Of a stretch of 64,000 bases of DNA, positions 1 through 64,000 are shown piece after piece. Below the pieces are notes generated by a model, which made no database searches, was not told where the DNA came from, and was given only the letters and a program-made list of their open reading frames with translations. Source of the DNA: Candidatus Muiribacterium halophilum (GTDB taxonomy: Bacteria; Muiribacteriota; Muiribacteriia; Muiribacteriales; Muiribacteriaceae). The position numbers and the translations under genes were made by a program. The DNA lies in NCBI GenBank assembly GCA_002869225.1, contig PKTG01000122.1, forward strand, positions 32,071-96,070. The letters are read 5' to 3'. Numbering within the stretch: the stretch's first letter is position 1; each line of letters starts with the position of its first letter.

Positions 1-2
1 AT

Positions 3-419
3 AAAGAACAGGAAGCTATTGATAAGGAAAAAAATGTAGAAAATATAATAAACCTATGCAGTGCTTATTATAACTATTGTTATTTCGGTTATGCCAATGA
101 TAAATTAAGAAATCAGTTCTCAAATACTGCTATTAATATAATAGAAAGCTTATGTCCTATAAACTCTCAGGCTCATTATGAGATTAATTTTATTGCCGGT
201 AAGTTTTACCTGCTTTTAGAAAAGTTTGATATGGCACATGAAGCTTTTTCAAATGTATTAAAATGTGACGTTACTAACTCATCGCTTGTATCTTATCTTG
301 CTGAAATAAATTTTTATAATGGGAATCTTCGAGATATGAAAGATATCCTTAAGTGGTTGTCGATGGAAGACAGTGTAAATGAAAATATTAGAGAGGTCAT
401 AGAGTATTGGAATGGTTAA
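3..419 (+). CDS. 3' end of a TPR-like protein gene entering from upstream; position fits a PelE-like pel operon component
   Basis: Frame 3 is open from base 3 to TAA 417-419. Sequence is helical-repeat-like (AHYEINFIAGKFYLLLEKFDMAHEAFSNVL). Its stop overlaps the pelF-like start at 412. Confidence 0.45.
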   Translation, partial: KEQEAIDKEKNVENIINLCSAYYNYCYFGYANDKLRNQFSNTAINIIESLCPINSQAHYEINFIAGKFYLLLEKFDMAHEAFSNVLKCDVTNSSLVSYLAEINFYNGNLRDMKDILKWLSMEDSVNENIREVIEYWNG

Positions 420-1893
420 AAAGACAGATGTATGTCTGATAAGTGAAGGTTCATATCCATATATAAGAGGTGGTGTAGCTGACTGGATAGAGAAGATAAT
501 CCAGAGTATGCCAGAGTTTGATTTTTCACTTTTTTTTATAGGAAGTACAAGAAGACAGAATCAAAAGATCAAATATGATTTTCCTGAAAATCTCAAGGAA
601 TATAAAGAGATCTTTATTTTTGATGAGTTCAAACATTCCGATAGTTTTTTCAACAACAATCTAATAAAACGTATTGATAAAATCATATGTCAGATAATAG
701 AAAACGGGAAAGCTGATGAGAAAGATCTTTCTTATCTAATCAGGTGTTTTATAAAAAACAGAAAATGTATAAAAAGTCTGATCGTGGATAGGAGATTTTT
801 TAGATTGATTGAAAAATATGCAGAAAGGTTTGCACCGGAAAAGTCGTTTATAGATCTTTACTGGAATCTTGTATTCATACTGGAAGCATTACTTTCTTTA
901 ATATATGGCGCGATCGATATACCTAAAGCAAGAATATATCATAGTGTATCAACCGGATATGCGGGTATGGCAGGAGTGATAGCAAAGATAATGAACAAGA
1001 GTGATCTTATGCTTACGGAACACGGTATTTACACAAGAGAAAGAAAGATCGATATCAATCAGACTAATTGGATATATCAGGACAAGATAAAAAGTGTCTT
1101 TGATATAAAAGATGCTATGTTCTTTAAAAGATTATGGGTTAGTTTTTTTAGTGTACTGAGCCGTGTTATATACGATTCAAGTGACGGTATATACAGTATC
1201 ACAAATTACAATTCTATTATACAAAGACAGGAAGGCGCATCGGAAGAAAAATTAGAGGTTATTCCCAACGGTATAGATATAGAGCCGTTTAAAGAATGCA
1301 GAAGGGAAAGGACAAAGATAAAAAAAGTAGCTTTAATAGGAAGAGTAGTACAGGTAAAGGATATTATGACTTTTATTAAAGCAGCATTTATTGTTGGTAG
1401 TTATTATAAAGATATAGAGTTTGAGGTTCTAGGTCCATATGAAGAGGATACGGAGTATTTTGAAATATGTGATAGATTTAATAATACCCTCGGGTTTCAG
1501 GATAGATTAAAATTTCTGGGAAGAGTCGATCTTAAAAGCAATCTTAAGGAGATAGATCTGGTCGTATTAACCAGTATCTCAGAAGGGCTACCACTTGTGA
1601 TATTAGAAGCTTTTGCAGCAGGTATACCAGTTGTTTCTACAAATATAGGAGGTTGTCCTGAACTCATTCATGGTAATCCTCTATGGAAAGAAGATATTGC
1701 AATAGGAGATGCTGGTGTGATATGCAGGGTAATGGATGTGAATGGAATTGCAAAAGCTATCGAAAACCTTATACATGATAATTTAATCTATATAAAATAT
1801 TCAAAAGCAGCAATCAAGAGAGTAGAAAAGTTTTATTCTTTGAAAACAGTAAGTGATCAGTATAAAGGAGAATATCAGAAATGGCTGGTATAG
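412..1893 (+). CDS. pelF: PelF-type GT4 glycosyltransferase (DUF3492 N-domain)
   Basis: N-terminus DVCLISEGSYPYIRGGVADWI resembles the PelF signature. C-terminal GT4 EX7E region is present (SISEGLPLVILEAFAAGIPVVSTNIGG). Confidence 0.85.
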   Translation: MVKKTDVCLISEGSYPYIRGGVADWIEKIIQSMPEFDFSLFFIGSTRRQNQKIKYDFPENLKEYKEIFIFDEFKHSDSFFNNNLIKRIDKIICQIIENGKADEKDLSYLIRCFIKNRKCIKSLIVDRRFFRLIEKYAERFAPEKSFIDLYWNLVFILEALLSLIYGAIDIPKARIYHSVSTGYAGMAGVIAKIMNKSDLMLTEHGIYTRERKIDINQTNWIYQDKIKSVFDIKDAMFFKRLWVSFFSVLSRVIYDSSDGIYSITNYNSIIQRQEGASEEKLEVIPNGIDIEPFKECRRERTKIKKVALIGRVVQVKDIMTFIKAAFIVGSYYKDIEFEVLGPYEEDTEYFEICDRFNNTLGFQDRLKFLGRVDLKSNLKEIDLVVLTSISEGLPLVILEAFAAGIPVVSTNIGGCPELIHGNPLWKEDIAIGDAGVICRVMDVNGIAKAIENLIHDNLIYIKYSKAAIKRVEKFYSLKTVSDQYKGEYQKWLV

Positions 1894-3224
1894 GTTTTGA
1901 GTTAAGGAAGATACTCAAGGAAGATACATATTCGTCATATGTTAAGAGTTTCTTTTCTTCTCTTGTTTTTATAAGTGGACCGTGGATAGTTACTATAATC
2001 AGTTTTCTTTTTCTTTACGCAGCTATAAAAAACGATTATCTGAAATATTTCGTCATGTTTACTCATATAATGGCATATGCTTTGATAATAACCTCACCAG
2101 TTCAGGCTTCAGTGACAAGATATATTTCTGATCTTGAATTTAGCAAAAAGGAAAAGGAAATATTTCCAGTGCTTACTGGAGTTGTTGTCTTAAGTGCATT
2201 TATTGGGGTTATACTCTCAAGTATTATTGTCTATTTTTCTGGAATCGGCAAAGAATTATCGTTTTTTGTATTTGCTTTTATTGTATCAAACACTATTTTC
2301 TGGCCTTTATCAGCTTTTACTTCACTTTTAAAAGACTACAAGAAGCTGACTTTTGTATTTTTTATGTTGATGCTATTGTCCACCGTGTTCATTTATTTTT
2401 CGTTTGATATTTTGGGCGGAAATTCTATTTTCTTTTTCTATTCATTATCATATTTTTTAATCGAATTTTATATAATATTATCAGTCTTCAAAGAGTATAA
2501 TTCAACTGAAAACATAAGTTTTAGATTTCTTCCTAACATAGTTAGAAGCCCTATGATATGGATACCTGGAGTGTTTTATATTATGGGTATGTGGGTTGAT
2601 AAATTTGTATTTTGGTTTTTTTCACCAAAAAGTCTTAGTTTTTATAATATATTTAGATACAATTCGGAATACGATATAAACTTTTTTCTTGCAAGTGTAT
2701 TTGTTATTCCTACCTTATCAATAATAACCATCAAATCAGAGACATCTCTTGCAACATCTTTTTCTGAATTTACAAAAAATCTTGTTATGAAAAAAGGAAT
2801 AAGAGACCTTAGGATCTCAATCAGAAATATAGAAAATGATGTAAGAGATGGTGTTGGAATAATCTTAAAGTATCATGGAATGCTTGCTATAGGACTTATA
2901 TTTTTTTCAGAGTATCTTTTCCGATTTATAGAAAATATACATGTGTTTAAAATCCTCACTATTGGTATTTTATTGCAGGCTTTATTTATCTTTCAGGTAA
3001 TGGTTTTATATTATCTTGATTCAAGGAAAAGACTTCTAATTGTAAATTCTTTACTTTTCTTTACAAATGGCATACTTTCTTATTTTACGATTTCGCATCC
3101 AAGTTATTATGGTACTGGTTTTTCCTTATCACTTATACTTGTCAATCTAATAGCGTATTATTTTGTAAGAGAAGATGTGAAAGATCTTAATTTTCTTATG
3201 TTTGAAAGAGAATTGAAAAGATGA
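1881..3224 (+). CDS. pelG: PelG-type polytopic membrane protein (Pel polysaccharide export component)
   Basis: Starts MAGIGFELRKIL, the characteristic PelG N-terminus. About 12 hydrophobic helices. Overlaps the pelF stop. Confidence 0.8.
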   Translation: MAGIGFELRKILKEDTYSSYVKSFFSSLVFISGPWIVTIISFLFLYAAIKNDYLKYFVMFTHIMAYALIITSPVQASVTRYISDLEFSKKEKEIFPVLTGVVVLSAFIGVILSSIIVYFSGIGKELSFFVFAFIVSNTIFWPLSAFTSLLKDYKKLTFVFFMLMLLSTVFIYFSFDILGGNSIFFFYSLSYFLIEFYIILSVFKEYNSTENISFRFLPNIVRSPMIWIPGVFYIMGMWVDKFVFWFFSPKSLSFYNIFRYNSEYDINFFLASVFVIPTLSIITIKSETSLATSFSEFTKNLVMKKGIRDLRISIRNIENDVRDGVGIILKYHGMLAIGLIFFSEYLFRFIENIHVFKILTIGILLQALFIFQVMVLYYLDSRKRLLIVNSLLFFTNGILSYFTISHPSYYGTGFSLSLILVNLIAYYFVREDVKDLNFLMFERELKR

Positions 3225-3225
3225 T

Positions 3226-3741
3226 CTAACGAAGTTCGATCATATAAGGCCTGAGTTTTGATCTCAGAAAACTTATGACTAATATAACAGACATAACAAA
3301 TGCCAGAGTCCCATAGCTCCATTGATTAAGCACAAGACTTAATGATATACCTGCTGCAGGAGGATGTTCTGTATCTGTTATCACCATTATGAAAATAGTT
3401 AAAAAGACAGTAAGACTTCCAAAAAAAGCAAATGAACTGGATGGTCCTCCAAATAGTGTTATTACCCATGGGATCTTTGCAAAATGAGAGGAGAATACTC
3501 CCACTAACATCCCGACACTTGTTCCGCCTATTAATCTTCTTGGATCAGCAGAATAGGAATGCGGCCTGGTCCATACAATAAAAGAGGTTGCTGCAAGAGT
3601 AGATATTATACCAGTGTGTGTCAGAACATCAAGAAAAACTAGAACTACAAGCATTGTAAGCATACCAATAAGTGATTGGAATATATACTTTTGTGGATGT
3701 TTCAATGCCTTAAGATCAATAATCTTTTCAATAAATCTCAT
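3226..3741 (-). CDS. HPP family membrane protein
   Basis: Small 4-5 TM protein with the HPP motif (TDTEHPPAAGISL). Confidence 0.75.
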   Translation of the reverse strand: MRFIEKIIDLKALKHPQKYIFQSLIGMLTMLVVLVFLDVLTHTGIISTLAATSFIVWTRPHSYSADPRRLIGGTSVGMLVGVFSSHFAKIPWVITLFGGPSSSFAFFGSLTVFLTIFIMVITDTEHPPAAGISLSLVLNQWSYGTLAFVMSVILVISFLRSKLRPYMIELR

Positions 3742-3839
3742 AAAATAAATCTATCACATTTGAGCTGAAATGTTCAAATGTTTATTGAGATAAAGCCTTA
3801 ATATTTAACTCCAGTATTATATTTCTTTACAAAAATACA

Positions 3840-4259
3840 ATGAAAAACTATAATATAGTGAATGGAGGAGTTATGTTAATAAAAAAAAGACATGATATAA
3901 AATGTCCTTCCTGTGGAAAGATATTTGAAAGAGAATTATGGAACATAGTTGATAAAAGAGTCTCACCTGAGGTAGTGAAACAGATAATGGATGGCGAATT
4001 TAATAATATAGTATGTAATAGTTGTAATACAAAGTTTCATTGCGAAGTCCCGTTTTTGTATCAGGATCTCGAAAGAAAGCTTATTGTTACCGTGCTTCCT
4101 GAAACTATGAGAGAAGGTGGAGAAGAACTTAAGAAGAAACTAATAGATGCTCAGAAGATTTCAGGTCTGTCAGAAGATATAAACAGACAGGTATTTTTTG
4201 GAATAAATACTTTTGTAAGATTTTTAGATCAGATAGAAAACGAATCGGAGGAAATATGA
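3840..4259 (+). CDS. CpXC-domain zinc-ribbon protein (true start probably ATG 3873, after GGAGGAG)
   Basis: Two Cys pairs (CPSCG...CNSCN) with the CpXC-type spacing, followed by PFLYQD. Stop overlaps the next start (ATGA). Confidence 0.6.
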   Translation: MKNYNIVNGGVMLIKKRHDIKCPSCGKIFERELWNIVDKRVSPEVVKQIMDGEFNNIVCNSCNTKFHCEVPFLYQDLERKLIVTVLPETMREGGEELKKKLIDAQKISGLSEDINRQVFFGINTFVRFLDQIENESEEI

Positions 4260-5626
4260 TCAAGATAATCGATGTTATTCACTCAGATGGTAAGAGAGAG
4301 AAGTTTGATATTTTAATCACTGAGAAAGTTTTATGGGCTGTTATTAAACAGATAAGGGGATTTAATAGAGAAAAATTTAAAAACGATGTCATGAATCATA
4401 TTATTAGAAAGTATGAGGATTTCCCATTTCAGGAAATAACTACAAGACAGATGAATGAGCTTATAATAGATGCACTAGAGGAAGGTCATCATGATGCAAC
4501 GTTAGAAGCATATCTGGTCTTTACTGCTCAGAAAGCTCTTATTAAAAGTAGAAGACTTAATGCATGGGCAAATATCGGAGTGCCATATCCTGTAATATTT
4601 GATACTTCGGTCATGTGTGGACTTAACAGGTGTCTTACCTTAAAGGATCTGGCTGAGATTGGAAAAGATCCTAAAAAGATCGAAAATCTGATGCAGACGT
4701 TTGATAAATATTATAAGATGCAGATACTTATGGCTGCACATAAAGTGGCTGAAAGAATAAAGGAAGGTGCAAGAGTAATAATAATAGCGGGTCCTTCATC
4801 GTCTAATAAGACATCAACTACTTTATGGATACAGAAACTTTTGAGAGAACAACATGGAATAGACCTTAATATATATCCTCTACATGTTGATGATTATTTT
4901 AAAAACAAGGAACAGTTTCCAATAGATCAGTTTGGTGATCCTGATTATGAATCGCCACAGGCTCTAAAGATACCTCTTATTGATCAACATATTAATGATC
5001 TGATTAACGGAAGAGAGATAGAGAAACCACTTTATGATTTTAGTACATCAAGTCAAAATGGCACTGAAAAAGTTAGTATACCGAGTGATTCTATTGTTCT
5101 GATCGATTGTCTTCATGGTCTTACACCTGAAATCACAAGAAGCACACCTGAGGAAAAGATAATAAAAGTATACATAGAATGTATGCCTATACTTCTTTGG
5201 GGAGATCAGTATGAAAGTCCTGCAGATTTTAGAAACCTCTTTACAAGATGGACTGACTGGAGAATAATGAGAAGATCTGTCAGAGATGATCAATCCAGAG
5301 GTACTACACCGTATCAGACATTTGGTCATTGGCATTATGTTAGAAAATGGGAATTACGTTCACTTATTCCATACCTTATTGATGTAGATATAACTATAAA
5401 CTCTTATAATCCTGTTGAGATATTCTTCTTCAGGAATTATTTATGGGATTATATGGATGATATAATCGATGGACTTAAAAAAGAAGGAAGAGAAGATGGA
5501 TCAAAAAGAGCCGAAAGGGTCAAAAAGATGCTTGAAGATATACCTGCTTTTGGCGATACTTCTATAATTCCGACAGACAGTCCAATGCTTGAGTTTATTG
5601 CACCAAGCAAACAGGTTATAAAATAA
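4256..5626 (+). CDS. ATP-cone domain fused to a uridine-kinase/PRK-like P-loop kinase domain
   Basis: Residues 1-90 look like an ATP-cone (VIHSDGKREKFD ... ITTRQMNELIIDALEE). The middle is UDK/PRK-like (IIIAGPSSSNKTSTT ... HVDDYF ... PDYESPQAL ... PLYDF ... IVLIDCLHGL). Walker A is degenerate, with N in place of the second G. Confidence 0.5.
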   Translation: MIKIIDVIHSDGKREKFDILITEKVLWAVIKQIRGFNREKFKNDVMNHIIRKYEDFPFQEITTRQMNELIIDALEEGHHDATLEAYLVFTAQKALIKSRRLNAWANIGVPYPVIFDTSVMCGLNRCLTLKDLAEIGKDPKKIENLMQTFDKYYKMQILMAAHKVAERIKEGARVIIIAGPSSSNKTSTTLWIQKLLREQHGIDLNIYPLHVDDYFKNKEQFPIDQFGDPDYESPQALKIPLIDQHINDLINGREIEKPLYDFSTSSQNGTEKVSIPSDSIVLIDCLHGLTPEITRSTPEEKIIKVYIECMPILLWGDQYESPADFRNLFTRWTDWRIMRRSVRDDQSRGTTPYQTFGHWHYVRKWELRSLIPYLIDVDITINSYNPVEIFFFRNYLWDYMDDIIDGLKKEGREDGSKRAERVKKMLEDIPAFGDTSIIPTDSPMLEFIAPSKQVIK

Positions 5627-5631
5627 TTTAG

Positions 5632-6672
5632 ATGACGACTTATAACAAAAAGATCGAGACTCTTTTACGAAGTGATAAAAAAGGGAGACTTTCTCATGCT
5701 TATCTCTTTTCATCGGGCAGTTTTGGTGCTCAGGAAATAGCGGCCAGAGATCTTGCGAGATCTATTCTTTGTTCTAATAAAGGAAAAGATGATCGAGCAT
5801 GTCTAAAATGTGATAGTTGTAACCTTGCATTAAAAGGAAATCATCCCGATCTTCATGTTATCTCTCCTGAAGAGGGTTCAAATAATATTTCTGTTGATAT
5901 GATAAGGTCAGATCTGATTGAAAAAGCTGTTAAAAGACCTTATTATTCCGGTCGTTCTGTTTTTCTGGTTTCAAAAGCACATTCTATGAGTGTGGAGGCT
6001 TCAAATGCACTTTTAAAAGTTCTTGAGGAACCACCTGAATATGTAATAATTCTTCTCACGACCAGATCAGAACAACTCATGCTTGACACGGTGTTAAGTA
6101 GAGTTGTAAGAGTTAATCTTCAGTCACCGGATGTAAATGAGATAGTAGTTCCAGGTGAGCTTTCTATTGATGAGAAAAAACTATTACTTGAAAGATCATT
6201 ATATCTTACTCAGATATATTCTGAATTTATCGAGCATGCTTATGAGAATATTTCAGATATCATACTCTGCTGGAACCCATCTGAAGATGAATTAGTAAAT
6301 TTTTTTAGAGAAGAGATGCATAAAAAAGATATTAGCAGACACGAAATAATGTTTCTTAGAGCATGGATAACAAAATGGTTTGGTGATAGTCTTTTAAATC
6401 CTGGAAATAAAAAAGATAAAAAAATTGCTGACATGTTTTTTTATATTGATATTTTTAAAGCTCAGAATAAGAAAATACCTTATAAAAAAGACCTGTTTGA
6501 TCTAATGGTCAAATATTTTTCGGCTCGCTTGAGAAATGAGGATGATTGGTTTATAATTGAAAAAATCTACTCGGCACTGGGTTTATTTAAAGAATTTGAA
6601 CAATATGATACTATCAATATAGAAGCTTTGCTAATGTTGCTTCTGCAAAAGCTTTCCTTAAAAAAAGGGTAG
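5632..6672 (+). CDS. holB: DNA polymerase III delta-prime subunit
   Basis: HAYLFSS...G motif, Zn-module CLKCDSCNLALKGNHPDLHVISPE, SMSVEASNALLKVLEEPP box. Confidence 0.8.
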   Translation: MTTYNKKIETLLRSDKKGRLSHAYLFSSGSFGAQEIAARDLARSILCSNKGKDDRACLKCDSCNLALKGNHPDLHVISPEEGSNNISVDMIRSDLIEKAVKRPYYSGRSVFLVSKAHSMSVEASNALLKVLEEPPEYVIILLTTRSEQLMLDTVLSRVVRVNLQSPDVNEIVVPGELSIDEKKLLLERSLYLTQIYSEFIEHAYENISDIILCWNPSEDELVNFFREEMHKKDISRHEIMFLRAWITKWFGDSLLNPGNKKDKKIADMFFYIDIFKAQNKKIPYKKDLFDLMVKYFSARLRNEDDWFIIEKIYSALGLFKEFEQYDTINIEALLMLLLQKLSLKKG

Positions 6673-6694
6673 CATTATTGGAGGAATCCATTTT

Positions 6695-7576
6695 ATGAAT
6701 GAAAAATGTGAACACAAATGTAGTGGTAACAATATAGGACTTAAAATAAGAAATGCTCCGGAAGTATATAATCTTAAAAATGAATGGGAATTCAAACCCG
6801 GGGACATAATATCTGTCAAGACTGAAAGAGGAGTCGAAGCTGCAACTGTAATACCTAGTTGTTCTGTAAATTATAGTGAGATAGGTAAACAGGATTCTTT
6901 TTTAAAAAAGATCAAGACAAGACTTTCAGATGAAGAGCTTGAAAAGTTCAACAAAAATCTCGAGAATGAGAAGATAGCTTTAGAGACTTTCCGGGAAAAA
7001 GTACAAAAGCATGAACTGCCAATGAAAGTCATAGAAGTATATTACATGCTTGATAGGTCAAGGATAATGTTCTATTATTATGCCGAAAACAAAGTCGATT
7101 TCAGAAAGTTGGTAAGAGAACTAGCTGGTATATACAGGACAAGGATCGAGATGCGACAGGTAGGAATAAGAGATGAAGCTAAGATCCGAGGTGGACTTGG
7201 ACCATGTGGTCTTATAACATGCTGTAAAAGGTTTCTTTATGATTTTTCATCTATTTCAATGAAAATGGCAAAAGATCAGGAAATAATGCTTAATCCATCC
7301 AAAATATCAGGTATATGTGGCAGATTGATGTGCTGTCTTAAATATGAACAGAAGAATTATGTCGATTCAAAAGAAGGAGAACCCTCTCTTGGTATGATAG
7401 TTCAGGTAAAAGATAGGACAGGAAAGATAACGACATTGAATAAGAATAAGAAAACTGTCATGGTAGAGTTTGATGATGGTGATTTCAAAGAGTTTTCAAT
7501 AGAATTTCTTGAAAAAAACAATTGTTTTATTGATGTAGAGACAGAGGATGATAAGAAAGGAGAGGGAAAGAAGTGA
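6695..7576 (+). CDS. PSP1 domain protein (YaaT/RicT-like)
   Basis: PSP1 core RIMFYYYAENKVDFRKLVRELAGIYRTRIEMRQVGIRDEAK with Cys cluster GPCGLITCC...CGRLMCCL. Sits directly after holB, as in many genomes. Confidence 0.85.
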   Translation: MNEKCEHKCSGNNIGLKIRNAPEVYNLKNEWEFKPGDIISVKTERGVEAATVIPSCSVNYSEIGKQDSFLKKIKTRLSDEELEKFNKNLENEKIALETFREKVQKHELPMKVIEVYYMLDRSRIMFYYYAENKVDFRKLVRELAGIYRTRIEMRQVGIRDEAKIRGGLGPCGLITCCKRFLYDFSSISMKMAKDQEIMLNPSKISGICGRLMCCLKYEQKNYVDSKEGEPSLGMIVQVKDRTGKITTLNKNKKTVMVEFDDGDFKEFSIEFLEKNNCFIDVETEDDKKGEGKK

Positions 7577-9501
7577 GAAAAATAGGCCTGATAGCAGGTA
7601 GCGGAAGATTCCCTTTACTACTATCTAAAGAGATAAAAAATAAAGGTTGTGAGTTGATTGTAGTAGCAATTAAAGGTGCTGCTGATGGTGATGTTGAAAA
7701 GAATTCTGATTCATTTCATTGGGTTGAGCTTGGGATGATGCAGGATATGATAGATATATTTAAGGAAAATGAAGTCAATGAGATAATGATGGTTGGAAAG
7801 GTAAACAAGACTATACTTTACACCAACTCCTCTTTTGATAATAGAGTCAAAGGTATGCTTGAGACTCTTGACGAGAAAAACGATGATAGGTTACTTGCCA
7901 GTATTGCACAGGAGTTTCATAAAGAAGGAATAAACCTTATAGATCCAATGGAATTTTTGAGACCATTTTTCCCGAAGGCTGGTGTTTTGACAAGTAAGAA
8001 GCCAGATGAAAATGTTAAAGCTGATATAGATTTTGGATTTACTATGGCTAAAAGACTTTCGGATATGGATATTGGTCAGGTAGTAGTAGTAAAGAATCAG
8101 ATAGTTCTGGCAGTCGAGGCTATGGAAGGAACTGATAAGGCGATTCCTAGAGGAGCTATGCTTGGTAAGGGTGATGTTATAGTCGCAAAGGTCTCAAGAC
8201 CAAAACAGGATATGAGATTTGATATACCCGTAGTAGGACTTACAACTATTGATACATTAATAAAATCAAAAGCAAGCGCTCTTGTCATTGATCAGAATAC
8301 AATAATACTTGATATGGAAGAAGTGATAAAAAAAGCTGATGATAACAATATAACGATATTTGTTAAATCCACAGGAAGAAAGATATCCAGAATATTTATT
8401 TCAACAGGTGAACTGTCGGGTGATCTCCATGCTTCCCATGTGATATCAAAGATCAGGATGGTAAATCCGTCAGTAGTCATTGATGGTATTGGCGGAAAAT
8501 ATATGGCTAGACACAACGTAAACCTTATAGAAAATGTATCCAATCTTTCAGAGATGGGTTTTGTTGAGGTCAGTAAGAGTATAATGAAATATAAAAAACT
8601 TTTTGAAAGAGTCAGAAAGTATCTTCTTGAAAACAGACCTGAAAAGGTCGTACTCCTTGATGCTTCAGGTATGAACTTTAGAATTGGAAAGATCGCTAAA
8701 GAACTCGGGATAGAGGTGATATACTATATACCTCCAAAGGTCTGGGTCTGGAAAGGTCAGGGTAGGATCAAGAAGATGAAAGAGATATGTGATAAAGTTA
8801 TATGTCTTTTTGATTTTGAGAATGAGATCTTTGAAAGTAATGAGATGGAAGTATCCTATTTTGGAAATCCTCTTGTAGAGATAGTCAAAGAGGAGAAAAA
8901 GAAAGAACAGTTCCTGATGGAAAATCCTGAAATACAGGATGGCGATAAGGTTATATTACTCTTACCTGGCTCCAGAAATCAGGAGATAAAATATCTTCTT
9001 CATAACATACTCAGATCTGCTTCAAATCTCCACAAAAAAGATCCATCGTTGAAATTTGTAATGTTAAAAGCACAGGATGTCAAGCTTGATATAGATACAT
9101 CAGAACTTGATTTTCCACTTATAGTGAAAGAAAAAGATTCGTATTGCTGGTATAGATTTGCTACTTTTGGAATAGTAGCTTCCGGAACGGCAACACTTGA
9201 AGCTGCAATTTCGAATCTTCCTATGGTAATAGTATATAGAGTTAATTTCCTTACCTATTGGATAGCAAGAGTGATGCTTGATATAAACTATGTCGGTCTT
9301 CCTAACATAATCGCTAACGAAGAGGTGGTACCCGAATTTATACAGGGAGATTTTAAACCGGAAAAGATAGCTGAGTTTATCTATGATACTATTACTGATG
9401 AGAATAAATATAATGTTATCAAGGATAAACTTGAAAAAGTCGTGATGAAGATACAAAATGAGAATATACTGGATAATATAGCCGGCAAGATACTCGAATA
9501 G
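7573..9501 (+). CDS. lpxB: Fused LpxI (UDP-2,3-diacylglucosamine hydrolase, DUF1009) and LpxB (lipid-A-disaccharide synthase)
   Basis: N-terminal ~270 aa is LpxI-like (IGLIAGSGRFPLLL ... DMRFDIPVVGLTT). From about residue 272 it is LpxB-like (RIFISTGELSGDLHAS ... LLPGSRNQEI ... ASGTATLEAA). One uninterrupted 642-codon frame. Confidence 0.8.
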   Translation: MRKIGLIAGSGRFPLLLSKEIKNKGCELIVVAIKGAADGDVEKNSDSFHWVELGMMQDMIDIFKENEVNEIMMVGKVNKTILYTNSSFDNRVKGMLETLDEKNDDRLLASIAQEFHKEGINLIDPMEFLRPFFPKAGVLTSKKPDENVKADIDFGFTMAKRLSDMDIGQVVVVKNQIVLAVEAMEGTDKAIPRGAMLGKGDVIVAKVSRPKQDMRFDIPVVGLTTIDTLIKSKASALVIDQNTIILDMEEVIKKADDNNITIFVKSTGRKISRIFISTGELSGDLHASHVISKIRMVNPSVVIDGIGGKYMARHNVNLIENVSNLSEMGFVEVSKSIMKYKKLFERVRKYLLENRPEKVVLLDASGMNFRIGKIAKELGIEVIYYIPPKVWVWKGQGRIKKMKEICDKVICLFDFENEIFESNEMEVSYFGNPLVEIVKEEKKKEQFLMENPEIQDGDKVILLLPGSRNQEIKYLLHNILRSASNLHKKDPSLKFVMLKAQDVKLDIDTSELDFPLIVKEKDSYCWYRFATFGIVASGTATLEAAISNLPMVIVYRVNFLTYWIARVMLDINYVGLPNIIANEEVVPEFIQGDFKPEKIAEFIYDTITDENKYNVIKDKLEKVVMKIQNENILDNIAGKILE

Positions 9502-9545
9502 ATATAGTATTGGTTTTAGTTCTTAAAACCGAAAAAGGAAGTTTG

Positions 9546-11300
9546 ATGAATACAAAGAAAAAATCGACAAGCAGGATTATGCTGGATTATCTTTTCAGAT
9601 TTAAATTTTACATTTTCCTTGCTGTTTTGGCATCGATTCCCGTATCTATTATTAGTGCTTCCCCTGCCTACATAGTTCAAAAACTTCTAGATAAAGTACT
9701 TATTGCAGGGAATAATAATTATCTTTTAATAATAGTTGTTGGTCTTCCTATTCTTTTTCTTCTAAAAGGGATCTTTTATTTTATTCAGAATTATCTTATG
9801 GCCTATGTGGGACAAAAACTCATCATAAGTATTAGATATGATGTTTTTTCACATCTGCAGAAGGTATCTTTGTCCTTCTTTTCAAAAAAGACAACCGGCC
9901 AACTGATATCCAGGATGACAAATGATGTAAACATGGTTCAAGCAATGGTAAAAGGTTCTATGACTATACTAAACGATATTATAAGTCTTATATGTCTTTT
10001 TGGATATATATTTTATTTACATTGGAAACTCACACTTCTGGTATTTGTTGTGCTTCCTTTCATCGGAGGTATTGTGAGAAAGTTCAGCAAGAAGATAAGA
10101 AGAGTCGGACATGATATGCAGGAAAAGATGGCCGATGTAACTTCCGTCATGCACGAAGCAATATCGGGAGTTCAGATAACAAGAGCTTTCACAATGGAAG
10201 AACATGAGATAGAAAGGTTTCATAACAAGGATAGAGAGAGCATGAAGGCGCAACTTAGAGGAGTTAGAGTACAGTCAACAGTACTTCCGGTAGTAGAGTT
10301 TATGAACACTATGGGACTTGCTATTGTGATGTTCTATGGTGGACAGATAGTCATAAATGGAGAGCTCACCACTGGACAATTAATAGGATTTCTTGCAGGC
10401 CTTGGTATGACTTTTTCACCAATCAAAAGACTTACAAATATAAACAGTGTGATTCAACAATCTCTTGCTGCAGCAGACAGGATCTTTTCTCTTATGGATG
10501 AGGATATTGAAGAAGGAGAGGAAGATAAGAATATTGAGATAGATGATTTAAAAGGTAGTGTAGAGTTTGAAGATGTATTTTTTTCTTATGATGATAAGTA
10601 TGATGTGATCAGAGGACTTGATTTAAAGGTAAGACCTGGTGAAATAGTGGCTTTTGTCGGACCATCAGGTGGCGGAAAATCAACTATTGTGAGTCTAATA
10701 CCAAGATTTTACACACCATATAAAGGTGAGATCAGAGTTGATGGGAAAAATATCAATGATATAAATATAAAGAGTCTCAGGAAACATATGGCGATAGTAC
10801 CTCAGGATACTATACTTTTTACTGGTACTATTAAAGAAAATATTTCATACGGAAATCCTGAAGCAACTGATGAAGAGATAATAGAAGCTGCAAAGATGGC
10901 TAATGCTCATAACTTCATCTCAGATTTCAGAAAGGGTTATGAGACACAGGTTGGAGAAAGAGGAGCAATGCTATCAGGAGGTCAGAAACAGAGGATTGCT
11001 ATTGCAAGAGCACTTCTTAGGAATGCCAAGATACTTATACTTGATGAAGCTACAAGCGCTTTAGATTCGGAATCAGAGGCTCTTGTTCAGGATGCACTGG
11101 AGAATCTTATGGAGGAAAAGACAACATTTGTTATTGCTCATAGATTATCTACAATCAGAAAAGCGGATAAGATTTGTGTTATTGATGATGGAAGAATAGT
11201 TCAGCTTGGTACTCATGATCAGCTTATGGAAAAAGGTGGCGAGTACAGACAGATCTATAATGCGCAATTTTATTTTCTTGATGAAGCTTCAGGAGAATAG
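9546..11300 (+). CDS. msbA: MsbA-like lipid A/lipid ABC exporter (track start TTG 9510; ATG 9546 follows GGAAG)
   Basis: 6-TM exporter domain plus NBD with Walker A GPSGGGKST, signature LSGGQKQR and Walker B ILILDEATSALD. Confidence 0.85.
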   Translation: MNTKKKSTSRIMLDYLFRFKFYIFLAVLASIPVSIISASPAYIVQKLLDKVLIAGNNNYLLIIVVGLPILFLLKGIFYFIQNYLMAYVGQKLIISIRYDVFSHLQKVSLSFFSKKTTGQLISRMTNDVNMVQAMVKGSMTILNDIISLICLFGYIFYLHWKLTLLVFVVLPFIGGIVRKFSKKIRRVGHDMQEKMADVTSVMHEAISGVQITRAFTMEEHEIERFHNKDRESMKAQLRGVRVQSTVLPVVEFMNTMGLAIVMFYGGQIVINGELTTGQLIGFLAGLGMTFSPIKRLTNINSVIQQSLAAADRIFSLMDEDIEEGEEDKNIEIDDLKGSVEFEDVFFSYDDKYDVIRGLDLKVRPGEIVAFVGPSGGGKSTIVSLIPRFYTPYKGEIRVDGKNINDINIKSLRKHMAIVPQDTILFTGTIKENISYGNPEATDEEIIEAAKMANAHNFISDFRKGYETQVGERGAMLSGGQKQRIAIARALLRNAKILILDEATSALDSESEALVQDALENLMEEKTTFVIAHRLSTIRKADKICVIDDGRIVQLGTHDQLMEKGGEYRQIYNAQFYFLDEASGE

Positions 11301-11302
11301 TA

Positions 11303-11932
11303 ATGAAAACTTTTCTTATGTTAAACCTGTTCAGGTTAATAACATGGCTTTTATGGAAAACCGTTCGTTTGGAAGTAATAGGAAGAGACTTTAGAGACGA
11401 TCTTATAACATCTAAAAAGAGTTTTATCCTTTGTTTCTGGCATGGAGAACAGTTTGCCTTGACAAGATATATGAGCGATGCAGGACTTTTTATTCTAACA
11501 TCGTTATCTAAAGATGGAGAACTGCAGACCAGATTTTTAAACGGTTTAGGTTATAGATGTGTAAGAGGATCCAGTTCTCGTGGTGGTATGAAAGCACTCT
11601 TAAAACTTATAAAGCTTACAAAACAATACGATTATTCACCTGTTGCTATGGCAGTTGATGGACCAAGAGGTCCTATTTATAAACCAAAGGAAGGTTTTAT
11701 TCTTCTTGCTAAAAAAACGGGAATGCCATTTTTACCCGTTCGTGTTAAATATCATAATGGACATACATTTTCTAAAGCCTGGGATAAATATCAGATACCC
11801 AAACCTTTTTCTAAGGTCAGTATTATTTTTTCTGAAAGCTATGTACCTTCAGATAATATGAATAATGAAGATATAATTAATGATTTTAATATCAGGATGG
11901 AAAAACTTGGAGAAGAAGTAGATATTTCCTAA
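11303..11932 (+). CDS. DUF374 / lysophospholipid-acyltransferase-like protein
   Basis: FWHGEQF ... VDGPRGPIYKPKEGFILLAKKTGMPFLPV pattern typical of DUF374 proteins found beside msbA/kdtA. Confidence 0.65.
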   Translation: MKTFLMLNLFRLITWLLWKTVRLEVIGRDFRDDLITSKKSFILCFWHGEQFALTRYMSDAGLFILTSLSKDGELQTRFLNGLGYRCVRGSSSRGGMKALLKLIKLTKQYDYSPVAMAVDGPRGPIYKPKEGFILLAKKTGMPFLPVRVKYHNGHTFSKAWDKYQIPKPFSKVSIIFSESYVPSDNMNNEDIINDFNIRMEKLGEEVDIS

Positions 11933-11976
11933 AGTGTAAGACTAAAGAACACGATAGAAGCCGATAAGATGAGATG

Positions 11977-12017
11977 TTTCGAAAATTCTTTTAGTCGTGA
12001 AGTCTATATGTCGGAAC
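11977..12017. repeat. Intergenic element related to 49010-49046 (core AGTCGTGAAGTCTATATGTCGGAAC)
   Basis: 20 of 25 core positions match AGTCGTAAAGTCGATTAGTCGGAAT at 49022-49046. Both copies are preceded by TTTC(C)GAAAA. Confidence 0.45.
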
Positions 12018-12032
12018 TTTAATAAACGTGAC

Positions 12033-12061
12033 TTGTTTACTTTTTAAATTACGAGTATCAT
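12033..12061 (+). promoter_or_regulatory. Candidate sigma70-type promoter for pyrG (TTGTTT - 17 nt - TATCAT)
   Basis: Hexamers with 17-nt spacing about 40 nt upstream of RBS AAGAGGGG and ATG 12099. The AT-rich background makes chance matches common. Confidence 0.3.
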
Positions 12062-12086
12062 AATACAAATTGAAATAAAGTTATAA

Positions 12087-13697
<1,611 letters not shown>

Positions 13698-13705
13698 AGG
13701 AAGAG

Positions 13706-14866
13706 TTGATGCTTAACCTGGAAAAAGTTGTCTTTATATCCGACGATCTTACTGGAGCAGGGGATCTGGCTACAATGCTCTCTAATAGATCAGAAGATAT
13801 ATTCATTTACTCGACCCCTAGGGAAACGCGGAAAAAGTGGTTAATATATGATACTGAGACTAGAAATCTTTCCAAGGCTGAGACTATAAGAAAATTAAGA
13901 CAGTTTAAAAAAATATCTGATAAACAAATTATTATAAAGAAAATCGACTCTACTTTAAGAGGGAATATTAAAGTGGAAAGCGAATTGTTTTTAGATTGGT
14001 TTCCTGACCTGACTATATATTTCATTCCAGCATTTCCTAAGATGAACAGGATCACAATTGACGGTGTTCATCATATAGATAACAAAAAAGCTTTGAGTTC
14101 TGAATATGCAAGAGATTGTAATAATCCACCTGAATTTGAAATGCTTAAAGATTATGCACCTGAAGGTATCGAAGCTTTTAATGTCAACCTTGATTCTTTA
14201 AAAAAAATATCAGCTAAAGAACTTGAAGGTCATTTTATCTGTATTGATTGCTCAAGTGAAGAAGAACTTAAAGATATTGCCAATATAATATCCGAAAATT
14301 CTAAAAAACATAAAAGGACTATGATACAGGGAGCTTCAGCTGTTAATAATTATATTGAATTTAAAAAAGAGCGGTCTTCTTTCAGGAAGAAGAAAATAAT
14401 AAGACTTCAGACACTTTTTTTCTGTGGTTCGCTTAACCCATTGAATAGGGAACTATCAAAAAGATTTGGAATGAAAGAGATAATAGTGGATGAGGACCTT
14501 CTTCTTGGTTTCGATGAATATACTCATAACCTGAGGATGCACATAAACAGGCATCTTATTTTTGGTAGGAATGTTGCTGTCTTTTATAGCGGTCAGAAGG
14601 TTTTATATGGAAAATCCGATCTTTTGGATGATAGATTAGGAAAACTCTTTTCTCAGGTCTACACTCTAGCACCAAGAGTTTTAATATCAGGTGGAAATAC
14701 TGCAGTAGCCTGTTTGAATAATATTGACCTTTATTATTTTAAACTCGATAACATATTGGGTACAGGTATTGCCAGTTTGTCATCGAATAATACATCATTT
14801 ATAATTAAACCCGGTGGTTTTGGAGACGTTCGTCTGTTTTCAAAAATAATGGAGGATCAGAGTTGA
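13706..14866 (+). CDS. Four-carbon acid sugar kinase family protein (DUF1537)
   Basis: N-terminal FISDDLTGAGD motif and size (386 aa) fit the family. Substrate unknown. Confidence 0.55.
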   Translation: MMLNLEKVVFISDDLTGAGDLATMLSNRSEDIFIYSTPRETRKKWLIYDTETRNLSKAETIRKLRQFKKISDKQIIIKKIDSTLRGNIKVESELFLDWFPDLTIYFIPAFPKMNRITIDGVHHIDNKKALSSEYARDCNNPPEFEMLKDYAPEGIEAFNVNLDSLKKISAKELEGHFICIDCSSEEELKDIANIISENSKKHKRTMIQGASAVNNYIEFKKERSSFRKKKIIRLQTLFFCGSLNPLNRELSKRFGMKEIIVDEDLLLGFDEYTHNLRMHINRHLIFGRNVAVFYSGQKVLYGKSDLLDDRLGKLFSQVYTLAPRVLISGGNTAVACLNNIDLYYFKLDNILGTGIASLSSNNTSFIIKPGGFGDVRLFSKIMEDQS

Positions 14867-16425
14867 AAAACAAAACATTAAGCTTTTTTATTTGTGCTGT
14901 CATCTTGGTATTTCCTTTTTCCATATTAAGTATGTAATTTGATATGGGAACTATTGAAGTACATGATATAAAAGCCGTTATAGATCAGGATAGTTTCTCG
15001 GAAAAGTCCAGATTCGTATTTGAGGAAAGTAAGTTCATTCCAGATGAAAATATCAAAAAGGATATTGACTTATCTGGTGAATTATCGGAACTTAGAGATT
15101 TTAATAGAAGTAAATGGATAAAGATACTTATAGGAGATTATTCTCTTGAGGATATTTTAATAGGTTATGAACAAAAGGAACTTAACTATCTTTGGAAAGG
15201 TGAGTTTTCATCTTTTAACAAGGATGTTTATAGACTGCCAACGAAAGATATAAAGAAAAATCAGTTAAAGATACTTTATGATTATTCCTATGGGAAATTG
15301 AGTTTTTCAACTGAAAGTCTTTTTTCTGAAGAAAAAAGGTATTTTGCCGGAAGTGACAATTCACCATTAAACAGTTATTTTGTAAGACACAAAAAGACTT
15401 TTTTAAGTGGTAATTTTTATACACCTGTTATTAGAGGGTGGAATCTAAATGGGTTTATAGATCTGGAGGAAAAAGAAGTCAAAAAGGAATGGGTTCCATT
15501 GAATTTGGGAACGTATGACAATAATGCCATCTCTATTTCGGGTCAAAAAGAATTTGATTTATGGAAAAACATTTTTGCCAATCTTGAACTTACCTTTAAT
15601 ATGGACAATATAAAGTTTAAGGGGATGGAAAGAGATGCTGATGGCTTTTCAATCAATACTACTTTTAATATATCCAATCCGGATTTTAGTGTTATTTCAA
15701 GATTGTATATTGTAAAAAAAGGAATAAATGAAAAAGATGCATTTTCTGTAGAATATATAAAATATCTAAATGAGGATAATACTTTTGGTATAGTTGCTGG
15801 TAGAGAATATAAGGATCATACTTTTAATGACCTTTATTTTTCAAATAATATTATCTTATCAAATAATATCTTAGATGTACGTGGTGAGGAACATGATAAA
15901 TTCGAGTTATATTATGGTTTTAATATTGATGGTTGGGAATCTAAACTGACTTTAGGAGTCAGTTCTATATCAGATCTTCTATATTTCTATGATATAAACA
16001 GCAATGACAGAAAAGTTTATCCAGCATATATGAAGGATATTGATAGAACGAAAATAATGTTTGAGTCTTCTAAGGATATTGATGAGGTATCAAGTCTTAC
16101 ATTAAGATTCGATTCAAATAATGATGAAAATATAGTCCCTTATGTACCTGAAAATAGATTTAAAGCGAATTATTCATATGAGTATTCTCAAAATACTCTT
16201 TTTGATCTAGGAGTTGAGTTTATCGGGCAGTACTATAATATGATTGGAGGCGGTTTAAAAAACGATTCAAGGATAATTTTAGATCTTGATCTTAAAAATA
16301 CGATTAAAGATAATACAACACTGCTTCTATCTATAAATAATATCCTTGATGATGAAAATAAATTGAAACCTGGATTTTCAGAAATAGGTAGAAATATTGA
16401 ATTAGGGATAGAACATATTTTTTAA
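14863..16425 (+). pseudogene. Outer-membrane beta-barrel protein (TonB-dependent-receptor-like C-terminus) with an in-frame TAA at 14935-14937 between signal peptide and mature part
   Basis: TTG 14863 opens a signal peptide (KNKTLSFFICAVILVFPFSILSM), then TAA, then the same frame continues into the 14944 ORF. C-terminus ...GRNIELGIEHIF ends in Phe like OM barrels. Sits directly upstream of exbB-exbD-tonB. Confidence 0.6.
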
Positions 16426-16437
16426 TGGAGGAGTTTT

Positions 16438-17040
16438 ATGGAACTGTTAGCTAAAGGTGGTTTTTTTATGTTTCCACTCGTTGTTTGTTCGGTGCTTGCA
16501 CTAGCAATATTTGTGGAAAGACTCTTATATCTTAAAAGGACTCGTATTGACAGCGAATCTTTGATGACAAGAATAAGAGAGGTTATAGAAGCTGGTAAGG
16601 TCGAACTTGCTATTCATACTTGTAAGAGAGCTGATACTCCGCTTTCAAGAATATTACTAGCAGGTATCAAGAATTTCAATAAAGATTCCGAGACAATAAA
16701 AGCATCGATCGAACAGGCTTCACTTGAGGAACTTCCAGATCTTGAGAAGTTCGTTCCTGCTTTAGGTACAATAGCCCAGATAGCTCCGCTTATTGGATTT
16801 TTAGGAACTGTTACTGGAATGATAAAATCCTTTAATGTTGTTGCGAGTCAGGGACTAGGAAATGATCCTAAAGCTCTTGCAGGTGGTATAGCTGAAGCAC
16901 TTATAACAACTGCCACCGGACTTATTGTCGCTATTCCTGCTTTTGTACTTTATAATTATCTGACAAATACTATAGATAAATTCTTGCTTGAGATTGAAAG
17001 AAGGAGTATGGAAGTAGTAAGTATACTTGATAAGGAGTAA
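16438..17040 (+). CDS. exbB: MotA/TolQ/ExbB family proton channel
   Basis: 3 TM helices with GFLGTVTGMI and EALITTATGL motifs. GGAGG RBS. Confidence 0.9.
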   Translation: MELLAKGGFFMFPLVVCSVLALAIFVERLLYLKRTRIDSESLMTRIREVIEAGKVELAIHTCKRADTPLSRILLAGIKNFNKDSETIKASIEQASLEELPDLEKFVPALGTIAQIAPLIGFLGTVTGMIKSFNVVASQGLGNDPKALAGGIAEALITTATGLIVAIPAFVLYNYLTNTIDKFLLEIERRSMEVVSILDKE

Positions 17041-17043
17041 TTA

Positions 17044-17472
17044 ATGGAAAGATTTAAACGACGAAGAAAAAAGAATACTATACTGTCAATAGAAAGTGTT
17101 GCTATGACAGATGTCGTGTTTTTGCTTTTAATCTTCTTTATGCTCTCTACTACTTTTGTATCTCTAGATAATGGTGTTAAGATAGACCTTCCATCCGGAG
17201 GACTAAAAAATATCAAGGTCATTGATGAGATCAATCTTAAGATAAGTAAAGATGGCTCTGTATTCTTTCATGGTAGAAAGCTTGATGAAGATTTTGATAG
17301 AATAGTTCAGGCTGCGCTTAGAAATAGTAATAAGAAGACGGTTATAATAAGTGCTGATAAGGATACAAGGCACGAGAATGTAGTCGATGTAATGAATAAG
17401 GTTTTAAAACTTGGTGCAAAAAGTATAGCAATAGCTACTAGAGAAGAGATAGTAAAAGAGGTGAAAAATTGA
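17044..17472 (+). CDS. exbD: ExbD/TolR family protein
   Basis: N-terminal TM (MTDVVFLLLIFFM) plus a periplasmic domain. Follows exbB by 3 nt. Confidence 0.9.
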   Translation: MERFKRRRKKNTILSIESVAMTDVVFLLLIFFMLSTTFVSLDNGVKIDLPSGGLKNIKVIDEINLKISKDGSVFFHGRKLDEDFDRIVQAALRNSNKKTVIISADKDTRHENVVDVMNKVLKLGAKSIAIATREEIVKEVKN

Positions 17473-18362
17473 TAGAATTTTTACAGGAAAATCGTGAGAA
17501 GATATTGCCATTGATGATATCAATCGCAGCTCATTTGATGATCTTTTTATTAGTTGATGAGTATATTATCCTTGATTTCAAACTTCCACAAAAAGAACCG
17601 GAATATGTATTTGTAGAACCGGTAGTGTTACAAAGAGAGAATATTGGTAGCGTGGAGGATGATCTAAGTAAACTTTCCAGTGAAGTGGATACGCTCAAAG
17701 AAAAAGAGGCTGTTGTTGAAAAAGAGAAAACAAAGAAAAAGGATATAGTTCCGGAAACTGATATTAGTAAGGTGATAGTCGAGAAAAAGATAGTATCAGA
17801 GAATAAAGATTCTAAGATGAATATAGAACTTCAGGATAATTTCAAGAGAAATATGGTTCAATCCGATGTCATAAGACCAGATTCGCCCAAAGCTCTCATA
17901 GATAAAGAAAAGGTTGTCTTAAACGATAGGATGGCTCCACCTGAGATGAAGGTTGAGAAAGAGAAGATAAATATTGCAGATATGCCTAAAGAAGAACCTG
18001 AATTATTAAATGAAAAGGAAAGTACTACAGTATCCGAGATACCTGATAATGTAAATATTGAGATAGAAAGTTTTAACAAGGAAATAAGAGAAGTACCTAG
18101 ACTGATATCGTTTAGCAAACCACAGTACCCTGACTGGGCAATTGAAGCAGAGTATCAGGGATACGTAAAGTTCAAGCTGGCAGTAAACGAAAATGGTTCT
18201 GTAGAATCTCTTGTTAAATATCAATCTGATCTTCCGTCTGAACTTATAGCCTACACTGCAGAATATGTCAGAAAATGGGTTTTCAGACCACTTATTATAA
18301 ATAAAGCTCCAATAAAAAGTGAGATACTAGTTACGATCGTCTTTCGTCTTGAGGTAGAATAA
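17469..18362 (+). CDS. tonB: TonB-like energy transducer
   Basis: N-terminal TM, a Glu/Lys/Pro-rich spacer, and a C-terminal TonB_C-like domain (PQYPDWAIEAEYQGYVKFKLAVNENGSV). Confidence 0.8.
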   Translation: MIEFLQENREKILPLMISIAAHLMIFLLVDEYIILDFKLPQKEPEYVFVEPVVLQRENIGSVEDDLSKLSSEVDTLKEKEAVVEKEKTKKKDIVPETDISKVIVEKKIVSENKDSKMNIELQDNFKRNMVQSDVIRPDSPKALIDKEKVVLNDRMAPPEMKVEKEKINIADMPKEEPELLNEKESTTVSEIPDNVNIEIESFNKEIREVPRLISFSKPQYPDWAIEAEYQGYVKFKLAVNENGSVESLVKYQSDLPSELIAYTAEYVRKWVFRPLIINKAPIKSEILVTIVFRLEVE

Positions 18363-18365
18363 GCG

Positions 18366-19595
18366 TTGATAGCATTTCCAGTCACATCAGCATGTCCTCT
18401 CAGTTGTGTGTTTTGTTCACACAATGGTAATCCATTTGACCTAAAAGTCGAGGAGATCAATTCTTATGATTCTGATCAAATACTAAAAAAAGCATCACTT
18501 ATAAAAAACAGAGAAATAGTAATAGGTGAATCTGCAACAAGGGTAATCGAAGGAGAACCCTTTTTATTTAAAGATATAATGAGGCTTATTGATATACTTG
18601 CTGAAAACAATAATAGTATATCTATAACTACAAGCGGAGTATTTTTAGATGAGAAGATCATAAAACGTCTGTCTGAGATACCGAAGCTTGAGATGAACAT
18701 CTCTGTTAATTCCATTGATCCTGAGTTTAGGAAAAAGTATCTTGGAGATAGGATAAGTAAGGACTTCAGGAACATACTTCACCTTCTTGATCTTTTTGAT
18801 GTTTCATATACTTCAAGTGTTGTGGCTTTAAAGATAAATAACGGTTTTGATGATCTGATAAAGACAATTGAATTTCTTGGAAAAAGTAAAAGTATACTAA
18901 ATCGAATTTTTATACCAGGCTTTACAAATATAAACAGAAACCCGATATTTGATTTTGATATAACTATACTTGAAAAGACGTTGAGAAAAATACGTGAAGA
19001 AAAAGTCCCGATAATAATCGAACCAGGTCCAATTGAAAAAGATATTAAAGTGCAGGCGATCCTAAAGTCCAGTGTTGCGGATGAGAATGATATTAAGTTT
19101 GATGATGTAATACTTTCTTTAAATGATAAAAGTGATCTAACAAGTAAAGATGTACATGAATTGCTTAAAGTAAATGGAAGGCATAAGATAAAAATAAAAA
19201 GAGGAAAGAGTATTATAAAAAAGGAGCTTAATATAAAAAACAATAGATCTGGTATAATACTTAAGGACAGTCCTTCAATGGAGTTGATGAAAAAAATAAG
19301 CTCTATAACAAAAGAAGATGATATCATAATCTGTTCGAGATTTTCAGAAGATTTTTTTAAAGGGATGTTTCCTTTTAAAAAAGTCCTTTCAGTTTCATGT
19401 GACAGGTTTGGAGGGAATATTTCCTGTAATGGACTCTTATCTGTGGGTGATATAAATTCGATATTACGAAAAGGTCAATGTGAATCAATAGTAATCGACC
19501 CTTCATTCCTAAATAACGATGGTATTGACCTTTTTGGACAGGATATTTATTCAATAACCTATGAAAAAGATATAAATATCAAGCTTCTTTATTAA
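18366..19595 (+). CDS. Radical SAM protein with PDZ-like and DUF512-like C-terminal regions
   Basis: CX3CX2C (CPLSCVFC) at residue ~10 and a GEPF glycine-rich motif. C-terminal FGGNISCNGLLSVGDI resembles the DUF512 signature. TTG start. Confidence 0.6.
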   Translation: MIAFPVTSACPLSCVFCSHNGNPFDLKVEEINSYDSDQILKKASLIKNREIVIGESATRVIEGEPFLFKDIMRLIDILAENNNSISITTSGVFLDEKIIKRLSEIPKLEMNISVNSIDPEFRKKYLGDRISKDFRNILHLLDLFDVSYTSSVVALKINNGFDDLIKTIEFLGKSKSILNRIFIPGFTNINRNPIFDFDITILEKTLRKIREEKVPIIIEPGPIEKDIKVQAILKSSVADENDIKFDDVILSLNDKSDLTSKDVHELLKVNGRHKIKIKRGKSIIKKELNIKNNRSGIILKDSPSMELMKKISSITKEDDIIICSRFSEDFFKGMFPFKKVLSVSCDRFGGNISCNGLLSVGDINSILRKGQCESIVIDPSFLNNDGIDLFGQDIYSITYEKDINIKLLY

Positions 19596-19628
19596 ACAAA
19601 CTTTAATGTTTACCGATAATTAGTTGAT

Positions 19629-20825
19629 ATGCTTTTAAATTTTCTTTTATTTGAACCGGATGAGAAACACGAATACTATAGTGGAATAAACCAGGGAGTC
19701 GCGATACTTATTCAGATCGCGAAAGACAATGGTCATGAAACTAAAGTATATTCTTTAGATCCTAAAAAACTCGATATTTTAGAGGATATTGAGTTGGAAT
19801 TAAACTCTTATTTTCTTATATCCACCTACTCGTTTGCAAGAGATACAATAAAAAAAGCAATTGCTGTGTTAAACAAACGTGGTTTTATGAACGTAATACT
19901 TGGTGGACCACATTTCACATTTGCTCCTGAAGACTTTTATGATGTTGATTTCCTTTGGGGTATAAGAGGAGAAGCTGAATTAATATTTGAGGATTTTTTA
20001 AATTGGAGAATCGATATAACTACCAAGGGTGTAGTTTACAGAGAAAATGATACTTATGTGGATAACGGTATTGCAGATCCAATTGAGGAAATTGAACGTT
20101 TTAAACCTTTTATTTATAAAGAACTTCAAGGAAAAGCAAAAAATTTAATAGGTGCTGAGATTCTAACATCAAGAGGATGTCCGTATTCGTGTTCTTATTG
20201 TCTGAACAGCGCTTATAACAACGAGTATGGAAGATGTTTGCTTAGAAGAAAAAGTCCGGAAAAAGTTATAAACGAGATACTGGATTATCCTTATGAATAT
20301 GATATTGTAGGATTTCATGATGATGTGTTTTCCCTTGATAAAGATTGGCTTAAAGAGTTTCTTTCCTTATACAAAAGGTTCATAAATAAAAGGTTCTGGT
20401 GTAATATACATGTCTTGAGTATCGATCAGGAAATAGTGAATATGCTAAAAGAAGGTGGTTGTGAAAGAGTGCATATAGGAGTTGAGAGTGGAAGTGAGAA
20501 GATAAGACATCTTATGAAAAGAGAGCATATGACTAATTCAGATATAATATCCGTATTTGATATGTTTAGACAAAGTAAAATAAAGACCGTGTCCTTTAAT
20601 ATTATTGGGTTTCCAGGAGAAACCGAAGAAGATATAAAAAAGACAATAGAACTTAATAAAGAGATAAGACCAGACTGGATATTGGTATCTAGATTTCAAG
20701 CATATCCAGGAACAGATTATTATAAAAAAGAATCAGAATTTCTTCAGAACTATTATAAGAGTAATGGAAATGATCTATATTCAAAATATCATGATGATTT
20801 TGTTAGCTTAGTCAGAGCTAAATGA
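19629..20825 (+). CDS. B12-binding-domain radical SAM protein
   Basis: N-terminal Rossmann-like domain, then LTSRGCPYSCSYC (CX3CX2C) and HIGVESGS. Confidence 0.75.
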   Translation: MLLNFLLFEPDEKHEYYSGINQGVAILIQIAKDNGHETKVYSLDPKKLDILEDIELELNSYFLISTYSFARDTIKKAIAVLNKRGFMNVILGGPHFTFAPEDFYDVDFLWGIRGEAELIFEDFLNWRIDITTKGVVYRENDTYVDNGIADPIEEIERFKPFIYKELQGKAKNLIGAEILTSRGCPYSCSYCLNSAYNNEYGRCLLRRKSPEKVINEILDYPYEYDIVGFHDDVFSLDKDWLKEFLSLYKRFINKRFWCNIHVLSIDQEIVNMLKEGGCERVHIGVESGSEKIRHLMKREHMTNSDIISVFDMFRQSKIKTVSFNIIGFPGETEEDIKKTIELNKEIRPDWILVSRFQAYPGTDYYKKESEFLQNYYKSNGNDLYSKYHDDFVSLVRAK

Positions 20826-20877
20826 CGAAATTCACCTGACGCGAGAGATATGACCTGCGAACCTATACCCGATTTCC

Positions 20878-20906
20878 TTGTCATTATGCCAAATTCAATG
20901 TATTAT
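20878..20906 (+). promoter_or_regulatory. Candidate sigma70-type promoter for iorAB (TTGTCA - 17 nt - TATTAT)
   Basis: Hexamers about 40 nt upstream of ATG 20947. An overlapping TATAAT lies at 20904-20909. Confidence 0.3.
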
Positions 20907-20946
20907 AATTACATCAAAAAAAACAATTGATTATTAAGGATATAAT

Positions 20947-22683
20947 ATGGATAAAAGACAGTTTCTTACAGGAAATCAGGCAATTGCACGATGTGCCTGG
21001 GAGGCTGGAGTCAAAGTTGCATGTGCATATCCTGGCACTCCAAGTACTGAAATAGTAGAAGAGATAGATAAACTCGAAGATATTTCATCAGAATGGTCTG
21101 TAAATGAAAAGGTTGCTTATGAAGTAGCTTATGGTGCAGCTCTTTCAGGGAGTCGAGCTGTTGTATGTATGAAACAGGTTGGTTTAAATGTTGCAGCTGA
21201 CCCTTTCTTTACCTCAATATACACTGGTGTTAACGCTGGTCTTGTATTAGTTTGTGCAGATGAACCAGGTGTCTTCTCATCTCAAAATGAGCAGGATAAT
21301 AGGAACTATGGACCTTTTGCCAGAATACCTATACTTGAACCGGCTGATTCAGAAGAATGTAGGCTTTTTATGAAGGAAGCATTTGAGATATCCGAGAGAT
21401 TTGATACTCCAGTTATGATAAGGTTGACAACAAGAGTATGTCACACACACACCATCACAGGGTTGAATATTAGAGAAGAAGTAAAGAAGCATGAATATAA
21501 AAAAGATGCAAGAAAACGATCGATGATACCTATATACGCTTTAAAAAGACACGAGATAGTCGAGGAAAGGATCAGAGAACTTAAAAAATTTAACGAAGAA
21601 TTTGCGTGCAATAAGATATTTCAGGGTACAAGAAAGGATCTTTGTATCATATCTTCAGGAATGGCGAGTCAGCACGTTCTTGAAGTTGCAGAAGACATAT
21701 CCATACTAAAGCTTGCGATGTCATATCCAATGCCTGATGATCTTATAGGAGATTTTTGCAGTGAGTACGAAAAAGTACTTGTGGTAGAAGAAAATGATGA
21801 TTTTATTTACAATAATATTCTAAGAATTATTAATAAAGAAAAAGTCATAAAGAAACCAGATCATATGAGGGTGGATGAACTCAATCCTGACCGTGTCAGA
21901 AGGATTTTAGATGAAAACATAGATAATACCTCTTCTGATAATACAAAGCAGGATGATTTATCGCTACCACCAAGACCACCTCAGATGTGTCCGGGTTGTC
22001 CACATAGGGCCGCGTTTTATCTTTTAAGGAAATATAAATATACAATAACCGGAGATATTGGTTGTTATGGTCTGGGAGTTCTACCTCCTTTTGAGGCAAT
22101 GGATACTATAATATGTATGGGTGCATCTGTTAGTATGGCTCATGGATTCGATAAAGGAAATAAAGATGCTGTTGGTGTCATAGGTGATTCAACTTTCTTT
22201 CATACAGGTATAAATTCCTTGATAAATTCCTATTACAATAATGGAAGATCTGCTGTTGTAATTCTAGATAATTCAATTACAGCTATGACTGGTGGACAGG
22301 TAAATCCATCATCAGAAAAAACAAAGACAAGATCTGTATCAATTGAAAATGTTGTAAGATCTATAGGGATTGAAGATGTAAGGGTGATCGATGCTTACGA
22401 TTATAATAAGCTGGATAAAGAGATAAAGGCTCTAAAGGATAGAGAAGACCTTAGAGTGCTTATTGTGAGGCAACCATGTGTTCTTATAAGAAAAGACAGA
22501 CCTTCAAAACCACTTTTTATAGATAAAGAAGAGTGTATAAGATGTGGAATTTGTCTTAAAGTGGGATGTCCTGCTATAAGTGTGGATCAGGAAAAGAGAC
22601 CTTTTATTATAGGATCGTTTTGTTTTGGATGTGGAGTTTGTAAAAGTGTTTGTCCAAAAGGAGCTATAAAAGATGGTGAATAA
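20947..22683 (+). CDS. iorA: Indolepyruvate:ferredoxin oxidoreductase alpha subunit
   Basis: GNQAIARCAWEAGVKVACAYPGTPSTEI N-terminus, a TPP-binding region, and two C-terminal ferredoxin-type Cys clusters (CIRCGICLKVGCP, CFGCGVCKSVCP). Confidence 0.88.
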   Translation: MDKRQFLTGNQAIARCAWEAGVKVACAYPGTPSTEIVEEIDKLEDISSEWSVNEKVAYEVAYGAALSGSRAVVCMKQVGLNVAADPFFTSIYTGVNAGLVLVCADEPGVFSSQNEQDNRNYGPFARIPILEPADSEECRLFMKEAFEISERFDTPVMIRLTTRVCHTHTITGLNIREEVKKHEYKKDARKRSMIPIYALKRHEIVEERIRELKKFNEEFACNKIFQGTRKDLCIISSGMASQHVLEVAEDISILKLAMSYPMPDDLIGDFCSEYEKVLVVEENDDFIYNNILRIINKEKVIKKPDHMRVDELNPDRVRRILDENIDNTSSDNTKQDDLSLPPRPPQMCPGCPHRAAFYLLRKYKYTITGDIGCYGLGVLPPFEAMDTIICMGASVSMAHGFDKGNKDAVGVIGDSTFFHTGINSLINSYYNNGRSAVVILDNSITAMTGGQVNPSSEKTKTRSVSIENVVRSIGIEDVRVIDAYDYNKLDKEIKALKDREDLRVLIVRQPCVLIRKDRPSKPLFIDKEECIRCGICLKVGCPAISVDQEKRPFIIGSFCFGCGVCKSVCPKGAIKDGE

Positions 22684-23266
22684 TATTTTTATATCAGGAG
22701 TTGGTGGACAGGGAATAATCACTGCAAGTAGAATAATCTCAGGAGCTTTTTTTGAGGCAGGATTTGATGTTAAAAAGGCTGAGATACATGGATTATCTCA
22801 AAGAGGTGGGTCAGTTGTATCTCAGATAAGATATGGTGATAAGGTCTTTTCCCCTATAATACCAAAAGCGAAATGCGAACACGTGCTTTCGCTTGAAAAG
22901 ATGGAAACATTACGTTATATGGAGCTTTATAATAGTAAGACCAGATTTGTTATAAATGATCTTAAGATGCTTCCTATTACAGTCAGTTCGGGAAAATTTG
23001 ACTATCCGGAAAATGTTAAGGACATCTTATTTTCAAGAGGTATAAATGATATAAAGCTTATTGATGCGGATGCAATGGCCAAAAAAGAGTTTTCAGATTC
23101 TAGAATGGCTAATACTATACTTATAGGAGTTATGTCATCAAGTATTGATATTGATGAAAATAATTGGATTTCTTCAATTCATAAAAATATAAAAAACAAA
23201 TATATAGAAAAAAATATTCAAGCTTTTAAGCTTGGGAAAAAATACGGGGTGGAAAATGTTAAATAA
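22673..23266 (+). CDS. iorB: Indolepyruvate:ferredoxin oxidoreductase beta subunit
   Basis: ISGVGGQGI N-terminus and ~197 aa length. Overlaps the iorA stop. Confidence 0.8.
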   Translation: MVNNIFISGVGGQGIITASRIISGAFFEAGFDVKKAEIHGLSQRGGSVVSQIRYGDKVFSPIIPKAKCEHVLSLEKMETLRYMELYNSKTRFVINDLKMLPITVSSGKFDYPENVKDILFSRGINDIKLIDADAMAKKEFSDSRMANTILIGVMSSSIDIDENNWISSIHKNIKNKYIEKNIQAFKLGKKYGVENVK

Positions 23267-24578
23267 TTTTGTTTCGTTTATTGGAATCTTTGTTTTACTT
23301 GGAATCGCTTATCTTTTATCGGATAACAAAAAGAAGATCAATTGGAAACTCGTTAGTTGGGGAATAGGTCTTCAACTTGTGTTTGCTTTTATTATTCTTT
23401 GGACAAAACCTGGTAGAGTATTTTTTGCATGGATAAAAGATGCTGTTGAAGTGCTTCTTGGTTTTACAAGAGCTGGTTCGGTATTTGTATTTGGAGGTCT
23501 GGTTGACAATATTGACTCATTTGGTTATATTTTTGCCTTTCAGGTCCTTCCAACTATAATTTTCTTCTCATCCTTTATGTCAGTACTTTATCATCTCGGA
23601 ATTATGCAGAAGATAGTAGTAGTAATGGCAAAAGCTATGACAAAATTTATGGGTGCATCGGGAGCTGAAAGTCTTTCATGTGCTGCTAATGTTTTTGTTG
23701 GTCAGACAGAAGCCCCTCTTGTCATTAAACCTTATATTAAGACTATGACTAAATCCGAGGTCATGACTTTGATGACTGGTGGTATGGCAACTGTAGCAGG
23801 TGGAGTAATGGCAGCTTATGTAGGTATGGGAGTAGATGCTGGACATCTTCTTGCAGCAAGTATTATGTCTGCACCGGCAGCAATTGTCATGGCGAAACTA
23901 TTAGTCCCTGAAGTGGAAGAGTCTCAGACTGCTGGAGATGTAAAACTTCAACTTGAGAAGACTTCTGTAAATGTTATTGATGCAGCAGCATCAGGAGCAG
24001 CAGATGGATTGAAATTAGCGTTAAATGTAGCTGCAATGCTTCTTGCTTTTATAGCACTTATTGATATGGTGAATTTCTTTATTGTAAAACTTAGTGGATT
24101 GTTTCTTACTGATCCTCTTACATTTCAGGGATTATTATCTTATATATTTGCTCCAATAGCTTGGATAATGGGTGTTCCTAAAGCCGATATGTATGAGATA
24201 GGAAAACTTCTTGGTATTAAGACTGTCCTTAATGAGTTTGTTGCTTATGCTGAACTTTCCAAAGTTGTTGGAAAACTCTCAGAAAGATCAGTAGTAATAG
24301 CTACTTATGCACTTTGTGGATTTGCAAACTTTTCATCAATAGCTATTCAGATAGGTGGTATTTCAGCCTTAGCACCAGGTAAAAAACATATGCTTGCAAA
24401 ACTAGGCATGAAATCCATGATAGGTGGCACTTTAGCTGCATTTCTTACTGCAACTATAGCCGGAATGTTATATCAGGAACCAACAAAGGCTTTGGATAAT
24501 ATGAAAGACGGTAAGAAAGTCTCATGTAATACAGTATATGAAAAAGATATAGATTATTGGAGATTGATTAGTGATTGA
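23256..24578 (+). CDS. nupC: NupC/CNT family nucleoside transporter (track start 23232; ATG 23256 is more likely)
   Basis: Polytopic protein with CNT motifs (FVGQTEAPLVIKPY, GFANFSSIAIQIGG). Confidence 0.88.
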   Translation: MLNNFVSFIGIFVLLGIAYLLSDNKKKINWKLVSWGIGLQLVFAFIILWTKPGRVFFAWIKDAVEVLLGFTRAGSVFVFGGLVDNIDSFGYIFAFQVLPTIIFFSSFMSVLYHLGIMQKIVVVMAKAMTKFMGASGAESLSCAANVFVGQTEAPLVIKPYIKTMTKSEVMTLMTGGMATVAGGVMAAYVGMGVDAGHLLAASIMSAPAAIVMAKLLVPEVEESQTAGDVKLQLEKTSVNVIDAAASGAADGLKLALNVAAMLLAFIALIDMVNFFIVKLSGLFLTDPLTFQGLLSYIFAPIAWIMGVPKADMYEIGKLLGIKTVLNEFVAYAELSKVVGKLSERSVVIATYALCGFANFSSIAIQIGGISALAPGKKHMLAKLGMKSMIGGTLAAFLTATIAGMLYQEPTKALDNMKDGKKVSCNTVYEKDIDYWRLISD

Positions 24579-24846
24579 TAAAGATACTACTGTAAAGTCA
24601 CCTGATAATATTCTTTTTACTCAACTCGAGGATGAGATAATCATCCTCGATATAAACACTGGAAAATATTTTTCTTTAAACTCTACAGCTGCGGATATAT
24701 TTAGAAGATTTGTAGATGGTGCTTCGTTTGGTGAAGTCCTGGATGAGATGAAGATAAGATATCCGGAGGCTTCAGAGAGACAACTCGAAAATGATATAAG
24801 AGAGATCATTATAGATCTTCGTGAAAGTGAGATATTTGATTTTTAA
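24571..24846 (+). CDS. PqqD-family protein (RiPP recognition element type; candidate lasso B1)
   Basis: 91 aa. ILFTQLEDEIIILDINTGKYFSLNSTAADIFRRFVDGASFGEVLDEMKIRYP...ENDIREIIIDL is the canonical PqqD/RRE pattern. GTG start overlaps the nupC stop. Confidence 0.8.
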   Translation: MIDKDTTVKSPDNILFTQLEDEIIILDINTGKYFSLNSTAADIFRRFVDGASFGEVLDEMKIRYPEASERQLENDIREIIIDLRESEIFDF

Positions 24847-24848
24847 TT

Positions 24849-27800
24849 ATGTACGAGATATGTTTTTATAATCTGGACATGTTTTTTTTTATACAGGCAT
24901 TACTGTATTCTTTTTCAATAATTTTTTGTTATCAGATATTTAATAAAGAAAAAGATCCATCTTTCCTTTTTTCGATTTTTGCCATGGTAGTACTGATTAT
25001 CAATATATTTTATGCAGGAATCGGAAGATTAGCTGATTTTAATTACGACTTTTCTGTAAGGCTTTTCTTTTTTATAATAATCCTTATAGAGGCTTTTTTT
25101 ATTGCTTTTAAGGGGAAAGAAAAATATTTCTTACGGTCTGTTGTTCTTGTACTCCTTGCAGGAAGTGACCTTACTTATGATTGGCTTTACAGAGAGATAT
25201 TTGCAGCTTTGATGTGTTTTCCACTTTTTCTGATTTATTTTAACGATCTGAAAAAAATAAAAAGTTCAGGTGAGATCAAAAATTTAAGCAAGATATTTAT
25301 ATTTTTTGCATTACTTCTTATATTTTCTTTTATTGTTATCTACAAAATAGGTCAGAAGGATTTTAAGCGTTTTTATTCGGATACACAAAAAAATCTATTT
25401 GAGATAAAAGGTAGAATAGAACGGGAGATAGATAATAGTCATACTCTACTAAGACTGTTTCCTGGAAAAAAGATAATAGATATCTTAAAAGATCCTATAG
25501 AGAATAACGATGATAAATATCATATTTACGAAAGATTTGATAAGTTAATATCTTTAAATCAAGGTAGTATTGTATATATAATGGATAGAAACGGAACTGT
25601 CTTGTTATCTTCAAATCATAATGAGAAGGATAGTTTCGAAGATAAAAATTTTAATTTTAGACCTTATTTTCTGGAAGCACTTCACGGACAGGATTCATCT
25701 TATATAGCCGTTGGTAAAGTAAGCGGTAAAAGAGGGTTATATATTTCCAGTCCAATAACTGATAGTAATAATAAGGTAGTAGGTGTCATAGTCTTAAAAA
25801 GACCTATGGAAATAATCGATGATATGCTTGAGTATAATGTTTTTATAATAAGCGAGTATGGTCTTATATTTTCATCAGGAAATAAGGATGATCTTTTAAG
25901 ATTTATTACACCAAAAGATATAGAGGTAATAAATAAATTAAGAGACAGTCAGCAATTTTATCTTAGCGATATACCGACTCCGATATTATCTAAACCTCTA
26001 GAAGAAGGAAAGATTGTCATTGATGAAAGTCAAAGTATTTGGGAGAATCTCTTGCCGGTTAGTTTTAAGCTTTCTGTTAAAGGGTTTAATATAATAAAAT
26101 TACAGGAATTTGATGGATTACATGAAAGAAGAATCCTAATAGATATGTTCCTCTTTTTCTGTTTTTTCTTTCTTTTTACAATAATAGCACATTATCAAAA
26201 TATTAAAGTGATTATGATGAGATTGAGAAACTCAGAGAGAAATCTTGCCCAAACGTTGGACCTTATGGCTGTTTTGGTCTTTGAGGTGGATGAGAGCTTA
26301 AATCTTTTATATTATAACAAAGCTTTTAATGATTTCTTTGGATTAGTAGATGAAGTTTCAAATTTAAAGGATGTCGTTCATAAAGATTCTATTCCAGATA
26401 TCATCTATATTTTTGCTAAAATGAAAAGATCGCCTATTTCTGATTTTGAATTTAATTTTAAAGATCAAAAAGGTGATAATAAATTTGTATTAATAAGTTC
26501 AACAAGTTTTATAAGAAATTCAGCTTTGAATTATAGAGTTGTACTTTATGATATAACCGGGAAAAAAGAGCTTATGAAAGAACTCGAGACCACAGATAAT
26601 AAATATTCATATACTCTTGAAAGTTTACCGTTGCCTCTTGTTGAGATAGGTGATGATAAAAATATATATTTAGTAAATGAGAGTTTCGTCGATGAATTTT
26701 TCTTTGAAAGAGATATACCATGTCTGGTAGAGGATGTCTTTTCCGAAAATTCCTTAGAGAATATTAACAATGCACTTGAAAAAGTTTTTAAAGGAGAACG
26801 AGTAGATAATATAGAAATATCTAGAAGAAAAGGAAAAAGAGAAAAATATTTTCTTGGATCAGCAATACCAGTATACGAAAAAGGTCACTTGACCAAAGGA
26901 AGATTTATCTTTAATAATATTACATCTTTGATCAGATATGAAAATGAGATCAGGGATCTTTTTATAGCAGTAGATACCTCCCTTGTTGGAATAAGTATAT
27001 ATACAAAAGATCTTATAATTATTTATTGCAATCCTATGTTCGAGGAAATAACCGGATATAAAAAGAGTGAGATAATTGGAAATACATCGGATAAAATAGG
27101 TATGAATTTTATAATAAGGGAAAAAGGATGGGAAGGTGAGATAACTTTAAATGATAAACAGGGAAAAGAAAAAATAATGTATCAGAAAATATCACCTGTT
27201 TATTCAAACAATAAAAACATTACTGGTTATGTCTCTGTAATAATAGATGTCTCTGATAGAAAGGAACTTGAAAAAGATCTCTTAAAAGCTAAGAAAAAGG
27301 CTGAAAGATTGAGTGAGACTAGGAAGCTTCTTATGATGAAGATGTCTCATGAGATAAACACTCCTCTAAATAAGATCATAAATATCGCACAAATATCCAT
27401 AGATCAATGCGTAGATAAAAATACATCGGAAGATCTAAAAAATATCATCTCAGAAAGTAAATTACTCAATCAGATAATAAGAAATATTCTTATATTATCT
27501 GAAATAGAGATGAATGGCTATAATATGAACATGAAAGAGACTGATGTAATATCAACAATTGAGGATACTGTGTAAAATCATCAGGAGTATGCTAAAGAAA
27601 AGGGAGTAAAAATAAACTTTGAGAAGAAGGATAATAGAATCGAAGATGTGATTTTGATTGACAAAAATGTTCTTGAACTGGTTTCTGGAAATCTTATATC
27701 AAACGCGATTAAATTTTCAAAAGATGGTAATGTAGATATAAATATCTCTTTAGATAAAGAACGAAAAAATATATTAATATTGACAGTAAAAGATAACGGA

Positions 27801-28451
27801 GTCGGGATTGAAAAAAATAAACAGACCCTTATTTTTGAACCATTCTTCCAGGAAGAGGATAGTTTGAGAAGACAATATCAGGGTCTTGGGATCGGTTTAT
27901 CGATAGTTAAAAAGGTACTTATCAGTATTGGTGGAGATATATTTTTAGAGAGTAATAAAGGAACAGGTTAAATATTTAGAGCAAGAATACCTTATAAAAT
28001 ATCTGCTAATAAAAAGACAACTAAAGTAGAAACTGATAAAACAGAATCTAAATTAAAAAATATTGGAAAAATAAATGTACTTGTAGTTGATGATGCAAGA
28101 GAAAATCGTTTTATCGTAAAGACATATCTTTCAAAACTTGGAATAAAGCCTGATGAAGCTTCTGGAGGCGAAGAAGCTCTTTTGTTAATAAAAGATAAGG
28201 ATTATGATATAATATTACTTGACATACAGATGCCAGGAATTGATGGATATCAAGTTTTAGATGAGGCAAGGCAACTAGAGGAAGGTAGAAGTAAAAAAGC
28301 TTTTATTATTGCACTGACGGCACATTCTTTGCCTGAAGATGTTGAAAAATCAAAAGCAGCAGGATTTGATGAGCATATAAGTAAACCGATCAGAAAAAAG
28401 GAATTCTTAATAAATATTAAAGAAGTAATAGAAAGGATGATCAAAGGATGA
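24849..28451 (+). pseudogene. Hybrid sensor histidine kinase (multi-TM, Cache-like, PAS, HisKA, HATPase_c, REC) carrying two in-frame TAA codons (27573-27575, 27969-27971)
   Basis: Track ORFs 24849, 27648 and 28182 share one frame with no other stops. H-box MSHEINTPLN. N/G boxes NLISNAIKFS ... DNGVGI ... GLGIGLSIV ... GTG*IF. REC has VLVVDD ... ILLDIQMPGIDG ... HISKP. Confidence 0.8.
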
Positions 28452-28756
28452 ATAGATTTACCGTTGAGGTCGATATCGATCTGAAAGAATTTATTCCAGA
28501 TTTTATTGAGGGTAAAGTTAAATCTTTTAAAGATGTATCAAAACTTATCGAAAATAAGGATTATGAAGGCATTTACAAGATAGGTCACGGATTAAAAGGA
28601 ACTGGTTCTGCATATGGTTTTGACTTTATAACCGAATTTGGAAAAAGACTTGAATCTCTTTCTAAAGAAAAAGATGATAGCTCGATTCAGAAGCTGTGTG
28701 ACGAAGCGCTTGAGTATTTAGATAAAATAGATATAAAATATGTAGTGATTGAATGA
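28448..28756 (+). CDS. Hpt (histidine phosphotransfer) domain protein
   Basis: 102 aa with the HGLKGTGSAYGF phospho-His motif. Confidence 0.7.
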   Translation: MNRFTVEVDIDLKEFIPDFIEGKVKSFKDVSKLIENKDYEGIYKIGHGLKGTGSAYGFDFITEFGKRLESLSKEKDDSSIQKLCDEALEYLDKIDIKYVVIE

Positions 28757-29871
28757 AAAAAACTGATGTATTGATTGTTGGTGCAGGTATATCAGGATTA
28801 TCTTCTGCATTATTCTTATCAAAACATGGAATTTCCGTAACCGTAATAGAGAAAAAAGATAGAGTTGGTACAAAACCATGTGCCGGCGGATTGACATTTA
28901 AATCTTTAAAACTTATCAAAAGTCTAATAGAGCCAAACATAACAAGACATATAAAAAAAAATAAAATCGCATCTATATTTCTCAAAAATAAAAAAATAAA
29001 AAAAATATTATCACCTTTCCCTTATTCGATTATATTAAGAAGACAACTCGATATATTATTATACAAAAAGCTTAATAAAAAAAATTGTAATATCTATTTT
29101 AGTGAGAAAATAAAGTATATTGACCTAAAAAAAAATATTCTTATAACAAAAAGTGGAAAAAAGATAGCTTTTAAATTCTTAATAGGTGCTGATGGTGTTT
29201 TTTCTTTTGTCAGAAAAATGATCAAAGGAAATAGAAGATTTAAAAGCTTTTTCAATACGGCCAGTGCAGTAATTCCATCTGATTCTCTAAAAAAAAAGGT
29301 AGATGATATGGAGTTTTACTTTGGAGAAAATAAAAAAGGTTATAAATGGATTTTTAATGGTGGTTCTTTTTATTCCTTTGGTTGTGGTGGACATGAAGAT
29401 GTTATTTCTTTAGAAAAAAAACTATTAAGATCTATAAATAAAAAGACTTTAATAAAAAAAATAAAAATATATCATCATCCTATACCAATAAGTAATAGAA
29501 TTTTTTATGGGAATAAAAACGTTTTACTTCTGGGAGATGCCGCTGGTCTTGCGGGTGGATTATATGGTGAGGGTATTTTTAATGCACTTATAAGTTCTTT
29601 TGTTGCTGCAAATACGATTAGATTTCATTTTGCGGGTAATAAAGATCTTGATGATCTAGCTTATATTTATAGAAAAAACATGAAAATAGCGTTGGGAAAT
29701 ACTCTTGTTATTGAAAATTTATTAGCACAGGTGTATTATACTATTATGGAGATAACAAAAGGATATTTACTTTTGCCATTAATAAAAACACTTAGTTTAC
29801 CGATATTATACACTGGACATGAAAAATTTGGAATTCCTGGAATAAATAAAACTCTTGGAGATGTTTTTTAA
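28753..29871 (+). CDS. FAD-dependent oxidoreductase (geranylgeranyl-reductase-like)
   Basis: DVLIVGAGISGLSSALFLSKHGISVTVIEKK dinucleotide fold and LLGDAAG motif. Very Lys-rich with many A-runs. Confidence 0.65.
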   Translation: MKKTDVLIVGAGISGLSSALFLSKHGISVTVIEKKDRVGTKPCAGGLTFKSLKLIKSLIEPNITRHIKKNKIASIFLKNKKIKKILSPFPYSIILRRQLDILLYKKLNKKNCNIYFSEKIKYIDLKKNILITKSGKKIAFKFLIGADGVFSFVRKMIKGNRRFKSFFNTASAVIPSDSLKKKVDDMEFYFGENKKGYKWIFNGGSFYSFGCGGHEDVISLEKKLLRSINKKTLIKKIKIYHHPIPISNRIFYGNKNVLLLGDAAGLAGGLYGEGIFNALISSFVAANTIRFHFAGNKDLDDLAYIYRKNMKIALGNTLVIENLLAQVYYTIMEITKGYLLLPLIKTLSLPILYTGHEKFGIPGINKTLGDVF

Positions 29872-29886
29872 GATCACGGAGGATTA

Positions 29887-30258
29887 ATGAAGATACTCGC
29901 ACTTGATGATGATATTGCTATGACAAATCTGATCAAGGCATATGCAAAAAAATTAAATTATAGTGTTGAAGTAATAAACAATCCTGATAAACTTCTGGAA
30001 AAGATCGCAAGATTTAATCCTGATCTTATAATACTTGATCTTATGATGCCAAAAAAAGATGGTCTTTCTCTTTTAAAAAGTATTAAAGAAATGGAACTTT
30101 TCAAACACATCCCTGTTCTAATAATAAGTGCAAGGGCTAATCGTTCAACAATATTATCCTGTCTTTCAGCTGGTGCTATAGGATTTTTGCCGAAGCCTAT
30201 CGGACTTGACTTACTCTCAAAAAGACTTCATGATATATTTGATGAAAAAGAATCCTGA
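29887..30258 (+). CDS. Single-domain CheY-like response regulator
   Basis: ILALDDD ... LIILDLMMPKKDG ... PVLIISA ... LPKP receiver motifs. No output domain. Confidence 0.85.
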   Translation: MKILALDDDIAMTNLIKAYAKKLNYSVEVINNPDKLLEKIARFNPDLIILDLMMPKKDGLSLLKSIKEMELFKHIPVLIISARANRSTILSCLSAGAIGFLPKPIGLDLLSKRLHDIFDEKES

Positions 30259-30343
30259 TGAGATATATTTTCTATTAAAGATCTATTTTATCTTTTTATA
30301 TATATTTTTTTAAACTTCTCTTAAAATCTCATTTAAAGCTTCA

Positions 30344-30562
30344 TTGATAATTAGCAGATATCTTTCAAAAATCATATTATTTCAAGACGATTATGAAAGG
30401 TTTATATTAGAGCTTAATGTTAAAGGTCTTAAAAATTGTTTGAGAAAAAGTATTGCTAAAAAAGTAATGCTTGCAAACTGTGGACTTAGATATAGACTTA
30501 GGTTTATGGTTAAAAAAAATAATGTTGGAGCTCATGTGTTTCATGTGAGACTTGAGAAATAA
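30344..30562 (+). CDS. Minimal or truncated lasso-peptide leader peptidase (B2, transglutaminase-core-like)
   Basis: NCLRKSIAKKVMLANCGLRYRLRFMVKKNNVGAHVFHV parallels the B2 core pattern CLxRSLAxxxxLxxxGxxxxLxxGVxxxxxxxxAHAWVE. Cys32-His64 spacing is 32 residues. The frame opens only at 30314 with a TTG start, and it stops before where the third triad residue is expected. Confidence 0.5.
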   Translation: MIISRYLSKIILFQDDYERFILELNVKGLKNCLRKSIAKKVMLANCGLRYRLRFMVKKNNVGAHVFHVRLEK

Positions 30563-30563
30563 T

Positions 30564-31874
30564 ATGGCTTTATTAAAAGTTATAGAAAATAGAATAGAGA
30601 TACTAGATGATAGATTACTTAACCATCATATTTGTAAAGAATTTGAGGCTTTTTATTTTAATGATCATATAATCAATTGTAGTTTTAAAGAATTGTTTTC
30701 ATTACCTGAAAACAAGTTTTGTGGATTAATAATAAAAGATAATAGGATCTTTATATTTAGAGATAGATTCTCTCCGATTCCTCTTTATTATAATAAAACC
30801 AACTCTTCAGAATGGTTTGTATCTGAAAGATTTTCAAATTTGAAAAACTTCTTTTGTCATAAAAAAGTAACAAAATCAAGATTCCTAAAGATAAAAAATG
30901 GTAATACTGATGATCTAAGTGATACTTTTTTTAAAAAAATAAAGAGGGTGATTCCAGGTAAGATGATTCAATGTGCTAATGAAAAAGTCTTCAATGTCAA
31001 AAAAAGAATAGATGATGTAAATGGATTTGAGTATGATTTTAAAAGTATTATCAAAAATGAAACAATAAAAAAAGGCAGTTATGCGACTTTATTAAGTGAG
31101 GGAGCTGATTCAGGAGCTGTCTCATATACTCTCAAGGAACTGCGAATAAAAAATAAAAACTACTCAATAATATTTGACAAAGAATCAGAGACAATAATAA
31201 AAAGTAGGGACGAAGATGTTATATCTTTTTACCCGGAAGAACTAAAAGATTATATATCAGGTAAAGGTTTTGAGAGTATTGAGTATGATTTTAATCCTAA
31301 TGCCAATATGTTTATCCCTGTTCTAAAAAAAATGAAGAAAGATGGAATAACGGATGTGTTTATGGGAGTAGGTGGAGACGAGATACATGGAAGCGATTTT
31401 CCAGTGTCTTTTTTCTGGGATTGTATTATAAGGGGATACTTTGATCAGTTAAGATTTAGCAGAAAGTTCTTTTTGTTTGTATTATTAAACTATCCAAAGG
31501 GAATACATAGAGGTTCGTTTTTAAAATATCAGATAAATAGGGTAATTAATTCTAATTTTTTGATCTTTAACCTTGAAAAGATATGGAAGTTTTTTATAGA
31601 GTATGGTATATATGTGCACTTCCCGTTTTATGACTCAAGATTGATCAATAACATAATGAACTCATCAATCCTTGATATTGTAAAGTTTAATAAGGAGAGT
31701 GGATATCTCATAAAGCAAAAGGATCTTTTATTTTTAAACACTGTTTATAGGAAAAGAAATTTTCTTGATATAATCCTTTCAGAACTTGAACTGACAAGAG
31801 AAGATTATAAAGAATGGTTAGATGAAAGAGCTTGGCATCTTTTTAAAAAAGAACTTGAAAATTTGTGTAAATAA
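30564..31874 (+). CDS. Asparagine-synthetase-like lasso peptide cyclase (C protein)
   Basis: Degenerate PP-loop (LLSEGADSGAVS in place of SGGxDS) and the AsnB motif MGVGGDEIHG. Short N-domain without the Cys2 glutaminase nucleophile. Lies directly upstream of the precursor. Confidence 0.65.
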   Translation: MALLKVIENRIEILDDRLLNHHICKEFEAFYFNDHIINCSFKELFSLPENKFCGLIIKDNRIFIFRDRFSPIPLYYNKTNSSEWFVSERFSNLKNFFCHKKVTKSRFLKIKNGNTDDLSDTFFKKIKRVIPGKMIQCANEKVFNVKKRIDDVNGFEYDFKSIIKNETIKKGSYATLLSEGADSGAVSYTLKELRIKNKNYSIIFDKESETIIKSRDEDVISFYPEELKDYISGKGFESIEYDFNPNANMFIPVLKKMKKDGITDVFMGVGGDEIHGSDFPVSFFWDCIIRGYFDQLRFSRKFFLFVLLNYPKGIHRGSFLKYQINRVINSNFLIFNLEKIWKFFIEYGIYVHFPFYDSRLINNIMNSSILDIVKFNKESGYLIKQKDLLFLNTVYRKRNFLDIILSELELTREDYKEWLDERAWHLFKKELENLCK

Positions 31875-31897
31875 GGATTTTTTTATATAATCTTATT

Positions 31898-32038
31898 ATG
31901 GAAAAAAAACAAAATGAAAACAAAGTATATGTAAAGCCAGAGATCAAAGAACTTGGCGATGCTTCTAAACTTACCAAAGCAGCAACAGGTCCTGATGCTG
32001 ATGGCACTTGGGGACAGTTGACCACCCCGGTTTCCTGA
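31898..32038 (+). CDS. Lasso peptide precursor (46 aa; leader 1-27, predicted core AATGPDADGTWGQLTTPVS)
   Basis: MEKKQNENKVYVKPEIKELGDASKLTKAATGPDADGTWGQLTTPVS. It fits Yx2PxLx3Gx5Tx exactly (Y11, P14, I16, G20, T26). Asp is at core position 8. Not in the supplied track (<60 aa). Confidence 0.8.
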   Translation: MEKKQNENKVYVKPEIKELGDASKLTKAATGPDADGTWGQLTTPVS

Positions 32039-32045
32039 TATTTAA

Positions 32046-32621
32046 ATGTCAAATGAAAGTTTTTCCAGTTTCTCATTTATCAAAAAAAAATGTCTTTTTA
32101 AAAATATTTTTAAATATAGATATATCTTTGATATTCCTGATATAAAAGAAAAGATATTAAGAAAAAGATCGTTAAATGGGGATAGGTTCCTATTTATTGT
32201 AAAAGGATTGTTTTTTTTAATAAATAAATCTGATGATGACATCTTTATCGTATATTCACTTAACGAACCTGAGAAGGATGACATGGTCTGTTATGCTGCA
32301 CTTCCTTATCTTGGTGTATTTTTAGATGTTCCCGTGTTTCATGTATCAGGAGTCAGATTAGGAGAAAAGTATTATCTTTTTGCTGGTAAAAGTGGATCTG
32401 GAAAATCAACTATAGCAAAATATCTAAGAGATAATCTGGATGCGAATATAATAGCGGATGATTTTATTTTTCTAACAGAAAACGGACTTGAGACAACTGC
32501 TTTTTATATAAAAGAAGATCAACAATATTTAAAAAACGATGATTTTAATAAAGAAGATATTTTAGATGATATTACATATATTTTTATTGAAGACTTTAGT
32601 GAATCAAAAAAAATAAAATAG
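32046..32621 (+). CDS. HPr-kinase-related (HprK C-domain-like) peptide kinase
   Basis: FHVSGVRLGEKYYLFAGKSGSGKSTIAKYL...IIADDFIFL matches the HprK-related kinase core (P-loop followed by a DD motif). Begins 7 nt after the precursor stop. Confidence 0.65.
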   Translation: MSNESFSSFSFIKKKCLFKNIFKYRYIFDIPDIKEKILRKRSLNGDRFLFIVKGLFFLINKSDDDIFIVYSLNEPEKDDMVCYAALPYLGVFLDVPVFHVSGVRLGEKYYLFAGKSGSGKSTIAKYLRDNLDANIIADDFIFLTENGLETTAFYIKEDQQYLKNDDFNKEDILDDITYIFIEDFSESKKIK

Positions 32622-32629
32622 ATGAATTT

Positions 32630-32806
32630 ATGTTCATAATGAAAAACACCTATAATATGAATTTTCTGAAGGAAAAAGGAATAACTCAGAAAGTATATAC
32701 AATGATCGCTGAGTTTTACCAAAAAAATGATTTTATTAAAATAGATTATACAAAGGATTATCATGGATTTGAAAGATTAAGGGAGATAATGATTGAGTAC
32801 TCTTGA
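32630..32806 (+). CDS. 58-codon ORF: either a small protein or the displaced N-terminus of the downstream nucleotidyltransferase
   Basis: Begins 9 nt after the kinase stop and overlaps the next ORF by 14 nt in another frame. No motif recognised. Confidence 0.25.
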   Translation: MFIMKNTYNMNFLKEKGITQKVYTMIAEFYQKNDFIKIDYTKDYHGFERLREIMIEYS

Positions 32807-33671
32807 AAGGTTTCATAACAGAAAATATAGTGGGCGTTTAAACTCTGAGATTCAAAAGGAAAAATTGGGTGATATCTTTTTTCTTGTATCAGCTAAAATA
32901 AATCATATATTAAAAAAGAATAAAATAAGGTTCTTTTTTGTAAAAGGAATATTTCTTTCTCAGATACTATATAAAAACATTAACAAAAGACCGGGGAAGG
33001 ATATAGACATCTATATTCACCCCTCTGATAGATATAAAGCACTACGAGTGATCAAAAGGATAGGATACGATGTACCGCTTGGCTATAAAACAGTAAAGAG
33101 TTTCTACATGCCTTTTTGTATGGATTTTACAATAACTGATAGGAGTATTAATATCGATCTACATTTCTATCTTATAGATGTTGGAGAAAGAAGCCTAAAT
33201 GATTATTTTGAATCATTAGAAATCTTAGATATTAAAGGTATTAAATTTCCTGTTACGAAAAAAGAATTTCATCTTTATTATGTGATTCATCATGCTTTAA
33301 AACACAGGTTTGAATATACGGGTATGATGATAGATATTATTGAATTATATATGGAATTAGATAAAAGTATCCTGCTTATTTCTACTGAGAAAAAATTTAT
33401 AAAAAAAGCAAAAATACTTTTGAATAGGCAAATAAGACCAATAAAAGAAGGTTCACTTAAAGCCTATCTCATGAGTTTTTTGATCTTAAATAATGTTGAG
33501 AGATTAAGGTTTTTAATAAAACATTTTGTTTTACCAATGCCAAACAACTGTTTTATGGTGGATAAATTTGAATATACTGGTATATTTATTTTAATTTTTT
33601 ATCGGATTTATAAAATAGTTTATAATAGAATAGTTCAAACATTAAATAGTAGGTGTATTGATGAGGTCTGA
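32793..33671 (+). CDS. Nucleotidyltransferase family protein (PF14907-like)
   Basis: FVKGIFLSQILYKNINKRPGKDIDIYIHPSDRYKALRVIKRIGYD matches the KG...Y...R...DIDLLV...A...L...GY signature. TTG start, and the N-terminal region is shorter than usual. Confidence 0.75.
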   Translation: MSTLERFHNRKYSGRLNSEIQKEKLGDIFFLVSAKINHILKKNKIRFFFVKGIFLSQILYKNINKRPGKDIDIYIHPSDRYKALRVIKRIGYDVPLGYKTVKSFYMPFCMDFTITDRSINIDLHFYLIDVGERSLNDYFESLEILDIKGIKFPVTKKEFHLYYVIHHALKHRFEYTGMMIDIIELYMELDKSILLISTEKKFIKKAKILLNRQIRPIKEGSLKAYLMSFLILNNVERLRFLIKHFVLPMPNNCFMVDKFEYTGIFILIFYRIYKIVYNRIVQTLNSRCIDEV

Positions 33672-33783
33672 AATTAATTCTGTTTCTTTTAGCACTGTCA
33701 AAAAAACATTTTCAGATTATATGTTTAGGTGTTTAAAGCCTAATATGGAAAAAATAAAACAACTATGGATTGCTATTTGTTAG
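33661..33783 (+). other. 40-codon ORF that looks like the true N-terminus of the heparinase-like gene, in a different frame
   Basis: ATG 33661 overlaps the upstream stop (a typical coupled start). FSDYMFRCLKPNMEKIKQLW resembles the usual ...LKPxQ...R... N-terminus of heparinase II/III-like proteins. It ends at TAG 33781, inside the start region of the main ORF. Confidence 0.4.
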
Positions 33784-33793
33784 GAATAAAAAA

Positions 33794-35971
33794 ATGAAAA
33801 ATATCCCAGATATTTTGAAAAACCGAATTAAAACAATCATTTTTAAAGTTAAAGAACTTGAAAAAACAATATTTGATAATCTTTTTAAAACAAAATCCGA
33901 ATTTAATAATAAGACATATTTTAATCAAAAAATATTGAATATTAATGATTTTTGTTTTGATGATTATAATTTTAAAAATAATAATTATCAGAAAAATATG
34001 TTTTTAAAAGGTAGATTTAACTATTTAGGAAGTGGTTGGGTCTATTGTGGTTATAATAGTGATGTTTTAGGATTTGACAATGTAAAGTATGATAGTAATA
34101 TTCTTTTAAAAAAGATTGACAATAATGGTTTTTGGTTGGAAAGTTTAATAAATAGATCAAACTTGAAATCCTCAAAAAAAATCTGGAAAAAAATTAGAAA
34201 CCCAAGATACATACCGCTTGATTGGCAAAAAGATTATAAAAGTGGATACAGGTGGAATTTAAAAAATACATCAAGTGGGATAAATAAAAACATTGGCAAA
34301 AAATATGGTGTGGATATTAAAACACCTTGGGAACTTTCTCGAATGCATCATCTGTTACTAATGGCTATTTTATCGGTATATAATTCGAAAGATGCATATT
34401 CAACAATCAATTATTTTCATGATAATATTTTGGATTTTATAAGTTTAAACCCTCCAAGATATGGAGTAAATTGGGTTTGTACGATGGAAGTATCAATTAG
34501 AGTTATTAATATGTTATTAGCTTTTGATATATTTAAGCAATTAGATAAGTTGAATATATTAGACGATACATTTACTGAAATATTTTTAACTTCAGTCTAT
34601 GAGCATGGGTTACATATTTTTGAAAATTTAGAATTCAATTCCAAATTTACAACAAATCACTATTTAAGTAATATAGCAGGATTAATATTTATTTCTAGAT
34701 ATTTAAAACCTGACAAAACTACAATTAATTGGTTGCATTTTTCTATAAATGAATTAGTCAAAGAAACTGAGAAACAATTTTATGATGATGGCGGAAATTA
34801 TGAAAGTTCTTCTTGTTATCATAAATTATCTTCTGAAATTTTAGTATATAGTTTCTCAGTCCTATTAGGAATGGAACAAAATATATTAAAACATCTTAAA
34901 AAGAATTACCAAAAAATGAAAATATCTCCAAATAAATGTATGTATTCTATAATAAAGAAAGAAGAAGATTATAAGATTTGTTTTTCTGATAGGTTAATAA
35001 AAAAATTTTTTAAAATCGGGGTTTTTTTAAAAGATATAATGAAAAATAATAATAACATCCCTCAAATAGGGGATAATGATAGTGGTCATTTTATTAAATT
35101 GTCTTCTTATGGAGAATTTATGTCTAACTCCGAAGCACAGGAAAAATATCTTAACCTTAAGGGTTATATAAATTATTTAGAAAAGAATGAATATAAGGAA
35201 TCTTATTATTTTGATGAAAATAATCTTAATGTCGAATCATTGATAGGTTGTTTTAAAGGAATATTTTTAACGGATAAAGAGTTTAATAATGGTTCAAAAC
35301 TGGAAGAAAGCTTTATAAAAAATTTATCAGGAAATAATAAGTTGAAAATTGCTGTTGAAGAAAACAAAGAAAATAATATACAAAGAGGTGAAAAATACTT
35401 TTTGTTAAAAAATAGTTTGAAATATTTAAAAAAACAGACTTTTATTGGGAAAAACTTAAAGTATAAATTGAAAAATTATTTTTATCCTGAAAGCGGTATT
35501 ATTTTATTTAAATCTGACGAACTTTACTTATGTTTTTATTCTACCCCTGTTGGACAGAATGGTAATGGAGGACATTCTCATAATGATAAAGGTTCTGTAG
35601 AACTTGTTATAAATAATTGTGAGATTTTGAAAGATCCTGGTTCCTATATTTATACAGCCGATCCAAAAAGAAGAAATTTATATAGAAGCACACCTAGTCA
35701 TAATTGTATTTCTGTTGATAATATCGAACAAAACAACTTAGAAAATAGTGTTGAAAAAATATTCAAATTAAAGGAAACATATAAGTCTGAAATCTTAGAG
35801 TTTAATGATACAACTGCTACTATGTTAATTACATATAAAAATATAAAAAATCTTAGAACAGTTAAAATTTATAATAATAAAATTCATATTATTGATAGAT
35901 GTAATAAAAGGTTTGAAATAAATAAATCAACTGTATCTTATTCTAATGGTTATGGAAAGCTCTATAAATGA
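33794..35971 (+). CDS. Heparinase II/III-like protein
   Basis: C-terminal GGHSHNDKGSVELVINNCEILKDPGSYIYT...YRSTPSHNCISVD signature. Track start is TTG 33770; the first ATG is 33794. Confidence 0.8.
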   Translation: MKNIPDILKNRIKTIIFKVKELEKTIFDNLFKTKSEFNNKTYFNQKILNINDFCFDDYNFKNNNYQKNMFLKGRFNYLGSGWVYCGYNSDVLGFDNVKYDSNILLKKIDNNGFWLESLINRSNLKSSKKIWKKIRNPRYIPLDWQKDYKSGYRWNLKNTSSGINKNIGKKYGVDIKTPWELSRMHHLLLMAILSVYNSKDAYSTINYFHDNILDFISLNPPRYGVNWVCTMEVSIRVINMLLAFDIFKQLDKLNILDDTFTEIFLTSVYEHGLHIFENLEFNSKFTTNHYLSNIAGLIFISRYLKPDKTTINWLHFSINELVKETEKQFYDDGGNYESSSCYHKLSSEILVYSFSVLLGMEQNILKHLKKNYQKMKISPNKCMYSIIKKEEDYKICFSDRLIKKFFKIGVFLKDIMKNNNNIPQIGDNDSGHFIKLSSYGEFMSNSEAQEKYLNLKGYINYLEKNEYKESYYFDENNLNVESLIGCFKGIFLTDKEFNNGSKLEESFIKNLSGNNKLKIAVEENKENNIQRGEKYFLLKNSLKYLKKQTFIGKNLKYKLKNYFYPESGIILFKSDELYLCFYSTPVGQNGNGGHSHNDKGSVELVINNCEILKDPGSYIYTADPKRRNLYRSTPSHNCISVDNIEQNNLENSVEKIFKLKETYKSEILEFNDTTATMLITYKNIKNLRTVKIYNNKIHIIDRCNKRFEINKSTVSYSNGYGKLYK

Positions 35972-36097
35972 TTGGTATAAAGTATTAGCCATACGACGTA
36001 GTAATCTAAAAAGATATGTTGGAATTGTACATATAATATTATATCTCTGAAAAGGGAAGAAAGTAAGATCAATTATAAGAGATGACTTTTCAGATTT

Positions 36098-37216
36098 CTA
36101 TTTTGGTTGTTTATAAATTGAGATTAATTTATTTGCAACGGTTTTATATGAATATTGCGATAATATTCTTTTTCTGTTTTTAATCCTATAATCCTTCGCT
36201 GAATCGTTTTTTAAGATGGAAAGTGCATTATTTAATTTTTCTTTAAGATCTTTTAAATTGTTTTCTTTAAAAATGAGTCTTTTATCATGTACAAGATTTT
36301 TGAGTTCGCCAGAATCAGAACATATAACAATAGAGTTTGCATTAATAGCTTCGATTACCACTCTTCCAAATTGTTCCTTTATATTTGGCATTGTTCTTGA
36401 AGGAACTATAAGAATGTCGATGTTTTTATAAAATTCTAACATCTCTTTATGTTCCTTATGTCCTAAATATTCTATAGAAGGAGATTGAATTAAATTTTCA
36501 AGATAAGAACCTTTTCCTACTGCATAAAATCTTAATTTTTTATTAGACATAGATTCTGCAAGGTCAATAAAAAGATCGATTCCTTTAACCTCTTCAAATC
36601 TTCAGGCAAAACCAATTCTAATGATATTTCCTGATAAATTATTTCTTAAAGGTTTTGATCCTTCGATTTCGTTTACCGTCAATGGTATGATTTTATGAAT
36701 CTTTTTTGAGCCTTTTGCTCTTAGTACTTTTGAAATATCTTCAGTCAGTGGTAGCATTATTGTACAATTATTAATGACAAATCTTTCAAAAAAAGAAAAC
36801 GGAAACGGAAAATTTTTTTTTATATTTTGAGCACTGAAACATAGTAGTTTAGCATCTTTGTTTGTAAAACGTGAAAGAAGACATACTAGAAAGGATGTAA
36901 GACTATAAGGTTCCTCGATTATATGTATTACATCGAACTTTTTTAGGATCAGATAGAAGATACTTGGATATATTAAAGTTAGATTAAGTAGAGGTTTGCT
37001 TAGCCAAAGAAATAGAGGTATATTTCTTATTATTTTCATATTTTTATCATCATCATTTTTTTTAAAAAACTGCCATTTTCCAGCTTCTTTCCAAAATAAT
37101 GGAGTGAGTAAAGTGATATTAAATTCCTTTTTTTTAGATATATTCTGAAAAAGTCTTCTATAAGAATCTATTATTAGTGAATGAGATATTACCAGTATTT
37201 TTTTATTCGATTTCAT
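36098..37216 (-). pseudogene. GT4 glycosyltransferase interrupted by an in-frame TGA (36602-36604)
   Basis: Track ORFs 36602..37216 and 36098..36550 are in the same frame. The junction reads IRIGFA*RFEEVKGIDLFIDLAE, where GT4 enzymes have ...vGRl...KG. The EX7E region (KEQFGRVVIEA) is in the C-terminal part. Confidence 0.8.
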
Positions 37217-38507
37217 TTTGTTGCTGCTCTAAATTTATATGTTGTTTTGCATAAAATATACCGACGACTACACCGATAGTCCAATTCGCCATTATTGCGA
37301 TTAGCGGATCTTCTGCAAGAGAAAGAAACTGAAAAGCGAAACAGCTTGTTATTACAGTTAAAACAAAATTTTTTTCTGAAACGGAAATCTTTGTATAGTA
37401 TGATTTGATCATATCTCTAAAGAGAATTATCCAAAACCAAAGATAAAGGAAAAAGCCTATAACTCCCATCTCGACAAGGATTGTAAGATACATATTAAAA
37501 GCATTATTGAAAGGTTTTGAATCATAAGGTATTGCAGATCCAATGAAATTTCCTACACCAATACCTAAAAGAGTGTTTGCTTTAAACTGAGACCATGCAT
37601 CCTTCCATAACGTAACTCTTGAAAGAATCGATGTATCCGTAAGGTTTATAACCCCTACAAATCTTTCGTAAACTGGTGGATAAGCTAATATGGCAATTAT
37701 AACTATTATTGAAGTAATAAAATACAAATAGTTTCTTTTAAAGAAAACATTTATTAGCACAAAGGAAACAAGTAAAGAACTAATAGCCGTTCTCGATATA
37801 CTTGAAATAAAACCCATAAAACTTATCATAAGACATGCTTTTAAAAGAAAATTTCTTTTATTAAGTGAGAAGAACACGAGAAGTGGAAATAATACAAGCA
37901 TATATTCACCAAAAGCGTTTGGATTTCCAAACATCCCGTAACCTCTTAGGTTGGAACCTCTGAAAGGCCTAAAGAAAAAAGTATATAAGACATAAATGGA
38001 ACCTAGTGAACTTGAAAAGAATATTACTTTATTAAGATAATCTATCTTTTTTCTGTTTGTAAGAAGGTTGACAGTTATGAAATAGGCACATACAAAAAGC
38101 AGATAAGCCATTATCCTTTTAGATTGACCCGGTAATGTCGAGGGTCTTAAAGTGGATAAAGCGTATATTGCAAACAAAGTAAAAGGTAGTTCTATTGAGG
38201 TATGTATCAGTTTTTTTCTTTTACTTGTAAGTATATTAATAAATAAAAGGAAAAAAGTGACTATTATTAATGCGTTACTTGCGTATATATTGATGAATCC
38301 TATTTTTAAAGAAGGATTGAAGAGATTTGCCATAAGGAAAATCCCGACAAGACCGTATAGAAGTGAAAAAGAGAGTAATAAGACTGATGCAAAAATAATA
38401 ATGACAAAAAAAGCACTTTCATAATTTTGGTCAACCATTAAAAAAGAGATTAATGCACCAAATATTAAAAGAAAGATAAATATAAAAATAGCACTTTTAT
38501 TTTCCAC
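37203..38507 (-). CDS. O-antigen ligase/polymerase (Wzy_C-type) membrane protein
   Basis: About 10-12 TM helices with a larger loop in the C-terminal half. Sits in a glycosyltransferase/Wzc locus. Confidence 0.65.
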   Translation of the reverse strand: MENKSAIFIFIFLLIFGALISFLMVDQNYESAFFVIIIFASVLLLSFSLLYGLVGIFLMANLFNPSLKIGFINIYASNALIIVTFFLLFINILTSKRKKLIHTSIELPFTLFAIYALSTLRPSTLPGQSKRIMAYLLFVCAYFITVNLLTNRKKIDYLNKVIFFSSSLGSIYVLYTFFFRPFRGSNLRGYGMFGNPNAFGEYMLVLFPLLVFFSLNKRNFLLKACLMISFMGFISSISRTAISSLLVSFVLINVFFKRNYLYFITSIIVIIAILAYPPVYERFVGVINLTDTSILSRVTLWKDAWSQFKANTLLGIGVGNFIGSAIPYDSKPFNNAFNMYLTILVEMGVIGFFLYLWFWIILFRDMIKSYYTKISVSEKNFVLTVITSCFAFQFLSLAEDPLIAIMANWTIGVVVGIFYAKQHINLEQQQNEIE

Positions 38508-39501
38508 TGTGTTGCTCCTGGGTAAGCAGTATATAAAAGACTATAAAGATCGTTATAGCAATGAAAAAAGAGATTAGTTCGTTTCGCATTATTATCATGG
38601 AAAATCCAGCTATACCAGCTATGATCTGTAATAGAAACAATATTCTCGATATGCGATTTTCCGGGATCCCATTTTTCAAAAGTGACATTGAAAATGTGGA
38701 TTCACTTCTGACACTGTTTAAAAGATTAGCCATAGGTATCATAAAAAGCAAAGAAAGTATTGTAAACTTTAACTGGTTATGCAGTGATATATAGGCAATA
38801 ACAGAACCATACCATAGATAGAAATTTCTTGTAGGAGTGATTTTAGCAGGATGGGACGTATAGGTCTGAAGTGATAAGATCGATACACCAAGAACGAGAA
38901 ATATCTGAGAGGAGAGTATCTGTTCCAGAAATAGAGTTATGAAAAACAGGTTTATTAATACAATACCTGTAATAAGTAAATTGTTTCCTGTATGTTCTTC
39001 ATTGTTGTAGAAGATCATTTGGAAAAATACAAACCATAAAAAAGTCAAAGGTAAAGAGAACCATAGATTTTCTGAAAAAAAATCGATATTTATATTGTTG
39101 TAATATGCCAGATATGTGTTAAAAGCGGAGAGAAGTGTTATGCTAATCTTTCTGCTTTTAATAACAAACGGCAGAAAAATATTCAAGATCATTATTATCA
39201 TAAGAGAGTTGAAGAAATTACTCTTTTCTGTATAGAATTCAGGTAATCTTTTGTTAACATAAAGACTTATAATCATTGATAATAGAAAGACTGGAAATAT
39301 TATAAGTGCTGAATAACCTTTTAAAGTAGGAAAAGGAAAGAGACTATTTTCTTCGGGTGCTGCAAGCAGGTTAAATCTTCTGGCAATTCTAAGAAGAATA
39401 TTTGCAGCAAATTTTGTTAGTATATATGCTAGTATTATACTTAATAAATATGTTTTCAATTTAAAAGACCCCTGTAAAGATCTAAAATTTTTCCAGCACA
39501 T
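38497..39501 (-). CDS. Polytopic membrane protein, distantly WecA/MraY-like with degenerate catalytic motifs
   Basis: Colinear resemblance to WecA landmarks (ARRFNLLAAPEEN...P..KGYSAL; NNEEHTGNNLLITG where WecA has NMVDGIDGLLGG). The protein has only a single Asp. Confidence 0.35.
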   Translation of the reverse strand: MCWKNFRSLQGSFKLKTYLLSIILAYILTKFAANILLRIARRFNLLAAPEENSLFPFPTLKGYSALIIFPVFLLSMIISLYVNKRLPEFYTEKSNFFNSLMIIMILNIFLPFVIKSRKISITLLSAFNTYLAYYNNINIDFFSENLWFSLPLTFLWFVFFQMIFYNNEEHTGNNLLITGIVLINLFFITLFLEQILSSQIFLVLGVSILSLQTYTSHPAKITPTRNFYLWYGSVIAYISLHNQLKFTILSLLFMIPMANLLNSVRSESTFSMSLLKNGIPENRISRILFLLQIIAGIAGFSMIIMRNELISFFIAITIFIVFYILLTQEQHSGK

Positions 39502-39545
39502 TTTTTATCAGTATAATTTTCTTCTATATGTTTTCTTGCCTGATT

Positions 39546-40574
39546 TCATAGCTGATTTCTGTATTCGTCATTTTCAAATAGATTTTTTAATGCATCTTTT
39601 AGATGGTCAACATCTTTTGGAGGTACTTTAATACCTGTCTTTTTATCAATGTTGACCTCTTTCATTCCGGAGTCAACATTTGTACTTATAACTGGAATCG
39701 AACACGCCATGGCTTCAAGTTGTACTATTCCAAAAGCTTCGGATGTTTCAATAGAAGGTAACACAAATATATCAGATGAGTTTAAAATTGCTTTTAATTG
39801 AACATCATCAGCTTCCGGTATGAATATTATTCTCTTATCTTCCATTGACTGTGCTTTTAAAGTAGAATAATAAGGACCATTTCCTACTATTATTAGATTA
39901 TAATCACCATCGATTTGTTTAAACGCATCAACTAGAAAACTTACTCCTTTATAGTATACAAGTCTTCCAACAAAGACAGCGTTTTTTGAGTTTTCTCCAA
40001 GAAATTCTTTGATTCTTTTTATCCTGTCTAAGAGCTCTTTATCTTTTTCGAAACTATCTATATTAATCCCATAAGGGATAATCTTAACTTTTTCCTCAAA
40101 TTCAGGAAGTATATCAGAATATTGAACATGATAAGGAGTGGCCGCTATTATGGCATCTGCTCTTTGATATATCTTTTTCATCAAAGGCTTATAGAATTTA
40201 TATACAAATTTTTGTGCAACTATATCTGAATGATGACTAATAACAAGTTTCTTATCTTTAGGTAATCCGGCCATTTTCATCAATAGATGAGCCGATGGAT
40301 TTGGCATGTGAATGTGATATATATCACTATCATCTCCTAAAAAGGAAAAAAACATTGAAAGTGAAAAAGGAGTTGAAAAGACCTCAAATAGTTTGCCGTT
40401 TCTTTTTATTGTCACGTTTCCTTCAACCTCTTTTGATGAGAAGAAAGAATCGTTAAAGACTTCCACTGTTAATTCTTCAACCTCGTTTTTTATATTGTTA
40501 ACCAGTGAGAAGAGATGATTTTCAATCCCTCCTTTATATGGAGGATAGTATTTGCCTATCTGTGTTATCTTCAT
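39546..40574 (-). CDS. GT4 glycosyltransferase
   Basis: GGIENH N-terminus and EX7E region (PSIETSEAFGIVQLEAMACSIPVIST). Confidence 0.85.
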   Translation of the reverse strand: MKITQIGKYYPPYKGGIENHLFSLVNNIKNEVEELTVEVFNDSFFSSKEVEGNVTIKRNGKLFEVFSTPFSLSMFFSFLGDDSDIYHIHMPNPSAHLLMKMAGLPKDKKLVISHHSDIVAQKFVYKFYKPLMKKIYQRADAIIAATPYHVQYSDILPEFEEKVKIIPYGINIDSFEKDKELLDRIKRIKEFLGENSKNAVFVGRLVYYKGVSFLVDAFKQIDGDYNLIIVGNGPYYSTLKAQSMEDKRIIFIPEADDVQLKAILNSSDIFVLPSIETSEAFGIVQLEAMACSIPVISTNVDSGMKEVNIDKKTGIKVPPKDVDHLKDALKNLFENDEYRNQL

Positions 40575-40580
40575 TATATA

Positions 40581-40943
40581 TTATCTACCCCAATCCTGTT
40601 GTATTGAATAATTTATCTTTTCAAGTGTCCTTATAAGTTTATCCATATAACCTCCGCCTGCCGTGAAGGAATCGTTAAGAAAGATAAAACCTATTACCAC
40701 AAATGAAATGACTATACTCCAGAAAAACACAAGAAGATGCGTCTTTTTCTGTTCGTGTAGTTTAAGAATAAGTAGTCTTAGTTTTATCTCACAAAGACCT
40801 AGTGTAGAACAACTTTGTCCTTTTTTGAGTTTTTGAGTTTTCTCTTCCGGAATATTACAGTTTATACTTTTAATTGATTTAGAATATTCAAAATATATAC
40901 CAATAGCTATACCTAAAGCAATTCCTACGAAAAACTCTAGCAT
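40581..40943 (-). CDS. Small two-TM membrane protein, unknown function
   Basis: ORF tightly packed between two GT genes, with hydrophobic segments at residues ~1-20 and ~75-95. Confidence 0.4.
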   Translation of the reverse strand: MLEFFVGIALGIAIGIYFEYSKSIKSINCNIPEEKTQKLKKGQSCSTLGLCEIKLRLLILKLHEQKKTHLLVFFWSIVISFVVIGFIFLNDSFTAGGGYMDKLIRTLEKINYSIQQDWGR

Positions 40944-42016
40944 AAGATTACCTTCTTAATATTTTTGTTGTTTCTGATTATATCAAATTTCTTTTTATTT
41001 TTCATCCAAAAAGTATTACATTTAAAATTAAATCCATAATAATCATCAAATACTTGTCTTATTTTTCTGGATAAAGATTCCGGTTTTAATGAAACGTAAT
41101 CTAAGACAAAAGGAAGTGAGCTTTTTTTGTGGAATATCCCTGTAGCGGTTGTTAGTATAGGTTTTTTGTATGAAAGAGCTTCTATATTAGTCCTACCAAA
41201 ACTCTCTCTTTCTGATAGAGTAAGAAAGAGGTCGCAGTTTGTATAGATCTTAGATATATCTGTTAAAAATCCATGAAAGAAAACCCTATTTGAGACGTTG
41301 TTCTCAATAGCTTTTTTTAAAAGGATCTCCTTATAAGGTTGTTGAGTTAGATATGGTTCCTCTCCAAAGATATGTAAAGTGTAATCATCATCTAGATATT
41401 TCATTGTATCTATTGCTATATCTATATTTTTTAGTGAGGTTAGGTGAGCCACCATTGCAAGTTTTTTAGTTTCAGAGTTTTTAAGTTTTATATTGTGTAC
41501 ATTTTCCACTGAATTAAATATAGTTTTAGTCTTAAAACGTGGAAACTGTTTCGCAGTAAGGTTGGAATTGCATATTACTATTTTAGTGAATAAAGAAAGA
41601 AAATAGAAAAGTGTTTTAATATATTTATTATTTAATATATCCCTAAAATGCCATACTATCTTTTTTCTTATCATCAATGAAAGGAGCAAACCCGTAAGGT
41701 GCATCTTGATTCCGTTTGAATATATAATATCGAATTTATCATTAGAAATATTATTTTTTATTTTATATGCGTATTTAACAAAATTAAAAAATGAAAATAT
41801 ATTAAAACTTTTTCGGGATAATTTATTGAAATCAACGTCAGGATAAACAACTGAATATTTAATGTTTAATTCCTTTAAGGAATCGGTTAGATTTCCAGGA
41901 AATGGAAGTATGATTTTGTATATCAGATCAGGATTATGTTTTATAAAAGATAAAAGACTGACCTCAGCCCCGCCTATAAACCCGACGGGGTTGAGTATCA
42001 GTATTTTCTTATTCAT
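40937..42016 (-). CDS. GT4 glycosyltransferase
   Basis: PVGFIGGAEVS N-terminus and EX7E region (SERESFGRTNIEALSYKKPILT). Confidence 0.8.
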   Translation of the reverse strand: MNKKILILNPVGFIGGAEVSLLSFIKHNPDLIYKIILPFPGNLTDSLKELNIKYSVVYPDVDFNKLSRKSFNIFSFFNFVKYAYKIKNNISNDKFDIIYSNGIKMHLTGLLLSLMIRKKIVWHFRDILNNKYIKTLFYFLSLFTKIVICNSNLTAKQFPRFKTKTIFNSVENVHNIKLKNSETKKLAMVAHLTSLKNIDIAIDTMKYLDDDYTLHIFGEEPYLTQQPYKEILLKKAIENNVSNRVFFHGFLTDISKIYTNCDLFLTLSERESFGRTNIEALSYKKPILTTATGIFHKKSSLPFVLDYVSLKPESLSRKIRQVFDDYYGFNFKCNTFWMKNKKKFDIIRNNKNIKKVILC

Positions 42017-42017
42017 C

Positions 42018-44255
42018 TTAATAGTTATAATAATATCCAGAGATGTTTTTAAGTGTTACTTTGTTACATACTATTCCAAGAGGTCCCTGGAAAATGTTTT
42101 TAATATCGTTAAGCGATTTGTTTATTATCTTTCTTGAACTCTGCCTTAATGAGATAACAAATAGTATATTATCAACTTTTGGTACTATTAAAAGAGAATC
42201 TGATATATTAGAAGCTGGTGCAGTATCAATGAGTACTATATCAAATTTTTCTCTTAGATCTGAAATTAGGGTCTCGAACTGTTCTGATTCAAAGAACATA
42301 GCTGGACTAGGTGGTGTTGCACCGGAAGTTATAAGATAAAGGTTATCTACAGGAGTAGCTTTTATAAGATCTTCCTGTGTATTATCAAGCATAATATCTG
42401 TAAGTCCTTTAAAGTTGTCAGTGTTAAAGAACTTATGCTGACTTGGCTTATGAAAATCAGCATCCACAATAACGGTCTTATAACCTGCAAGCGAATAGGT
42501 AATCGCCAGATTTGAGAGTACCAGAGATTTACCTTCTGAAGGTTCAGCACTGTTTACCATTATTACAGAGTTTCTAGCTGTAATACCGGAAAATCCGAAC
42601 TTGGTGTTGATCATCAGCATCTTAAACTGTTCAGAGGCTATATTTTTTGGTTCAAAATATGTAAGAAGCATAGGGTCAAGAGAAGGTTCTATATCACTGA
42701 CTTCTGATTTTCTTATACCAGGTATTCTTGCAAGAAGAGGCAGTTTAAATAGATTTTCAGCTTCTTCAGTCGATTTAATTGATCTATCAAGATGTTCTAT
42801 CAAGAATGCCAACGTTATGCCTGTTAGTATTCCCGCAAGCATAGCAAGTATAAAATTGAATTTCATATTTGGTTTTAATGGTCTTCCTGGTATAGGAGCT
42901 CTATCAAGTATCTTTATCTTTGTCTTTACGGATGCTTTTTTTATCTTAATATCGTTTAAATTCTCAAGGAAAGTATTATAGGTCTTTTCCGCAAGTTGTA
43001 GATCTCTCTGAACAAGATTATAATCCTGAAGTATCTCAGGGAGTTTTTTATACTGATTTTCTTTTTCTTTAATAAGAGTATTATACGATTTGACTTCTGC
43101 CTCTTTTAGGGTGATATCTACCGTATTATCAACGAGTTTTCCTAAGAGTTGTCTATAAAAAGGATTATCCTCAGGATTTTCTTTCTTTTTACTGTAATAC
43201 TCTTTTTCCAATTTAGTTTTTAATAGATCTAACCTAGTTTGTAATTCAACGACCTTTGGATGAGAATCTCCGTAGATCAATTTTGATGATGTAAGTTGAA
43301 GCTGAAGATCTGTTAGTTTTATTCTCATATCATCAATATAATAGTTTCCATAGGCTTCGGAATTATTTAGAGTGAAATCTTTGGAAAAGTCGCTATCTTT
43401 AAGTTTTTTGTTTAGTTTTTCTTTTGAAGCCTTCGCACTATCAAGTTCCCTCTTTGCCTGATCTCTTTCGCTTTTTAGTTTTCTAAGTTCATCCTCAAGT
43501 TTTTGCATCTCATCAGAAACATTATAGGCATTCCCTTCCTGATTTATAGTCTTAAGATTGTTTTCATATTTTTTTATCATATCTAATGTTTCTGTCATCT
43601 GTTCTTTTAAAAAGACTATTTTTTTATCGTATTCCTCACTTTTAGTCTTTTGAATACTGTCAGCAAATATCTCAAAAAGCATATGTGATATGTAAGAGTT
43701 GATAACAGGGTTATGGAAACGCACTACTACTTCAAGTATCTCTGTGCTAATAACAGGGAATACATCGAGTTCATAAAAAGATAAAGTTTTTAATGAGTCT
43801 GGAGTGACCTGGTTTTTGATCTTTCGAAACTCATCTTTAAAAAACATCTCTCTTTTTGCAGTGTCCCCGTTATTTATGCTATGAATATAATCATAATTTT
43901 TAGGAAGTTCTCTCTGGAATAGCTCCTCAAATTCAGAGGAATCTTTTAATTCTATTGATTTTACAAAAAATCTGTTAAGTCTTGAGACTACCTGTTGTTT
44001 TATTATTGATGATTTAACAAGCTCAATATAGTTTGTTATAGATTCGTTGTATTTATAGACTGTAGAACTTTCAGATACAGTGAAATCATCTTTTTGAACC
44101 ATTACTCTGCCTTTTGTCTCGAATACAGGAGTCTGATAATATGAGAACAACATTACAAAGAAGACTATTAATACGGTAGCTTCTGTTATTATAGGTAATC
44201 TTTTGGTTATAGTGTGTAAATAATCATGTAGGGAGAAATCTCTATTGTTGTCCAT
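42018..44255 (-). CDS. Polysaccharide co-polymerase / tyrosine autokinase (Wzc/EpsG-like)
   Basis: Wzz-like N-domain with 2 TM, a long coiled coil, a C-terminal P-loop kinase (SAEPSEGKSLVLSNLA, VIVDADF, VLIDTAP) and a Tyr-rich tail (ISGYYYNY). Confidence 0.88.
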   Translation of the reverse strand: MDNNRDFSLHDYLHTITKRLPIITEATVLIVFFVMLFSYYQTPVFETKGRVMVQKDDFTVSESSTVYKYNESITNYIELVKSSIIKQQVVSRLNRFFVKSIELKDSSEFEELFQRELPKNYDYIHSINNGDTAKREMFFKDEFRKIKNQVTPDSLKTLSFYELDVFPVISTEILEVVVRFHNPVINSYISHMLFEIFADSIQKTKSEEYDKKIVFLKEQMTETLDMIKKYENNLKTINQEGNAYNVSDEMQKLEDELRKLKSERDQAKRELDSAKASKEKLNKKLKDSDFSKDFTLNNSEAYGNYYIDDMRIKLTDLQLQLTSSKLIYGDSHPKVVELQTRLDLLKTKLEKEYYSKKKENPEDNPFYRQLLGKLVDNTVDITLKEAEVKSYNTLIKEKENQYKKLPEILQDYNLVQRDLQLAEKTYNTFLENLNDIKIKKASVKTKIKILDRAPIPGRPLKPNMKFNFILAMLAGILTGITLAFLIEHLDRSIKSTEEAENLFKLPLLARIPGIRKSEVSDIEPSLDPMLLTYFEPKNIASEQFKMLMINTKFGFSGITARNSVIMVNSAEPSEGKSLVLSNLAITYSLAGYKTVIVDADFHKPSQHKFFNTDNFKGLTDIMLDNTQEDLIKATPVDNLYLITSGATPPSPAMFFESEQFETLISDLREKFDIVLIDTAPASNISDSLLIVPKVDNILFVISLRQSSRKIINKSLNDIKNIFQGPLGIVCNKVTLKNISGYYYNY

Positions 44256-44256
44256 A

Positions 44257-45132
44257 TTAGAAATCCTCCTTTGAGATAGTCTTCACATTTTTTGCGCCAA
44301 CAAATATATTTGAAAACTTTTCAATTGTATTGGTAAGCATATCAAGAGCGGATCCTCTGTTTTTTGGTATAAACAGTATATCTCCCGGTAAAAGCGAAGG
44401 GAAGTCCTGATATCTGCCTCTTTGCATTACGTTTGCAAGATTTATGTTTAGTTTTAAAACCTTTTCTTTTTCTTTTCTGAGTATAATAGCATAATTCAAA
44501 GCAGCTCTTTCTTTTGGTTTTGACAAAATAGCAAGATCAAGCGGAGATATTGTATCATCATAATATACTTTGAAAGGATTGTTAACTTCACCTACAACAT
44601 AAATATACGGAAGTTCTTTTAAGATTATTGTATCACCATCTTCAATTATTGGATTGTTCATATAATCACCATGTTTCATAAAACTACTATAATCATATGA
44701 TCGCATTTTCTCACCATTTACCACTAGGATTTTATACTTATCAGAGCTTTCCAGAAGTCCACCAGCCATATTTAATGCCTCAGATAATCTTATTTTTTTA
44801 TTAAAGCTAAATTTACCTTCATTTTTTATCTCTCCTGATATATTAAAATGAAAACCGTCGGTATTTAAATATATAAGAGGGCTTTTTATGACATCAGGAT
44901 CTAGTCTTTTAAAGATCTCATCTTTTATCTGATTTAATGTCATGTCTTCGACATTAAATCCTCCTATATAAGGTAGAATGAGTTCATTTCTGTAGTTGAC
45001 CTGAAACTCCTCGTTTATCTCTTCCTGTCCAAGTACATTAAAAACAGTTATGTGTACTGAATCCCCATAGCTTAATGAATGTGCAAGAAGTGATGTTAAG
45101 ATTATGATTATTAGAAGTATTGTTTTTCTCAT
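44257..45132 (-). CDS. Wza-like polysaccharide export protein (Poly_export + SLBB)
   Basis: Signal peptide MRKTILLIIIILTSLLA after an AGAGGGA RBS. GDSVHITVF... and later GDTIILK/GDILFIP SLBB-like motifs. Confidence 0.75.
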   Translation of the reverse strand: MRKTILLIIIILTSLLAHSLSYGDSVHITVFNVLGQEEINEEFQVNYRNELILPYIGGFNVEDMTLNQIKDEIFKRLDPDVIKSPLIYLNTDGFHFNISGEIKNEGKFSFNKKIRLSEALNMAGGLLESSDKYKILVVNGEKMRSYDYSSFMKHGDYMNNPIIEDGDTIILKELPYIYVVGEVNNPFKVYYDDTISPLDLAILSKPKERAALNYAIILRKEKEKVLKLNINLANVMQRGRYQDFPSLLPGDILFIPKNRGSALDMLTNTIEKFSNIFVGAKNVKTISKEDF

Positions 45133-45233
45133 AAATCCCTCTCTAAATATTTTTATTATTATTATTATCGTCATCGGGCTCGTCTAATTAAAACAAATAA
45201 GCGACGATTTTTAAAATTACCGGTTCTCTGTTT

Positions 45234-46457
45234 TTAAGCTTTTCGAGATTTTTTCCTTTTTTCTATCTCTACTCTGTTTCTGCCTTTTTTCTTAGCTCTG
45301 TAAAGTGCAGCATCAGCAGCCTGTATGACTTCAACCGGATCAGTCCTAAAAGAAGATGAGCATGCGATCCCTAGACTTATTGTAACATTTACTTTTTTTC
45401 CTGGAATCTTATCGTTTTTCCCTTTAGTAAGTGTATATGATGATCCTTCAACACTTCTTCTGAAGAAGTCCGCATGTGGTAATACCTGAGAGCCTTCTTT
45501 TCCCGGAGTTATTACGACAAATTCCTCGCCGCCATATCTATAACATCTACCAAATGAGTTCTTTTTTAGTATTCCGGATACAAATTGAAGTACTTCATCT
45601 CCTGCCTGATGACCATATTTGTCGTTAAAGTTTTTGAAATGATCAATATCCATCATAGTCATTGTATATTTTTTGCCTAGTTTTGAACACGTTGCGTCAA
45701 AAGCTCTTCTATTTAAAAGACCTGTAAGCTCGTCAGTAAAGACTTTATCCCATGTCGAAAAATAAAGAGATATTATAAGTAGTAGAGATGATATATTCAT
45801 TGTGAGTGATATCAGATATTTATATTTTCCTAAACTTGTATTAGTCAATGATAAGAATGTCAAAAGACTAAATAGAAGTATAAGATCAGCAGAGAAGGAA
45901 CGTGTAAAATTAAATCCTCCGTTCTTTCTAAAAAAATATAACATCGTTAGAATTATCATTAAAAATAATGAGTTTAATATACTTACTTTGGTTATTAGAT
46001 CCAGACTATTAAGTGGAATACTGTTTATCGTTATAAAAGCTTTCTTTTCTATTATTCCAGAATAAAAAAATAAAACTGAAGACTGTGCAGCGATGAAAAT
46101 AAATTTAAATATACCGGGAAGTGTAAGAATTCCAGAATCTCTTGTATATCTAAAAAATATAAAATCCAGAAGTAAAAACCATATTATAAGTATATGCGAT
46201 GTCTTTTCTTTAAAAAATAACATTAATATATATATAAGGACCTGTAAGAGAGAAATGAAAAAGATTCTGGTCTTGTTAAAATGAGAGGAAATAAATAAAC
46301 ATATAAAGAAAAAGACAAATGGAAGAAATATAAAGGCTTGTCTGACGACTCCACCGAGTTTTTTGAAATAATCAAAATGAAGATCTGAAAAGTAAAATAC
46401 TAATATACATATAAGAAAAGAAAAAAAATAGAAAAAAATATCGGAAAGCTTCTTCAT
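45234..46457 (-). CDS. Membrane-anchored diguanylate cyclase (GGDEF)
   Basis: About 7 TM helices, then LTGLLNRRAF ... RYGGEEFVV ... ALYRAKKKGRN. Confidence 0.9.
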   Translation of the reverse strand: MKKLSDIFFYFFSFLICILVFYFSDLHFDYFKKLGGVVRQAFIFLPFVFFFICLFISSHFNKTRIFFISLLQVLIYILMLFFKEKTSHILIIWFLLLDFIFFRYTRDSGILTLPGIFKFIFIAAQSSVLFFYSGIIEKKAFITINSIPLNSLDLITKVSILNSLFLMIILTMLYFFRKNGGFNFTRSFSADLILLFSLLTFLSLTNTSLGKYKYLISLTMNISSLLLIISLYFSTWDKVFTDELTGLLNRRAFDATCSKLGKKYTMTMMDIDHFKNFNDKYGHQAGDEVLQFVSGILKKNSFGRCYRYGGEEFVVITPGKEGSQVLPHADFFRRSVEGSSYTLTKGKNDKIPGKKVNVTISLGIACSSSFRTDPVEVIQAADAALYRAKKKGRNRVEIEKRKKSRKA

Positions 46458-46679
46458 ATGCTAAAGATACTTGAAAAAACACAACTTTACAAAAAAAATG
46501 GTGCTTTATTTAGTGTGACGGTTGACAGTTTTAAAGGTAGTCATTGACTATTGTGTTTAAGAGAAGTTTAAATATTAACTTTTTTTCAAAAAAAAATAAC
46601 TCAATAAAATATATTTGTATATAAAAAACAAGTGATGTAACATTTAAGCGAAAATCCATAATATTCCTTAGGAGGAAAG

Positions 46680-47609
46680 ATGGACTTTAATATGAAGCAC
46701 ATTATATCTATCAATGATTTTCAAAGAGAAGAGATAGATTATATTCTTGACCAATCAAAAAAGATGGAAGAATTACCACAAAAAGATAAAATAGAGCTTT
46801 TTAAAGGTAAGGTAATGGCTTCCTTGTTTTTTGAACCTTCAACAAGAACAAAAGATTCATTTATTTCTGCTTGTCTCAAAATGGGAGGCAATCATGTAGG
46901 ATTTAGTGATACATCTTCAACCTCTTTAAAAAAAGGAGAGACCTTTGCGGATACGATTCGGATGTATGAAAAGTATTCGGATATTCTTGTAATAAGACAT
47001 AGCATCGAAGGAGCAGCCAGATATGCTTCTGAGATTCTTAGTATTCCAGTTATCAATGGTGGAGATGGCGCAAATCAACATCCTACTCAGACGTTACTTG
47101 ATCTTTATTCAATAAAAAAATCAAAAGGATCGATAGATAATAATAATATTTTAATAGCTGGTGATCTTAAGTATGGTAGAACAGTTCATTCATTATCATT
47201 AGCTTTAAGTCTATTTGATAATATCAATCTTACATTTGTGAGCCCACCATCTCTTAGAATGCCGGATGAAATTACAGAGATGCTGAGAAACAGAGGAGTC
47301 AGCTTTTCTATTTATGACAATCTTGAAGAAGCTGTAAGGGACAATGATATAATTTACATGACTCGTATACAGAGGGAAAGATTTCCAAATGGTGCTTAAT
47401 ATGAAAGAGTCAAGAACTCTTATCTTATCGATAGAGAGCTTTTAGAAAGATGTCCTACCGATATCAGGATCATGCATCCTCTACCTAGAGTAGGTGAGAT
47501 CTCAACTGAGGTAGATCATATGCCACAGGCCTTATATTTTCAACAGGCAGCAAACGGTATTCCGGTGAGACAATCGCTGCTTATGCTTCTTACAGGAGGT
47601 GTTCTATGA
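46680..47609 (+). pseudogene. pyrB: Aspartate carbamoyltransferase catalytic chain with an in-frame TAA (47397-47399)
   Basis: STRTK, HPTQ and the post-stop continuation YERVKNSYLIDRELL...IMHPLPRVGEISTEVD...YFQQAANGIPVRQSLLMLL are all in one frame. TGA 47607-47609 overlaps the pyrI ATG. Confidence 0.9.
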
Positions 47610-48067
47610 ACGATAGACCGTATAAAGTTTACCGAATAGAAAATGGAACTGTGATCGATCATATACAGGGATCCAAAGCTATCAGAGTGCTTCATGTACT
47701 GGGACTTGATACGGATATGAATAATCTTATTACGATGGGAATCAATCTCAAAAGTAAAAAGTTTGGAAAAAAAGATGTAATAAAGATCGAGAATAGATAT
47801 TTATCAAAAAAGGAATTTGATAAAATAGCAATTGTATCACCTGATGCTACTGTGAATGTGATAAAGGATGGAAAGAGATCTGAAAAGCATATCGTGAAGC
47901 TACCTGGTAAAATAAATGGTATAATAAGATGTCCTAATCCTGATTGTATAACAAGAAAAGAAAAAATCGAAAGTGTTTTCATAACACAACATAATGAAGA
48001 TGAGATAAAGTATAGATGTCATTACTGTGAAAGGTCTTTTGAAAAAGAATGCGTGTCGATAATCTGA
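47606..48067 (+). CDS. pyrI: Aspartate carbamoyltransferase regulatory chain
   Basis: VYRIENGTVIDHI N-domain and a Zn domain (CPNPDCIT...YRCHYCE). Confidence 0.9.
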   Translation: MNDRPYKVYRIENGTVIDHIQGSKAIRVLHVLGLDTDMNNLITMGINLKSKKFGKKDVIKIENRYLSKKEFDKIAIVSPDATVNVIKDGKRSEKHIVKLPGKINGIIRCPNPDCITRKEKIESVFITQHNEDEIKYRCHYCERSFEKECVSII

Positions 48068-48948
48068 TAGAAAACGAAAAACGAGAGATAAAAAAGGTTA
48101 CGTGGATAAGTGTATTTATAAATATTTTTCTTTCTGTTGCAAAGATCATGGCCGGTATTTTCGGTTCTTCAGCTGCACTTATAGCAGATGGTGTGCATTC
48201 AGCTTCTGATCTTTTATCGGATTTTATCCTTATTATTGCCTCAGGTTTATGGACAAAAGCTGAGGATGACAATCATCCATATGGTCATCGAAAGATAGAG
48301 AACCTTACCACGTTGATTCTGGGTATTCTCGTATTGATTGCAGCGATTCCTATGATGATCTCAGCAATAAGAGATCTCAAAGTGAATCATATAGCCTCAG
48401 CGCCTGGAAGAATAACATTGATTGTTGCTATGCTTTCCTTAATACTTAAAGAGTTTCTTTTCAGGGTGACCAGAAGTACAGGAAAACGCATAAGATCTCA
48501 GGCAGTAATAGCAAATGCATGGCATCACAGATCGGATGCTTTATCAACTGTTCCTGTACTAGTCTCTATTCTGGTTGCGATGTTGTATCCGGAATGGGGA
48601 TTTGTTGATGAGATAGGAGCTATAATCGTCAGTGTAATGCTTATATATATGGGAATACGTTTTATTTGTCATGCGCTTAAATGTATGCTTGATTTTGCAG
48701 CATCAGAGGATGTGATTGAAAGAATAAAAGGTAAGAGTTTTAAGGTCGATGGTGTCATGGATGTGCATAAAGTTCGTACAAGATATATGGGTAGTTCGTT
48801 ATTTATAGATATGCATATAGAAGTAGATCCTGATATTTCAGTGAGGAAAGGGCATAAAATAGCCGGAATAGTAAAAAAAGAATTACTATCATCTGATTGC
48901 GAAGTCTCTGATGTGATAATACATATAGAGCCGTTTGAGAAGCTTTAA
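48049..48948 (+). CDS. Cation diffusion facilitator family transporter
   Basis: 6 TM helices, HSASDLLSD and HHRSDALS metal-site motifs, and a C-terminal cytoplasmic domain. Confidence 0.88.
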   Translation: MRVDNLIENEKREIKKVTWISVFINIFLSVAKIMAGIFGSSAALIADGVHSASDLLSDFILIIASGLWTKAEDDNHPYGHRKIENLTTLILGILVLIAAIPMMISAIRDLKVNHIASAPGRITLIVAMLSLILKEFLFRVTRSTGKRIRSQAVIANAWHHRSDALSTVPVLVSILVAMLYPEWGFVDEIGAIIVSVMLIYMGIRFICHALKCMLDFAASEDVIERIKGKSFKVDGVMDVHKVRTRYMGSSLFIDMHIEVDPDISVRKGHKIAGIVKKELLSSDCEVSDVIIHIEPFEKL

Positions 48949-48949
48949 A

Positions 48950-49052
48950 CGTAAAGCGTAAGGCGTGAAGCGAAGAATCACGAAGAAGCACGAAAAGGCA
49001 CGATGGGTTGATTTTCCGAAAAGTCGTAAAGTCGATTAGTCGGAATATCGGC
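48950..49052. repeat. CpG-phased degenerate tandem array filling a convergent intergenic gap
   Basis: Units each start with CG: CGTAAAG CGTAAGG CGTGAAG | CGAAGAATCA CGAAGAAGCA CGAAAAGGCA | CGATGGGTTGATTTTC | CGAAAAGT CGTAAAGT CGATTAGT CGGAATAT CGGC (3x7, 3x10, 16, 4x8 nt). Confidence 0.6.
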
Positions 49053-49054
49053 TT

Positions 49055-49423
49055 TTATGGTTTTCTACTTTCTGTTTTTAAAAAAAGATGTGTATTACAT
49101 CTGCAATCTGAAGCTCCAAAACCTTTTATAGGTTCAATTAGATCAAATTCCTCTTTTATACTTTGAGCAAGTTCACATTCCGAGAAAACTACATTGGAAA
49201 AAGCAACGACTTTTATCATATAAAAATCAGTTGTAAGATAATCAATATGCCAGTGAAGCTTTTTTTCTTTTCTTATATGTCTTTCTATTCTTTTATCAAG
49301 GTTTTTTTTTGCACTTCCAATGTAAAGATAGTAACCGGGCAGGAAAATAAAATCACCAAGTTTACCGATTTTCTTTGTAACTTTTTTGTTATTATGTAGT
49401 ATAAGAATATACAGATTATTCAT
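49055..49423 (-). CDS. GIY-YIG-like DUF123 domain protein
   Basis: GYYLYIGSAKKNLDKRIERH...LHWHIDYL pattern of DUF123/Uri-type nuclease-fold proteins. Confidence 0.7.
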   Translation of the reverse strand: MNNLYILILHNNKKVTKKIGKLGDFIFLPGYYLYIGSAKKNLDKRIERHIRKEKKLHWHIDYLTTDFYMIKVVAFSNVVFSECELAQSIKEEFDLIEPIKGFGASDCRCNTHLFLKTESRKP

Positions 49424-49452
49424 AAATATAAAATATCATATGGAGGAAGAAT

Positions 49453-50499
49453 ATGCTTAAAGAATTTTTAATGTCAGGCTATAATGAAGTATATGGTTTC
49501 ATTATAGGACACATTTTTATAATAATACCTGCTTTTTTATTATCCGGTGCTATTGGTTCTCTTGTAAATAAATTTAAGATTCTTAAATACTGTGGTCCGC
49601 AGGCTAATAAAGCTGTTGCGTATACACTTTCGTCCTGTGTCGGGGTTTGTCTTTCAGTCTGTGCTTGTGGAATAATCCCGCTTTTTGGTTCTCTATACAC
49701 TTCCGGTGCTGGAATAGGACCCGCTATAACGTTTCTTTTTTCAGGACCTGCTATAAATATAACTGCGATAGTCCTTACCTTTATGATGATGGGAACGAAG
49801 ATGGGAATAGCTAGGATGTTGCTGACCTTCTTTGGAGCGTATCTTATCGGGATAATATTCTCACTTGTGTTTAAGGGGAATATAGGAGATTATAAAAAGG
49901 AAAAGAAGCCGATTAAAGATAATGATAGAAAAGGTTGGCAGACTTCCACCTTGTTCTTTTTTCTTATCACCTTCACATTTCTTCCTGCTTTCGACAAGAT
50001 CCCGTATAAGCTCAAATGGACACTTTATGGTATAAACTTTCTAATAATATGTTTTGTAGCCTGGAAGTTTCTTTCAAAAGATGAGATCATCTCATGGCTA
50101 AAGAAGACAAGACATTTTACCGCAAAGATAATAGTTCCTATGATGATCGGTGTTTTCATGATCGGTGTCTTAAGGAATTATTTTGGAAATTCTGAATCCG
50201 ATATAATCTTTTTCATAAGAGGAAATACCTGGAGAGCAAATTTCATAGCTTCTATTGCTGCTGCCATAATATACTTTGGCTCCTGTGTCTCTGTTCCTTT
50301 TGTTGCCGCACTCATGGCTATGGGACTTCACCATGGACCAGCTATGGCGCTGCTTATTGCCGGACCGGCTGTTAGTTTTCCAACATTTCTTGCAATAAGA
50401 AACATAATGGGTTTTAAAAGGAGTTTTTTATATATTTCTCTTGTTGTCGTATTTGCTACAATAGTAGGAAAACTTTTTGGTAGTATGGTCGTCATATAA
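49453..50499 (+). CDS. Predicted permease (PF03773/YraQ-ArsP-like)
   Basis: About 9 TM helices with the Cys-rich helix SSCVGVCLSVCACGIIPLFGS, typical of this family. Confidence 0.6.
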   Translation: MLKEFLMSGYNEVYGFIIGHIFIIIPAFLLSGAIGSLVNKFKILKYCGPQANKAVAYTLSSCVGVCLSVCACGIIPLFGSLYTSGAGIGPAITFLFSGPAINITAIVLTFMMMGTKMGIARMLLTFFGAYLIGIIFSLVFKGNIGDYKKEKKPIKDNDRKGWQTSTLFFFLITFTFLPAFDKIPYKLKWTLYGINFLIICFVAWKFLSKDEIISWLKKTRHFTAKIIVPMMIGVFMIGVLRNYFGNSESDIIFFIRGNTWRANFIASIAAAIIYFGSCVSVPFVAALMAMGLHHGPAMALLIAGPAVSFPTFLAIRNIMGFKRSFLYISLVVVFATIVGKLFGSMVVI

Positions 50500-50501
50500 T
50501 A

Positions 50502-52211
50502 ATGAGTGTATTAATATTAAACTATGACCCTTCAGGTCTTTATAAGAGAAATGAGGTCTTGAACTGCCTTTTATTAGCAGCTTTGCTTAAAAGACATTCT
50601 ATTTCCTATAAAATAAAAGAGATATCATCGATTTCTGATGAGGTTGTAAATGATGAAAGATTTGTCGTCATAACCTCAAGAGAGAAAAAGGTTCAGGAGC
50701 TTGCTTTAAAAATAAAAAAAAGATACAAGACAAAGGTTTTGATATTCTTTCATGAGTATTTCTCTTTTTTTATAAACAAAGATTTCTTAAAAATAGTCGA
50801 TATTGTTGTTGTTGGTAATGGGTTTAATGCTATAATTGATTTGATAAAAGATTTGAAAAGGAAAGAAACTGGTATAAAAAGTACTGCCTGGCTAAGTAAT
50901 GGAGTGGTGAATATCAATTCATCTCAAAACCCGATTGATCTTAAAAAGGTAGGTAAGTTACCCTACTCAAAATACCCTGGTTGTGGAATATATAAAGAAG
51001 CTGCTTTTAAATATTCTCCTTATGAGGAAGGAAAGGATGCTGCTCTTATCTTTTTTTCCAGAGGATGTAAGTCAAGATGCAGTTTTTGTATAAATCCTAT
51101 TTTTTATAAAAGAAAAGTGTATTATCGTGATCCATTTGATGTTCTTGAAGATATTGATTTTTTTATAGAAAAAGGAATCGTTCATTTCTCTTTCGAGGAC
51201 GAGAACCTTATTGCAGATAGAAAAAGGTTTAATGAACTCTATACCCATATTAAAAAGAAGAATATAATGTATAGATGTCACGGTGCTATTCGTGATATTG
51301 ATAATTCTATTTTAAAAAAACTTTTCGAGAGTGGTTGCAAAAGGTTGGATATTGGTATCGAGACTGCATCACTTGATCTTCAAAGCAAAATAAACAAGAT
51401 AAACGGTGTAAAACGTGTGATTAAAGTATGTAATCAGGTAAAGTCCTTTGGCATAAGACCTTTTATACTTATGATGCTTGGTTTTCCTGGCGAGACCAGG
51501 GAAGATCTTTTAAAGACCAAAGGTTTTCTTGAGATCTTAGAGAAAAATGGGATGGAGTTTGGTCTATCCTTGTTTAGACCACTTCCTGGAACTTGTTTTG
51601 AAAAGATAAAAGGAATAACTGAAACAGGTTTTTCCAGCCATGGTAAAGATGTTCTTCATTATATAGGTGACGAGACAGATGTAGATGAAATAAAACGTAT
51701 TTATAAAAGATTTACATCAAAAAAACTCATTATCCCTAATGAATCAAAGTCAATAAAAGTTGTTAGAAACGGAAGTTCTTTTATTAGAGCCGATGAATAT
51801 TTTGAAGCTGATTTCAAACCGGTTCCTTTAAATATATGGAACGGGGATAAGTGGGATAGTAAAGGACTTGCTCATCTTGTTGGAAGATTCAAAGGTTATA
51901 TAAAGTATAGATTTTCAAGCAGTGAAAGTTTTAAAGCAAATATTAAAATCAGATTTAGAGCGTGTACCCAGACAGATGAAAAGGGAAATCTTGTTATTAC
52001 AATAAACGAAAATAAGAAAGAGGTATACATACCAGAAAAAAGTGAATCGGGTGAAATATTATGTGTTGAGTTTGAAAATATAACGGTAGATATTAAAAAT
52101 GAGCTATGCATCCTATGCAACTCTGAGATGGGGTTGAGTCTTTTCTTATCTTTTGATGATTCAAAAGTGGATAATAAAAGTATAGAAATAAGTACTTGTG
52201 ATGTGTTATAA
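50502..52211 (+). CDS. B12-binding-domain radical SAM protein with a ~170-aa beta-rich C-terminal extension
   Basis: FSRGCKSRCSFC (CX3CX2C) after a Rossmann-like N-domain. The C-terminal third matches no motif I recognise. Confidence 0.7.
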   Translation: MSVLILNYDPSGLYKRNEVLNCLLLAALLKRHSISYKIKEISSISDEVVNDERFVVITSREKKVQELALKIKKRYKTKVLIFFHEYFSFFINKDFLKIVDIVVVGNGFNAIIDLIKDLKRKETGIKSTAWLSNGVVNINSSQNPIDLKKVGKLPYSKYPGCGIYKEAAFKYSPYEEGKDAALIFFSRGCKSRCSFCINPIFYKRKVYYRDPFDVLEDIDFFIEKGIVHFSFEDENLIADRKRFNELYTHIKKKNIMYRCHGAIRDIDNSILKKLFESGCKRLDIGIETASLDLQSKINKINGVKRVIKVCNQVKSFGIRPFILMMLGFPGETREDLLKTKGFLEILEKNGMEFGLSLFRPLPGTCFEKIKGITETGFSSHGKDVLHYIGDETDVDEIKRIYKRFTSKKLIIPNESKSIKVVRNGSSFIRADEYFEADFKPVPLNIWNGDKWDSKGLAHLVGRFKGYIKYRFSSSESFKANIKIRFRACTQTDEKGNLVITINENKKEVYIPEKSESGEILCVEFENITVDIKNELCILCNSEMGLSLFLSFDDSKVDNKSIEISTCDVL

Positions 52212-52241
52212 TTATACTAATTCAATCAAAACGGAGGGAAA

Positions 52242-53087
52242 ATGAAAAAAACACTTTCAATTCTACTTATTATGATATTCATTCTTTCAACCAATGTATT
52301 TTCGGAAGAAGCGACAATGGAGTCTCTTATAAAAGAATATCCTGAACTTGAAAAGGAAATCAGATTAAATTATAGAGCTGAGTTCGATTATTCTGTGGAT
52401 GGTTTTAGTGTAACGGATGATGTAATAGGGTTTCAAAACTTCGGACTTGATAAGAAGAGAGACGGAAGTACAAATGAGTTTACTTATGAAGATGTTCTTT
52501 CAAGAGGACAGGAAAGAAATCTTCTTCTTTCAAACACTGGTTGGGCGCATTGTTTTGCAATGTCATTTCTTACTAAACAGTTTTTTGATCACGGTAATTT
52601 TTCTACAGCTATTAGCTCTGACAATATTAAAAGACTTATAGAGGATATCTCAAAAAAGAAAAATAGAGATATACCAGGGGAAAATCTCTGGAAATTTTCG
52701 AGAAAATATAAAAAAGATATGAAAAAAGTTCTTGAACCACTACAGAAAAAATTGTTTTTTAATCTATCAAGTATAGGTCTTCTTTTTGGTTCGGATCAGA
52801 AAAAAGCATATAAAGAGATAAGAGATACCATAAAAAGTGACAATTTATGCCTTATTGGTCTAAAAAAGTCTCTCACATGGCAGCATGTCGTGGTTGGTTA
52901 TAGAGCGATAAAAAGAGGAAATGATGTATATATTTATATTTATGATTCAAATTATCCGTATGTCTCAGATGATATTAACAATGATTACATCACAAAACGA
53001 CCAAAATATATAAGATATGATATAAGTAAGAAAAAATTCAGATCTTCCAGTTATGGAGATATAAAAGTATTTAAGATATATAGATAA
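52242..53087 (+). CDS. Secreted protein, possible papain-fold Cys/His hydrolase
   Basis: Signal peptide. Candidate nucleophile context NTGWAHCFAMSF and His strand WQHVVVGY followed by YDSNYP. Confidence 0.3.
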   Translation: MKKTLSILLIMIFILSTNVFSEEATMESLIKEYPELEKEIRLNYRAEFDYSVDGFSVTDDVIGFQNFGLDKKRDGSTNEFTYEDVLSRGQERNLLLSNTGWAHCFAMSFLTKQFFDHGNFSTAISSDNIKRLIEDISKKKNRDIPGENLWKFSRKYKKDMKKVLEPLQKKLFFNLSSIGLLFGSDQKKAYKEIRDTIKSDNLCLIGLKKSLTWQHVVVGYRAIKRGNDVYIYIYDSNYPYVSDDINNDYITKRPKYIRYDISKKKFRSSSYGDIKVFKIYR

Positions 53088-53092
53088 AAATT

Positions 53093-54043
53093 TTGAAAAA
53101 AATAGTATTAATCTTTTTAATTTTATTATTTACATATGCACACGGACTTAAAGTCGGTGTGCTTATGCCTTTCGGATCAAAAAAAGATCCTACCTTTGGA
53201 TATATGGTGAAGAAGGGAATCGAGTTATTTTAAGAAAAATATTCTCATATTGATATTGAGATAGCATATCCATCACCTGGTGTTCCTTTTACATCCTATT
53301 TGAAATATTTTTCCTTGAAAAGCGATTACATTATAGCTGCGGGATTCATGTATAAAGAAGCGCTTTACGAACAGGCTAAGAAGAATATAGATGTAAAGTA
53401 TTTTTTAGTGGATAGTTGTGTAGATCTTCCGAATGTATGTTCAATAGTATTTGATGATTATCAGGCTGCTTTTGTAGCTGGTGTTATGACAGCAAAGTTT
53501 TTTGCTAACTGGAACCTTGCATTTATAGGAGCCTCTCCGTCCTTTTTATCTGATAATTTTTATTATGGTTTTTTTAACGGATTAAGATATCAGGGTTATG
53601 ATAAGGATTTTGAAAAATATTTTATTTCAAATGAAATAGTCGGTTTTGTGAATCCACAGAAGGGAAGGGCGCTTGCTGATAAACTATTCTCAAAAGATAC
53701 AGACCTGATATTTGCGCCAAGTGGAGCGAGTTCGATCGGGGTATTACAATCAGCTGTAAAAAATGAGAAGTTTGTAATAGGAATTGACAGACCATTTGAA
53801 GATCTATCAGAAAACGGTGTTGTCTTTTCTTTATCAAAAAGAATTGATAAAGCCTTGTATAAGGTCTTATATCAATCAATAATCGAAAACGATTTTCAAT
53901 CCAGAAAAGTGCTTTTTGATTTCTCCAACGGTGGTTATGAGATACCATATAGAAAAAGATTAGAACGCGTATATGGATATTATAAGATGAAATGGTACGA
54001 TGAATTTATTCAAAAGGTGATAAACGATGAGATCGTTTACTAG
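53093..54043 (+). pseudogene. BMP/PnrA-family substrate-binding lipoprotein with an in-frame TAA (53231-53233)
   Basis: TTG 53093 opens a signal peptide and LKVGVLMPFGSKKDPTFGYMVKKGIELF, then TAA, then the same frame continues (EKYSHIDIEIAY...) into track ORF 53300. BMP landmarks: IAAGFMY, FLVDS, NV.SIVF, FVAGV, GIDRP. Confidence 0.75.
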
Positions 54044-55973
54044 AAAAAACTTTATATTCTTTGTTTTTATATTATTTTTATTTCTAAATACTTTTGCTCA
54101 GTTAAAAGAACTCAGTCAGGAGGATATGCTTTCCATACTGGTTCTTGAATTAAAGGATGTTTTAAACGAAAATAATGCTTCATATCTGCTAAGTTTTGAG
54201 AAAGAAACAAGTAAAGATTTTAGAGATCAGTTAAAAGACAGTCTTATATCTTTAAATCGTTCTCTTTCTTCAGAAAACATCAATAACGTAGACCTTCTAA
54301 AGATCAAAGAACTTATTGATACAATCAATTCTCTTATTGAACCGGAATCAATATTGATGACTATTCGTGATATATCGAAAAACACCGGTGGAAATAAAGT
54401 GAGAAATGATAAAAAACTTTTTTTACAGTACGATGAAAAAAGATCAAAGATCGGATTGTTTTCAAAAAGTTCGGATATATCAATAGAGCAAATAGCTCCT
54501 GTCTTTAAGGAAATACTGGATGTTAAAGAAAGAACAGGAGAGTTGAATATTTATAATTCAGCTGCTTTTCAGGGAGATAGCCTTGTTATCGAAAATAATG
54601 GGGAAAGTTTAGAGTTAACTTCATTATTAGATATAAAAGGAAAAAATGTGAACCTTTGTTTTTCAGGAAACATTGAAGATCGTAAGACGTTTCCTGAAAA
54701 ACCTGGAGATATGGTCTCTTTTTTTAGAAAAGAAAATATAATCATACCTTCATCGGCCTCGTTAGGTGGAGGGATATCTTTTTCTGAAAACGCTTTTTAT
54801 ATAATGTCCGGAGATTTTGTGTTTGATCTTATTAAGATATCTGAAAAGAACATAAAGTTAAAGATATTTCCTTATTATAAATCACCTTTACTCTATGGTG
54901 TTAAATTCTATCCTGAAAAAAATAATTTAACGAAGATATTCAGGATAGATACTAAACTAGCTGAAAAAAATAGAATGTTCCTTAGTTATGTCATAAACAT
55001 TGATAATATTGAGAGTAAAAAAGTCTTAAAAGATCTTTTTAAAAAAAGAATAAGTCTCAGAAACGTGCAGGACTTTGAAGATACAGCAGATTCATTTCTT
55101 GCAAGTGAGAAACTTCTTTCACTTATTGATATCGAGAATATATTTCAGAAAGAAAGAGGACTAGACCCGATTAAGAGGAGAGTATCTAAAGAAGATGTAT
55201 CTGGAGAAATAGTGCCCGATTATGGACTTGATTCAAAAATATCTGATATAAAATTGAAAAATGGACAGTTTTTGACTGAAATAATATACAAAGATAGAGA
55301 TGAAAATAAAAGAAAAGTCTCCGTGCTTTCGAAGGTGCGGGAAAAAAGCGTTTCTAACGAGATTGGATCCTATAGAGATAAAAACGATGTAGGAATAGTG
55401 TTTTTAAGATCGAATAAAAAAGATTATTTATTATCCCAGAGATTTATAGATGATAAAAACTGTCTTAGGGATGAGATGAAAAAGGATTTTTATAATATAA
55501 TATCCTCTGTTGCTCCAACCTCAGCTATTAAAGAACTGCTTTTAGTAAATGATTCGTATGATATATTACAAGGTTATAGGTTAAAGCAGAATATATTATA
55601 TGAATTTTCCAATAAATCTATATTAAAAGATGAACTAAAAGAAAAAGTCAAAGCGTTTTTTGCAGATCTTTCACAGTACCTGGATTGTCTATCGGAGCAG
55701 GAAAAGAGAGACCTTCAGAATAATATAAGATTATTGATAGGTATGGTTTTAGAAAATAATAAGATGGATATAGAGCGAAATATAAAGAAAATAATGCTTG
55801 AAAAACCGGATGACAATATTCTTATCTTTCTTGAAAATATAGGTGTGTTAAAAAGACTTGCGGCAGATATATCGGTTGAAGCAAAAGGAATCAAGCCGGT
55901 AGAGTTGAGAGAGAAAAACGTTGATTATTATGTTGATGTATCGCAGCTACTCTCTCTTTACAGATTTTTTTAA
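54027..55973 (+). CDS. Large secreted protein of unknown function
   Basis: Signal peptide (FIFFVFILFLFLNTFAQ). 648-aa uninterrupted ORF with coding-like composition. No motif recognised. Confidence 0.5.
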   Translation: MRSFTRKNFIFFVFILFLFLNTFAQLKELSQEDMLSILVLELKDVLNENNASYLLSFEKETSKDFRDQLKDSLISLNRSLSSENINNVDLLKIKELIDTINSLIEPESILMTIRDISKNTGGNKVRNDKKLFLQYDEKRSKIGLFSKSSDISIEQIAPVFKEILDVKERTGELNIYNSAAFQGDSLVIENNGESLELTSLLDIKGKNVNLCFSGNIEDRKTFPEKPGDMVSFFRKENIIIPSSASLGGGISFSENAFYIMSGDFVFDLIKISEKNIKLKIFPYYKSPLLYGVKFYPEKNNLTKIFRIDTKLAEKNRMFLSYVINIDNIESKKVLKDLFKKRISLRNVQDFEDTADSFLASEKLLSLIDIENIFQKERGLDPIKRRVSKEDVSGEIVPDYGLDSKISDIKLKNGQFLTEIIYKDRDENKRKVSVLSKVREKSVSNEIGSYRDKNDVGIVFLRSNKKDYLLSQRFIDDKNCLRDEMKKDFYNIISSVAPTSAIKELLLVNDSYDILQGYRLKQNILYEFSNKSILKDELKEKVKAFFADLSQYLDCLSEQEKRDLQNNIRLLIGMVLENNKMDIERNIKKIMLEKPDDNILIFLENIGVLKRLAADISVEAKGIKPVELREKNVDYYVDVSQLLSLYRFF

Positions 55974-56077
55974 ATAATATGTATTTGAATTGTATATTTA
56001 TTTTTAGTTTGATATTATATTATAATACTTTGAATGTAGTATTAATATATATAAAAAAATAAACAAGGGGAAAATTT

Positions 56078-56863
56078 ATGAGGAAAACTTTTATTTATCT
56101 TATCATGTTAATGATCTGCCTCTCTATGACTATAGAGGCAAAAGATATCAAAGTGGAAAATGCTTTTATTACCTATGTATATGGGTCAGTTAAAATTAAA
56201 TCTGGCGAAGCAGCTTCATGGGAAAAAGCTAAGATCAAACAAAAAATAGGAGTAGGAGATACTCTTAAAACAGGAAGAAGATCAAAGGCTGAAATAAATA
56301 TTTCAGGTAAAAAGATAATAAAGATCAAACCTAATACCGAGATCGAGATTCCTAAAGTTTACGAAAATGAAGGTGGTTTATTTCAGACAATAAAACTTCT
56401 TTTTGGATATGTTCATGTCAATGGTAAAAAGGTTGATGGCGAATTTAATATTCAGACACCTAAAGCAATTTGTGGAATTAGAGGAACAAGATATACTCTT
56501 CAGGTAGCAGGTCCTAGAGAAGTGCTAACAGTTCTTTCAGGTTCTGTTATGTATTCTACTTTTAACAAAAAAGTCTCAAAGCTTGTTAAAAAAGGTGAGA
56601 AGATAACAGTAAAGAAGGCTGAAGAAATAAAAGTCGAAAAGGTAAACGTTGTCAAAGAAGAAAAAAAGGTAATAAAAGAATTCATACAGAAAGAGACGGA
56701 ATCAATAGAATCACAAGCTGAAGAACTTATAGAAACAGGTAGCATAGAAGAAGCTGTTGATTCTGTAACGGATAATTTTGATGTGAATGTTGATCTTACA
56801 CCAACTGAGACATCAACTGTCGGTGAGACAAAACCAAAGGGAAGTCTTCATATTAACTGGTAA
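56078..56863 (+). CDS. FecR-domain secreted protein
   Basis: Signal peptide, then GSVKIKSGEAASWEKAKIKQKIGVGDTLKTGRRSKAEINISGKKIIKIKPNTEIEI (FecR-domain pattern). Confidence 0.55.
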   Translation: MRKTFIYLIMLMICLSMTIEAKDIKVENAFITYVYGSVKIKSGEAASWEKAKIKQKIGVGDTLKTGRRSKAEINISGKKIIKIKPNTEIEIPKVYENEGGLFQTIKLLFGYVHVNGKKVDGEFNIQTPKAICGIRGTRYTLQVAGPREVLTVLSGSVMYSTFNKKVSKLVKKGEKITVKKAEEIKVEKVNVVKEEKKVIKEFIQKETESIESQAEELIETGSIEEAVDSVTDNFDVNVDLTPTETSTVGETKPKGSLHINW

Positions 56864-56877
56864 AAAGGAGGAAGAGA

Positions 56878-58986
56878 ATGAAAAAGATTTTAAGCTTAAT
56901 ATTATGTATAACTTTAGTTCTTCTATTTACCGGTTGTGGTAGCTCAACCGTTGCTGTAGATCCTGTAAATCAACAGGATCTTATTAGAAATGGCTCTCAA
57001 GCAAAGAATGCTGTCAATATCAGTGTTGAGTGGCCAAAAGAATTGAAGAACGTTAATGGTGCACCACCTGCTGGATATAATATAACCACTATGGAAGTGT
57101 TCCTTATTGGTGAAAAGTATCTTGAAGCGCAGATGGGTGAATATTATGATGAATCACTTTTTGATACGAAACTATATCAGGAAGAGATGTATTCTGATAG
57201 TAATTATTATTATAGTCCTATGAGACCGGATAAACTAATGGGTCTTGCTGGACCAAGAAGGACTGATACCAACTCCCATTTTACTGAAATCTACGGAATT
57301 GGTTCAGATGAAGTCGATGCTTATTCATATTTTTTCGATGTGACTCCGTCAAGTGAATATTATGAAGGAGCGACTATTGAAGATATAAATGCGGGTGAAT
57401 ATATACTCTTTTTGTATGCGATCAATTCATCCAACACTCCGGTGTTTTATTCGGCCAAACCAGTCTCTGTAATAGAGAACGAGACTACAAATGCAGAGAT
57501 AACAGAATGTTACTGGATGAACCTATCCGGATATGACTTTCCATCATATCCGTATTTTACTAGTGTATATGCTTCATACATAACATCAGGTGGGACTTTT
57601 AATACAAATGTGGATTATAGCACTACAGATACTTTGACTATTAGTTTAAACGATATGCTCAATGCATCTCAAGATTCTATAACTTTATATTATTATTATG
57701 AACCTAATGATGATGTCAATCTGGCAACTACTCAAAATGTCATTCCTACTGGGCTTACCTATACAACGTCGTCTCTTGATGCGACTTATAGTCCAACTAC
57801 ACAGCAGGCTGGAACTATCACTATATCAGGACTTACCTCGACATCAGCGGGCACTTATGTAGTATCCTATCAGATATATGATCCTAATGATCCAACTATA
57901 TATAGTGCTTGTGCTTTTAATCTTGTTCTGACCTATACTACACCAACTGCAACCAGGCCAACTGTAAACTCATTTGGTAATACTACCACTATGAACCTTG
58001 AACATCCTTATTTTCATATTGGTACAGGTGATGAGCAGGATGGTTTTATAACAAGTACATCCCCGTTTGCTCCAGCAACAGGAGTAAGTCTTGATGGCAA
58101 TCTTTATGATAAAGACGGTTTTGTTGGTATTTATTACAGTACAGTTGATCATACTGTCGCAAAACCTGCAACTTTCTCCTATACAGTAGAAAATGCAGCG
58201 AGTGGTATCGATATATCATCAACTAATTTCCCAACTTATACTGAGCAGACTATGATAACAGATGAGTATGGATTGGATTTTGATTTCGATCTTACAAATA
58301 TGCCTTCCACACAGGGAAGTTATATACTTTCATATCCGCTTACCGTCGATGGTCTTGATATTACAGAAGAGATACATCTTTTTATTGAGGATGGACTCTA
58401 TGTTGATACTCAATCTGTTGCTAGTCTTAACACTGGTGGAACTTTAGGAACAGATATATATGAATTTACTGCAAGTGGAACTATTGAAGCTGATAAAGGA
58501 TCTCCTAACGATGGAGCGCATGGTTACAGTAGGGTTGATTTTACTACATCTACTTTGCCTTCAGCAACTTCCACATATGTTGCTACTTTACCGATTCCGG
58601 CTTCTATACCAACTAGTGTTGGTCTTGTAGAACTTACTCCTTCTGACATAGCTTATTTTGCTATGGCTGAGACTCCTCTTAGTGGAGAAGCTGTTTTGTT
58701 TGCTCAATTAATAGCTAACAACTTCCAGGTAACATCAAGCTTAACAGATAGCGGTCAGCCTTTTGATGGAAAGGTATCGTTTAATCTTTCGCATGATGGA
58801 AGTTCTCAGTATGAACTTACCATGGAGATTCAGGGACTAAACGCCTCATTTGCTTCTACAAACAATTTTTCAGGTTCTGATGAAGTGTGGTACATAATTC
58901 ATCTAAGAAACAAAGATAATGTTCTTGGAAGCACTACTTACGGGAAAAAGTATTACATATTTGGCAAAATAACATTTGCTTATTAA
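56878..58986 (+). CDS. Large lipoprotein of unknown function (Thr/Ser-rich)
   Basis: Lipobox LLFTGC after a signal peptide. 702-aa ORF. Confidence 0.55.
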   Translation: MKKILSLILCITLVLLFTGCGSSTVAVDPVNQQDLIRNGSQAKNAVNISVEWPKELKNVNGAPPAGYNITTMEVFLIGEKYLEAQMGEYYDESLFDTKLYQEEMYSDSNYYYSPMRPDKLMGLAGPRRTDTNSHFTEIYGIGSDEVDAYSYFFDVTPSSEYYEGATIEDINAGEYILFLYAINSSNTPVFYSAKPVSVIENETTNAEITECYWMNLSGYDFPSYPYFTSVYASYITSGGTFNTNVDYSTTDTLTISLNDMLNASQDSITLYYYYEPNDDVNLATTQNVIPTGLTYTTSSLDATYSPTTQQAGTITISGLTSTSAGTYVVSYQIYDPNDPTIYSACAFNLVLTYTTPTATRPTVNSFGNTTTMNLEHPYFHIGTGDEQDGFITSTSPFAPATGVSLDGNLYDKDGFVGIYYSTVDHTVAKPATFSYTVENAASGIDISSTNFPTYTEQTMITDEYGLDFDFDLTNMPSTQGSYILSYPLTVDGLDITEEIHLFIEDGLYVDTQSVASLNTGGTLGTDIYEFTASGTIEADKGSPNDGAHGYSRVDFTTSTLPSATSTYVATLPIPASIPTSVGLVELTPSDIAYFAMAETPLSGEAVLFAQLIANNFQVTSSLTDSGQPFDGKVSFNLSHDGSSQYELTMEIQGLNASFASTNNFSGSDEVWYIIHLRNKDNVLGSTTYGKKYYIFGKITFAY

Positions 58987-59002
58987 TATAGGAGAAAAAG
59001 CT

Positions 59003-60640
59003 ATGAAAAAAATTATTTTAATTGTATTATTCGCACTAACATTCACGCTTTGTGTTAACGCAAATGGCTTCAGTGATGTACCTAAAGACCACTGGGCTTA
59101 TGATTCTGTCAATATGCTTTATGAGAAAGGAATACTTAAAGGTGATAAGTTTGCAGGTGACGAGATAGCAACAAGATTTTATTTTGCAGCGGTACTTGCT
59201 AGATTAATGGAATCTCTTAAGACAGGACAGCTTCAGGTATCTGATATATCCTATGAGGATTATGAAAGAGTAAACCGGCTTTCTGTTGAGTTTGCTAACG
59301 AACTCAATGTATTTGGATACAGACTCAAAAGAATCAGAAATATGTTGGATGATATCAGAGAAAAAGTAGATGTTTTGAAAAAAGATAAAAAAGTAAATGG
59401 ACCTGTTATAACATGGAAAGTTACCGGTGATCTTAGATTAAGAAACTCTATTCATGGTGTTAATTATGCTTATGATGATGGTTCAATAGCAGGAGCAAAT
59501 GACACTAATTTTATAGAACAGACTTTTGGTATGAACTTTAATCTTAAGATAGGGGAGAACCTTACCTATATAAACAGATGGGAAAATGTATGGTATCATA
59601 ATCCTGTAATAAACGGTTCTGCTGGTGCGGATTGGCCTGCAAATCAAACTATATCTCTTGGTTATTTTAACTATGATGGACCATCATATAGTTTTTCAGG
59701 TGGTAGACAGTTTTTTAATGTAGCGAATGCACTATTTTTCTCGGATAAGGATAATGGTTTTAAATATACCAAGATGCTTTCCGAGGATTCAGATATTGTT
59801 CTTGCTGCTACTAAAGAAAGTCTTACAGACAGCAATTCTTCTCTTAATACATTTGTTGTAAACTATCTAAAATATCTTGAAACCGGTGTTCTGAATACTT
59901 ATACTGTATTTTCAAATAACCCTTTGTGGCAGACAGCAAGTGCTTCAATATCTGGAAATACAAATTCATCATCCTCTGTTAACTATTATGGTATTGCATA
60001 TAAAGATGATTCAAGGATGGAAGAAAAGTATTTCCTTGAACTATCAGCTTTTTCATATGCTGATACTGTAAGCGATTTTGCGACTAACGGAGCAACAGGA
60101 GCGGATATCGGTACTCAGATGGCTTATCAGTTAGGATATACAAAAATGCTTAATCCAATGACTGATATAAGATTTATATATACACATCAGGATGACTTTT
60201 ATAAACCGCTTAAAAAAGATGCAACAATAACAATGCCAGATTATGATGATCTTGGTTTTGGTACTGCTTTGAATCTTTCCGGTGGCTTTAACTCATATTA
60301 TATTAGGGTTGAGAACTATCTTAGAGGCAATGCATCACTTGTCTATTCGCTTGAGATGATTGCGGATGATAGTACTCTTGCTAATGGTCAGATAGCTGAT
60401 GATAGAATGGTATATGGCGTTAAATACGATAAAAACATAAGTGGAGCGGTTCTTTCACTTGAATATAAGATGGTTGATGCTGAAAAAGATTCAGCTACAG
60501 CTGATGTAAGGACAAACGGATTTGGTACAGATATTCTTACAGGCGGACTTAGTGGGAACAACGGTCCTTCTGTGGAGACAGATGCAAGAGATCCTTATGA
60601 TGAATACTCATTCATAATGACATTGACTCATGCTTTTTAA
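59003..60640 (+). CDS. SLH-domain outer-membrane porin (OmpM/Mep45-type: SLH + coiled coil + beta-barrel)
   Basis: GGAG RBS and a signal peptide. SLH motif FSDVPKDHWAYDSVNMLYEKGILKGD. A short coiled coil, then alternating beta-strand pattern ending ...FIMTLTHAF. Confidence 0.7.
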   Translation: MKKIILIVLFALTFTLCVNANGFSDVPKDHWAYDSVNMLYEKGILKGDKFAGDEIATRFYFAAVLARLMESLKTGQLQVSDISYEDYERVNRLSVEFANELNVFGYRLKRIRNMLDDIREKVDVLKKDKKVNGPVITWKVTGDLRLRNSIHGVNYAYDDGSIAGANDTNFIEQTFGMNFNLKIGENLTYINRWENVWYHNPVINGSAGADWPANQTISLGYFNYDGPSYSFSGGRQFFNVANALFFSDKDNGFKYTKMLSEDSDIVLAATKESLTDSNSSLNTFVVNYLKYLETGVLNTYTVFSNNPLWQTASASISGNTNSSSSVNYYGIAYKDDSRMEEKYFLELSAFSYADTVSDFATNGATGADIGTQMAYQLGYTKMLNPMTDIRFIYTHQDDFYKPLKKDATITMPDYDDLGFGTALNLSGGFNSYYIRVENYLRGNASLVYSLEMIADDSTLANGQIADDRMVYGVKYDKNISGAVLSLEYKMVDAEKDSATADVRTNGFGTDILTGGLSGNNGPSVETDARDPYDEYSFIMTLTHAF

Positions 60641-60669
60641 TTAATAGTTAGTTATTATAAATAAAAAAA

Positions 60670-60697
60670 GCGAACCAAATTGGTTCGCTTTTTTTTT
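60670..60697. terminator. Bidirectional rho-independent terminator
   Basis: Perfect 8-bp stem GCGAACCA/TGGTTCGC with a 3-nt loop, flanked by A7 upstream and T9 downstream. Lies between convergent genes. Confidence 0.85.
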
Positions 60698-60710
60698 ATT
60701 ACCCTCTCTC

Positions 60711-61823
60711 TCAGCATAACCCTTTTAATATAATATCAATAGCTTTTTCTTTATCTTTTATAAGTGATGCAGGTATTTCCTGACCGTGAGCAAAACATAC
60801 CAACGGTTTGTTGTTGTATGAAAGAATATTGTATATGTTTCCATATGAGAATGTCTCATCTATCTTTGTGAAGGAATAGCCGTCAAAACCTATTTTTTCA
60901 AAGAAGTCGACTTTTTCTTTTAATTCTCTATATCTGCCGTTAGAATCAAGAACTAGTATTTTTTTACATTTAAGTTCCGTTGGTATAAAGGAGGTAGAAT
61001 GTTCTTCGTCTAATTCAAATCCTGGAGTGTCGATAAAGATAAGATCATAAATTTTCCTGTTTTCTTCAACGATCTTAATCAATTCATCAGAATCATGAAC
61101 CTTAATTGATTTTATATTTACGACTTTACAATGTGAATCCAACTGATAAAAACCTGCTTCTTTATAGGTGTCAAAAGAAATATTCAGAATGTTAAGGTTA
61201 TATCTTAATTTCAGAGTTATTGCGAGTTTTGATATTGTTGAAGTCTTACCGGAACCGGCTTCTCCTGTAAATACGTATACGTTATACTCGGTATCAAGAT
61301 CTTTAAAGTTTATAAGATTAGATAGCTGTTCTCTAAGGTGTTCCTCAGGAACAACATTGACATCTGTCTTTGACAGACCATGTATAAATTTTCCTGCGAG
61401 AATTTCAGTAATATCGTTTTCTACCATTCTTCTATAAAAGTTGTTCAGATCTTTTGAACCGAACTCAAAAACGTCTTCTGGTGATTCTATATCTTTATTA
61501 TCTTTTCCGGACAGACAGGATAGCATGTTCTTTATATCATCCAGTTGACTGTAAAGGTTTGAAACAAGATCGTTTTTTTCGAAACAAGCTGTAGAATTTG
61601 TATTAACAGATATATCTTTTTTCTTTATCTTAGGAATATCATCTAATGATTGATCAGTTGCTGTTAATTTTATCTTGTTGCCGCTGAAATGTTGAAGCAT
61701 AGAATCGTTTTCGCCAAGAATTTCTTTTTTTATTATATAAGCTTCGTCACCAAGTTCTTCGCGAATTCTTTGTAGACCTTCTTTCATGTTTGAGACAATA
61801 AATGTTTTTTCCAAGATTGACAC
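60711..61823 (-). CDS. flhF: FlhF-type SRP-family GTPase (start uncertain: GTG 61823 or TTG 61814)
   Basis: B-domain-like N-terminus (MKEGLQRIREELGDEAYII), G1 GEAGSGKTST, G3 IDTPG, G4 TKIDET. Confidence 0.75.
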   Translation of the reverse strand: MSILEKTFIVSNMKEGLQRIREELGDEAYIIKKEILGENDSMLQHFSGNKIKLTATDQSLDDIPKIKKKDISVNTNSTACFEKNDLVSNLYSQLDDIKNMLSCLSGKDNKDIESPEDVFEFGSKDLNNFYRRMVENDITEILAGKFIHGLSKTDVNVVPEEHLREQLSNLINFKDLDTEYNVYVFTGEAGSGKTSTISKLAITLKLRYNLNILNISFDTYKEAGFYQLDSHCKVVNIKSIKVHDSDELIKIVEENRKIYDLIFIDTPGFELDEEHSTSFIPTELKCKKILVLDSNGRYRELKEKVDFFEKIGFDGYSFTKIDETFSYGNIYNILSYNNKPLVCFAHGQEIPASLIKDKEKAIDIILKGLC

Positions 61824-61963
61824 CCCTCTAAATTGTTTTTTTTATTATTAGATAGGGTTCCTGAACTGTGCCTTGATTTTTTTATTATAGAAATAATTTA
61901 TATTAAAAAAAGGAGTATTTCAAGAAAAATATTTTATAAAAGATTTTACCTGTGACCCGGGAT

Positions 61964-62464
61964 TTATTCTTGTTCTTTATCGGTAAGTTTTTGTATTTTT
62001 TCCATTGCTTTTCGTATAGTCGTTTTTGCTTGAAATATCGACAATTTTTCAATGTCATCTTTAGCGCTTTTGTATGATCTTACAATATCTTCATAAACAT
62101 TGAATTTTTTTAATGTTTCTATGTTTATTGTTATGATCTGGGAAAGTTGAGTTAGTGCATCGCTGGCAGTTTTCTTTTCTTTTTGCAAGATGTAGATCTC
62201 ATTTTCAATCTTTATATATAATAGTTCTAGTGAAAGTAAATAATTTTGAGCTTTTTCATCTTTGTTTTCTGATATGCATTGTTTGGATCTTTTTAACATA
62301 TAGCTGAATTTATTTTTATTGTTAACTGATAAGTTCTTAATTGATTGATTAAATTTTTCGTATTTTAATATTTTGTTGTTTTCATAATTGAAAGAAGACG
62401 AGTTAGTTGTAATAAATAGATATAATATCGTTAAAATGAAAAAGATTTTACCAGTTTTTCGCAT
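61964..62464 (-). CDS. Secreted helical protein of unknown function
   Basis: Signal peptide, then heptad-like Lys/Glu-rich sequence. Confidence 0.4.
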   Translation of the reverse strand: MRKTGKIFFILTILYLFITTNSSSFNYENNKILKYEKFNQSIKNLSVNNKNKFSYMLKRSKQCISENKDEKAQNYLLSLELLYIKIENEIYILQKEKKTASDALTQLSQIITINIETLKKFNVYEDIVRSYKSAKDDIEKLSIFQAKTTIRKAMEKIQKLTDKEQE

Positions 62465-63998
62465 AATAGGCTCCTATGTCGTATTGAACCGTCTTTGGAT
62501 CCCTTCCTGTTATATCGTACCTTTTGTCGAGTGCGGAGTAGGAAAGGGTGTAGTTGCCAATATTGAGGTCTATATCTTTTTTAAAAAAATGGAAGTTGGA
62601 ATAGACGGTATCCTGATTCCAAAAAGATTTTTCTCCTGTTGTTATATCTATGGTCAGATTAGAGTTGAGATTGAAGTATCTAGTGGTGGAAAGGTTTATA
62701 AATTTTTTTCTAAAATCATTTTTGATACCTGGAAGCTGTTCAATGGAGAGTGGTGTAAAATCTTCAAATGACATATGGAAGAAAATATCGAAAAAATTTA
62801 AAGTGTCCCACAATCTTGTAAATGATATCTTTTTCACATCATAAGAATAATCAAAAGGAATCTCCTTGTCTGCTTTGTATCTTGAGTTTGTTAATTTTAA
62901 AGAATAAATAGAGTTTTTAAGATGTAAAGTCAGAGTGAGATCATTGGATAAGAAATCTCCTGAGTAAAGGTTGACATCTTTCGTGTCTATCTGTTCTTTT
63001 AAAAAGCTTTCGTCTATCTGTAGGTTGTTAAAGAATTTACCGAAAATCGTTTTTGAAAAATTAAACTTAATTGAATTTCTGTTTTCGGTTTTTGCCAGAA
63101 AACTCTCTATATCCTTTCTGGAAGTCGTTAAAGAAAATGAAGAATTTTGATGGACGTTGCTCGTGTCGTACAAAGAAAGGCTTGCGAATGTCTTTTTATA
63201 ACCGGTGAAATAATAGCTGGAGGAGTCGTCGTTGAATTTTTTTGAATTTTTTAAAATCAAACTACCTTTAAGGGCTTCGGAAAATTCTTTGTAATATTCT
63301 GATGTTGTCTTAAATATTGAAAAAGAGTTTTTCCCTTTTTCTTCGTCTTCGTAGCGTATATAATTAATCTGACTTTTCTTAGACGATGTATTTTTTAAGG
63401 TCAATATTGTGTTTGCGGTTGAAAAAAGATCATTTGCATAATAATTGAACTTAAGAGGGGTGTTTCTTAATTTAAACATTGTACCGATATTTAAGTGTAA
63501 ATTGTTGTATTCTTCTTTTGAATTAAGACCTTCCCAGGTCTCTTTTTGAAGTTTCCATGAGAAGGTAGAGGATAGAGAAGAGTCCTTGGTTTTAAAGAGT
63601 TGTCTTGGTTTATTATATATTCCTATCTTTTTTCTTTTTAATACTATGTTCTTTCTTTTGATTCTTCCTGTTTTTTGTCTGTGCAGTGCTAAGCGGTTTT
63701 TTAATTGTTCTAAAATATTTCCGTACATAAATTCTATTTGGGTTGAAAATTCAGGTATTAGATCTTCTAATATATTTAAAATATCATCCGGTATTTTTTT
63801 AGGGAAATCTTTTGTCTTATTTATTATTTCTACAAGTAGCATAGTGAATCTGTAAGATGATAAAGTCTTAGTCCTGTTATAAGATAAAATCTCCGGTGTC
63901 TTATTGTTGATGATAAACCAATCCAGGGCTTTGTATCCGATATTATCCCTTGGTACATCATCTGTTAGAAAAGAGGAGTTTCCATAGCTGATTGTCGT
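62448..63998 (-). CDS. Probable outer-membrane beta-barrel protein, 5'-truncated by the window edge
   Basis: The frame stays open from 63998 down through the track ORF (62448..63842). Alternating-hydrophobic strands and a C-terminal ...IGAYYAKNW. Confidence 0.45.
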   Translation of the reverse strand, partial: TTISYGNSSFLTDDVPRDNIGYKALDWFIINNKTPEILSYNRTKTLSSYRFTMLLVEIINKTKDFPKKIPDDILNILEDLIPEFSTQIEFMYGNILEQLKNRLALHRQKTGRIKRKNIVLKRKKIGIYNKPRQLFKTKDSSLSSTFSWKLQKETWEGLNSKEEYNNLHLNIGTMFKLRNTPLKFNYYANDLFSTANTILTLKNTSSKKSQINYIRYEDEEKGKNSFSIFKTTSEYYKEFSEALKGSLILKNSKKFNDDSSSYYFTGYKKTFASLSLYDTSNVHQNSSFSLTTSRKDIESFLAKTENRNSIKFNFSKTIFGKFFNNLQIDESFLKEQIDTKDVNLYSGDFLSNDLTLTLHLKNSIYSLKLTNSRYKADKEIPFDYSYDVKKISFTRLWDTLNFFDIFFHMSFEDFTPLSIEQLPGIKNDFRKKFINLSTTRYFNLNSNLTIDITTGEKSFWNQDTVYSNFHFFKKDIDLNIGNYTLSYSALDKRYDITGRDPKTVQYDIGAYYAKNW

Positions 63999-64000
63999 TA

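Follow-up and report, generated by a model that had tools for sequence, protein, structure and literature searches.

Private G:C>T:A substitutions, probably derived from oxidised guanine, account for in-frame stop codons in a metagenome-assembled genome of Candidatus Muiribacterium halophilum

We analyzed a 64-kb stretch (the window) of the GenBank metagenome-assembled genome (MAG) of Candidatus Muiribacterium halophilum, in which 57 genes were counted and the G+C content was 31%. Four independent assemblies of the population to which the window belongs served for comparison: JGI 3300007102, ENA ERZ794998, ENA ERZ794999, and Logan SRR5894287. Their identity with positions 1303–64000 of the window was 99.8–99.9%. 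Nonsense codons interrupted 6 of the 57 genes, all of which were full-length in the comparison assemblies (1200, 520, 372, 372, 309, and 316 aa). The original prediction described six genes with one stop each; its six stops were all present, with the reading frame continuing on both sides, but they lay in five genes, as a hybrid histidine kinase carries two of them, and a seventh stop in a further gene was overlooked. Pfam domains were searched in translations with X substituted at the stops.

The first stop, TAA at 14935–14937 on the plus strand, occupied codon 25 of a gene for a 520-aa secreted/outer-membrane protein (14863–16425), just past the signal peptide. It arose by a window-private G>T at 14935; the codon was GAA (Glu) in JGI, ERZ794999, and SRR5894287, each of these three assemblies having one intact gene, while the truncated product in the record is 493 aa long (PLX16116.1). 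No Pfam match was obtained for this protein, which had been described as an outer-membrane barrel. The 1200-aa hybrid histidine kinase (24849–28451, plus strand) was interrupted twice: by TAA at 27573–27575 (codon 909, private C>A at 27574) and by TAA at 27969–27971 (codon 1041, private C>A at 27970). In each of the four other assemblies both codons were TCA (Ser); the second is the serine of the G-x-G-S motif within the HATPase_c domain (residues 938–1050). The product in the record (PLX16126.1) has 908 aa.

Two glycosyltransferases of the GT4 family, both of 372 aa and both on the minus strand, carried TGA stops. In the first gene (36098–37216), TGA at 36602–36604 replaced codon 205 owing to a private C>A at 36604 (plus-strand notation); GGA, encoding the glycine of a G-R-x-x-x-x-K-G motif, was found here in ERZ794998 and ERZ794999. 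The gene is represented in the record by two fragments (PLX16138.1, 204 aa, and PLX16137.1, 160 aa), and the Glycos_transf_1 domain (200–335) crosses the stop. The overlooked seventh stop, TGA at 39546–39548, lay in codon 343 of the second gene (ancestral extent 39456–40574) and resulted from a GGA>TGA change (private C>A at 39548), GGA being kept in all four other assemblies; the last 30 aa are lost, leaving a product of 342 aa (PLX16141.1).

The 309-aa pyrB gene (46680–47609, plus strand) contained TAA at 47397–47399 (codon 240, private G>T at 47397). All four other assemblies had GAA (Glu) at this site, which aligns with the conserved glutamate of the "EY" motif in solved ATCases, and the OTCace domain (154–303) crosses the stop. 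Finally, TAA at 53231–53233 (codon 47, private C>A at 53232) interrupted the plus-strand gene for a 316-aa Bmp/PnrA-like lipoprotein (53093–54043); the codon was TCA (Ser) in JGI, ERZ794998, and SRR5894287. The product in the record has 231 aa (PLX16153.1), and the Bmp domain (24–281) likewise crosses the stop.

A single indel-type disruption was found in the window. The A8 homopolymer at 32598–32605 (plus strand) was A9 in JGI, ERZ794998, and ERZ794999, and this 1-bp deletion frameshifts and truncates a 253-aa gene starting at 32046. Of the 57 genes, 6 were broken by nonsense codons and 1 by a frameshift. Nanopore-type error was rejected as a source of the disruptions, since the window had only one indel.

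At every stop site, each covering assembly, 2–4 independent ones per site, had a sense codon (GAA, TCA, or GGA), which had been named beforehand as the observation that would point to an artefact. Among protein clusters at 90% identity, truncated forms came only from NCBI/UniRef (PLX accessions of the 182,030-bp contig), and intact forms from JGI, ENA, Logan, and a second NCBI record. Exact look-ups of the 239-aa PyrB, the S122Y oxidoreductase, and the 908-aa kinase in the contig index returned no record. A search of genome contigs with the 372-aa oxidoreductase revealed no conspecific genome (the top match was 28% identical), and a 41-nt pattern spanning the 27970 site, with both alleles permitted, had no match in metagenome contigs. 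With PyrI, the metagenome contigs yielded distant relatives alone, none above 48% identity, and no additional conspecific assembly. At natural polymorphic sites the window differed from each of the other assemblies in a mosaic pattern, and planted or simulated mutations were rejected on this ground.

The continuation of homologous sequence in frame beyond every stop could suggest functional recoding, that is, full-length expression through readthrough, a suppressor tRNA, selenocysteine at TGA, or partial reassignment. In-frame TGA and TAA inside conserved domains do resemble genetic codes 4 and 25, selenocysteine insertion, and suppressor tRNA systems, and the TGA stops align to glycine, as in code 25. 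However, the stops were confined to the window: none recurred in another assembly of this population, not even in genomes sharing 99.9% identity with the window. The ancestral codons were GAA (two), TCA (three), and GGA (two), so three amino acids were replaced, and TAA, standing for Glu twice and for Ser three times, would need two meanings. Normal gene ends were TAA in 32, TGA in 16, and TAG in 9 of the 57 ORFs; TAA and TGA thus terminate 48 of the 57 genes normally. The view that global reassignment is unlikely was borne out, as all three codons terminate genes at positions matching the other assemblies. Orthologues of the interrupted genes had GGA, GAA, or TCA at the stop sites, a finding at odds with programmed readthrough or selenocysteine. 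The 64-kb window contained no tRNA genes, including those of suppressor type, and no Rfam family at the gathering threshold, hence no element such as SECIS; no common downstream context followed the stops. Recoding and readthrough are rejected: a functional role of these stops is extremely improbable, and they are not a translational feature. Of the options previously left open, context-dependent readthrough or suppression is not supported; what remains is an artefact of base substitution or unselected mutation of very recent date.

The window had 51 private substitutions, and 32 of these, including all seven stops, were G:C>T:A. The same class made up 2 of the 23 private changes of ERZ794998, ERZ794999, and SRR5894287 (Fisher p = 1.1e-5). 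The idea that an excess of nonsense changes over frameshifts reflects a substitution process was supported; all stops arose from one class, G:C>T:A at GA or GG. The remaining 25 private G:C>T:A changes comprised 20 missense, 3 synonymous, and 2 intergenic ones and extended from 2038 to 62923 (positions 2038, 5895, 6341, 11282, 15283, 20992, 29117, 30312, 32759, 33255, 34551, 37574, 37726, 38181, 42770, 45270, 50724, 50802, 51012, 53079, 55069, 57801, 60615, 61286, and 62923). The load amounted to 1.6e-3 changes per G:C site, or about 0.5 per kb. Spacing over the window was Poisson-like (CV 0.85), without clustering of events (6 gaps below 400 bp versus about 5.7 expected) and without a shared direction between neighbouring events. 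On the plus strand, the 32 changes were divided into 16 G>T and 16 C>A, and no asymmetry was found relative to the coding strand (16 vs 14).

The sequence context of the mutated G was strongly biased. The base on its 3' side was A or G in 31 of the 32 events, against a background of 59% (p = 1.3e-6). NGG contexts were enriched 1.5–4.7 fold (CGG>CTG 2.5-fold), and NGT and NGC contexts together contributed 1 event versus 13 expected. AGA was the second most frequent context among the G:C>T:A events, and the TGC and TGT contexts were empty. Both features of an 8-oxoG signature were thus present: predominance of G:C>T:A and preference for the 5' G of GG and GA. The 5' G of GG is reported to be preferentially oxidised, and 8-oxoG artefacts of library preparation favour CCG>CAG (PMC3616734; bioRxiv 10.1101/2020.08.04.234245). 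Human OGG1-knockout cells show a signature with peaks at TGC and TGT and depletion at GG, while in MUTYH deficiency the tallest peak is AGA>ATA (TCT>TAT) (bioRxiv 10.1101/2020.08.04.234245). The context observed in the window therefore fits guanine oxidation and differs from the human OGG1-knockout signature. Illumina channel cross-talk was rejected on account of the specific context together with the one-way direction of change.

Coding effects of the G:C>T:A changes were 20 missense, 7 nonsense, and 3 synonymous. Without selection, the same class of change in the same genes is expected to give 77% missense, 13% nonsense, and 9.7% synonymous changes; the deviation was not significant for synonymous changes, and p was 0.086 for nonsense ones. 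The other private coding changes (n = 18) included 11 synonymous versus 4.5 expected (p = 0.0013). Consequently, the G:C>T:A set bears no sign of purifying selection, whereas the other, older private changes do. Such a neutral pattern is expected from an artefact and from a very recent hypermutator clone alike and does not discriminate between them. None of the seven nonsense changes fell in a clearly essential gene. One of the missense changes, G16C in an oxidoreductase alpha subunit, affects the N-terminal GNxAxxxGA motif; missense changes of conserved residues of this kind do not discriminate between an artefact and real, unselected mutation.

These data argue against ordinary gradual pseudogenisation through relaxed selection or genome reduction in the species, which we regard as very unlikely. 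Several of the affected genes belong to non-essential envelope, sensing, and biosynthesis functions, as such decay would predict, yet they were intact in all the 99.9%-identical assemblies. Decay should also leave a mixture of frameshifts, deletions, and substitution classes; here, seven of eight disruptions belonged to one class and none was shared. Moreover, the older private changes were under purifying selection.

The stops are probably consensus errors private to this MAG that originated from oxidised guanine. Guanine would have been oxidised and the resulting 8-oxoG read as T, giving G:C>T:A. Damage-derived alleles may then have entered the consensus because effective templates were few, because depth was low, or because minority variants were applied during consensus building or polishing, and the living population would keep intact genes. 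Changes of this class turn GAA, GGA, and TCA codons, abundant at 31% G+C, into TAA or TGA, and about 13% of their hits are nonsense. The class creates stops and not frameshifts, which explains the interruption of about 10% of the genes and the rarity of frameshifts.

The published 8-oxoG artefacts (Costello et al. 2013, PMC3616734) resemble the window set in several respects: nearly all are G:C>T:A, G before G is preferred, the CCG>CAG change reported there is equivalent to CGG>CTG here, and they are sample-specific, other data for that organism being free of them. The 32 alleles of the window were likewise absent from the independent assemblies. Unlike the published artefacts, which occur at a low fraction of reads (<20%; PMC3616734), those of the window stand in the assembly consensus, and GA is affected as well. 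Where coverage is good, low-fraction artefacts should be kept out of the consensus, and the contig in question is 182 kb long; an additional assumption (a bottleneck, low depth, or the consensus step) is therefore required.

In a rival reading the changes are real: one enrichment culture would have been dominated by a clone carrying about 0.5 unselected G:C>T:A changes per kb, and the affected genes would be true recent pseudogenes. Either 8-oxoG repair (MutY/MutM type) would have been lost, or oxidative mutagenesis would have been heavy; in cultures that reduce perchlorate, reactive chlorine species could be its agent. We regard this as possible though rather unlikely. A long contig argues for good depth, at which consensus alleles are majority alleles, and the spectrum, context, and neutral coding pattern are those of an unselected mutator lineage, the nonsense hits sparing obviously essential genes. 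The organism itself comes from perchlorate-reducing enrichments, as reportedly described by Barnum et al. (2018).

Known mutators reach about 1e-7 per site per generation. A load of 1.6e-3 per G:C site would thus need thousands of generations, yet the window has very few other differences from its relatives. Extrapolated, this load disables about 10% of all genes. In addition, the 32 alleles and the truncated proteins occurred in none of the run-level assemblies (Logan, ENA, and JGI). The JGI assembly had five G>T changes of its own, all in GA or GG context and none overlapping the window set; one of them, GAA>TAA, divides a heparinase-like gene in two. The window and JGI therefore hold independent sets of the same kind at different doses, which are explained more easily by sample handling than by two mutator clones.

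Deficiency of the GO system (MutY/MutM; MUTYH, OGG1; SBS36, SBS18) shares with the window the dominance of G:C>T:A, typical GAA>TAA nonsense changes, accumulation without selection, and a prominent AGA>ATA, which tops the MUTYH-deficiency signature and corresponds to the second commonest context here. The OGG1-knockout signature, in contrast, peaks at TGC and TGT, which are favoured in repair-deficient human cells and empty in the window, and is depleted at GG, the opposite of our set; the load of the window is also very high, considering how little else has diverged. No DNA repair genes (mutY, mutM, mutT) were found within the 64-kb window. Hypermutable lineages of experimental evolution are clonal cultures followed for tens of thousands of generations. 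Their decay resembles our set in the single substitution class, dN/dS near 1, and nonsense changes at the neutral rate; the lineage of the window differs in being otherwise near-identical to its relatives and known only from one metagenome bin. A more specific scenario, in which a clone in the perchlorate-reducing enrichment underwent extreme guanine oxidation (by reactive chlorine or oxygen species, or after loss of 8-oxoG repair) and then swept the culture, is advanced only tentatively and seems doubtful to us. If true, the clone would carry about 500 unselected G:C>T:A changes per Mb, about 10% of its genes would be inactivated, and natural chemically driven hypermutation would have been caught in a metagenome.

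For translation, the stops bring nothing new, and their practical importance concerns data quality. The record is apparently the published reference MAG of the candidate phylum Muiribacteriota. In the 64 kb analyzed here, about 0.5 substitutions per kb are suspect, truncating 6 of 57 genes and altering 18 more proteins; the truncated and altered proteins are already in GenBank and UniProt. Pseudogene counts, metabolic reconstructions, and recoding scans that rely on this record will go astray; for instance, the broken pyrB suggests that the organism is a pyrimidine auxotroph, which is probably untrue. Findings of in-frame stops can be quickly triaged by three questions: whether the changes belong to a single substitution class, whether they share a common damage context, and whether their coding effects occur in neutral proportions. 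Better copies of the loci are present in ERZ794998, ERZ794999, SRR5894287, and JGI 3300007102.

All six reported in-frame stop codons were found in the window, in the secreted/OM protein or "OM barrel" (14935–14937), the hybrid histidine kinase (27573–27575 and 27969–27971), a GT4 glycosyltransferase (36602–36604, minus strand), pyrB (47397–47399), and the Bmp lipoprotein (53231–53233). The frame resumed with homologous sequence past each stop; however, the interrupted genes number five and not six, as the original prediction had it. In Pfam scans with the stops replaced by X, codon 1041 of the hybrid kinase (second stop) was within HATPase_c (938–1050), and codon 909 (first stop) lay between HisKA and HATPase_c. 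Codon 205 of the GT4 protein was within Glycos_transf_1 (200–335), and codon 240 of PyrB was within OTCace (154–303) and aligned with the Glu that is conserved in the "EY" motif of solved aspartate carbamoyltransferases. The Bmp domain (24–281) spanned codon 47 of the full-length gene, corresponding to residue 43 in the fragment that was scanned. No Pfam domain was matched in the "OM barrel" protein; its stop, codon 25, immediately follows a signal-peptide-like stretch, and the gene is a single unbroken ORF of 520 aa in other assemblies.

The same loci were reached via intact neighboring proteins in four independent assemblies of the same population: JGI metagenome 3300007102, ENA ERZ794998 (a 293-kb contig, also in NCBI), ENA ERZ794999, and the Logan assembly of run SRR5894287. 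Jointly, they span positions 1303–64000 of the window at 99.8–99.9% identity. Every assembly covering a given stop site, two to four per site, had a sense codon there, the outcome that the original prediction had named as a refutation; the codons were GAA at 14935 and 47397, TCA at 27574, 27970, and 53232, and GGA at 36604 (minus strand). The full-length proteins in these assemblies were 520, 1200, 372, 309, and 316 aa long. The list of disruptions was also slightly extended. A seventh premature stop, absent from the earlier list, was found in a second GT4 gene (GGA>TGA, 39546–39548, minus strand), with a loss of 30 aa. An A8 run at 32598–32605, which is A9 in three other assemblies, frameshifts a hypothetical gene of 253 aa (32046-) and reduces it to a 191-aa ORF; this was the sole gene-disrupting indel difference. 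The ancestral second GT4 gene (39456–40574, minus strand) overlaps the next gene (38497–39501) by 46 nt, an overlap abolished by the TGA at 39546.

The stops are thus not a biological recoding phenomenon. Readthrough or suppression has a negligible probability, because none of the stops is conserved, TAA would need to mean both Glu and Ser, and TAA and TGA are also normal terminators here: the 57 main ORFs end in TAA (32), TGA (16), and TAG (9), which is ordinary usage. Neither tRNA genes nor Rfam elements were found within the 64-kb window.

At 51 positions, the window departed from the reference assemblies where these agreed. Of the 51 changes, 32 were G:C>T:A (16 G>T and 16 C>A on the plus strand), and all seven stops belonged to this class. 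Among the private changes of ERZ794998, ERZ794999, and SRR5894287, it accounted for only 2 of 23 (Fisher p = 1.1e-5). The 3′ neighbor of the mutated G was A in 19 cases, G in 12, C in 1, and T in none, against a background of 59% purine (p = 1.3e-6). NGG trinucleotides were enriched 1.5–4.7 fold among the events, the TGA context 1.9 fold, and AGA 1.3 fold, while the eight NGT and NGC contexts together had 1 event vs. 13 expected. The events were spread evenly along the window (CV of gaps 0.85). Gradual pseudogenisation is highly improbable, since it would hardly proceed through a single mutational class, and the genes are intact in 99.9%-identical genomes. Among the private changes of other classes, A:T>C:G made up 7 of 19 (10919, 25091, 39745, 52964, 55545, 62399, and 63163) vs. 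2 of 21 in the three other assemblies (p = 0.06), and they may form a second error-like class.

In the absence of selection, a G:C>T:A change in these genes is expected to be missense in 77% of cases, nonsense in 13%, and synonymous in 9.7%. None of the other five substitution classes has so high a nonsense yield, a consequence of the abundance of GAA (4.4% of codons), GGA (2.4%), and TCA (2.3%) in this AT-rich genome. The observed effects (20 missense, 7 nonsense, 3 synonymous) did not differ from the neutral expectation (nonsense p = 0.086). The other 18 private coding changes, on the other hand, included 11 synonymous ones vs. 4.5 expected (p = 0.0013), which is what purifying selection usually leaves on real polymorphism. 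The window therefore consists of an ordinary strain background and an unselected G>T overlay. The excess of nonsense changes over frameshifts held in our analysis, with a single frameshift found; it is no longer puzzling, since a pure G:C>T:A process gives exactly this pattern in such a genome.

The class and context of the overlay are those of oxidized guanine. Oxidation reportedly strikes most easily at the 5′ G of GG, and MUTYH deficiency gives a peak at TCT>TAT, i.e., AGA>ATA (bioRxiv 10.1101/2020.08.04.234245). Oxidation during library preparation produces C>A/G>T errors with a preference for CCG>CAG, again the 5′ G of GG (PMC3616734). The human OGG1-knockout signature, in contrast, has its maxima at TGC and TGT and is depleted at GG (bioRxiv 10.1101/2020.08.04.234245); these contexts are opposite to those of the window, whose pattern therefore resembles raw damage more than damage that has passed through partial repair.

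The JGI assembly contained five private G>T changes of its own, all on the plus strand and all in GA or GG context (window positions 6802, 32139, 33436, 35216, and 42181), none of which was common to the window. The change equivalent to 35216 (L007, about 16769–16794) converts GAA to TAA and breaks a heparinase II/III-like gene into parts of 474 and 243 aa. The signature was as in the window and the density about one-fifth, so the same process acted independently, at different doses, in two data sets from one population.

The window's alleles and truncated proteins were found in none of the run-level assemblies (Logan, ENA, JGI). Because of this absence and the independent JGI set, we favor, as the fairly probable origin of the overlay, damage-derived errors that entered the consensus of this MAG. 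A real hypermutated clone is a less likely but serious possibility: it would be expected to leave the same spectrum and an equally neutral pattern, and none of the stops fell in a clearly essential gene. Such a clone, however, would carry a load of 1.6e-3 per G:C site in a lineage that otherwise shows hardly any private divergence, and both the missing alleles and the second set in JGI argue against it. The weak point of damage-derived errors is that oxidation artefacts normally occur at low allele fraction (PMC3616734) and would not be expected to prevail in the consensus when a contig is 182 kb long and well covered. An extra condition would be needed: a bottleneck of template molecules, as with amplified or low-input DNA, low depth, or a consensus/polishing step that applied minority variants. 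The last of these would also be compatible with the mosaic allele sharing of the window: at natural polymorphic sites between 1303 and 58000, alleles are common to different assemblies in turn (e.g., 5131 with ERZ794999; 5371 and 6237 with SRR5894287; 12344 and 13916 with JGI), reflecting either population recombination or a mixed-strain (co-assembly) consensus.

The stops are best regarded as a quality problem of one public MAG. Its samples (Barnum et al.) were reportedly perchlorate-reducing enrichments. Exact sequence matches assign the window to Candidatus Muiribacterium (Muirbacterium) halophilum; its proteins are deposited in GenBank as PLX161xx with locus tags C0601_, and the truncated products are public entries from one 182,030-bp contig: the hybrid kinase (PLX16126.1, 908 aa vs. 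1200 aa elsewhere), Bmp lipoprotein (PLX16153.1, 231 vs. 316 aa), GT4 (PLX16138.1 and PLX16137.1, 204 + 160 vs. 372 aa), second GT4 (PLX16141.1, 342 vs. 372 aa), and secreted/OM protein (PLX16116.1, 493 vs. 520 aa). Barnum et al. 2018 based the description of the species on MAGs; assembly GCA_002869225.1 serves as its type (PMC10408702). The practical value of our analysis lies in the flagging of this reference record and in a simple mutational-class test.

Several other features of the window were observed. Nine private changes cluster at 51867–56617, where ERZ794999 has no coverage; they are mostly synonymous and of A>G, T>C, and other non-G>T types, and probably represent a natural haplotype block outside the G>T overlay. 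A small replaced or recombined patch occupies the intergenic region 35984–36069, which separates the convergent heparinase-like and GT4 genes: ERZ794999 disagrees there with both the window and ERZ794998 at 18 of 86 positions, with identical flanks. A 642-aa ORF (7573–9501), intact in all assemblies, encodes a fused lipid A biosynthesis protein with LpxI_N, LpxI_C, and LpxB domains. Directly upstream of the hybrid kinase, the region 18366–24846 encodes two radical SAM proteins, one of which carries a B12-binding domain, the paired alpha and gamma subunits of an oxidoreductase (Pfam POR_N/POR), a nucleoside transporter, and a PqqD-like protein of 91 aa, and may be a peptide- or cofactor-maturation cluster.

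Follow-up and report, generated by a model that had tools for sequence, protein, structure and literature searches.

Gene content of the locus

The window, a stretch of 64,000 nucleotides from a Candidatus Muiribacterium halophilum MAG (little-studied phylum Muiribacteriota; GCA_002869225.1, PKTG01000122.1:32071-96070), contains six co-directional, tightly packed ORFs. On the + strand, they were first listed as 30344-30562 (72 aa), 30552/30564-31874 (440/436 aa), 31898-32038 (46 aa), 32046-32621 (191 aa), 32630-32806 (58 aa), and 32793-33671 (292 aa). They lie in the G+C minimum of the window (29-37 kb, 24 to 29%), with a phosphorelay upstream and, after a heparinase II/III-like gene, an exopolysaccharide (EPS) locus downstream. 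The diderm background is confirmed by TonB/ExbBD, LpxI-LpxB, and an SLH-domain protein. In all these respects (packing, AT-rich location, flanks, and diderm SLH background) the window agrees with the preliminary description of this DNA. The six-gene set itself held only in part: the ORFs exist at these coordinates, but the 72-aa and 58-aa ORFs are artefacts of this assembly. Moreover, the functional unit is larger than six ORFs, forming one co-directional array of overlapping or abutting genes that runs from B1 to N:

24571..24846, + strand: B1, PqqD-family RiPP recognition element, 91 aa (Pfam PqqD, PF05402, 49.1 bits versus a cut-off of 23.4)
24849..28451, + strand: hybrid sensor histidine kinase (dCache, PAS, HisKA, HATPase_c, REC; Pfam on three pieces)
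28448..28756, + strand: Hpt phosphotransfer protein, 102 aa (Pfam Hpt, 23.8 bits versus a cut-off of 24.6)
28753..29871, + strand: geranylgeranyl-reductase (GGR)-family FAD protein, 372 aa (TIGR02032, 139 bits versus a cut-off of 158.8; PF01494, 69 bits)
29887..30258, + strand: response regulator consisting of a receiver domain alone, 123 aa (Pfam Response_reg, 88 bits)
30242..30562, + strand: B2, probable leader peptidase, short and transglutaminase-like, 106 codons (PF13471 and NF033537 matches, alignment with relatives)
30564..31874, + strand: C, probable macrolactam synthetase, short and AsnB-like, 436 aa (AsnB-superfamily homology)
31898..32038, + strand: A, precursor peptide, 46 aa (ORF directly after C, orthologous to ORFs of relatives); 27-aa leader at 31898-31978, core at 31979-32035, AATGPDADGTWGQLTTPVS
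32046..32806, + strand: K, precursor kinase related to HprK, with a length of 253 aa in other assemblies (end-to-end alignment with the K proteins of relatives)
32793..33671, + strand: N, PF14907 nucleotidyltransferase-fold protein, 292 aa (PF14907, 77.1 bits versus a cut-off of 31.2)

B1 shares 8 nt with the preceding transporter gene, and 2 nt lie between its end and the histidine kinase gene. The Hpt gene overlaps each of its neighbors by 4 nt, the 3' end of the receiver gene overlaps the start of B2, and N overlaps K by 14 nt.

Homology of the biosynthetic proteins

The HMM searches suggested in the preliminary description gave a mixed outcome: only PF14907 and PqqD (PF05402) passed their curated cut-offs, while PF00733, PF13471, and the kinase models stayed below them, as did B2, C, K, and A generally. 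The assignments below hence draw mainly on comparison with related loci.

Among NCBIfam models, B1 best matches two for lasso PqqD chaperones, NF033530 (E 1e-12) and NF033536, without reaching the cut-off of either. It is 50 to 52% identical to the PqqD gene of a related locus (L002), where that gene sits directly upstream of B2, and the upstream order POR-POR-nucleoside transporter-PqqD is common to the window and L002. In the window, B1 is not adjacent to B2 but lies 5.4 kb upstream of it, the histidine kinase, Hpt, flavoprotein, and receiver genes standing between them. The earlier claim that the operon has no recognition element is thus true within 30344-33671, but not for the co-directional array to which the operon belongs.

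The B2 family, scored on the window and two relatives, matches only PF13471 (22.4 bits, cut-off 26) and the lasso B2 model NF033537 (17 to 19 bits, cut-off 33). Alignment with L008, L002, and L004 reveals a conserved Cys (NCL) and a conserved Phe-His. Since the protein ends 5 residues past the conserved His, the canonical third residue of the triad (an Asp about 12 residues after His) is impossible in B2.

C is, judging by profile comparisons, a clear homolog of the AsnB/lasso-cyclase superfamily. Its individual scores are low: 38 bits versus 267 for TIGR01536 (E 9e-10), 20 bits versus 525 for the lasso cyclase model NF033535 (E 2e-4), and 15.6 bits, far below cut-off, for PF00733. An exhaustive HMMER search retrieved only three real relatives. 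The profile of this family matches PDB asparagine synthetases with an E value of 5e-6, and hhalign pairs C with P0010, a cyclase-like protein from a K-PqqD-B2-C cluster, at 99.7% probability (E 1e-26, 320 columns). The PP-loop, which reads SEGxDS and not SGGxDS, and a GxGGDE motif are both conserved. The glutaminase portion found at the N terminus of AsnB is missing from C, and known lasso cyclases are about 100 to 200 residues longer. AlphaFold models of C (pLDDT 39) and K (pLDDT 35) had too little confidence to support either assignment.

Once reconstructed, K aligns over its full length with its counterparts in L008, L002, and L004. It contains the motif H99-G114-G117-G119-K120-S121-D138-D139, which matches that of characterized lasso kinases (PMC10368454, including BsfK H148...D187; PMC9266682). 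The best NCBIfam matches of the relatives' K proteins are HPr(Ser) kinase (hpr-ser) and HprK-related kinase A/B (HprK_rel_A/B), with E values of 4e-7 to 4e-9, and the top PDB matches of the family profile are the HPr kinases 3tqf and 1knx (E 0.002). All K scores are below the curated cut-offs, and the window's own K matches only generic P-loop models and PEPCK. N conserves a DxD metal motif (DIDI), and its orthologs follow K in L002 and L008, both passing PF14907. N is the probable counterpart of PsmN/BsfN, judging by its PF14907 nucleotidyltransferase fold.

The precursor peptide

In L008, L002, L023, and, as a partial sequence, L004, an orthologous ORF comes immediately after C. Our comparison set comprised three complete precursors and the close variant L023, giving four complete cores, along with the partial L004. 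Conserved features are Tyr(-17), Pro(-14), Ile/Val/Leu(-12), Thr(-2), a core of 19 residues, Asp8, a Trp at core position 10 or 11, and a C-terminal Ser. The window precursor has Y(-17), P(-14), I(-12), T(-2), Ala1, and Asp8, with the same spacing as in L008, L002, and L023, and the leader motif positions are those described in PMC10368454. A thus combines the hallmarks of a lasso precursor: Thr at -2 and the YxxPxL motif in the leader, Gly, Ala, Ser, or Cys as the first core residue, and an Asp or Glu at core positions 7 to 9. Its leader scores 16.5 bits against NF033521 (cut-off 19), and its core, which contains no Cys, is of class II.

The A gene differs from the close variant L023 by 10 synonymous and 7 nonsynonymous codon changes. 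Asp6 is replaced by Asn in L023, whereas Asp8 is retained there and is invariant. These substitutions follow the pattern of a coding gene. The gene has a G+C content of 42.6%, versus 26 to 28% in its neighbors, which makes it a marked outlier in this region. It is probably missing from the NCBI annotation, in which there is only one locus tag between those of C and N.

Phosphorelay, flavoprotein, and export genes

The hybrid histidine kinase, a single intact 1200-aa gene in other assemblies (L012-L015), has TorS/LuxQ/ArcB-type hybrid kinases as its NCBIfam matches. A homolog of the Hpt protein (39% identity, E 6e-22) is encoded two genes downstream of the nucleotidyltransferase in L002/L020. 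The GGR-family flavoprotein is a candidate accessory or tailoring enzyme; a homolog (29% identity, E 4e-33) is encoded directly upstream of B2, and overlapping it, in the L005/L017 lineage.

No ABC transporter was found at 12-53 kb of the window, and no S9-type isopeptidase near the cluster; annotation across the window thus bears out the earlier observation that neither an exporter nor an isopeptidase is adjacent. The sole ABC transporter of the window is a half-transporter (ABC_membrane and ABC_tran) beside lpxB, at 9510-11300, which we read as MsbA-like. Relatives encode a polytopic membrane protein with 8 to 9 TM segments after N, which the window lacks.

Proposed pathway and product

We conclude that a class II lasso peptide cluster of the kinase and nucleotidyltransferase type, like those of paeninodin, pseudomycoidin, and Bsf, likely has its core in this region. 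The comparative evidence upholds the original proposal of a RiPP cluster of the lasso type that encodes a cyclase resembling AsnB, a B2 resembling transglutaminases, a precursor, a kinase related to HprK, and a nucleotidyltransferase of family PF14907. Gene content, homology, and the conserved precursor features were established, as were the intact genes of other assemblies described below.

By analogy with characterized systems, we infer the chemistry, topology, order of steps, and export route of the product, and any role of the phosphorelay or flavoprotein. The 46-aa precursor would be bound by the PqqD-like B1 through the leader motif Y(-17)xxP(-14)xI(-12), and K would phosphorylate its invariant C-terminal Ser19. 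The short Cys/His protease B2 would then cleave after Lys(-1), with Thr(-2) as a guide, and C would adenylate the side chain of Asp8 and link it to the amine of Ala1. The predicted product has an 8-residue ring and an 11-residue tail, with Trp11 and neighboring bulky residues as candidate plugs. Finally, N may attach either a hexose or a group derived from a nucleotide to the phosphorylated Ser, so that the tail would be phosphorylated and probably sugar decorated. We predict neutral monoisotopic masses of 1825.85 for the lactam, 1905.81 for +P, 2067.87 for +P+Hex, and 2229.92 for +P+2Hex.

It is also conceivable, if somewhat unlikely, that the cluster makes a lasso-family RiPP whose product departs from the pseudomycoidin model: a branched-cyclic, unthreaded peptide, one phosphorylated elsewhere than on Ser19, one nucleotidylated instead of glycosylated, and/or one modified by the GGR-like flavoprotein. 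Indeed, BsfK phosphorylates Ser3 and not the C terminus (PMC10368454), and the core of A offers several Thr residues. PsmK and PsmN phosphorylate and then glycosylate a C-terminal Ser (PMC6993621), yet the chemistry of PsmN is unsettled in the literature (PMC6993621, PMC9266682). Since unmodified pseudomycoidin does not have a threaded lasso fold (PMC6993621), a threaded topology should not be assumed here. A GGR-like gene stands beside B2 in two lineages, and in L017 it is part of the inserted island; however, the L002 lineage has no GGR gene near its cluster. As for the site of phosphorylation, the C-terminal Ser, present in 4/4 complete precursors, is the only hydroxyl residue that is invariant across the four cores, as in characterized systems with a C-terminal kinase (PMC9266682), which favors a pseudomycoidin-like product modified at Ser19.

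Disruptions private to this assembly

Two of the biosynthetic genes are interrupted in the window. B2 carries an in-frame TAA at 30311-30313 where other assemblies have a Ser codon (TCA>TAA), and homology with relatives reaches upstream of this stop. K is split into ORFs of 191 and 58 aa by a 1-nt deletion, the window having A8 at 32606-32613 versus A9 elsewhere; the reconstructed protein is identical to the intact K of L012 at 252/253 positions. In five independent assemblies of the same organism, 99.8 to 99.9% identical to the window, all cluster genes are intact, including B2 (106 aa) and K (253 aa). We therefore rejected two ORFs as genes in their own right: the 72-aa "B2' fragment," which is the 3' two-thirds of the 106-codon B2 cut by the private TAA, and the 58-aa "orf," which is the C terminus of the kinase displaced by the deletion in the A-run. 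The transglutaminase-core-like fragment of the preliminary description is accordingly a whole B2 in the other assemblies, and the separate ORF that this description placed between the kinase and the nucleotidyltransferase is the tail of K.

Across 20 kb, the changes private to the window amount to 16 substitutions and one indel, and 12/16 substitutions are C>A or G>T (i.e., mostly G:C>T:A). The same set breaks a glycosyltransferase (one stop) and the neighboring histidine kinase, in which C in all other assemblies is A in the window, creating TAA codons at 27573-27575 and 27969-27971. The housekeeping gene pyrB (PyrB) is also interrupted by an in-frame stop in the window sequence, one that may or may not be private to it.

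These breaks, together with the lowest G+C content of the window, could describe a decaying remnant in which the B2 nonsense mutation and the kinase frameshift preclude a mature peptide. We judge this improbable: the five other assemblies keep all these genes intact, and C, A, N, and B1 are unbroken even in the window. Belonging to a private set made up mostly of C>A and G>T changes, and with a stop in pyrB as well, the disruptions point to an assembly or library error, or to a very recent mutator subpopulation, rather than to decay specific to the cluster.

Related loci in Muiribacteriota

Three Muiribacteriota lineages preserve the order B2-C-A-K-N with protein identities of only 27 to 50%, whereas flanking housekeeping genes are 53 to 70% identical across them. 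The genomic settings vary. In L017, an EndoI-GGR-B2-C-A-K-N-M island lies between aroC and aroKB; in L020, the cluster has a nucleoside transporter on one side and a C11 peptidase on the other; and in L004, it lies inside an EPS-like locus, among MurJ, glycosyltransferase, and true AsnB genes.

This last setting, the heparinase II/III-like gene and EPS locus downstream of the window's cluster, and the occurrence of true AsnB genes in EPS loci such as L011 would suit genes that modify a polysaccharide, with the amidotransferase, kinase, and nucleotidyltransferase belonging to the EPS locus and the small ORF being spurious, but we find this hardly credible given that a conserved precursor ORF follows the cyclase in 4/4 lineages, L004 included, that a PqqD recognition element and a B2-like protease accompany the cluster, that L017 (among shikimate-pathway genes) and L020 are outside EPS loci, and that C is devoid of the glutaminase part. 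The recurrence of the gene set in EPS loci without a precursor, which the preliminary description named as evidence against a lasso cluster, was accordingly not observed in these four lineages.

Comparison with known systems

Among the closest known systems is that of pseudomycoidin from Bacillus pseudomycoides, psmC-A-K-B1-B2-N-D (PMC6993621). Both clusters have an AsnB-like cyclase followed directly by the precursor and then an HprK-like kinase (local order C-A-K...N), split B1 and B2 proteins, and a nucleotidyltransferase-fold N, which in the window belongs to PF14907; in each, the precursor ends in Ser. In contrast, Muiribacterium is a diderm from a candidate phylum, and its cluster lacks the ABC exporter D. 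The window has B2 upstream of C, and four genes (histidine kinase, Hpt, GGR-like, and receiver) separate B1 from B2. Both C, at 436 aa, and B2, at 106 aa, are much shorter, with similarity too low for the curated HMM cut-offs, and the predicted ring is Ala1-Asp8 instead of the Ala1-Glu9 of pseudomycoidin. Paeninodin (pade) from Paenibacillus dendritiformis and the systems with ThcoK-type kinases (PMC9266682) share the class II peptide; however, pade clusters lack N and include an ABC transporter, and the window enzymes are far more divergent and shorter.

The bsf cluster of Bradymonas sediminis, comprising A, B1, B2, C, D, K, and N (PMC10368454), resembles ours in its diderm host, the presence of both K and N, the kinase motif H-G-G-G-K-S-D-D, and the YxxPxL leader motif. 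It differs in having Ile(-2), a C-terminal Asp, phosphorylation at Ser3, and an ABC exporter, whereas the window has Thr(-2), a C-terminal Ser, and no exporter. Lasso clusters of rumen Butyrivibrio and Lachnospira contain an HPr kinase, a nucleotidyltransferase, glycosyltransferases, and two-component systems (PMC7533575). There, too, signal-transduction and polysaccharide-type genes accompany lasso clusters of the K/N type, but with classical WalK/ResE-type kinases and DNA-binding regulators, while the window has a multistep relay (hybrid kinase, separate Hpt, and receiver-only protein) between B1 and B2.

Since clusters with K and N have already been described in diderm Bradymonas (PMC10368454), and clusters with two-component systems in Butyrivibrio (PMC7533575), the novelty of the locus is smaller than first implied. 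The Muiribacteriota cluster is a very divergent member of an already known lasso type.

A divergent lasso gene set with a conserved precursor

The preliminary description had reported six co-directional ORFs at 30344-33671 of the window, and all of them are present. The ORFs of the AsnB-like cyclase (C) and the PF14907 nucleotidyltransferase (N) are identical to C0601_10945 and C0601_10955 of the Candidatus Muiribacterium halophilum metagenome-assembled genome (MAG), both annotated publicly as hypothetical proteins. Since a single locus tag separates these two, the precursor (A) is probably unannotated in the public record.

An exhaustive HMMER search of 1.8 billion representative proteins with C recovered three real relatives, P0003 (E = 4e-32), P0004 (1e-30), and P0005 (1e-8), the remaining matches being ordinary AsnB proteins of ~600 aa with E > 1e-6. 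From the loci of these relatives, together with genome and metagenome scans, we defined four lineages, in which K is the HprK-related kinase, B2 the transglutaminase-like leader peptidase, PqqD the RRE protein (B1), and GGR-like a geranylgeranyl-reductase-family FAD protein.

Gene order in the four lineages
Window: nucleoside transporter-PqqD-HK-Hpt-GGR-like-receiver-B2-C-A-K-N-heparinase-like
L002/L020, second 'Ca. Muiribacterium halophilum' MAG: nucleoside transporter-PqqD-B2-C-A-K-N-membrane protein-Hpt-C11 peptidase
L005/L008/L017, another Muiribacteriota MAG: aroC-endonuclease I-GGR-like-B2-C-A-K-N-membrane protein-aroKB
L004, contig of 44% G+C: EPS genes-AsnB-K-PqqD-B2-C-(start of A, contig end)

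Between the window and L002, the cluster proteins share only 27-50% identity, and the genes flanking the cluster in this second MAG are only 53-70% identical to those of the window. One locus from the metagenome scan (L011) was discarded as an ordinary 605-aa AsnB within an EPS locus.

A small ORF lies directly 3' of C in every lineage, and its product can be divided into leader and core, as listed below together with a close variant, L023.

Precursor peptides (leader or leader end, then core)
Window: MEKKQNENKVYVKPEIKELGDASKLTK, core AATGPDADGTWGQLTTPVS
L008: ...KKYEKPEVKFLGKVEKLTG, core SGGGTNSDALWTQYNPSLS
L002: ...SVYKKPTITYLGKVSNLTK, core GGGSQTSDGWMAYTTIVVS
L023: ...KLTK, core ASTGPNSDGTWGQLTTPVS
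L004, partial: MAEKEVKKTYKKPKLKKIGTVAELT...

The four complete precursors (window, L008, L002, and L023) share Tyr at -17, Pro at -14, Thr at -2, and a hydrophobic side chain at -12, matching exactly the YxxPxL...T spacing of lasso leaders (PMC10368454). Their cores are 19 residues long and begin with Ala, Ser, or Gly; each has Asp at position 8, Trp at either 10 or 11, and Ser at the C terminus. The window gene differs from that of L023 by 10 synonymous and 7 non-synonymous codons, among them the replacement of Asp6 by Asn, with Asp8 unchanged. Its G+C content is 42.6%, compared with 26-28% in the neighboring genes. By these sequence criteria, the small ORF is a real coding gene under selection and bears the hallmarks of a lasso precursor. 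The preliminary description had named recurrence of the gene set in EPS loci without a precursor as a sign of a role in polysaccharide modification; across the four lineages, no copy of the set lacking the precursor was seen.

Family assignment of the enzymes

Taken by themselves, the proposed HMM searches are weak: N scores 77 bits against PF14907 and passes the cut-off, but B2, C, K, and A stay below curated thresholds. For the B2-like ORF, the only matches are PF13471 (22.4 bits, cut-off 26) and, at 18 bits with a cut-off of 33, the lasso B2 model NF033537. C scores 38 bits against asparagine synthase TIGR01536 (cut-off 267) and 20 bits against the lasso cyclase model NF033535, the precursor reaches 16.5 bits with the lasso-leader model (cut-off 19), and for K of the window the matches are limited to the PEPCK P-loop and generic P-loop models. 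Word-indexed protein searches started from C or N recovered nothing except the queries themselves, and searching the PDB with single sequences of C and K yielded noise or P-loop matches only. AlphaFold2 models of C (pLDDT 39, 4-sequence alignment) and of the K fragment (pLDDT 35, single sequence) were unusable.

Family alignments and profiles were more informative. The C family keeps the GxGGDE motif as well as the PP-loop, which reads SEGxDS (in P0005, SGGLDS), and the family profile retrieves asparagine synthetases from the PDB at E = 5e-6. Compared with the cyclase-like protein P0010, whose best family is the lasso cyclase model, C aligns over 320 columns with 99.7% probability and an E value of 1e-26. 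P0010 belongs to a distant K-PqqD-B2-C cluster in Logan run SRR22388190 (L024). At 3685/3763-4875, this locus also encodes a lasso-type leader motif, KQKYEKPLIKKIGSLKDLSQ, in frame at the N terminus of a PRMT-like methyltransferase domain; either leader and enzyme are fused, or the stop codon of the precursor was lost through an assembly error. At 409-436 aa, C is ~100-200 residues shorter than typical characterized lasso cyclases.

In B2, the Cys (NCL) and the Phe-His are conserved. In McjB, the canonical Asp follows the His by about 12 residues. The window protein ends 5 residues past the conserved His, so that this Asp is absent, and its Muiribacteriota relatives end 11-19 residues past it. 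The K alignment reveals H99-G114-G117-G119-K120-S121-D138-D139, in agreement with the motif validated in BsfK (PMC10368454) and with the His-Lys-Asp-Asp motif of PadeK/ThcoK (PMC9266682). HPr kinases are the best PDB matches of the K family profile, and the best NCBIfam matches of the relatives' kinases are HPr(Ser) kinase and HprK-related kinases A/B.

Most gene disruptions are private to the window assembly

Several genes in and around the cluster are interrupted in the window.

Disruptions
27573-27575 and 27969-27971: in-frame stops in the hybrid HK gene
30311-30313: in-frame stop in B2
32606-32613: frameshift in K
36602-36604, minus strand: in-frame stop in a GT4 glycosyltransferase gene
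47397-47399: in-frame TAA in pyrB, Glu in homologues, beyond the reach of the other assemblies

In L012-L016, five independent assemblies of this organism, the genes for HK (1200 aa), the glycosyltransferase (372 aa), K (253 aa), and B2 (106 aa) are intact. A base-by-base comparison over 20 kb identified 16 substitutions private to the window and a 1-nt deletion. C>A and G>T account for 12 of these substitutions, and four (27574, 27970, 30312, and 36604) create stops. The B2 "fragment" of the preliminary description is therefore an artefact of the window assembly; indeed, its reading frame runs upstream through the TAA at 30311-30313 with homology to the N termini of the relatives' B2. Likewise, the product of the 58-aa ORF described as a separate gene aligns with the C termini of the relatives' kinases, after the frameshift in the A8 run at 32606-32613. 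Being the C terminus of K, it was rejected as a degenerate B1, the gene that its position, that of psmB1, could suggest.

Stop-codon reassignment was rejected, as TAA and TGA are both involved, the aligned residues vary (Ser, Gly, and Glu), and the other assemblies have sense codons at those sites. On the evidence of the assembly comparison, the disruptions are a property of the window assembly or of a very recent mutator subpopulation, and they speak neither for a truncated B2 nor for a novel ORF. The predominance of C>A and G>T changes is consistent with artefacts of oxidative damage or with a mutator lineage of the MutY/MutM type. Since the apparent gene fragments of this MAG trace back to G:C>T:A changes private to it and to an indel in a homopolymer, "degeneracy" of a cluster should be compared with other assemblies before any interpretation.

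Elsewhere in the 20 kb, which are about 99.9% identical, L012 differs from the other assemblies at 18 positions within 86 bp (window 35984-36069), in the intergenic stretch on which the heparinase-like and glycosyltransferase genes converge, suggesting strain variation or a local tract of recombination.

A phosphorelay embedded between B1 and B2

The preliminary description had noted the absence of an RRE inside the operon. An RRE gene does exist farther upstream: a tblastn search with the L002 PqqD protein matched the window at 24571-24843 (50% identity, E = 2e-27), upstream of B2. The corresponding ORF passes PF05402 with 49 bits, and its best NCBIfam matches are lasso PqqD chaperone models.

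Genes from B1 to B2
24571-24846: PqqD-family RRE (B1)
24849-28451: HK, 3' of the PqqD-family ORF
28448-28756: Hpt
28753-29871: GGR-family flavoprotein
29887-30258: receiver-only protein
30242-30562: B2

Consecutive genes overlap or are at most 15 nt apart. Given this tightly packed order, the phosphorelay is embedded between B1 and B2 and does not just lie alongside the cluster. An orphan Hpt, 39% identical to that of the window, is encoded at L020 12705-13007, two genes 3' of N, and HK and receiver genes are absent nearby. Some connection of the phosphorelay with the cluster may predate the split of the two lineages.

Candidate export and tailoring proteins

As stated previously, no ABC exporter lies near the cluster, and no isopeptidase candidate was found, the ~700-aa ORFs examined having no Pfam match at E <= 0.001. 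In two lineages, a gene directly 3' of that of N and overlapping it (L017 11749-12531; L020 11715-12677) encodes a membrane protein with 8-9 predicted transmembrane segments and no Pfam family. The two proteins are homologous (36% identity, E = 8e-18) and are candidates for an exporter or immunity protein; no similarity to them was found in the window, including the N terminus of HK.

The GGR-like gene (window 28753-29871; L005 3584-4717; L017 7297-8427) adjoins B2 in two of the three Muiribacteriota lineages, with the receiver gene in between in the window, and is missing near the cluster in the L002 lineage. In L017, it is part of an island inserted between aroC and aroKB. Its product may be an unrecognized tailoring enzyme.

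Genomic surroundings

The setting proposed for the cluster was borne out. The 29-37 kb region has the lowest G+C content of the window (24-29%), and the cluster is flanked by the phosphorelay upstream and by a heparinase II/III-like gene and a Wzy/GT4/Wzz/Wza-type EPS locus downstream. TonB-ExbBD, a fused LpxI-LpxB, and a protein with an SLH domain confirm the diderm background.

The heparinase II/III-like protein (733 aa; 33770-35971) is encoded directly 3' of N on the same strand, in the stretch of lowest G+C; the gene is divided in two in L014 (11898-14075). The LpxI-LpxB fusion is a single 642-aa ORF (7573-9501) with both the N- and C-terminal domains of LpxI, followed by an ABC half-transporter at 9510-11300, read as MsbA-like, and a DUF374 protein. 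Two further stretches, 412-3224 and 18366-20825, carry PelF-like (DUF3492 plus GT1) and PelG-like genes, which indicate a second, Pel-type polysaccharide system, and, 3' of the TonB-ExbBD genes, the genes of two radical SAM proteins, of which one has a B12-binding domain.

A promoter and terminator scan performed no better than on shuffled sequence and an Rfam search gave no matches; the operon boundaries are accordingly drawn from gene spacing only.

Proposed pathway and relation to known lasso clusters

By analogy with paeninodin, pseudomycoidin, and Bsf, the leader would be bound by B1, Ser19 of the precursor would be phosphorylated by K, B2 would cleave after Lys(-1), C would form the Ala1-Asp8 isopeptide bond, and N would attach a hexose or nucleotide-derived group to the phosphate. 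The neutral monoisotopic masses predicted for the product are 1825.848 for the lactam, 1905.815 with phosphate, 2067.867 with phosphate and one hexose, and 2229.920 with phosphate and two hexoses.

A broader reading, which we consider unlikely when taken as a whole, is that Muiribacteriota possess a distinct, miniaturized lasso machinery, with a phosphorelay-wired product in this species and a GGR-family tailoring enzyme. The ~106-aa B2, lacking the canonical Asp, may work as a Cys-His dyad, alongside a ~410-436-aa cyclase; the product may be a self-sensed signal or a regulator of the HK-Hpt-receiver relay; and the conserved GGR-family protein would be a lasso tailoring enzyme not known before.

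Divergence is so great that B2, C, K, and the precursor all escape curated HMM thresholds, and the unusually small B2 and C are useful for defining a minimal lasso machinery. Four natural core variants are also available, in which Asp8, Trp10/11, and Ser19 are fixed.

A full-text search for "lasso peptide" plus "Muirbacteria" found no literature linking the two. Lasso clusters with K and N are known from Firmicutes (pseudomycoidin; PMC6993621) and from the diderm Bradymonas (PMC10368454), and in rumen Firmicutes clusters of this type co-occur with two-component systems and glycosyltransferases (PMC7533575). The window cluster is therefore a new, very divergent lasso cluster of a known type. 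Its unusual traits are the shortened B2 and C, the lack of an ABC exporter, the separation of B1 from B2 by an embedded multistep phosphorelay and a flavoprotein, and a host phylum for which that literature search gave no lasso paper.

Follow-up and report, generated by a model that had tools for sequence, protein, structure and literature searches.

A probable precursor gene for a phosphorylated lasso peptide in a reduced and divergent cluster of Candidatus Muiribacterium halophilum

In a 64 kb stretch of a metagenome-assembled genome (MAG) of Candidatus Muiribacterium halophilum, candidate phylum Muiribacteriota (hereafter the window, meaning the whole stretch analysed), a 46-codon open reading frame (ORF) is located between a gene resembling asparagine (Asn) synthetases and a gene resembling HPr kinases. 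A reading made from the sequence alone described this ORF as a lasso-peptide leader followed by a core. This raises the question whether the ORF is a genuine precursor gene and whether the proteins encoded around it could mature its product. The analysis points with good confidence to 31898-32038 as a precursor gene (A), its product being a class II lasso peptide of the phosphorylated type known from paeninodin and pseudomycoidin. The features discussed in the text are the following, all on the plus strand:

24571 to 24846, plus strand: PqqD-family protein, candidate B1 or leader-recognition element, 5.4 kb upstream
24849 to 30258, plus strand: block between B1 and B2, phosphorelay and flavoprotein genes
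24849 to 28451, plus strand: hybrid histidine kinase (HK), with two stop codons in the window
28448 to 28756, plus strand: Hpt, from domain search
28753 to 29871, plus strand: geranylgeranyl-reductase-family flavoprotein, from domain search
29887 to 30258, plus strand: response regulator (RR), from domain search
30242 to 30562, plus strand: B2 leader-peptidase candidate, a small Cys/His protein of 106 aa when intact
30564 to 31874, plus strand: lasso cyclase candidate C, an Asn-synthetase-like PP-loop enzyme of 436 aa (436/440-aa gene) with a reduced N-terminal domain
31875 to 31897, plus strand: spacer of 23 nt between C and A, presumed translation-initiation region
31898 to 32038, plus strand: precursor gene A, 46 codons, ATG at 31898 and TGA at 32036-32038, product MEKKQNENKVYVKPEIKELGDASKLTKAATGPDADGTWGQLTTPVS
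31898 to 31978, plus strand: leader of A, codons 1-27
31979 to 32035, plus strand: core of A, codons 28-46, AATGPDADGTWGQLTTPVS
32046 to 32806, plus strand: K, HPr-kinase-like peptide kinase with lasso-kinase motif, 253 aa when intact
32793 to 33671, plus strand: N, nucleotidyltransferase-fold protein (NTP_transf_5), candidate for decoration of phospho-Ser

The small ORF and its homologues

Translation of the plus strand from ATG to TGA reproduces the product given by the sequence-only reading, and the spacing to the neighboring genes is likewise as described: the stop codon of the cyclase-like gene (31872-31874) lies 23 nt before A, and the ATG of the kinase gene (32046) follows 7 nt after it. 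The residues that had been fitted to the lasso leader pattern, Y11, P14, I16, G20 and T26, indeed occupy positions -17, -14, -12, -8 and -2. The translated core carries the reported Asp at position 8 and ends in Ser. In lasso leaders, the motif YxxPxL spans positions -17 to -12 (PMC10368454), and the window leader exhibits this motif at the same positions together with Thr at -2. The ORF had also been called untracked, which holds for the supplied gene track but not elsewhere, as the gene calls of the NCBI, JGI, ENA and Logan assemblies include the exact 46-aa product (P0002), with no name attached. The sequence of A is identical across six assemblies.

In a six-frame translation of the 64 kb window, the pattern Y..P.[LIVM]...G.....T. 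was found once, at A. A set of 300 first-order Markov shuffles yielded a mean of 0.023 occurrences per window and no occurrence in which the pattern was combined with D/E at core positions 7-9. The sole family match of A is NCBIfam lasso_leader_L3 (NF033521), with 16.5 bits and an E-value of 0.0064, which is below the curated cut-off of 19 bits. The core-coding DNA forms a GC spike in all three lineages, reaching 0.60 in the window core compared to 0.27 for the cluster.

Conservation of the small ORF beside homologous cyclase genes had been named as a point on which its reading as a precursor could fail. This comparison was run and found the ORF conserved in four lineages including the window, as each of the three relatives of the cyclase candidate has, right after its gene, a small ORF sharing the leader. 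The homologues are:

L007, L012 and L017 (a Muiribacteriota MAG): complete ORF, MKEKSENKNKLKKYEKPEVKFLGKVEKLTG / SGGGTNSDALWTQYNPSLS
L008 and L009 (a second Muiribacteriota MAG): complete but uncalled ORF, MSEKKSIKKSVYKKPTITYLGKVSNLTK / GGGSQTSDGWMAYTTIVVS
L010: ORF cut by the contig end, MAEKEVKKTYKKPKLKKIGTVAELT...
L006 (609-bp contig): complete ORF, 85% identical variant P0003, core ASTGPNSDGTWGQLTTPVS

The leader consensus Y-x-K-P-x-[ILV]-x3-G-x4-L-T-x is present in all five distinct sequences, with Y, K, P, G, L and T being invariant, and position -12 is Ile in the window and Leu in L006 and L010. All four complete precursors possess a core of 19 residues with Asp8, a Trp at position 10 or 11 and a C-terminal Ser, while core position 1 is A, A, S or G. 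Asp8 is in agreement with the lasso ring-size rule, which places Asp/Glu at core position 7, 8 or 9 (PMC6784204), and a small residue at core position 1 is likewise expected of a lasso precursor. Asp6 of the window core is changed to Asn in P0003, where Asp8 is kept, and is absent from the other homologues. A 6-residue ring to Asp6 was discarded on these grounds. Since Asp8 is found in four of four complete precursors and Asp6 varies, the earlier proposal of Asp8 as the macrolactam acceptor is supported.

Searches of two large collections with a degenerate DNA pattern (leader, Asp8, Ser-stop) retrieved the Muiribacteriota contigs above and three GC-rich contigs, and nothing else. On one of the three (L014), an HPr-kinase-like gene and an ABC ATPase gene come after the pattern.

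Two antisense ORFs, at 31843-32076 and 32042-32284, are present as the sequence-only reading had noted. It could thus be argued that the small ORF arose by chance, or that the true gene is the antisense frame 31843-32076, and that the surrounding enzymes act on another substrate. The small size of the ORF and the missing canonical spacing to a ribosome-binding site would fit this explanation, as would the antisense frame, which is also open in L006 and shows a pN/pS of 0.25. Between the window and L006, the single close variant on which the selection test rests, A exhibits 11 synonymous and seven conservative non-synonymous differences (pN/pS 0.18), and the adjoining cyclase gene has a pN/pS of 0.14. 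Because the antisense frame gives 0.25, pN/pS cannot by itself pick the strand and was discarded as a strand test. The sense ORFs of three further lineages, 43-46% identical to the window precursor, keep the leader motif, whereas in the distant homologous loci L007 and L008 nothing corresponds to the antisense ORF that covers the precursor. Furthermore, the leader motif is rarely expected by chance, and no other candidate substrate is located between C and K. A chance ORF or an antisense gene is therefore regarded as highly improbable.

The 23-nt spacer upstream of A is 100% identical to that of L006, with the flanking coding DNA being ~90% identical. The sequence AAGGA is found 20 nt before the start codon of A, which means that there is no Shine-Dalgarno sequence at the usual distance. 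In L007 and L008, GAGG/GGAG is located 6-7 nt upstream of the small ORF. A scan for promoters and terminators returned 88 promoter-like sites against 79 expected and three terminator-like sites against 2.5 expected, and is uninformative as these counts are near expectation. An Rfam search of the whole 64 kb window produced no match. Taken together, it is very probable that the 46 codons form a genuine lasso-peptide precursor gene, whose product would carry a phosphorylated end.

The candidate cyclase and its companion proteins

The protein encoded upstream of A has the same sequence as P0001, which is listed as hypothetical in Candidatus Muiribacterium halophilum. Its matches to TIGR01536 (asn_synth; E 8.7e-10) and to the lasso cyclase model NF033535 (E 2e-4) are both weak and remain far under the respective cut-offs. 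The latter score is 20 bits compared to a cut-off of 525 bits, the cut-off of the lasso cyclase model NF033561 was missed as well, and a search with PF00733 gave no match at E<=0.01. An exhaustive phmmer search of 1.84 billion representative proteins identified three relatives only, P0004 and P0005 (409 aa, ~32% identity) and P0006 (414 aa), beyond which a fringe of ~600-aa Asn synthases appears. P0006 scores 71 bits on NF033535, also below the cut-off. A back-translated scan of genome contigs yielded 109 pattern matches with no relative among them, and word-indexed protein searches with C and then with its alignment found no further members.

A profile of the four family members aligns with 14 full-length Asn-synthase-like proteins (HHalign 99.9%, E 1e-33) over template columns 111-555 of 605. 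As the aligned columns begin at 111, the first ~110 residues of Asn synthetases have no counterpart in C. The family members comprise 409-436 aa, and C is about 170-200 residues shorter than the aligned proteins. The motifs SxGxDS (LSEGADS) and GGDE are conserved in the family. The N-terminus of C reads MAL instead of MC, Ala thus replacing the Cys1 nucleophile, which leaves C without a glutaminase nucleophile. An AF2 prediction from the four-sequence alignment was unusable (pLDDT 39), and 15 distant Asn-synthase-like sequences were then added. The resulting model (19-sequence alignment; pLDDT 74, pTM 0.78) is biased toward the Asn-synthase fold because proteins of this type were part of the alignment. 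In Foldseek, the 23 best PDB matches of the model comprise AsnB, beta-lactam synthetase, carbapenam synthetase and TsnB9 (E 1e-12 to 1e-9), with AsnB at 1e-12. The HHalign result and the restriction of these 23 matches to the AsnB/beta-lactam synthetase group bear out the earlier description of the gene as Asn-synthetase-like.

The predicted fold of C and its PP-loop ATP site are shared with AsnB, beta-lactam synthetase and carbapenam synthetase (1ct9, 1jgt, 1q15). The chemistry would be alike too, as these enzymes adenylate a carboxylate and then form an amide, intramolecularly in the two lactam synthetases. C differs from them by the missing Cys1 nucleophile, the missing equivalent of ~110 residues and its presumed peptide substrate.

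The construct proposed by the sequence-only reading begins at 30344. However, 30344-30562 represents only the tail of B2, whose intact gene spans 30242-30562. In three orthologues of B2, lasso_biosyn_B2 is the sole NCBIfam match (E 1e-3 to 5e-3, 17-19 bits), and Pfam Transglut_core3 is matched with 18-22 bits, always at profile positions 56-92. Both scores miss the curated cut-offs of 33 and 26 bits, respectively. The segment matching Transglut_core3 carries a conserved Cys (KNCL) and a conserved His (FH). No conserved acidic third residue follows this His in the orthologue alignment, and a PDB profile search with B2 gave no match.

For the gene at 24571-24846, the assignment to the PqqD family was confirmed by Pfam PqqD (E 7e-13, 49 bits, above the cut-off of 23.4). 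Its best NCBIfam matches are lasso PqqD chaperone models (1.2e-12), below their cut-offs. An orthologue with 50% identity is located directly upstream of B2 in L008, preceded by the same POR-nupC genes. B1 was not seen on the L012/L017 contigs.

The HPr-kinase-like nature of the gene downstream of A, also part of the earlier reading, is corroborated by its motif, by orthologue matches and by a PDB profile search. Across the four sequences of K, H99, G114, G119, K120, S121 and D139 do not change and position 140 is always D; G117 is present as well. K thereby matches the complete lasso-kinase motif H...GxxGxGKS...DD, which in BsfK and earlier kinases is given as H-G-G-G-K-S-D-D (PMC10368454). 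Orthologues of K match HPr(Ser) kinase (4e-7) and HprK_rel_A (1e-6 and 4e-9), and the top matches of the PDB profile search are HPr kinases (E 1.6e-3). The next protein, N, matches Pfam NTP_transf_5 with an E-value of 2.1e-21 and 77 bits, above the cut-off of 31.2. Its orthologues are found after K in L008 and L017 and the DIDI motif (DxD) is invariant.

The gene order in the window is POR, nupC, PqqD, hybrid HK, Hpt, flavoprotein, RR, B2, C, A, K and N. In L008 it is POR, nupC, PqqD, B2, C, A, K, N, a multi-TM protein and Hpt, and in L012/L017 it is flavoprotein, B2, C, A, K, N and a multi-TM protein. These arrangements indicate that PqqD belongs to the cluster. Within the block that separates B1 from B2, the genes share one strand and either overlap or leave little space between them. 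In L012, the gene directly upstream of B2 encodes a flavoprotein homologue, and an Hpt homologue is found at the cluster end in L008. The block is probably cluster-associated regulation and possibly also provides tailoring. Domain searches of the window from 22 to 42 kb revealed no ABC exporter, and the unclassified multi-TM protein that follows N in the relatives has no homologue in the window. A heparinase II/III-like gene (33794-35971) was considered as a cluster member and discarded, as the relatives have a membrane protein in this position.

Lesions in the window copy

Over 21898-42037, the window shows 99.8-99.9% identity to five further assemblies of this organism (L001-L005). Within these shared 20 kb, 16 substitutions and one single-base deletion are restricted to the window. 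The substitutions comprise five nonsense, ten missense and one synonymous change, and 12 of the 16 are C>A or G>T. Two nonsense sites are located in the hybrid HK, one at Ser24 of B2 and one each in two glycosyltransferases. In B2, the window has TAA at 30311-30313 where the five other assemblies have TCA, leaving a 72-aa remainder from a TTG at 30344. In K, a run of eight A residues at 32606-32613, nine elsewhere, causes a frameshift and divides the gene into ORFs 32046-32621 and 32630-32806.

If these lesions were real, the cluster could be a decaying relic in the window genome and the peptide would not normally be matured, a scenario for which the B2 and K lesions and the four additional nonsense codons nearby would speak. 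However, all of these genes are intact in the five other assemblies, which stem from ENA, NCBI, JGI and Logan, and the window-only changes look unselected and leave A and C untouched. The same rate across the genome would inactivate hundreds of genes, and consensus errors therefore fit better than a viable lineage. Hence, decay of the cluster appears decidedly unlikely. Consensus error is the simplest reading of the unselected lesion spectrum, with a mutator sub-lineage as the alternative. The construct 30344-33671 that had been proposed for heterologous expression would carry both the B2 and the K lesion if taken from the window sequence. Cloning of the cluster should consequently follow the consensus.

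Proposed product and relation to known lasso clusters

In the maturation of paeninodin and pseudomycoidin, the kinases act on the C-terminal Ser while the precursor is linear, the leader is taken off by B1 and B2, and C closes the ring (PMC9266682, PMC6993621). PsmN adds a hexose to the phosphate of pseudomycoidin (PMC6993621). A corresponding pathway can be outlined for the window cluster, with all steps derived from homology and anatomy and their order taken from the characterised systems. B1 would bind the leader via Tyr-17, Pro-14 and Ile-12, and K would phosphorylate Ser19, the C-terminal residue of the still-linear precursor, perhaps repeatedly. The small Cys/His protein B2 would then cut after Thr(-2)-Lys(-1) and free Ala1. 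Subsequently, C would adenylate the side chain of Asp8 and join it to the amine of Ala1, yielding a macrolactam of eight residues that encircles the 11-residue tail GTWGQLTTPVS. Finally, N may attach a hexose or a nucleotide to this phosphate, making glycosylation possible. The calculated mass of the dehydrated core is 1825.848 Da ([M+H]+ 1826.856), with increments of 79.966 per phosphate and 162.053 per hexose.

A genuine precursor with cyclised Ala1-Asp8 might still give a branched-cyclic product without stable threading, or one that is threaded only in the presence of a phosphate or sugar stopper. The tail is short (11 residues) and its only conserved bulky residue, the Trp at position 10 or 11 (Trp11 in the window, the most conserved bulky residue of the tail), is situated two to three residues past the ring. 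In addition, pseudomycoidin is the closest analogue with K and N that has been characterised, and its wild-type form behaved as unthreaded unless a bulky residue was introduced, its modifications being proposed to help hold the fold (PMC6993621). On the other hand, a lower plug might be provided by Tyr13/14 in L007/L008 and by Leu14 in the window. An unthreaded or stopper-dependent product is considered rather unlikely, and the threaded, phosphorylated lasso peptide is preferred.

Several characterised clusters resemble this arrangement. The pseudomycoidin cluster psmCAKB1B2ND of Bacillus pseudomycoides also exhibits split B1 and B2, an Asn-synthetase-like cyclase, an HPr-kinase-like kinase and an NTP-transferase (PMC6993621). 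PsmN is described as an uncharacterised NTP transferase (PMC6993621), and N, likened to it by this description, may hold the same role in its cluster. The precursors are alike in a core starting with Ala, an Asp acceptor and a terminal Ser, which in pseudomycoidin is (poly)phosphorylated and then hexosylated (PMC6993621). In contrast, the pseudomycoidin ring has nine residues (Ala1-Asp9) compared to the eight predicted in the window, and its cluster encodes the ABC exporter PsmD while the window cluster has no exporter. The order psmCAKB1B2ND also differs from B2-C-A-K-N with B1 5.4 kb upstream. Moreover, C and B2 of the window are much smaller than their pseudomycoidin counterparts, the Psm proteins being compared by description, and fall below the family cut-offs.

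According to the work of Zhu et al. 2016 as summarised in a review (PMC9266682), the kinases of paeninodin (pade, Paenibacillus dendritiformis) and ThcoK/SyanK target the C-terminal Ser of the linear precursor, as proposed for K. The review describes the terminal Ser as conserved in all precursors of kinase-containing clusters (PMC9266682), and the paeninodin-type His-Lys-Asp-Asp catalytic motif given there corresponds to H99, K120, D139 and D140 of K (PMC9266682). The paeninodin clusters have no N gene, possess full-size B2 and C and belong to Firmicutes or Proteobacteria (PMC9266682). The window cluster differs from them in its candidate-phylum host and in the phosphorelay and flavoprotein inside the cluster.

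The bsf cluster of Bradymonas sediminis (PMC10368454) likewise contains A, B1, B2, C, K and N, with YxxPxL at -17 to -12, a ring from residue 1 to Asp8 and the same H-G-G-G-K-S-D-D kinase motif (PMC10368454). However, BsfK phosphorylates Ser3 in the ring, BsfA ends in Asp and has Ile at -2 where the window leader has Thr, and the cluster includes an ABC transporter (PMC10368454). Judged by its sequence, the window cluster appears to work in the manner of the kinase-plus-nucleotidyltransferase lasso clusters from Firmicutes, Sphingomonadales and Bradymonadales, as a reduced and divergent version of them that has the defining leader motif, Asp8, terminal Ser, kinase motif and PqqD.

It is tentatively proposed that this is a minimal lasso machinery, in which a C of 409-436 aa and a Cys/His B2 of ~106 aa would still fold and close a lasso. 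The family would be limited to Muiribacteriota and one other lineage (four members among 1.84 billion representative proteins) and may evade mining with PF00733/PF13471. A dedicated phosphorelay would be linked to it, as would a geranylgeranyl-reductase-like flavoprotein, perhaps for an undescribed modification. As C and B2 miss the Pfam and NCBIfam cut-offs, such clusters are probably missed by standard RiPP mining. In the literature searched, no link of Muiribacteriota to lasso peptides was found. If C is active, it would reveal what share of the N-terminal domain a cyclase can do without when it pre-folds and closes a lasso, which would be useful to mechanistic work and to the engineering of compact lasso scaffolds. 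With an uncultured candidate phylum as host, the kinase-plus-nucleotidyltransferase type of lasso cluster would now reach a fourth, deep-branching group.

Sequence differences confined to the window

Between positions 25091 and 39745, the window carries 16 substitutions and one 1-nt deletion that none of the other five assemblies from this organism shows. Five of these substitutions are nonsense, 10 are missense and one is synonymous; C>A or G>T changes account for 12 of the 16. The following genes are interrupted in the window only:

27573-27575 and 27969-27971, hybrid histidine kinase
30311-30313, B2
32606-32613, kinase K (A8 in the window, A9 in the other assemblies)
36602-36604 and 39546-39548, two glycosyltransferases

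These changes stem from an artefact (of the consensus or of oxidative damage) or, alternatively, from a mutator sub-lineage.

The precursor gene and similar reading frames elsewhere

The 23-nt spacer preceding the precursor ATG (31875-31897) is the same in the window and in L006, a 609-bp contig carrying a precursor variant, with the flanking genes about 10% different. No Shine-Dalgarno sequence is present at the usual distance in the window spacer, and translation initiation at this precursor may be unusual.

Reading frames outside the Muiribacteriota loci include:

L013 6899-7009, plus strand, Gemmatimonadetes MAG JAHEKN010000154.1, MYRKPELVRFGTLRDLTRTGVGPPIDGHAVLGELPRS*
L014 144-254, plus strand, GC-rich metagenome contig Ga0182741_1001789, MQNYAKPSVTDLGTLRQLTQ/QGLDSNCDGG...

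The L013 frame matches the window-type pattern of leader, 19-aa core, Asp8 and terminal Ser. No lasso genes were found within the 8 kb of its contig that were examined. Either the frame is an orphan precursor, or it fits the pattern by chance. In L014, an HPr-kinase-like gene and an ABC ATPase (470-2607) lie downstream of the lasso-like precursor, and this locus looks like a conventional lasso cluster of the kinase type caught by the same DNA pattern.

Additional genes within and beside the cluster

Downstream of the lasso cluster and on the opposite strand lies a locus that is not part of it:

36098-46457, minus strand, polysaccharide locus (glycosyltransferases, Wzy-type O-antigen ligase, GNVR/ParA-like chain-length protein)

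In two other Muiribacteriota lineages, the N gene is followed at its 3' side by an unclassified multi-TM protein:

L008 10907-11869
L017 1-714, minus strand

The two proteins are 34% identical and may function in export or immunity. The window holds no homologue; a 40-aa ORF (33661-33783) and a heparinase II/III-like gene occupy this place.

Four further genes are situated between B1 and B2 of the window cluster:

24849-28756, hybrid histidine kinase and Hpt protein
28753-29871, geranylgeranyl-reductase-family flavoprotein (TIGR02032, E = 2e-40)
29887-30258, response regulator

A homologue of the flavoprotein (29% identity) is encoded immediately 5' of B2 in a second lineage (L012 3584-4717), and the protein may constitute a tailoring enzyme without a described counterpart in lasso clusters. 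The position of the hybrid histidine kinase, Hpt and response regulator genes, together with an Hpt homologue (39% identity) closing the L008 cluster (11897-12199), suggests a phosphorelay dedicated to the lasso cluster.

Follow-up and report, generated by a model that had tools for sequence, protein, structure and literature searches.

In the paeninodin cluster of Paenibacillus dendritiformis (padeCAKB1B2D), as in the systems of ThcoK and SyanK, a lasso peptide precursor ending in serine is followed directly by an HPr-kinase homologue with a His-Lys-Asp-Asp motif, which is required in lasso kinases (PMC9266682). The C-terminal serine is the target of the homologous lasso kinases in all cases studied (PMC9266682, PMC8498205). 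The pseudomycoidin cluster of Bacillus pseudomycoides (psmCAKB1B2ND) likewise encodes a kinase K and a precursor with a C-terminal serine, together with an NTP transferase N that has a DxD motif, and sets the precedent for a C-terminal serine carrying polyphosphate and hexose. PsmN, described as an NTP transferase from an uncharacterised family, is needed for the hexose on the phosphate (PMC6993621). Activity of the PsmN type is known from in vivo work and has never been shown in vitro (PMC8498205, PMC6993621).

Here we describe a locus within 64,000 nucleotides of Candidatus Muiribacterium halophilum DNA (the window). Taken as a whole it is best explained, with reasonable though not high probability, as a compact and highly divergent class II lasso peptide cluster comprising B1 (upstream), B2, C, A, K and N (Table 1). 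An earlier note had predicted a phosphorylated, possibly further decorated, lasso peptide on the logic of paeninodin and pseudomycoidin. Homology and gene order support both that logic and the presence of B1, B2, C and A of a lasso peptide cluster; an HPr-kinase-related gene and a PF14907 nucleotidyltransferase come directly after the Ser-ending precursor (PMC9266682, PMC6993621, PMC8498205).

Table 1. Features of the lasso peptide locus and its surroundings, in window coordinates
Feature	Position	Strand	Size	Basis or remark
B1, PqqD-family protein, probable RRE leader-binding chaperone	24571..24846	+	91 aa	Pfam PqqD
Hybrid sensor histidine kinase	24849..28451	+	1200 aa in relatives	context or possible regulator
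Hpt protein	28448-28756			Hpt domain; follows the hybrid histidine kinase
FAD-dependent oxidoreductase, geranylgeranyl-reductase family	28753..29871	+	372 aa	TIGR02032, E 2e-40; FAD_binding_3
Single-domain response regulator	29887..30258	+	123 aa	Response_reg (Pfam), E 6e-25; context
B2, leader peptidase	30242..30562	+	106 aa in relatives, interrupted here	weak domain matches; L007 homology
C, compact lasso cyclase	30552..31874	+	436-440 aa	asparagine-synthetase homologue; SEGxDSG PP-loop
A, precursor	31898..32038	+	46 aa	ORF and leader motif; reads MEKKQNENKVYVKPEIKELGDASKLTK then AATGPDADGTWGQLTTPVS
K, HPr-kinase-related kinase	32046..32806	+	253 aa intact	family profile, motif, fold
K, first piece	32046-32621	+	191-aa ORF	P-loop GKSGSGKST; starts 8 nt past the precursor
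K, poly-A run, frameshift site	32606..32613	+	A8	A9 in 5/5 related assemblies
K, second piece	32630-32806	+	58-aa ORF	C-terminus by family profile
N, PF14907 (NTP_transf_5) nucleotidyltransferase	32793..33671	+	292 aa, complete	E 2.1e-21
Heparinase II/III-like protein	33770..35971	+	733 aa	Pfam Hepar_II_III_N, Hepar_II_III_C

Comparison with known clusters

The locus has the C-A-K order of the paeninodin type and the same division of B into B1 and B2, but differs in a number of respects. B2, which is very short, lies 5′ of C, a stretch of 5.7 kb separates B1 from the remaining genes and the D exporter is absent; no ABC exporter was found within the cluster. The kinase is smaller (most family members have 250-310 aa), only distantly related, and frameshifted in the window assembly, while the ring is predicted to join Ala1 to Asp8. 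The host is of an uncultured lineage of low GC content, with Candidatus Muiribacteriota metagenome-assembled genomes (MAGs) as its nearest relatives. In the pseudomycoidin cluster N lies between B2 and D, whereas here it directly follows K, with overlapping stop and start.

The nearest clusters are two from Candidatus Muiribacteriota MAGs (locus L005, and L006/L007). These are the sole related ones and both are distant, with about 30% protein identity. The order A-K-N is common to all three clusters of the clade, and C-A-K-N is kept wherever the contig is long enough. B2 is 5′ of C in the window lineage, L005 and L007; the L006 contig is too short to tell. The proteins of the clade are compact, with 106 aa for B2, 436 for the cyclase, 253 for the kinase and 292 for the nucleotidyltransferase, and there is no exporter. 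In a scan for promoters and terminators the counts were not above those of shuffled sequence.

B1, B2 and the cyclase

B1 matches Pfam PqqD with 49 bits (cutoff 23.4; E 7e-13). Among NCBIfam models it is lasso_PqqD_Strm that fits it best (E 1.2e-12, below cutoff), not PqqD_rel_X. From its proximity we infer that it belongs to the cluster. B2 gives E values of 1e-4 to 3e-4 with Transglut_core3 and 0.005 with lasso_biosyn_B2, all below the cutoffs, and is 40% identical to the B2 of L007. In the window it is interrupted by a change of TCA to TAA at 30311-30313 (Ser24 to stop, position 30312), leaving an ORF of 72 aa (30344-30562) that retains the Cys (..NCLRKSIA..) and His (..AHVFHV..) motifs. 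We note that this nonsense codon and the B1/RRE gene upstream were both absent from the earlier note.

The cyclase is 29-31% identical to those of L005 and L007. Its matches to Asn_synthase, asn_synth_AEB (E 9e-10) and the lasso cyclase model NF033535 (E 2e-4) all fall below cutoff; the orthologue in L007 (31% identity) scores 37.9 bits with Pfam Asn_synthase, above the cutoff of 21. Beyond the lineage, a profile search with the cyclase brought in just the protein of L005 and some ordinary asparagine synthases, few in number.

The precursor

The leader of the precursor, YVKPEIKELGDASKLTK, carries the motif YxxPxIxxLGxxxxLTK, in keeping with the lasso precursor pattern YxxPxLxxxGxxxxxTx with Thr at position -2. 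The predicted core, AATGPDADGTWGQLTTPVS, begins AATGPDAD8, and thus has the small first residue and the Asp or Glu at positions 7-9 that are expected of a lasso peptide; it is predicted to form an Ala1-Asp8 ring. The leader model lasso_leader_L3 (NCBIfam) scores 16.5 bits, just below the cutoff of 19. The sequence is identical across the other near-identical assemblies, and aligns with the precursors of L005 and L006/L007, with LT(G/K) followed across the predicted leader-core junction by x7D in common. The core ends in TTPVS, as had been read before, so that the C-terminal serine of the paeninodin type is present as Ser46 (core Ser19). Its codon, TCC, lies at 32033-32035 and is followed by the stop at 32036-32038.

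The precursors of L006/L007, of a Paenibacillus locus (L049) and of locus L025 also end in serine. That of L005 ends in SPE although K and N are present, and therefore a terminal serine is not universal alongside these two genes. With one of the two distantly related precursors ending in S and the other in SPE, the C-terminal serine alone is weak evidence. A pattern scan of 61 kinase loci gave few credible precursors next to kinases beyond the Muiribacteriota clade, L049 and L025; because the pattern is narrow these negatives carry little weight.

This raises the question of whether K and N act elsewhere, on another core residue (Thr3, Thr10, Thr15 or Thr16) or on a polysaccharide of the adjacent locus. 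The retention of both genes in L005 is in favor of this, as is the scarcity of obvious adjacent Ser-ending precursors at most HprK-related kinase loci in the same narrow scan, and in the window N is bordered by a heparinase-like gene and an exopolysaccharide locus. However, each of the clade's three clusters has K directly after the precursor and N after K, the polysaccharide genes are not kept beside K and N across the clade, and homologous kinases have acted on the C-terminal serine in every case studied (PMC9266682, PMC8498205). We therefore regard another target as improbable, and take Ser46 as the probable site.

The kinase

The earlier note had pointed to a kinase and a nucleotidyltransferase immediately after the precursor, both of which are found there, and had described the kinase as short, with 191 aa. 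An ORF of that length with a P-loop is present, but the short form results from a 1-nt deletion in a run of adenines that reduces A9 to A8; in all the near-identical contigs the run is A9 and the kinase has 253 aa. The frameshift cuts the protein after Lys189 with loss of about 64 C-terminal residues, which are confidently predicted by the model of the kinase to belong to the fold. The two ORFs match consecutive stretches of the kinase family profile, the 58-aa ORF covering positions 207-262 of 265. Assignments of the 58-aa ORF as B1/RRE, or as the N-terminus of the nucleotidyltransferase, were considered and rejected given this match to the C-terminus of the kinase family. "Short kinase plus small ORF" is thus a single frameshifted gene, which is a useful lesson for annotation. 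Judging from the sequence, a ribosomal slip of -1 on A_AAA_AAA, or slippage there during transcription, would give back the exact wild-type kinase.

His99, Lys120 and Asp138/Asp139, all within the first piece, correspond to the His-Lys-Asp-Asp motif, in a gene that is frameshifted in the window and intact in five other assemblies. The aspartates also correspond to D158/D159 of PsmK, which are its metal site (PMC6993621).

The relatives of the kinase are only distant, the best having E 1.4e-7 in an exhaustive search; word-indexed searches starting from the kinase and from the nucleotidyltransferase reached the same lineage only. The protein itself has no direct HPr-kinase match in Pfam or NCBIfam, and as a single sequence against the PDB gives only generic P-loop matches. 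Its relatives are better placed. HprK_rel_A and HprK_rel_B match 23 of 29, and Hpr_kinase_C matches 20 of 29, while the family profile matches solved HPrK/P structures (1ko7, 6e-7). Most are matched by models of the HPr-rel-A cassettes (HprK_rel_A TIGR04352, HprK_rel_B TIGR04355, PqqD_rel_X TIGR04353), of which the window kinase falls short. The kinase loci collected from public genomes held 48 PqqD-like and 18 PF14907-like ORFs (jackhmmer), two of them together in a few loci. An AlphaFold2 (AF2) model from the single sequence had a pLDDT of 35 and was replaced by an alignment-based model with a pTM of 0.76. The top fold matches of the latter (Foldseek) are PEPCK and HPrK/P nearly throughout, with modest TM-scores of 0.3-0.5. 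Transitive homology, the His-Lys-Asp-Asp motif and the predicted PEPCK/HPrK-like fold together suggest that K is a member of the HPr-kinase-related family.

The nucleotidyltransferase

N matches PF14907 with 77 bits (cutoff 31.2), and contains KG...GKD70-I-D72-I, which includes DxD, and INIDLH; the DLH and KH motifs are conserved among homologues. It is about 22% identical to the Paenibacillus homologue of L049. We class it as a PsmN-like nucleotidyltransferase with DxD on the assumption that PsmN belongs to PF14907, there being no Pfam accession in PMC6993621.

The earlier note had suspected that it was the nucleotidyltransferase that was shortened or frameshifted, and one might accordingly suppose that the kinase is naturally short and N the damaged gene. 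The PF14907 match of N indeed begins at profile position 61, and longer homologues have about 70-90 additional N-terminal residues. Yet no such segment was found upstream of N in any frame, and the 58-aa ORF matches the kinase rather than the nucleotidyltransferase. N has 292 aa in every related assembly, and all the intact alleles combine it with a kinase of 253 aa. The N of the distant relative L005 is equally compact (305 aa), and L006 keeps the identical 14-nt overlap between the end of K and the start of N that is seen here. N is thus full length for its clade, with the catalytic DxD retained and just one window-specific change (Pro155 to Thr, at 33255). The A9 alleles, the profile match of the 58-aa ORF and the all-frame search refute the supposition, which we consider exceedingly improbable; the damage lies in the kinase gene, and the nucleotidyltransferase is complete.

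Lesions in the window assembly

In the window assembly the pathway is damaged, with K and B2 disrupted and N intact. Intact alleles are carried by ERZ794998, ERZ794999, SRR5894287, SRR5894289 and JGI 3300007102. Over 56.6 kb, 43 substitutions and one indel set the window apart from these five assemblies. C:G to A:T changes make up 29 of the 43, compared with 10 of the 51 differences that separate the other assemblies from one another (Fisher p = 3e-6), and the window-specific changes include 8 nonsense and only 11 synonymous. The lesions in K and B2 are part of this window-wide excess, which has the look of damaged DNA or of an artefact of assembly, a mutator lineage being the alternative.

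If the lesions are real, the strain has a decaying, non-functional lasso cluster in which K and B2 are pseudogenes, perhaps in a lineage that has lost the repair of oxidised guanine. Such a strain would make no phosphorylated peptide, or traces only, via slippage on the A8 run. The C:G to A:T excess is consistent with this, and so few synonymous changes beside the nonsense codons amount to an unselected spectrum, as expected of very recent mutations. However, 8-oxoguanine damage in template DNA typically leaves this spectrum too. About one-sixth of the window genes would be truncated, including an aspartate carbamoyltransferase-like gene (47397), which if extrapolated genome-wide is hard to square with a viable population, and contigs of two related runs carry the intact alleles. 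We think genuine decay unlikely, although it deserves serious consideration. Since intact alleles are present in no fewer than five near-identical assemblies, the lesions in K and B2 are most probably sequencing or DNA-damage errors, or very recent mutations, and not a property of the cluster. The window assembly has many probable damage-type errors (C:G to A:T changes and premature stops), and its apparent pseudogenes should therefore not be over-read.

A proposed pathway

Gene content, motifs, gene order and homology are observed in the locus; the pathway is modelled on paeninodin and pseudomycoidin, from which we infer the chemistry. K with ATP would phosphorylate the side chain of Ser46, probably on the linear precursor prior to removal of the leader. 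B1 and B2 would then cut off the leader after Leu-Thr-Lys, and C would close the Ala1-Asp8 isopeptide ring. N may then extend the phosphate with another group, which in the case of pseudomycoidin is a hexose. By analogy, the product would be a lasso peptide phosphorylated on its last serine, perhaps with a further group. Were the intact alleles to be expressed, an uncultured low-GC lineage would join the sources of phosphorylated, and possibly phospho-decorated, lasso peptides, and an unusually small kinase and PsmN-type enzyme would be at hand.

More speculatively, the compact clade might make a lasso peptide with an undescribed decoration, either a substituted (e.g. nucleotidylated) phosphoserine or an additional change made by the FAD-dependent oxidoreductase, a conserved neighbour, under the control of the embedded two-component system. 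This seems to us rather unlikely. Were it true, the minimal K and N would be useful for defining the PsmN-type function.

Neighbouring genes

A homologue of the FAD-dependent oxidoreductase (29% identity) lies directly upstream of B2 in L007, and it is possible that this protein is an extra tailoring enzyme. Nonsense codons at 27574 and 27970 split the hybrid histidine kinase into ORFs of 908, 107 and 89 aa. On the other side of the cluster the heparinase-like gene, which is missing at L005, is more likely part of the neighbouring exopolysaccharide locus; it is followed by glycosyltransferase, Wzy and GNVR genes on the minus strand.

The precursor and its gene cluster

The precursor encoded in the window (GC content about 30%) consists of the leader MEKKQNENKVYVKPEIKELGDASKLTK followed by the core AATGPDADGTWGQLTTPVS. 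The leader fits the lasso pattern Y-x-x-P-x-hydrophobic-...-G-...-L-T-x, while the core begins with a small residue, has aspartate at position 8 and ends in serine. The codon of this serine is at 32033-32035, exactly where the earlier note began its feature, and the Ser-ending lasso precursor described there is therefore real. From this gene content the note predicted a phosphorylated, possibly further decorated, lasso peptide, which is a standard and reasonable inference. By analogy with characterized clusters, the product of this lineage is probably a lasso peptide phosphorylated at the terminal serine, possibly with further decoration. The cluster is a divergent addition to an already known kind of lasso peptide. 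The precursor with its adjacent kinase and nucleotidyltransferase genes was correctly recognized; the frameshift, however, lies in the kinase and not in the nucleotidyltransferase, and the leader peptidase gene B2 is broken in this assembly as well.

Features of the cluster and its surroundings, in window coordinates
Feature	Position	Strand
PqqD protein (probable B1)	24571-24846	
Phosphorelay	24849-30258	
FAD-dependent oxidoreductase	28753-29871	
Response regulator, single-domain	29887-30258	+
B2, extent in intact relatives	30242-30562	
Short ORF, weak transglutaminase-core match	30344-30562	+
Asparagine-synthetase-like ORF, 440 aa	30552-31874	+
Precursor ORF, 46 aa	31898-32038	+
P-loop ORF, 191 aa	32046-32621	+
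58-aa ORF	32630-32806	+
PF14907 ORF, 292 aa	32793-33671	+
Heparinase II/III-like ORF	33770-35971	+
Exopolysaccharide locus	36098-46457	-
Private nonsense codons	14935, 27574, 27970, 30312, 36604, 39548, 47397, 53232	

The kinase

Only one close homologue of the 191-aa ORF emerged: P0001, 253 aa long and 99% identical, in which this ORF is fused to the 58-aa ORF through the joining region ...SESKKNKIDEFMFIM.... The four metagenome contigs bearing P0001 are 99.8-99.9% identical to the window in alignments of 13.7-20.8 kb, two of which span the whole 20.8 kb. Three contigs show a single indel relative to the window, an additional A after 32605, so that the run at 32606-32613 is A8 in the window and A9 in these contigs; in the fourth (L001) there are, besides, two small gaps within a rearranged intergenic block near 36000. 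The 253-aa form is also encoded in a JGI assembly. On a kinase-family profile of length 265, from which the query was left out, the 191-aa ORF corresponds to positions 29-201 and the 58-aa ORF to 207-262. The short kinase of the earlier note is thus not of natural length, a single A having been lost. In an alignment-based AF2 model (pTM 0.76) residues 191-253 make up helices and one strand predicted with confidence (pLDDT about 78-94); as modelled, the fold of the truncated product is incomplete, and we infer that this product is inactive. A -1 slip on A_AAA_AAA would restore the wild-type kinase sequence exactly.

No direct HPr-kinase match was found in Pfam or NCBIfam, only P-loop matches and a weak one to PEP carboxykinase. 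Searching 1.84 billion representatives exhaustively (E 0.001 or better) gave 30 proteins including the query, the other 29 all being distant (best E 1.4e-7) and mostly of 250-310 aa. HprK_rel_A and HprK_rel_B are matched by 23 of the 29 aligned family members, HPr(Ser) kinase and Pfam Hpr_kinase_C by 20, and one carries a lasso-type PqqD domain at its N-terminus. A Paenibacillus locus among the matches has a classical paeninodin-like precursor ending in serine. The family profile matches the solved HPrK/P structures 1ko7, 1jb1/2qmh and 3tqf, plus PEP carboxykinases. Fold matches at E 0.001 or better are likewise PEP carboxykinases and HPrK/P, save one unrelated chain at rank 10, with modest TM-scores. 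The alignment places H99, a P-loop at G114-T122 containing K120, and D138-D139. These are the counterparts of the His-Lys-Asp-Asp motif that lasso kinases need (PMC9266682) and of the D158/D159 site of PsmK, the pseudomycoidin kinase (PMC6993621).

The nucleotidyltransferase

The suggestion that this protein is N-terminally shortened or frameshifted does not hold. It is 292 aa long with an identical start in every related assembly, and a profile of long homologues detected no N-terminal segment upstream in any frame. It passes PF14907 and retains the motifs KG...GKD70-I-D72-I, DLH and KH; a 14-nt overlap between the kinase stop and the nucleotidyltransferase start is common to the window and the distant cluster L006, and the protein of another distant relative (L005) has 305 aa. 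It is a naturally compact version; longer members of the family have roughly 70-90 additional residues at the N-terminus. PsmN, an NTP transferase of an uncharacterised family, is needed for addition of hexose to phosphoserine (PMC6993621); that PsmN belongs to PF14907 is our assumption.

Related clusters and neighbouring genes

Word-indexed searches and a cyclase profile gave almost no further relatives. Two Candidatus Muiribacteriota MAGs (L005/L008 and L006/L007) carry the nearest clusters, with protein identities of about 27-40%. Both clusters preserve the order precursor-kinase-nucleotidyltransferase, with one membrane protein between the last two in L005, and B2 and the cyclase gene lie upstream of the precursor wherever the contig reaches (L005, L007). 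One relative's core ends in serine (SGGGTNSDALWTQYNPSLS) whereas the other's does not (SGDRGTQDALYGRYRPGQSPE), so the pairing of kinase and nucleotidyltransferase is conserved but the terminal serine is not universal. The intervening L005 ORF (5064-5978) encodes 304 aa, multi-pass and hydrophobic, without a Pfam match or a counterpart in the window lineage; it may serve to export the peptide or to confer immunity to it. The cluster in the window has no exporter gene.

In intact relatives B2 has 106 aa, with Cys and His motifs present and weak matches to B2 and transglutaminase models; in the window TCA>TAA at 30312 creates a stop at codon 24. The PqqD protein passes Pfam, its top-scoring model being lasso PqqD. 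The stretch from its gene to B2 encodes a hybrid histidine kinase of 1200 aa (broken at two places in the window), an Hpt protein, an FAD-dependent oxidoreductase and the response regulator.

We note that a complete phosphorelay, i.e. the hybrid histidine kinase (dCache and PAS domains), Hpt protein and single-domain response regulator, stands between the PqqD gene and the remainder of the cluster, which it may regulate. The oxidoreductase (geranylgeranyl-reductase family) is just 5′ of B2 with the response regulator between, and its counterpart at L007 2932-4065 directly precedes B2. It could be a tailoring enzyme. Core position 11 is Trp in the two clusters with this gene and Tyr in L005, which lacks it in the stretch covered, a pattern that may be coincidence (n=3). 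A large exopolysaccharide locus directly adjoins the cluster, with GT4 glycosyltransferases, a Wzy-like polymerase, a GNVR/ParA-type chain-length regulator, Poly_export and a GGDEF protein; the heparinase II/III-like gene is probably part of it.

Lesions in the assembly

The comparison used ten near-identical loci, drawn from five assemblies, that cover 56.6 kb of the window. Of the 44 differences private to the window (within 1303-58067), 29 are C:G>A:T, one is an indel and 14 are of other kinds; where the other assemblies differ from one another, only 10 of 51 differences are C:G>A:T (Fisher p = 3e-6). By effect, 8 of the private changes are nonsense, 23 missense and 11 synonymous, and about one gene in six is truncated. 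Private stops fall in the hybrid histidine kinase (two), two glycosyltransferases (36604 and 39548), an aspartate carbamoyltransferase-like gene and a Bmp-family lipoprotein, among others. This is an unselected spectrum of the oxidised-guanine type, the signature of oxidative damage or of a mutator; template damage or an assembly artefact seems a likelier source than a mutator lineage that remains viable.

In ERZ794999 about 20 mismatches against all others are packed closely together (L001 about 13939-14024, window 35984-36069) in the intergenic region 3′ of the heparinase-like gene. They resemble a short stretch of rearrangement or recombination, not point mutations.
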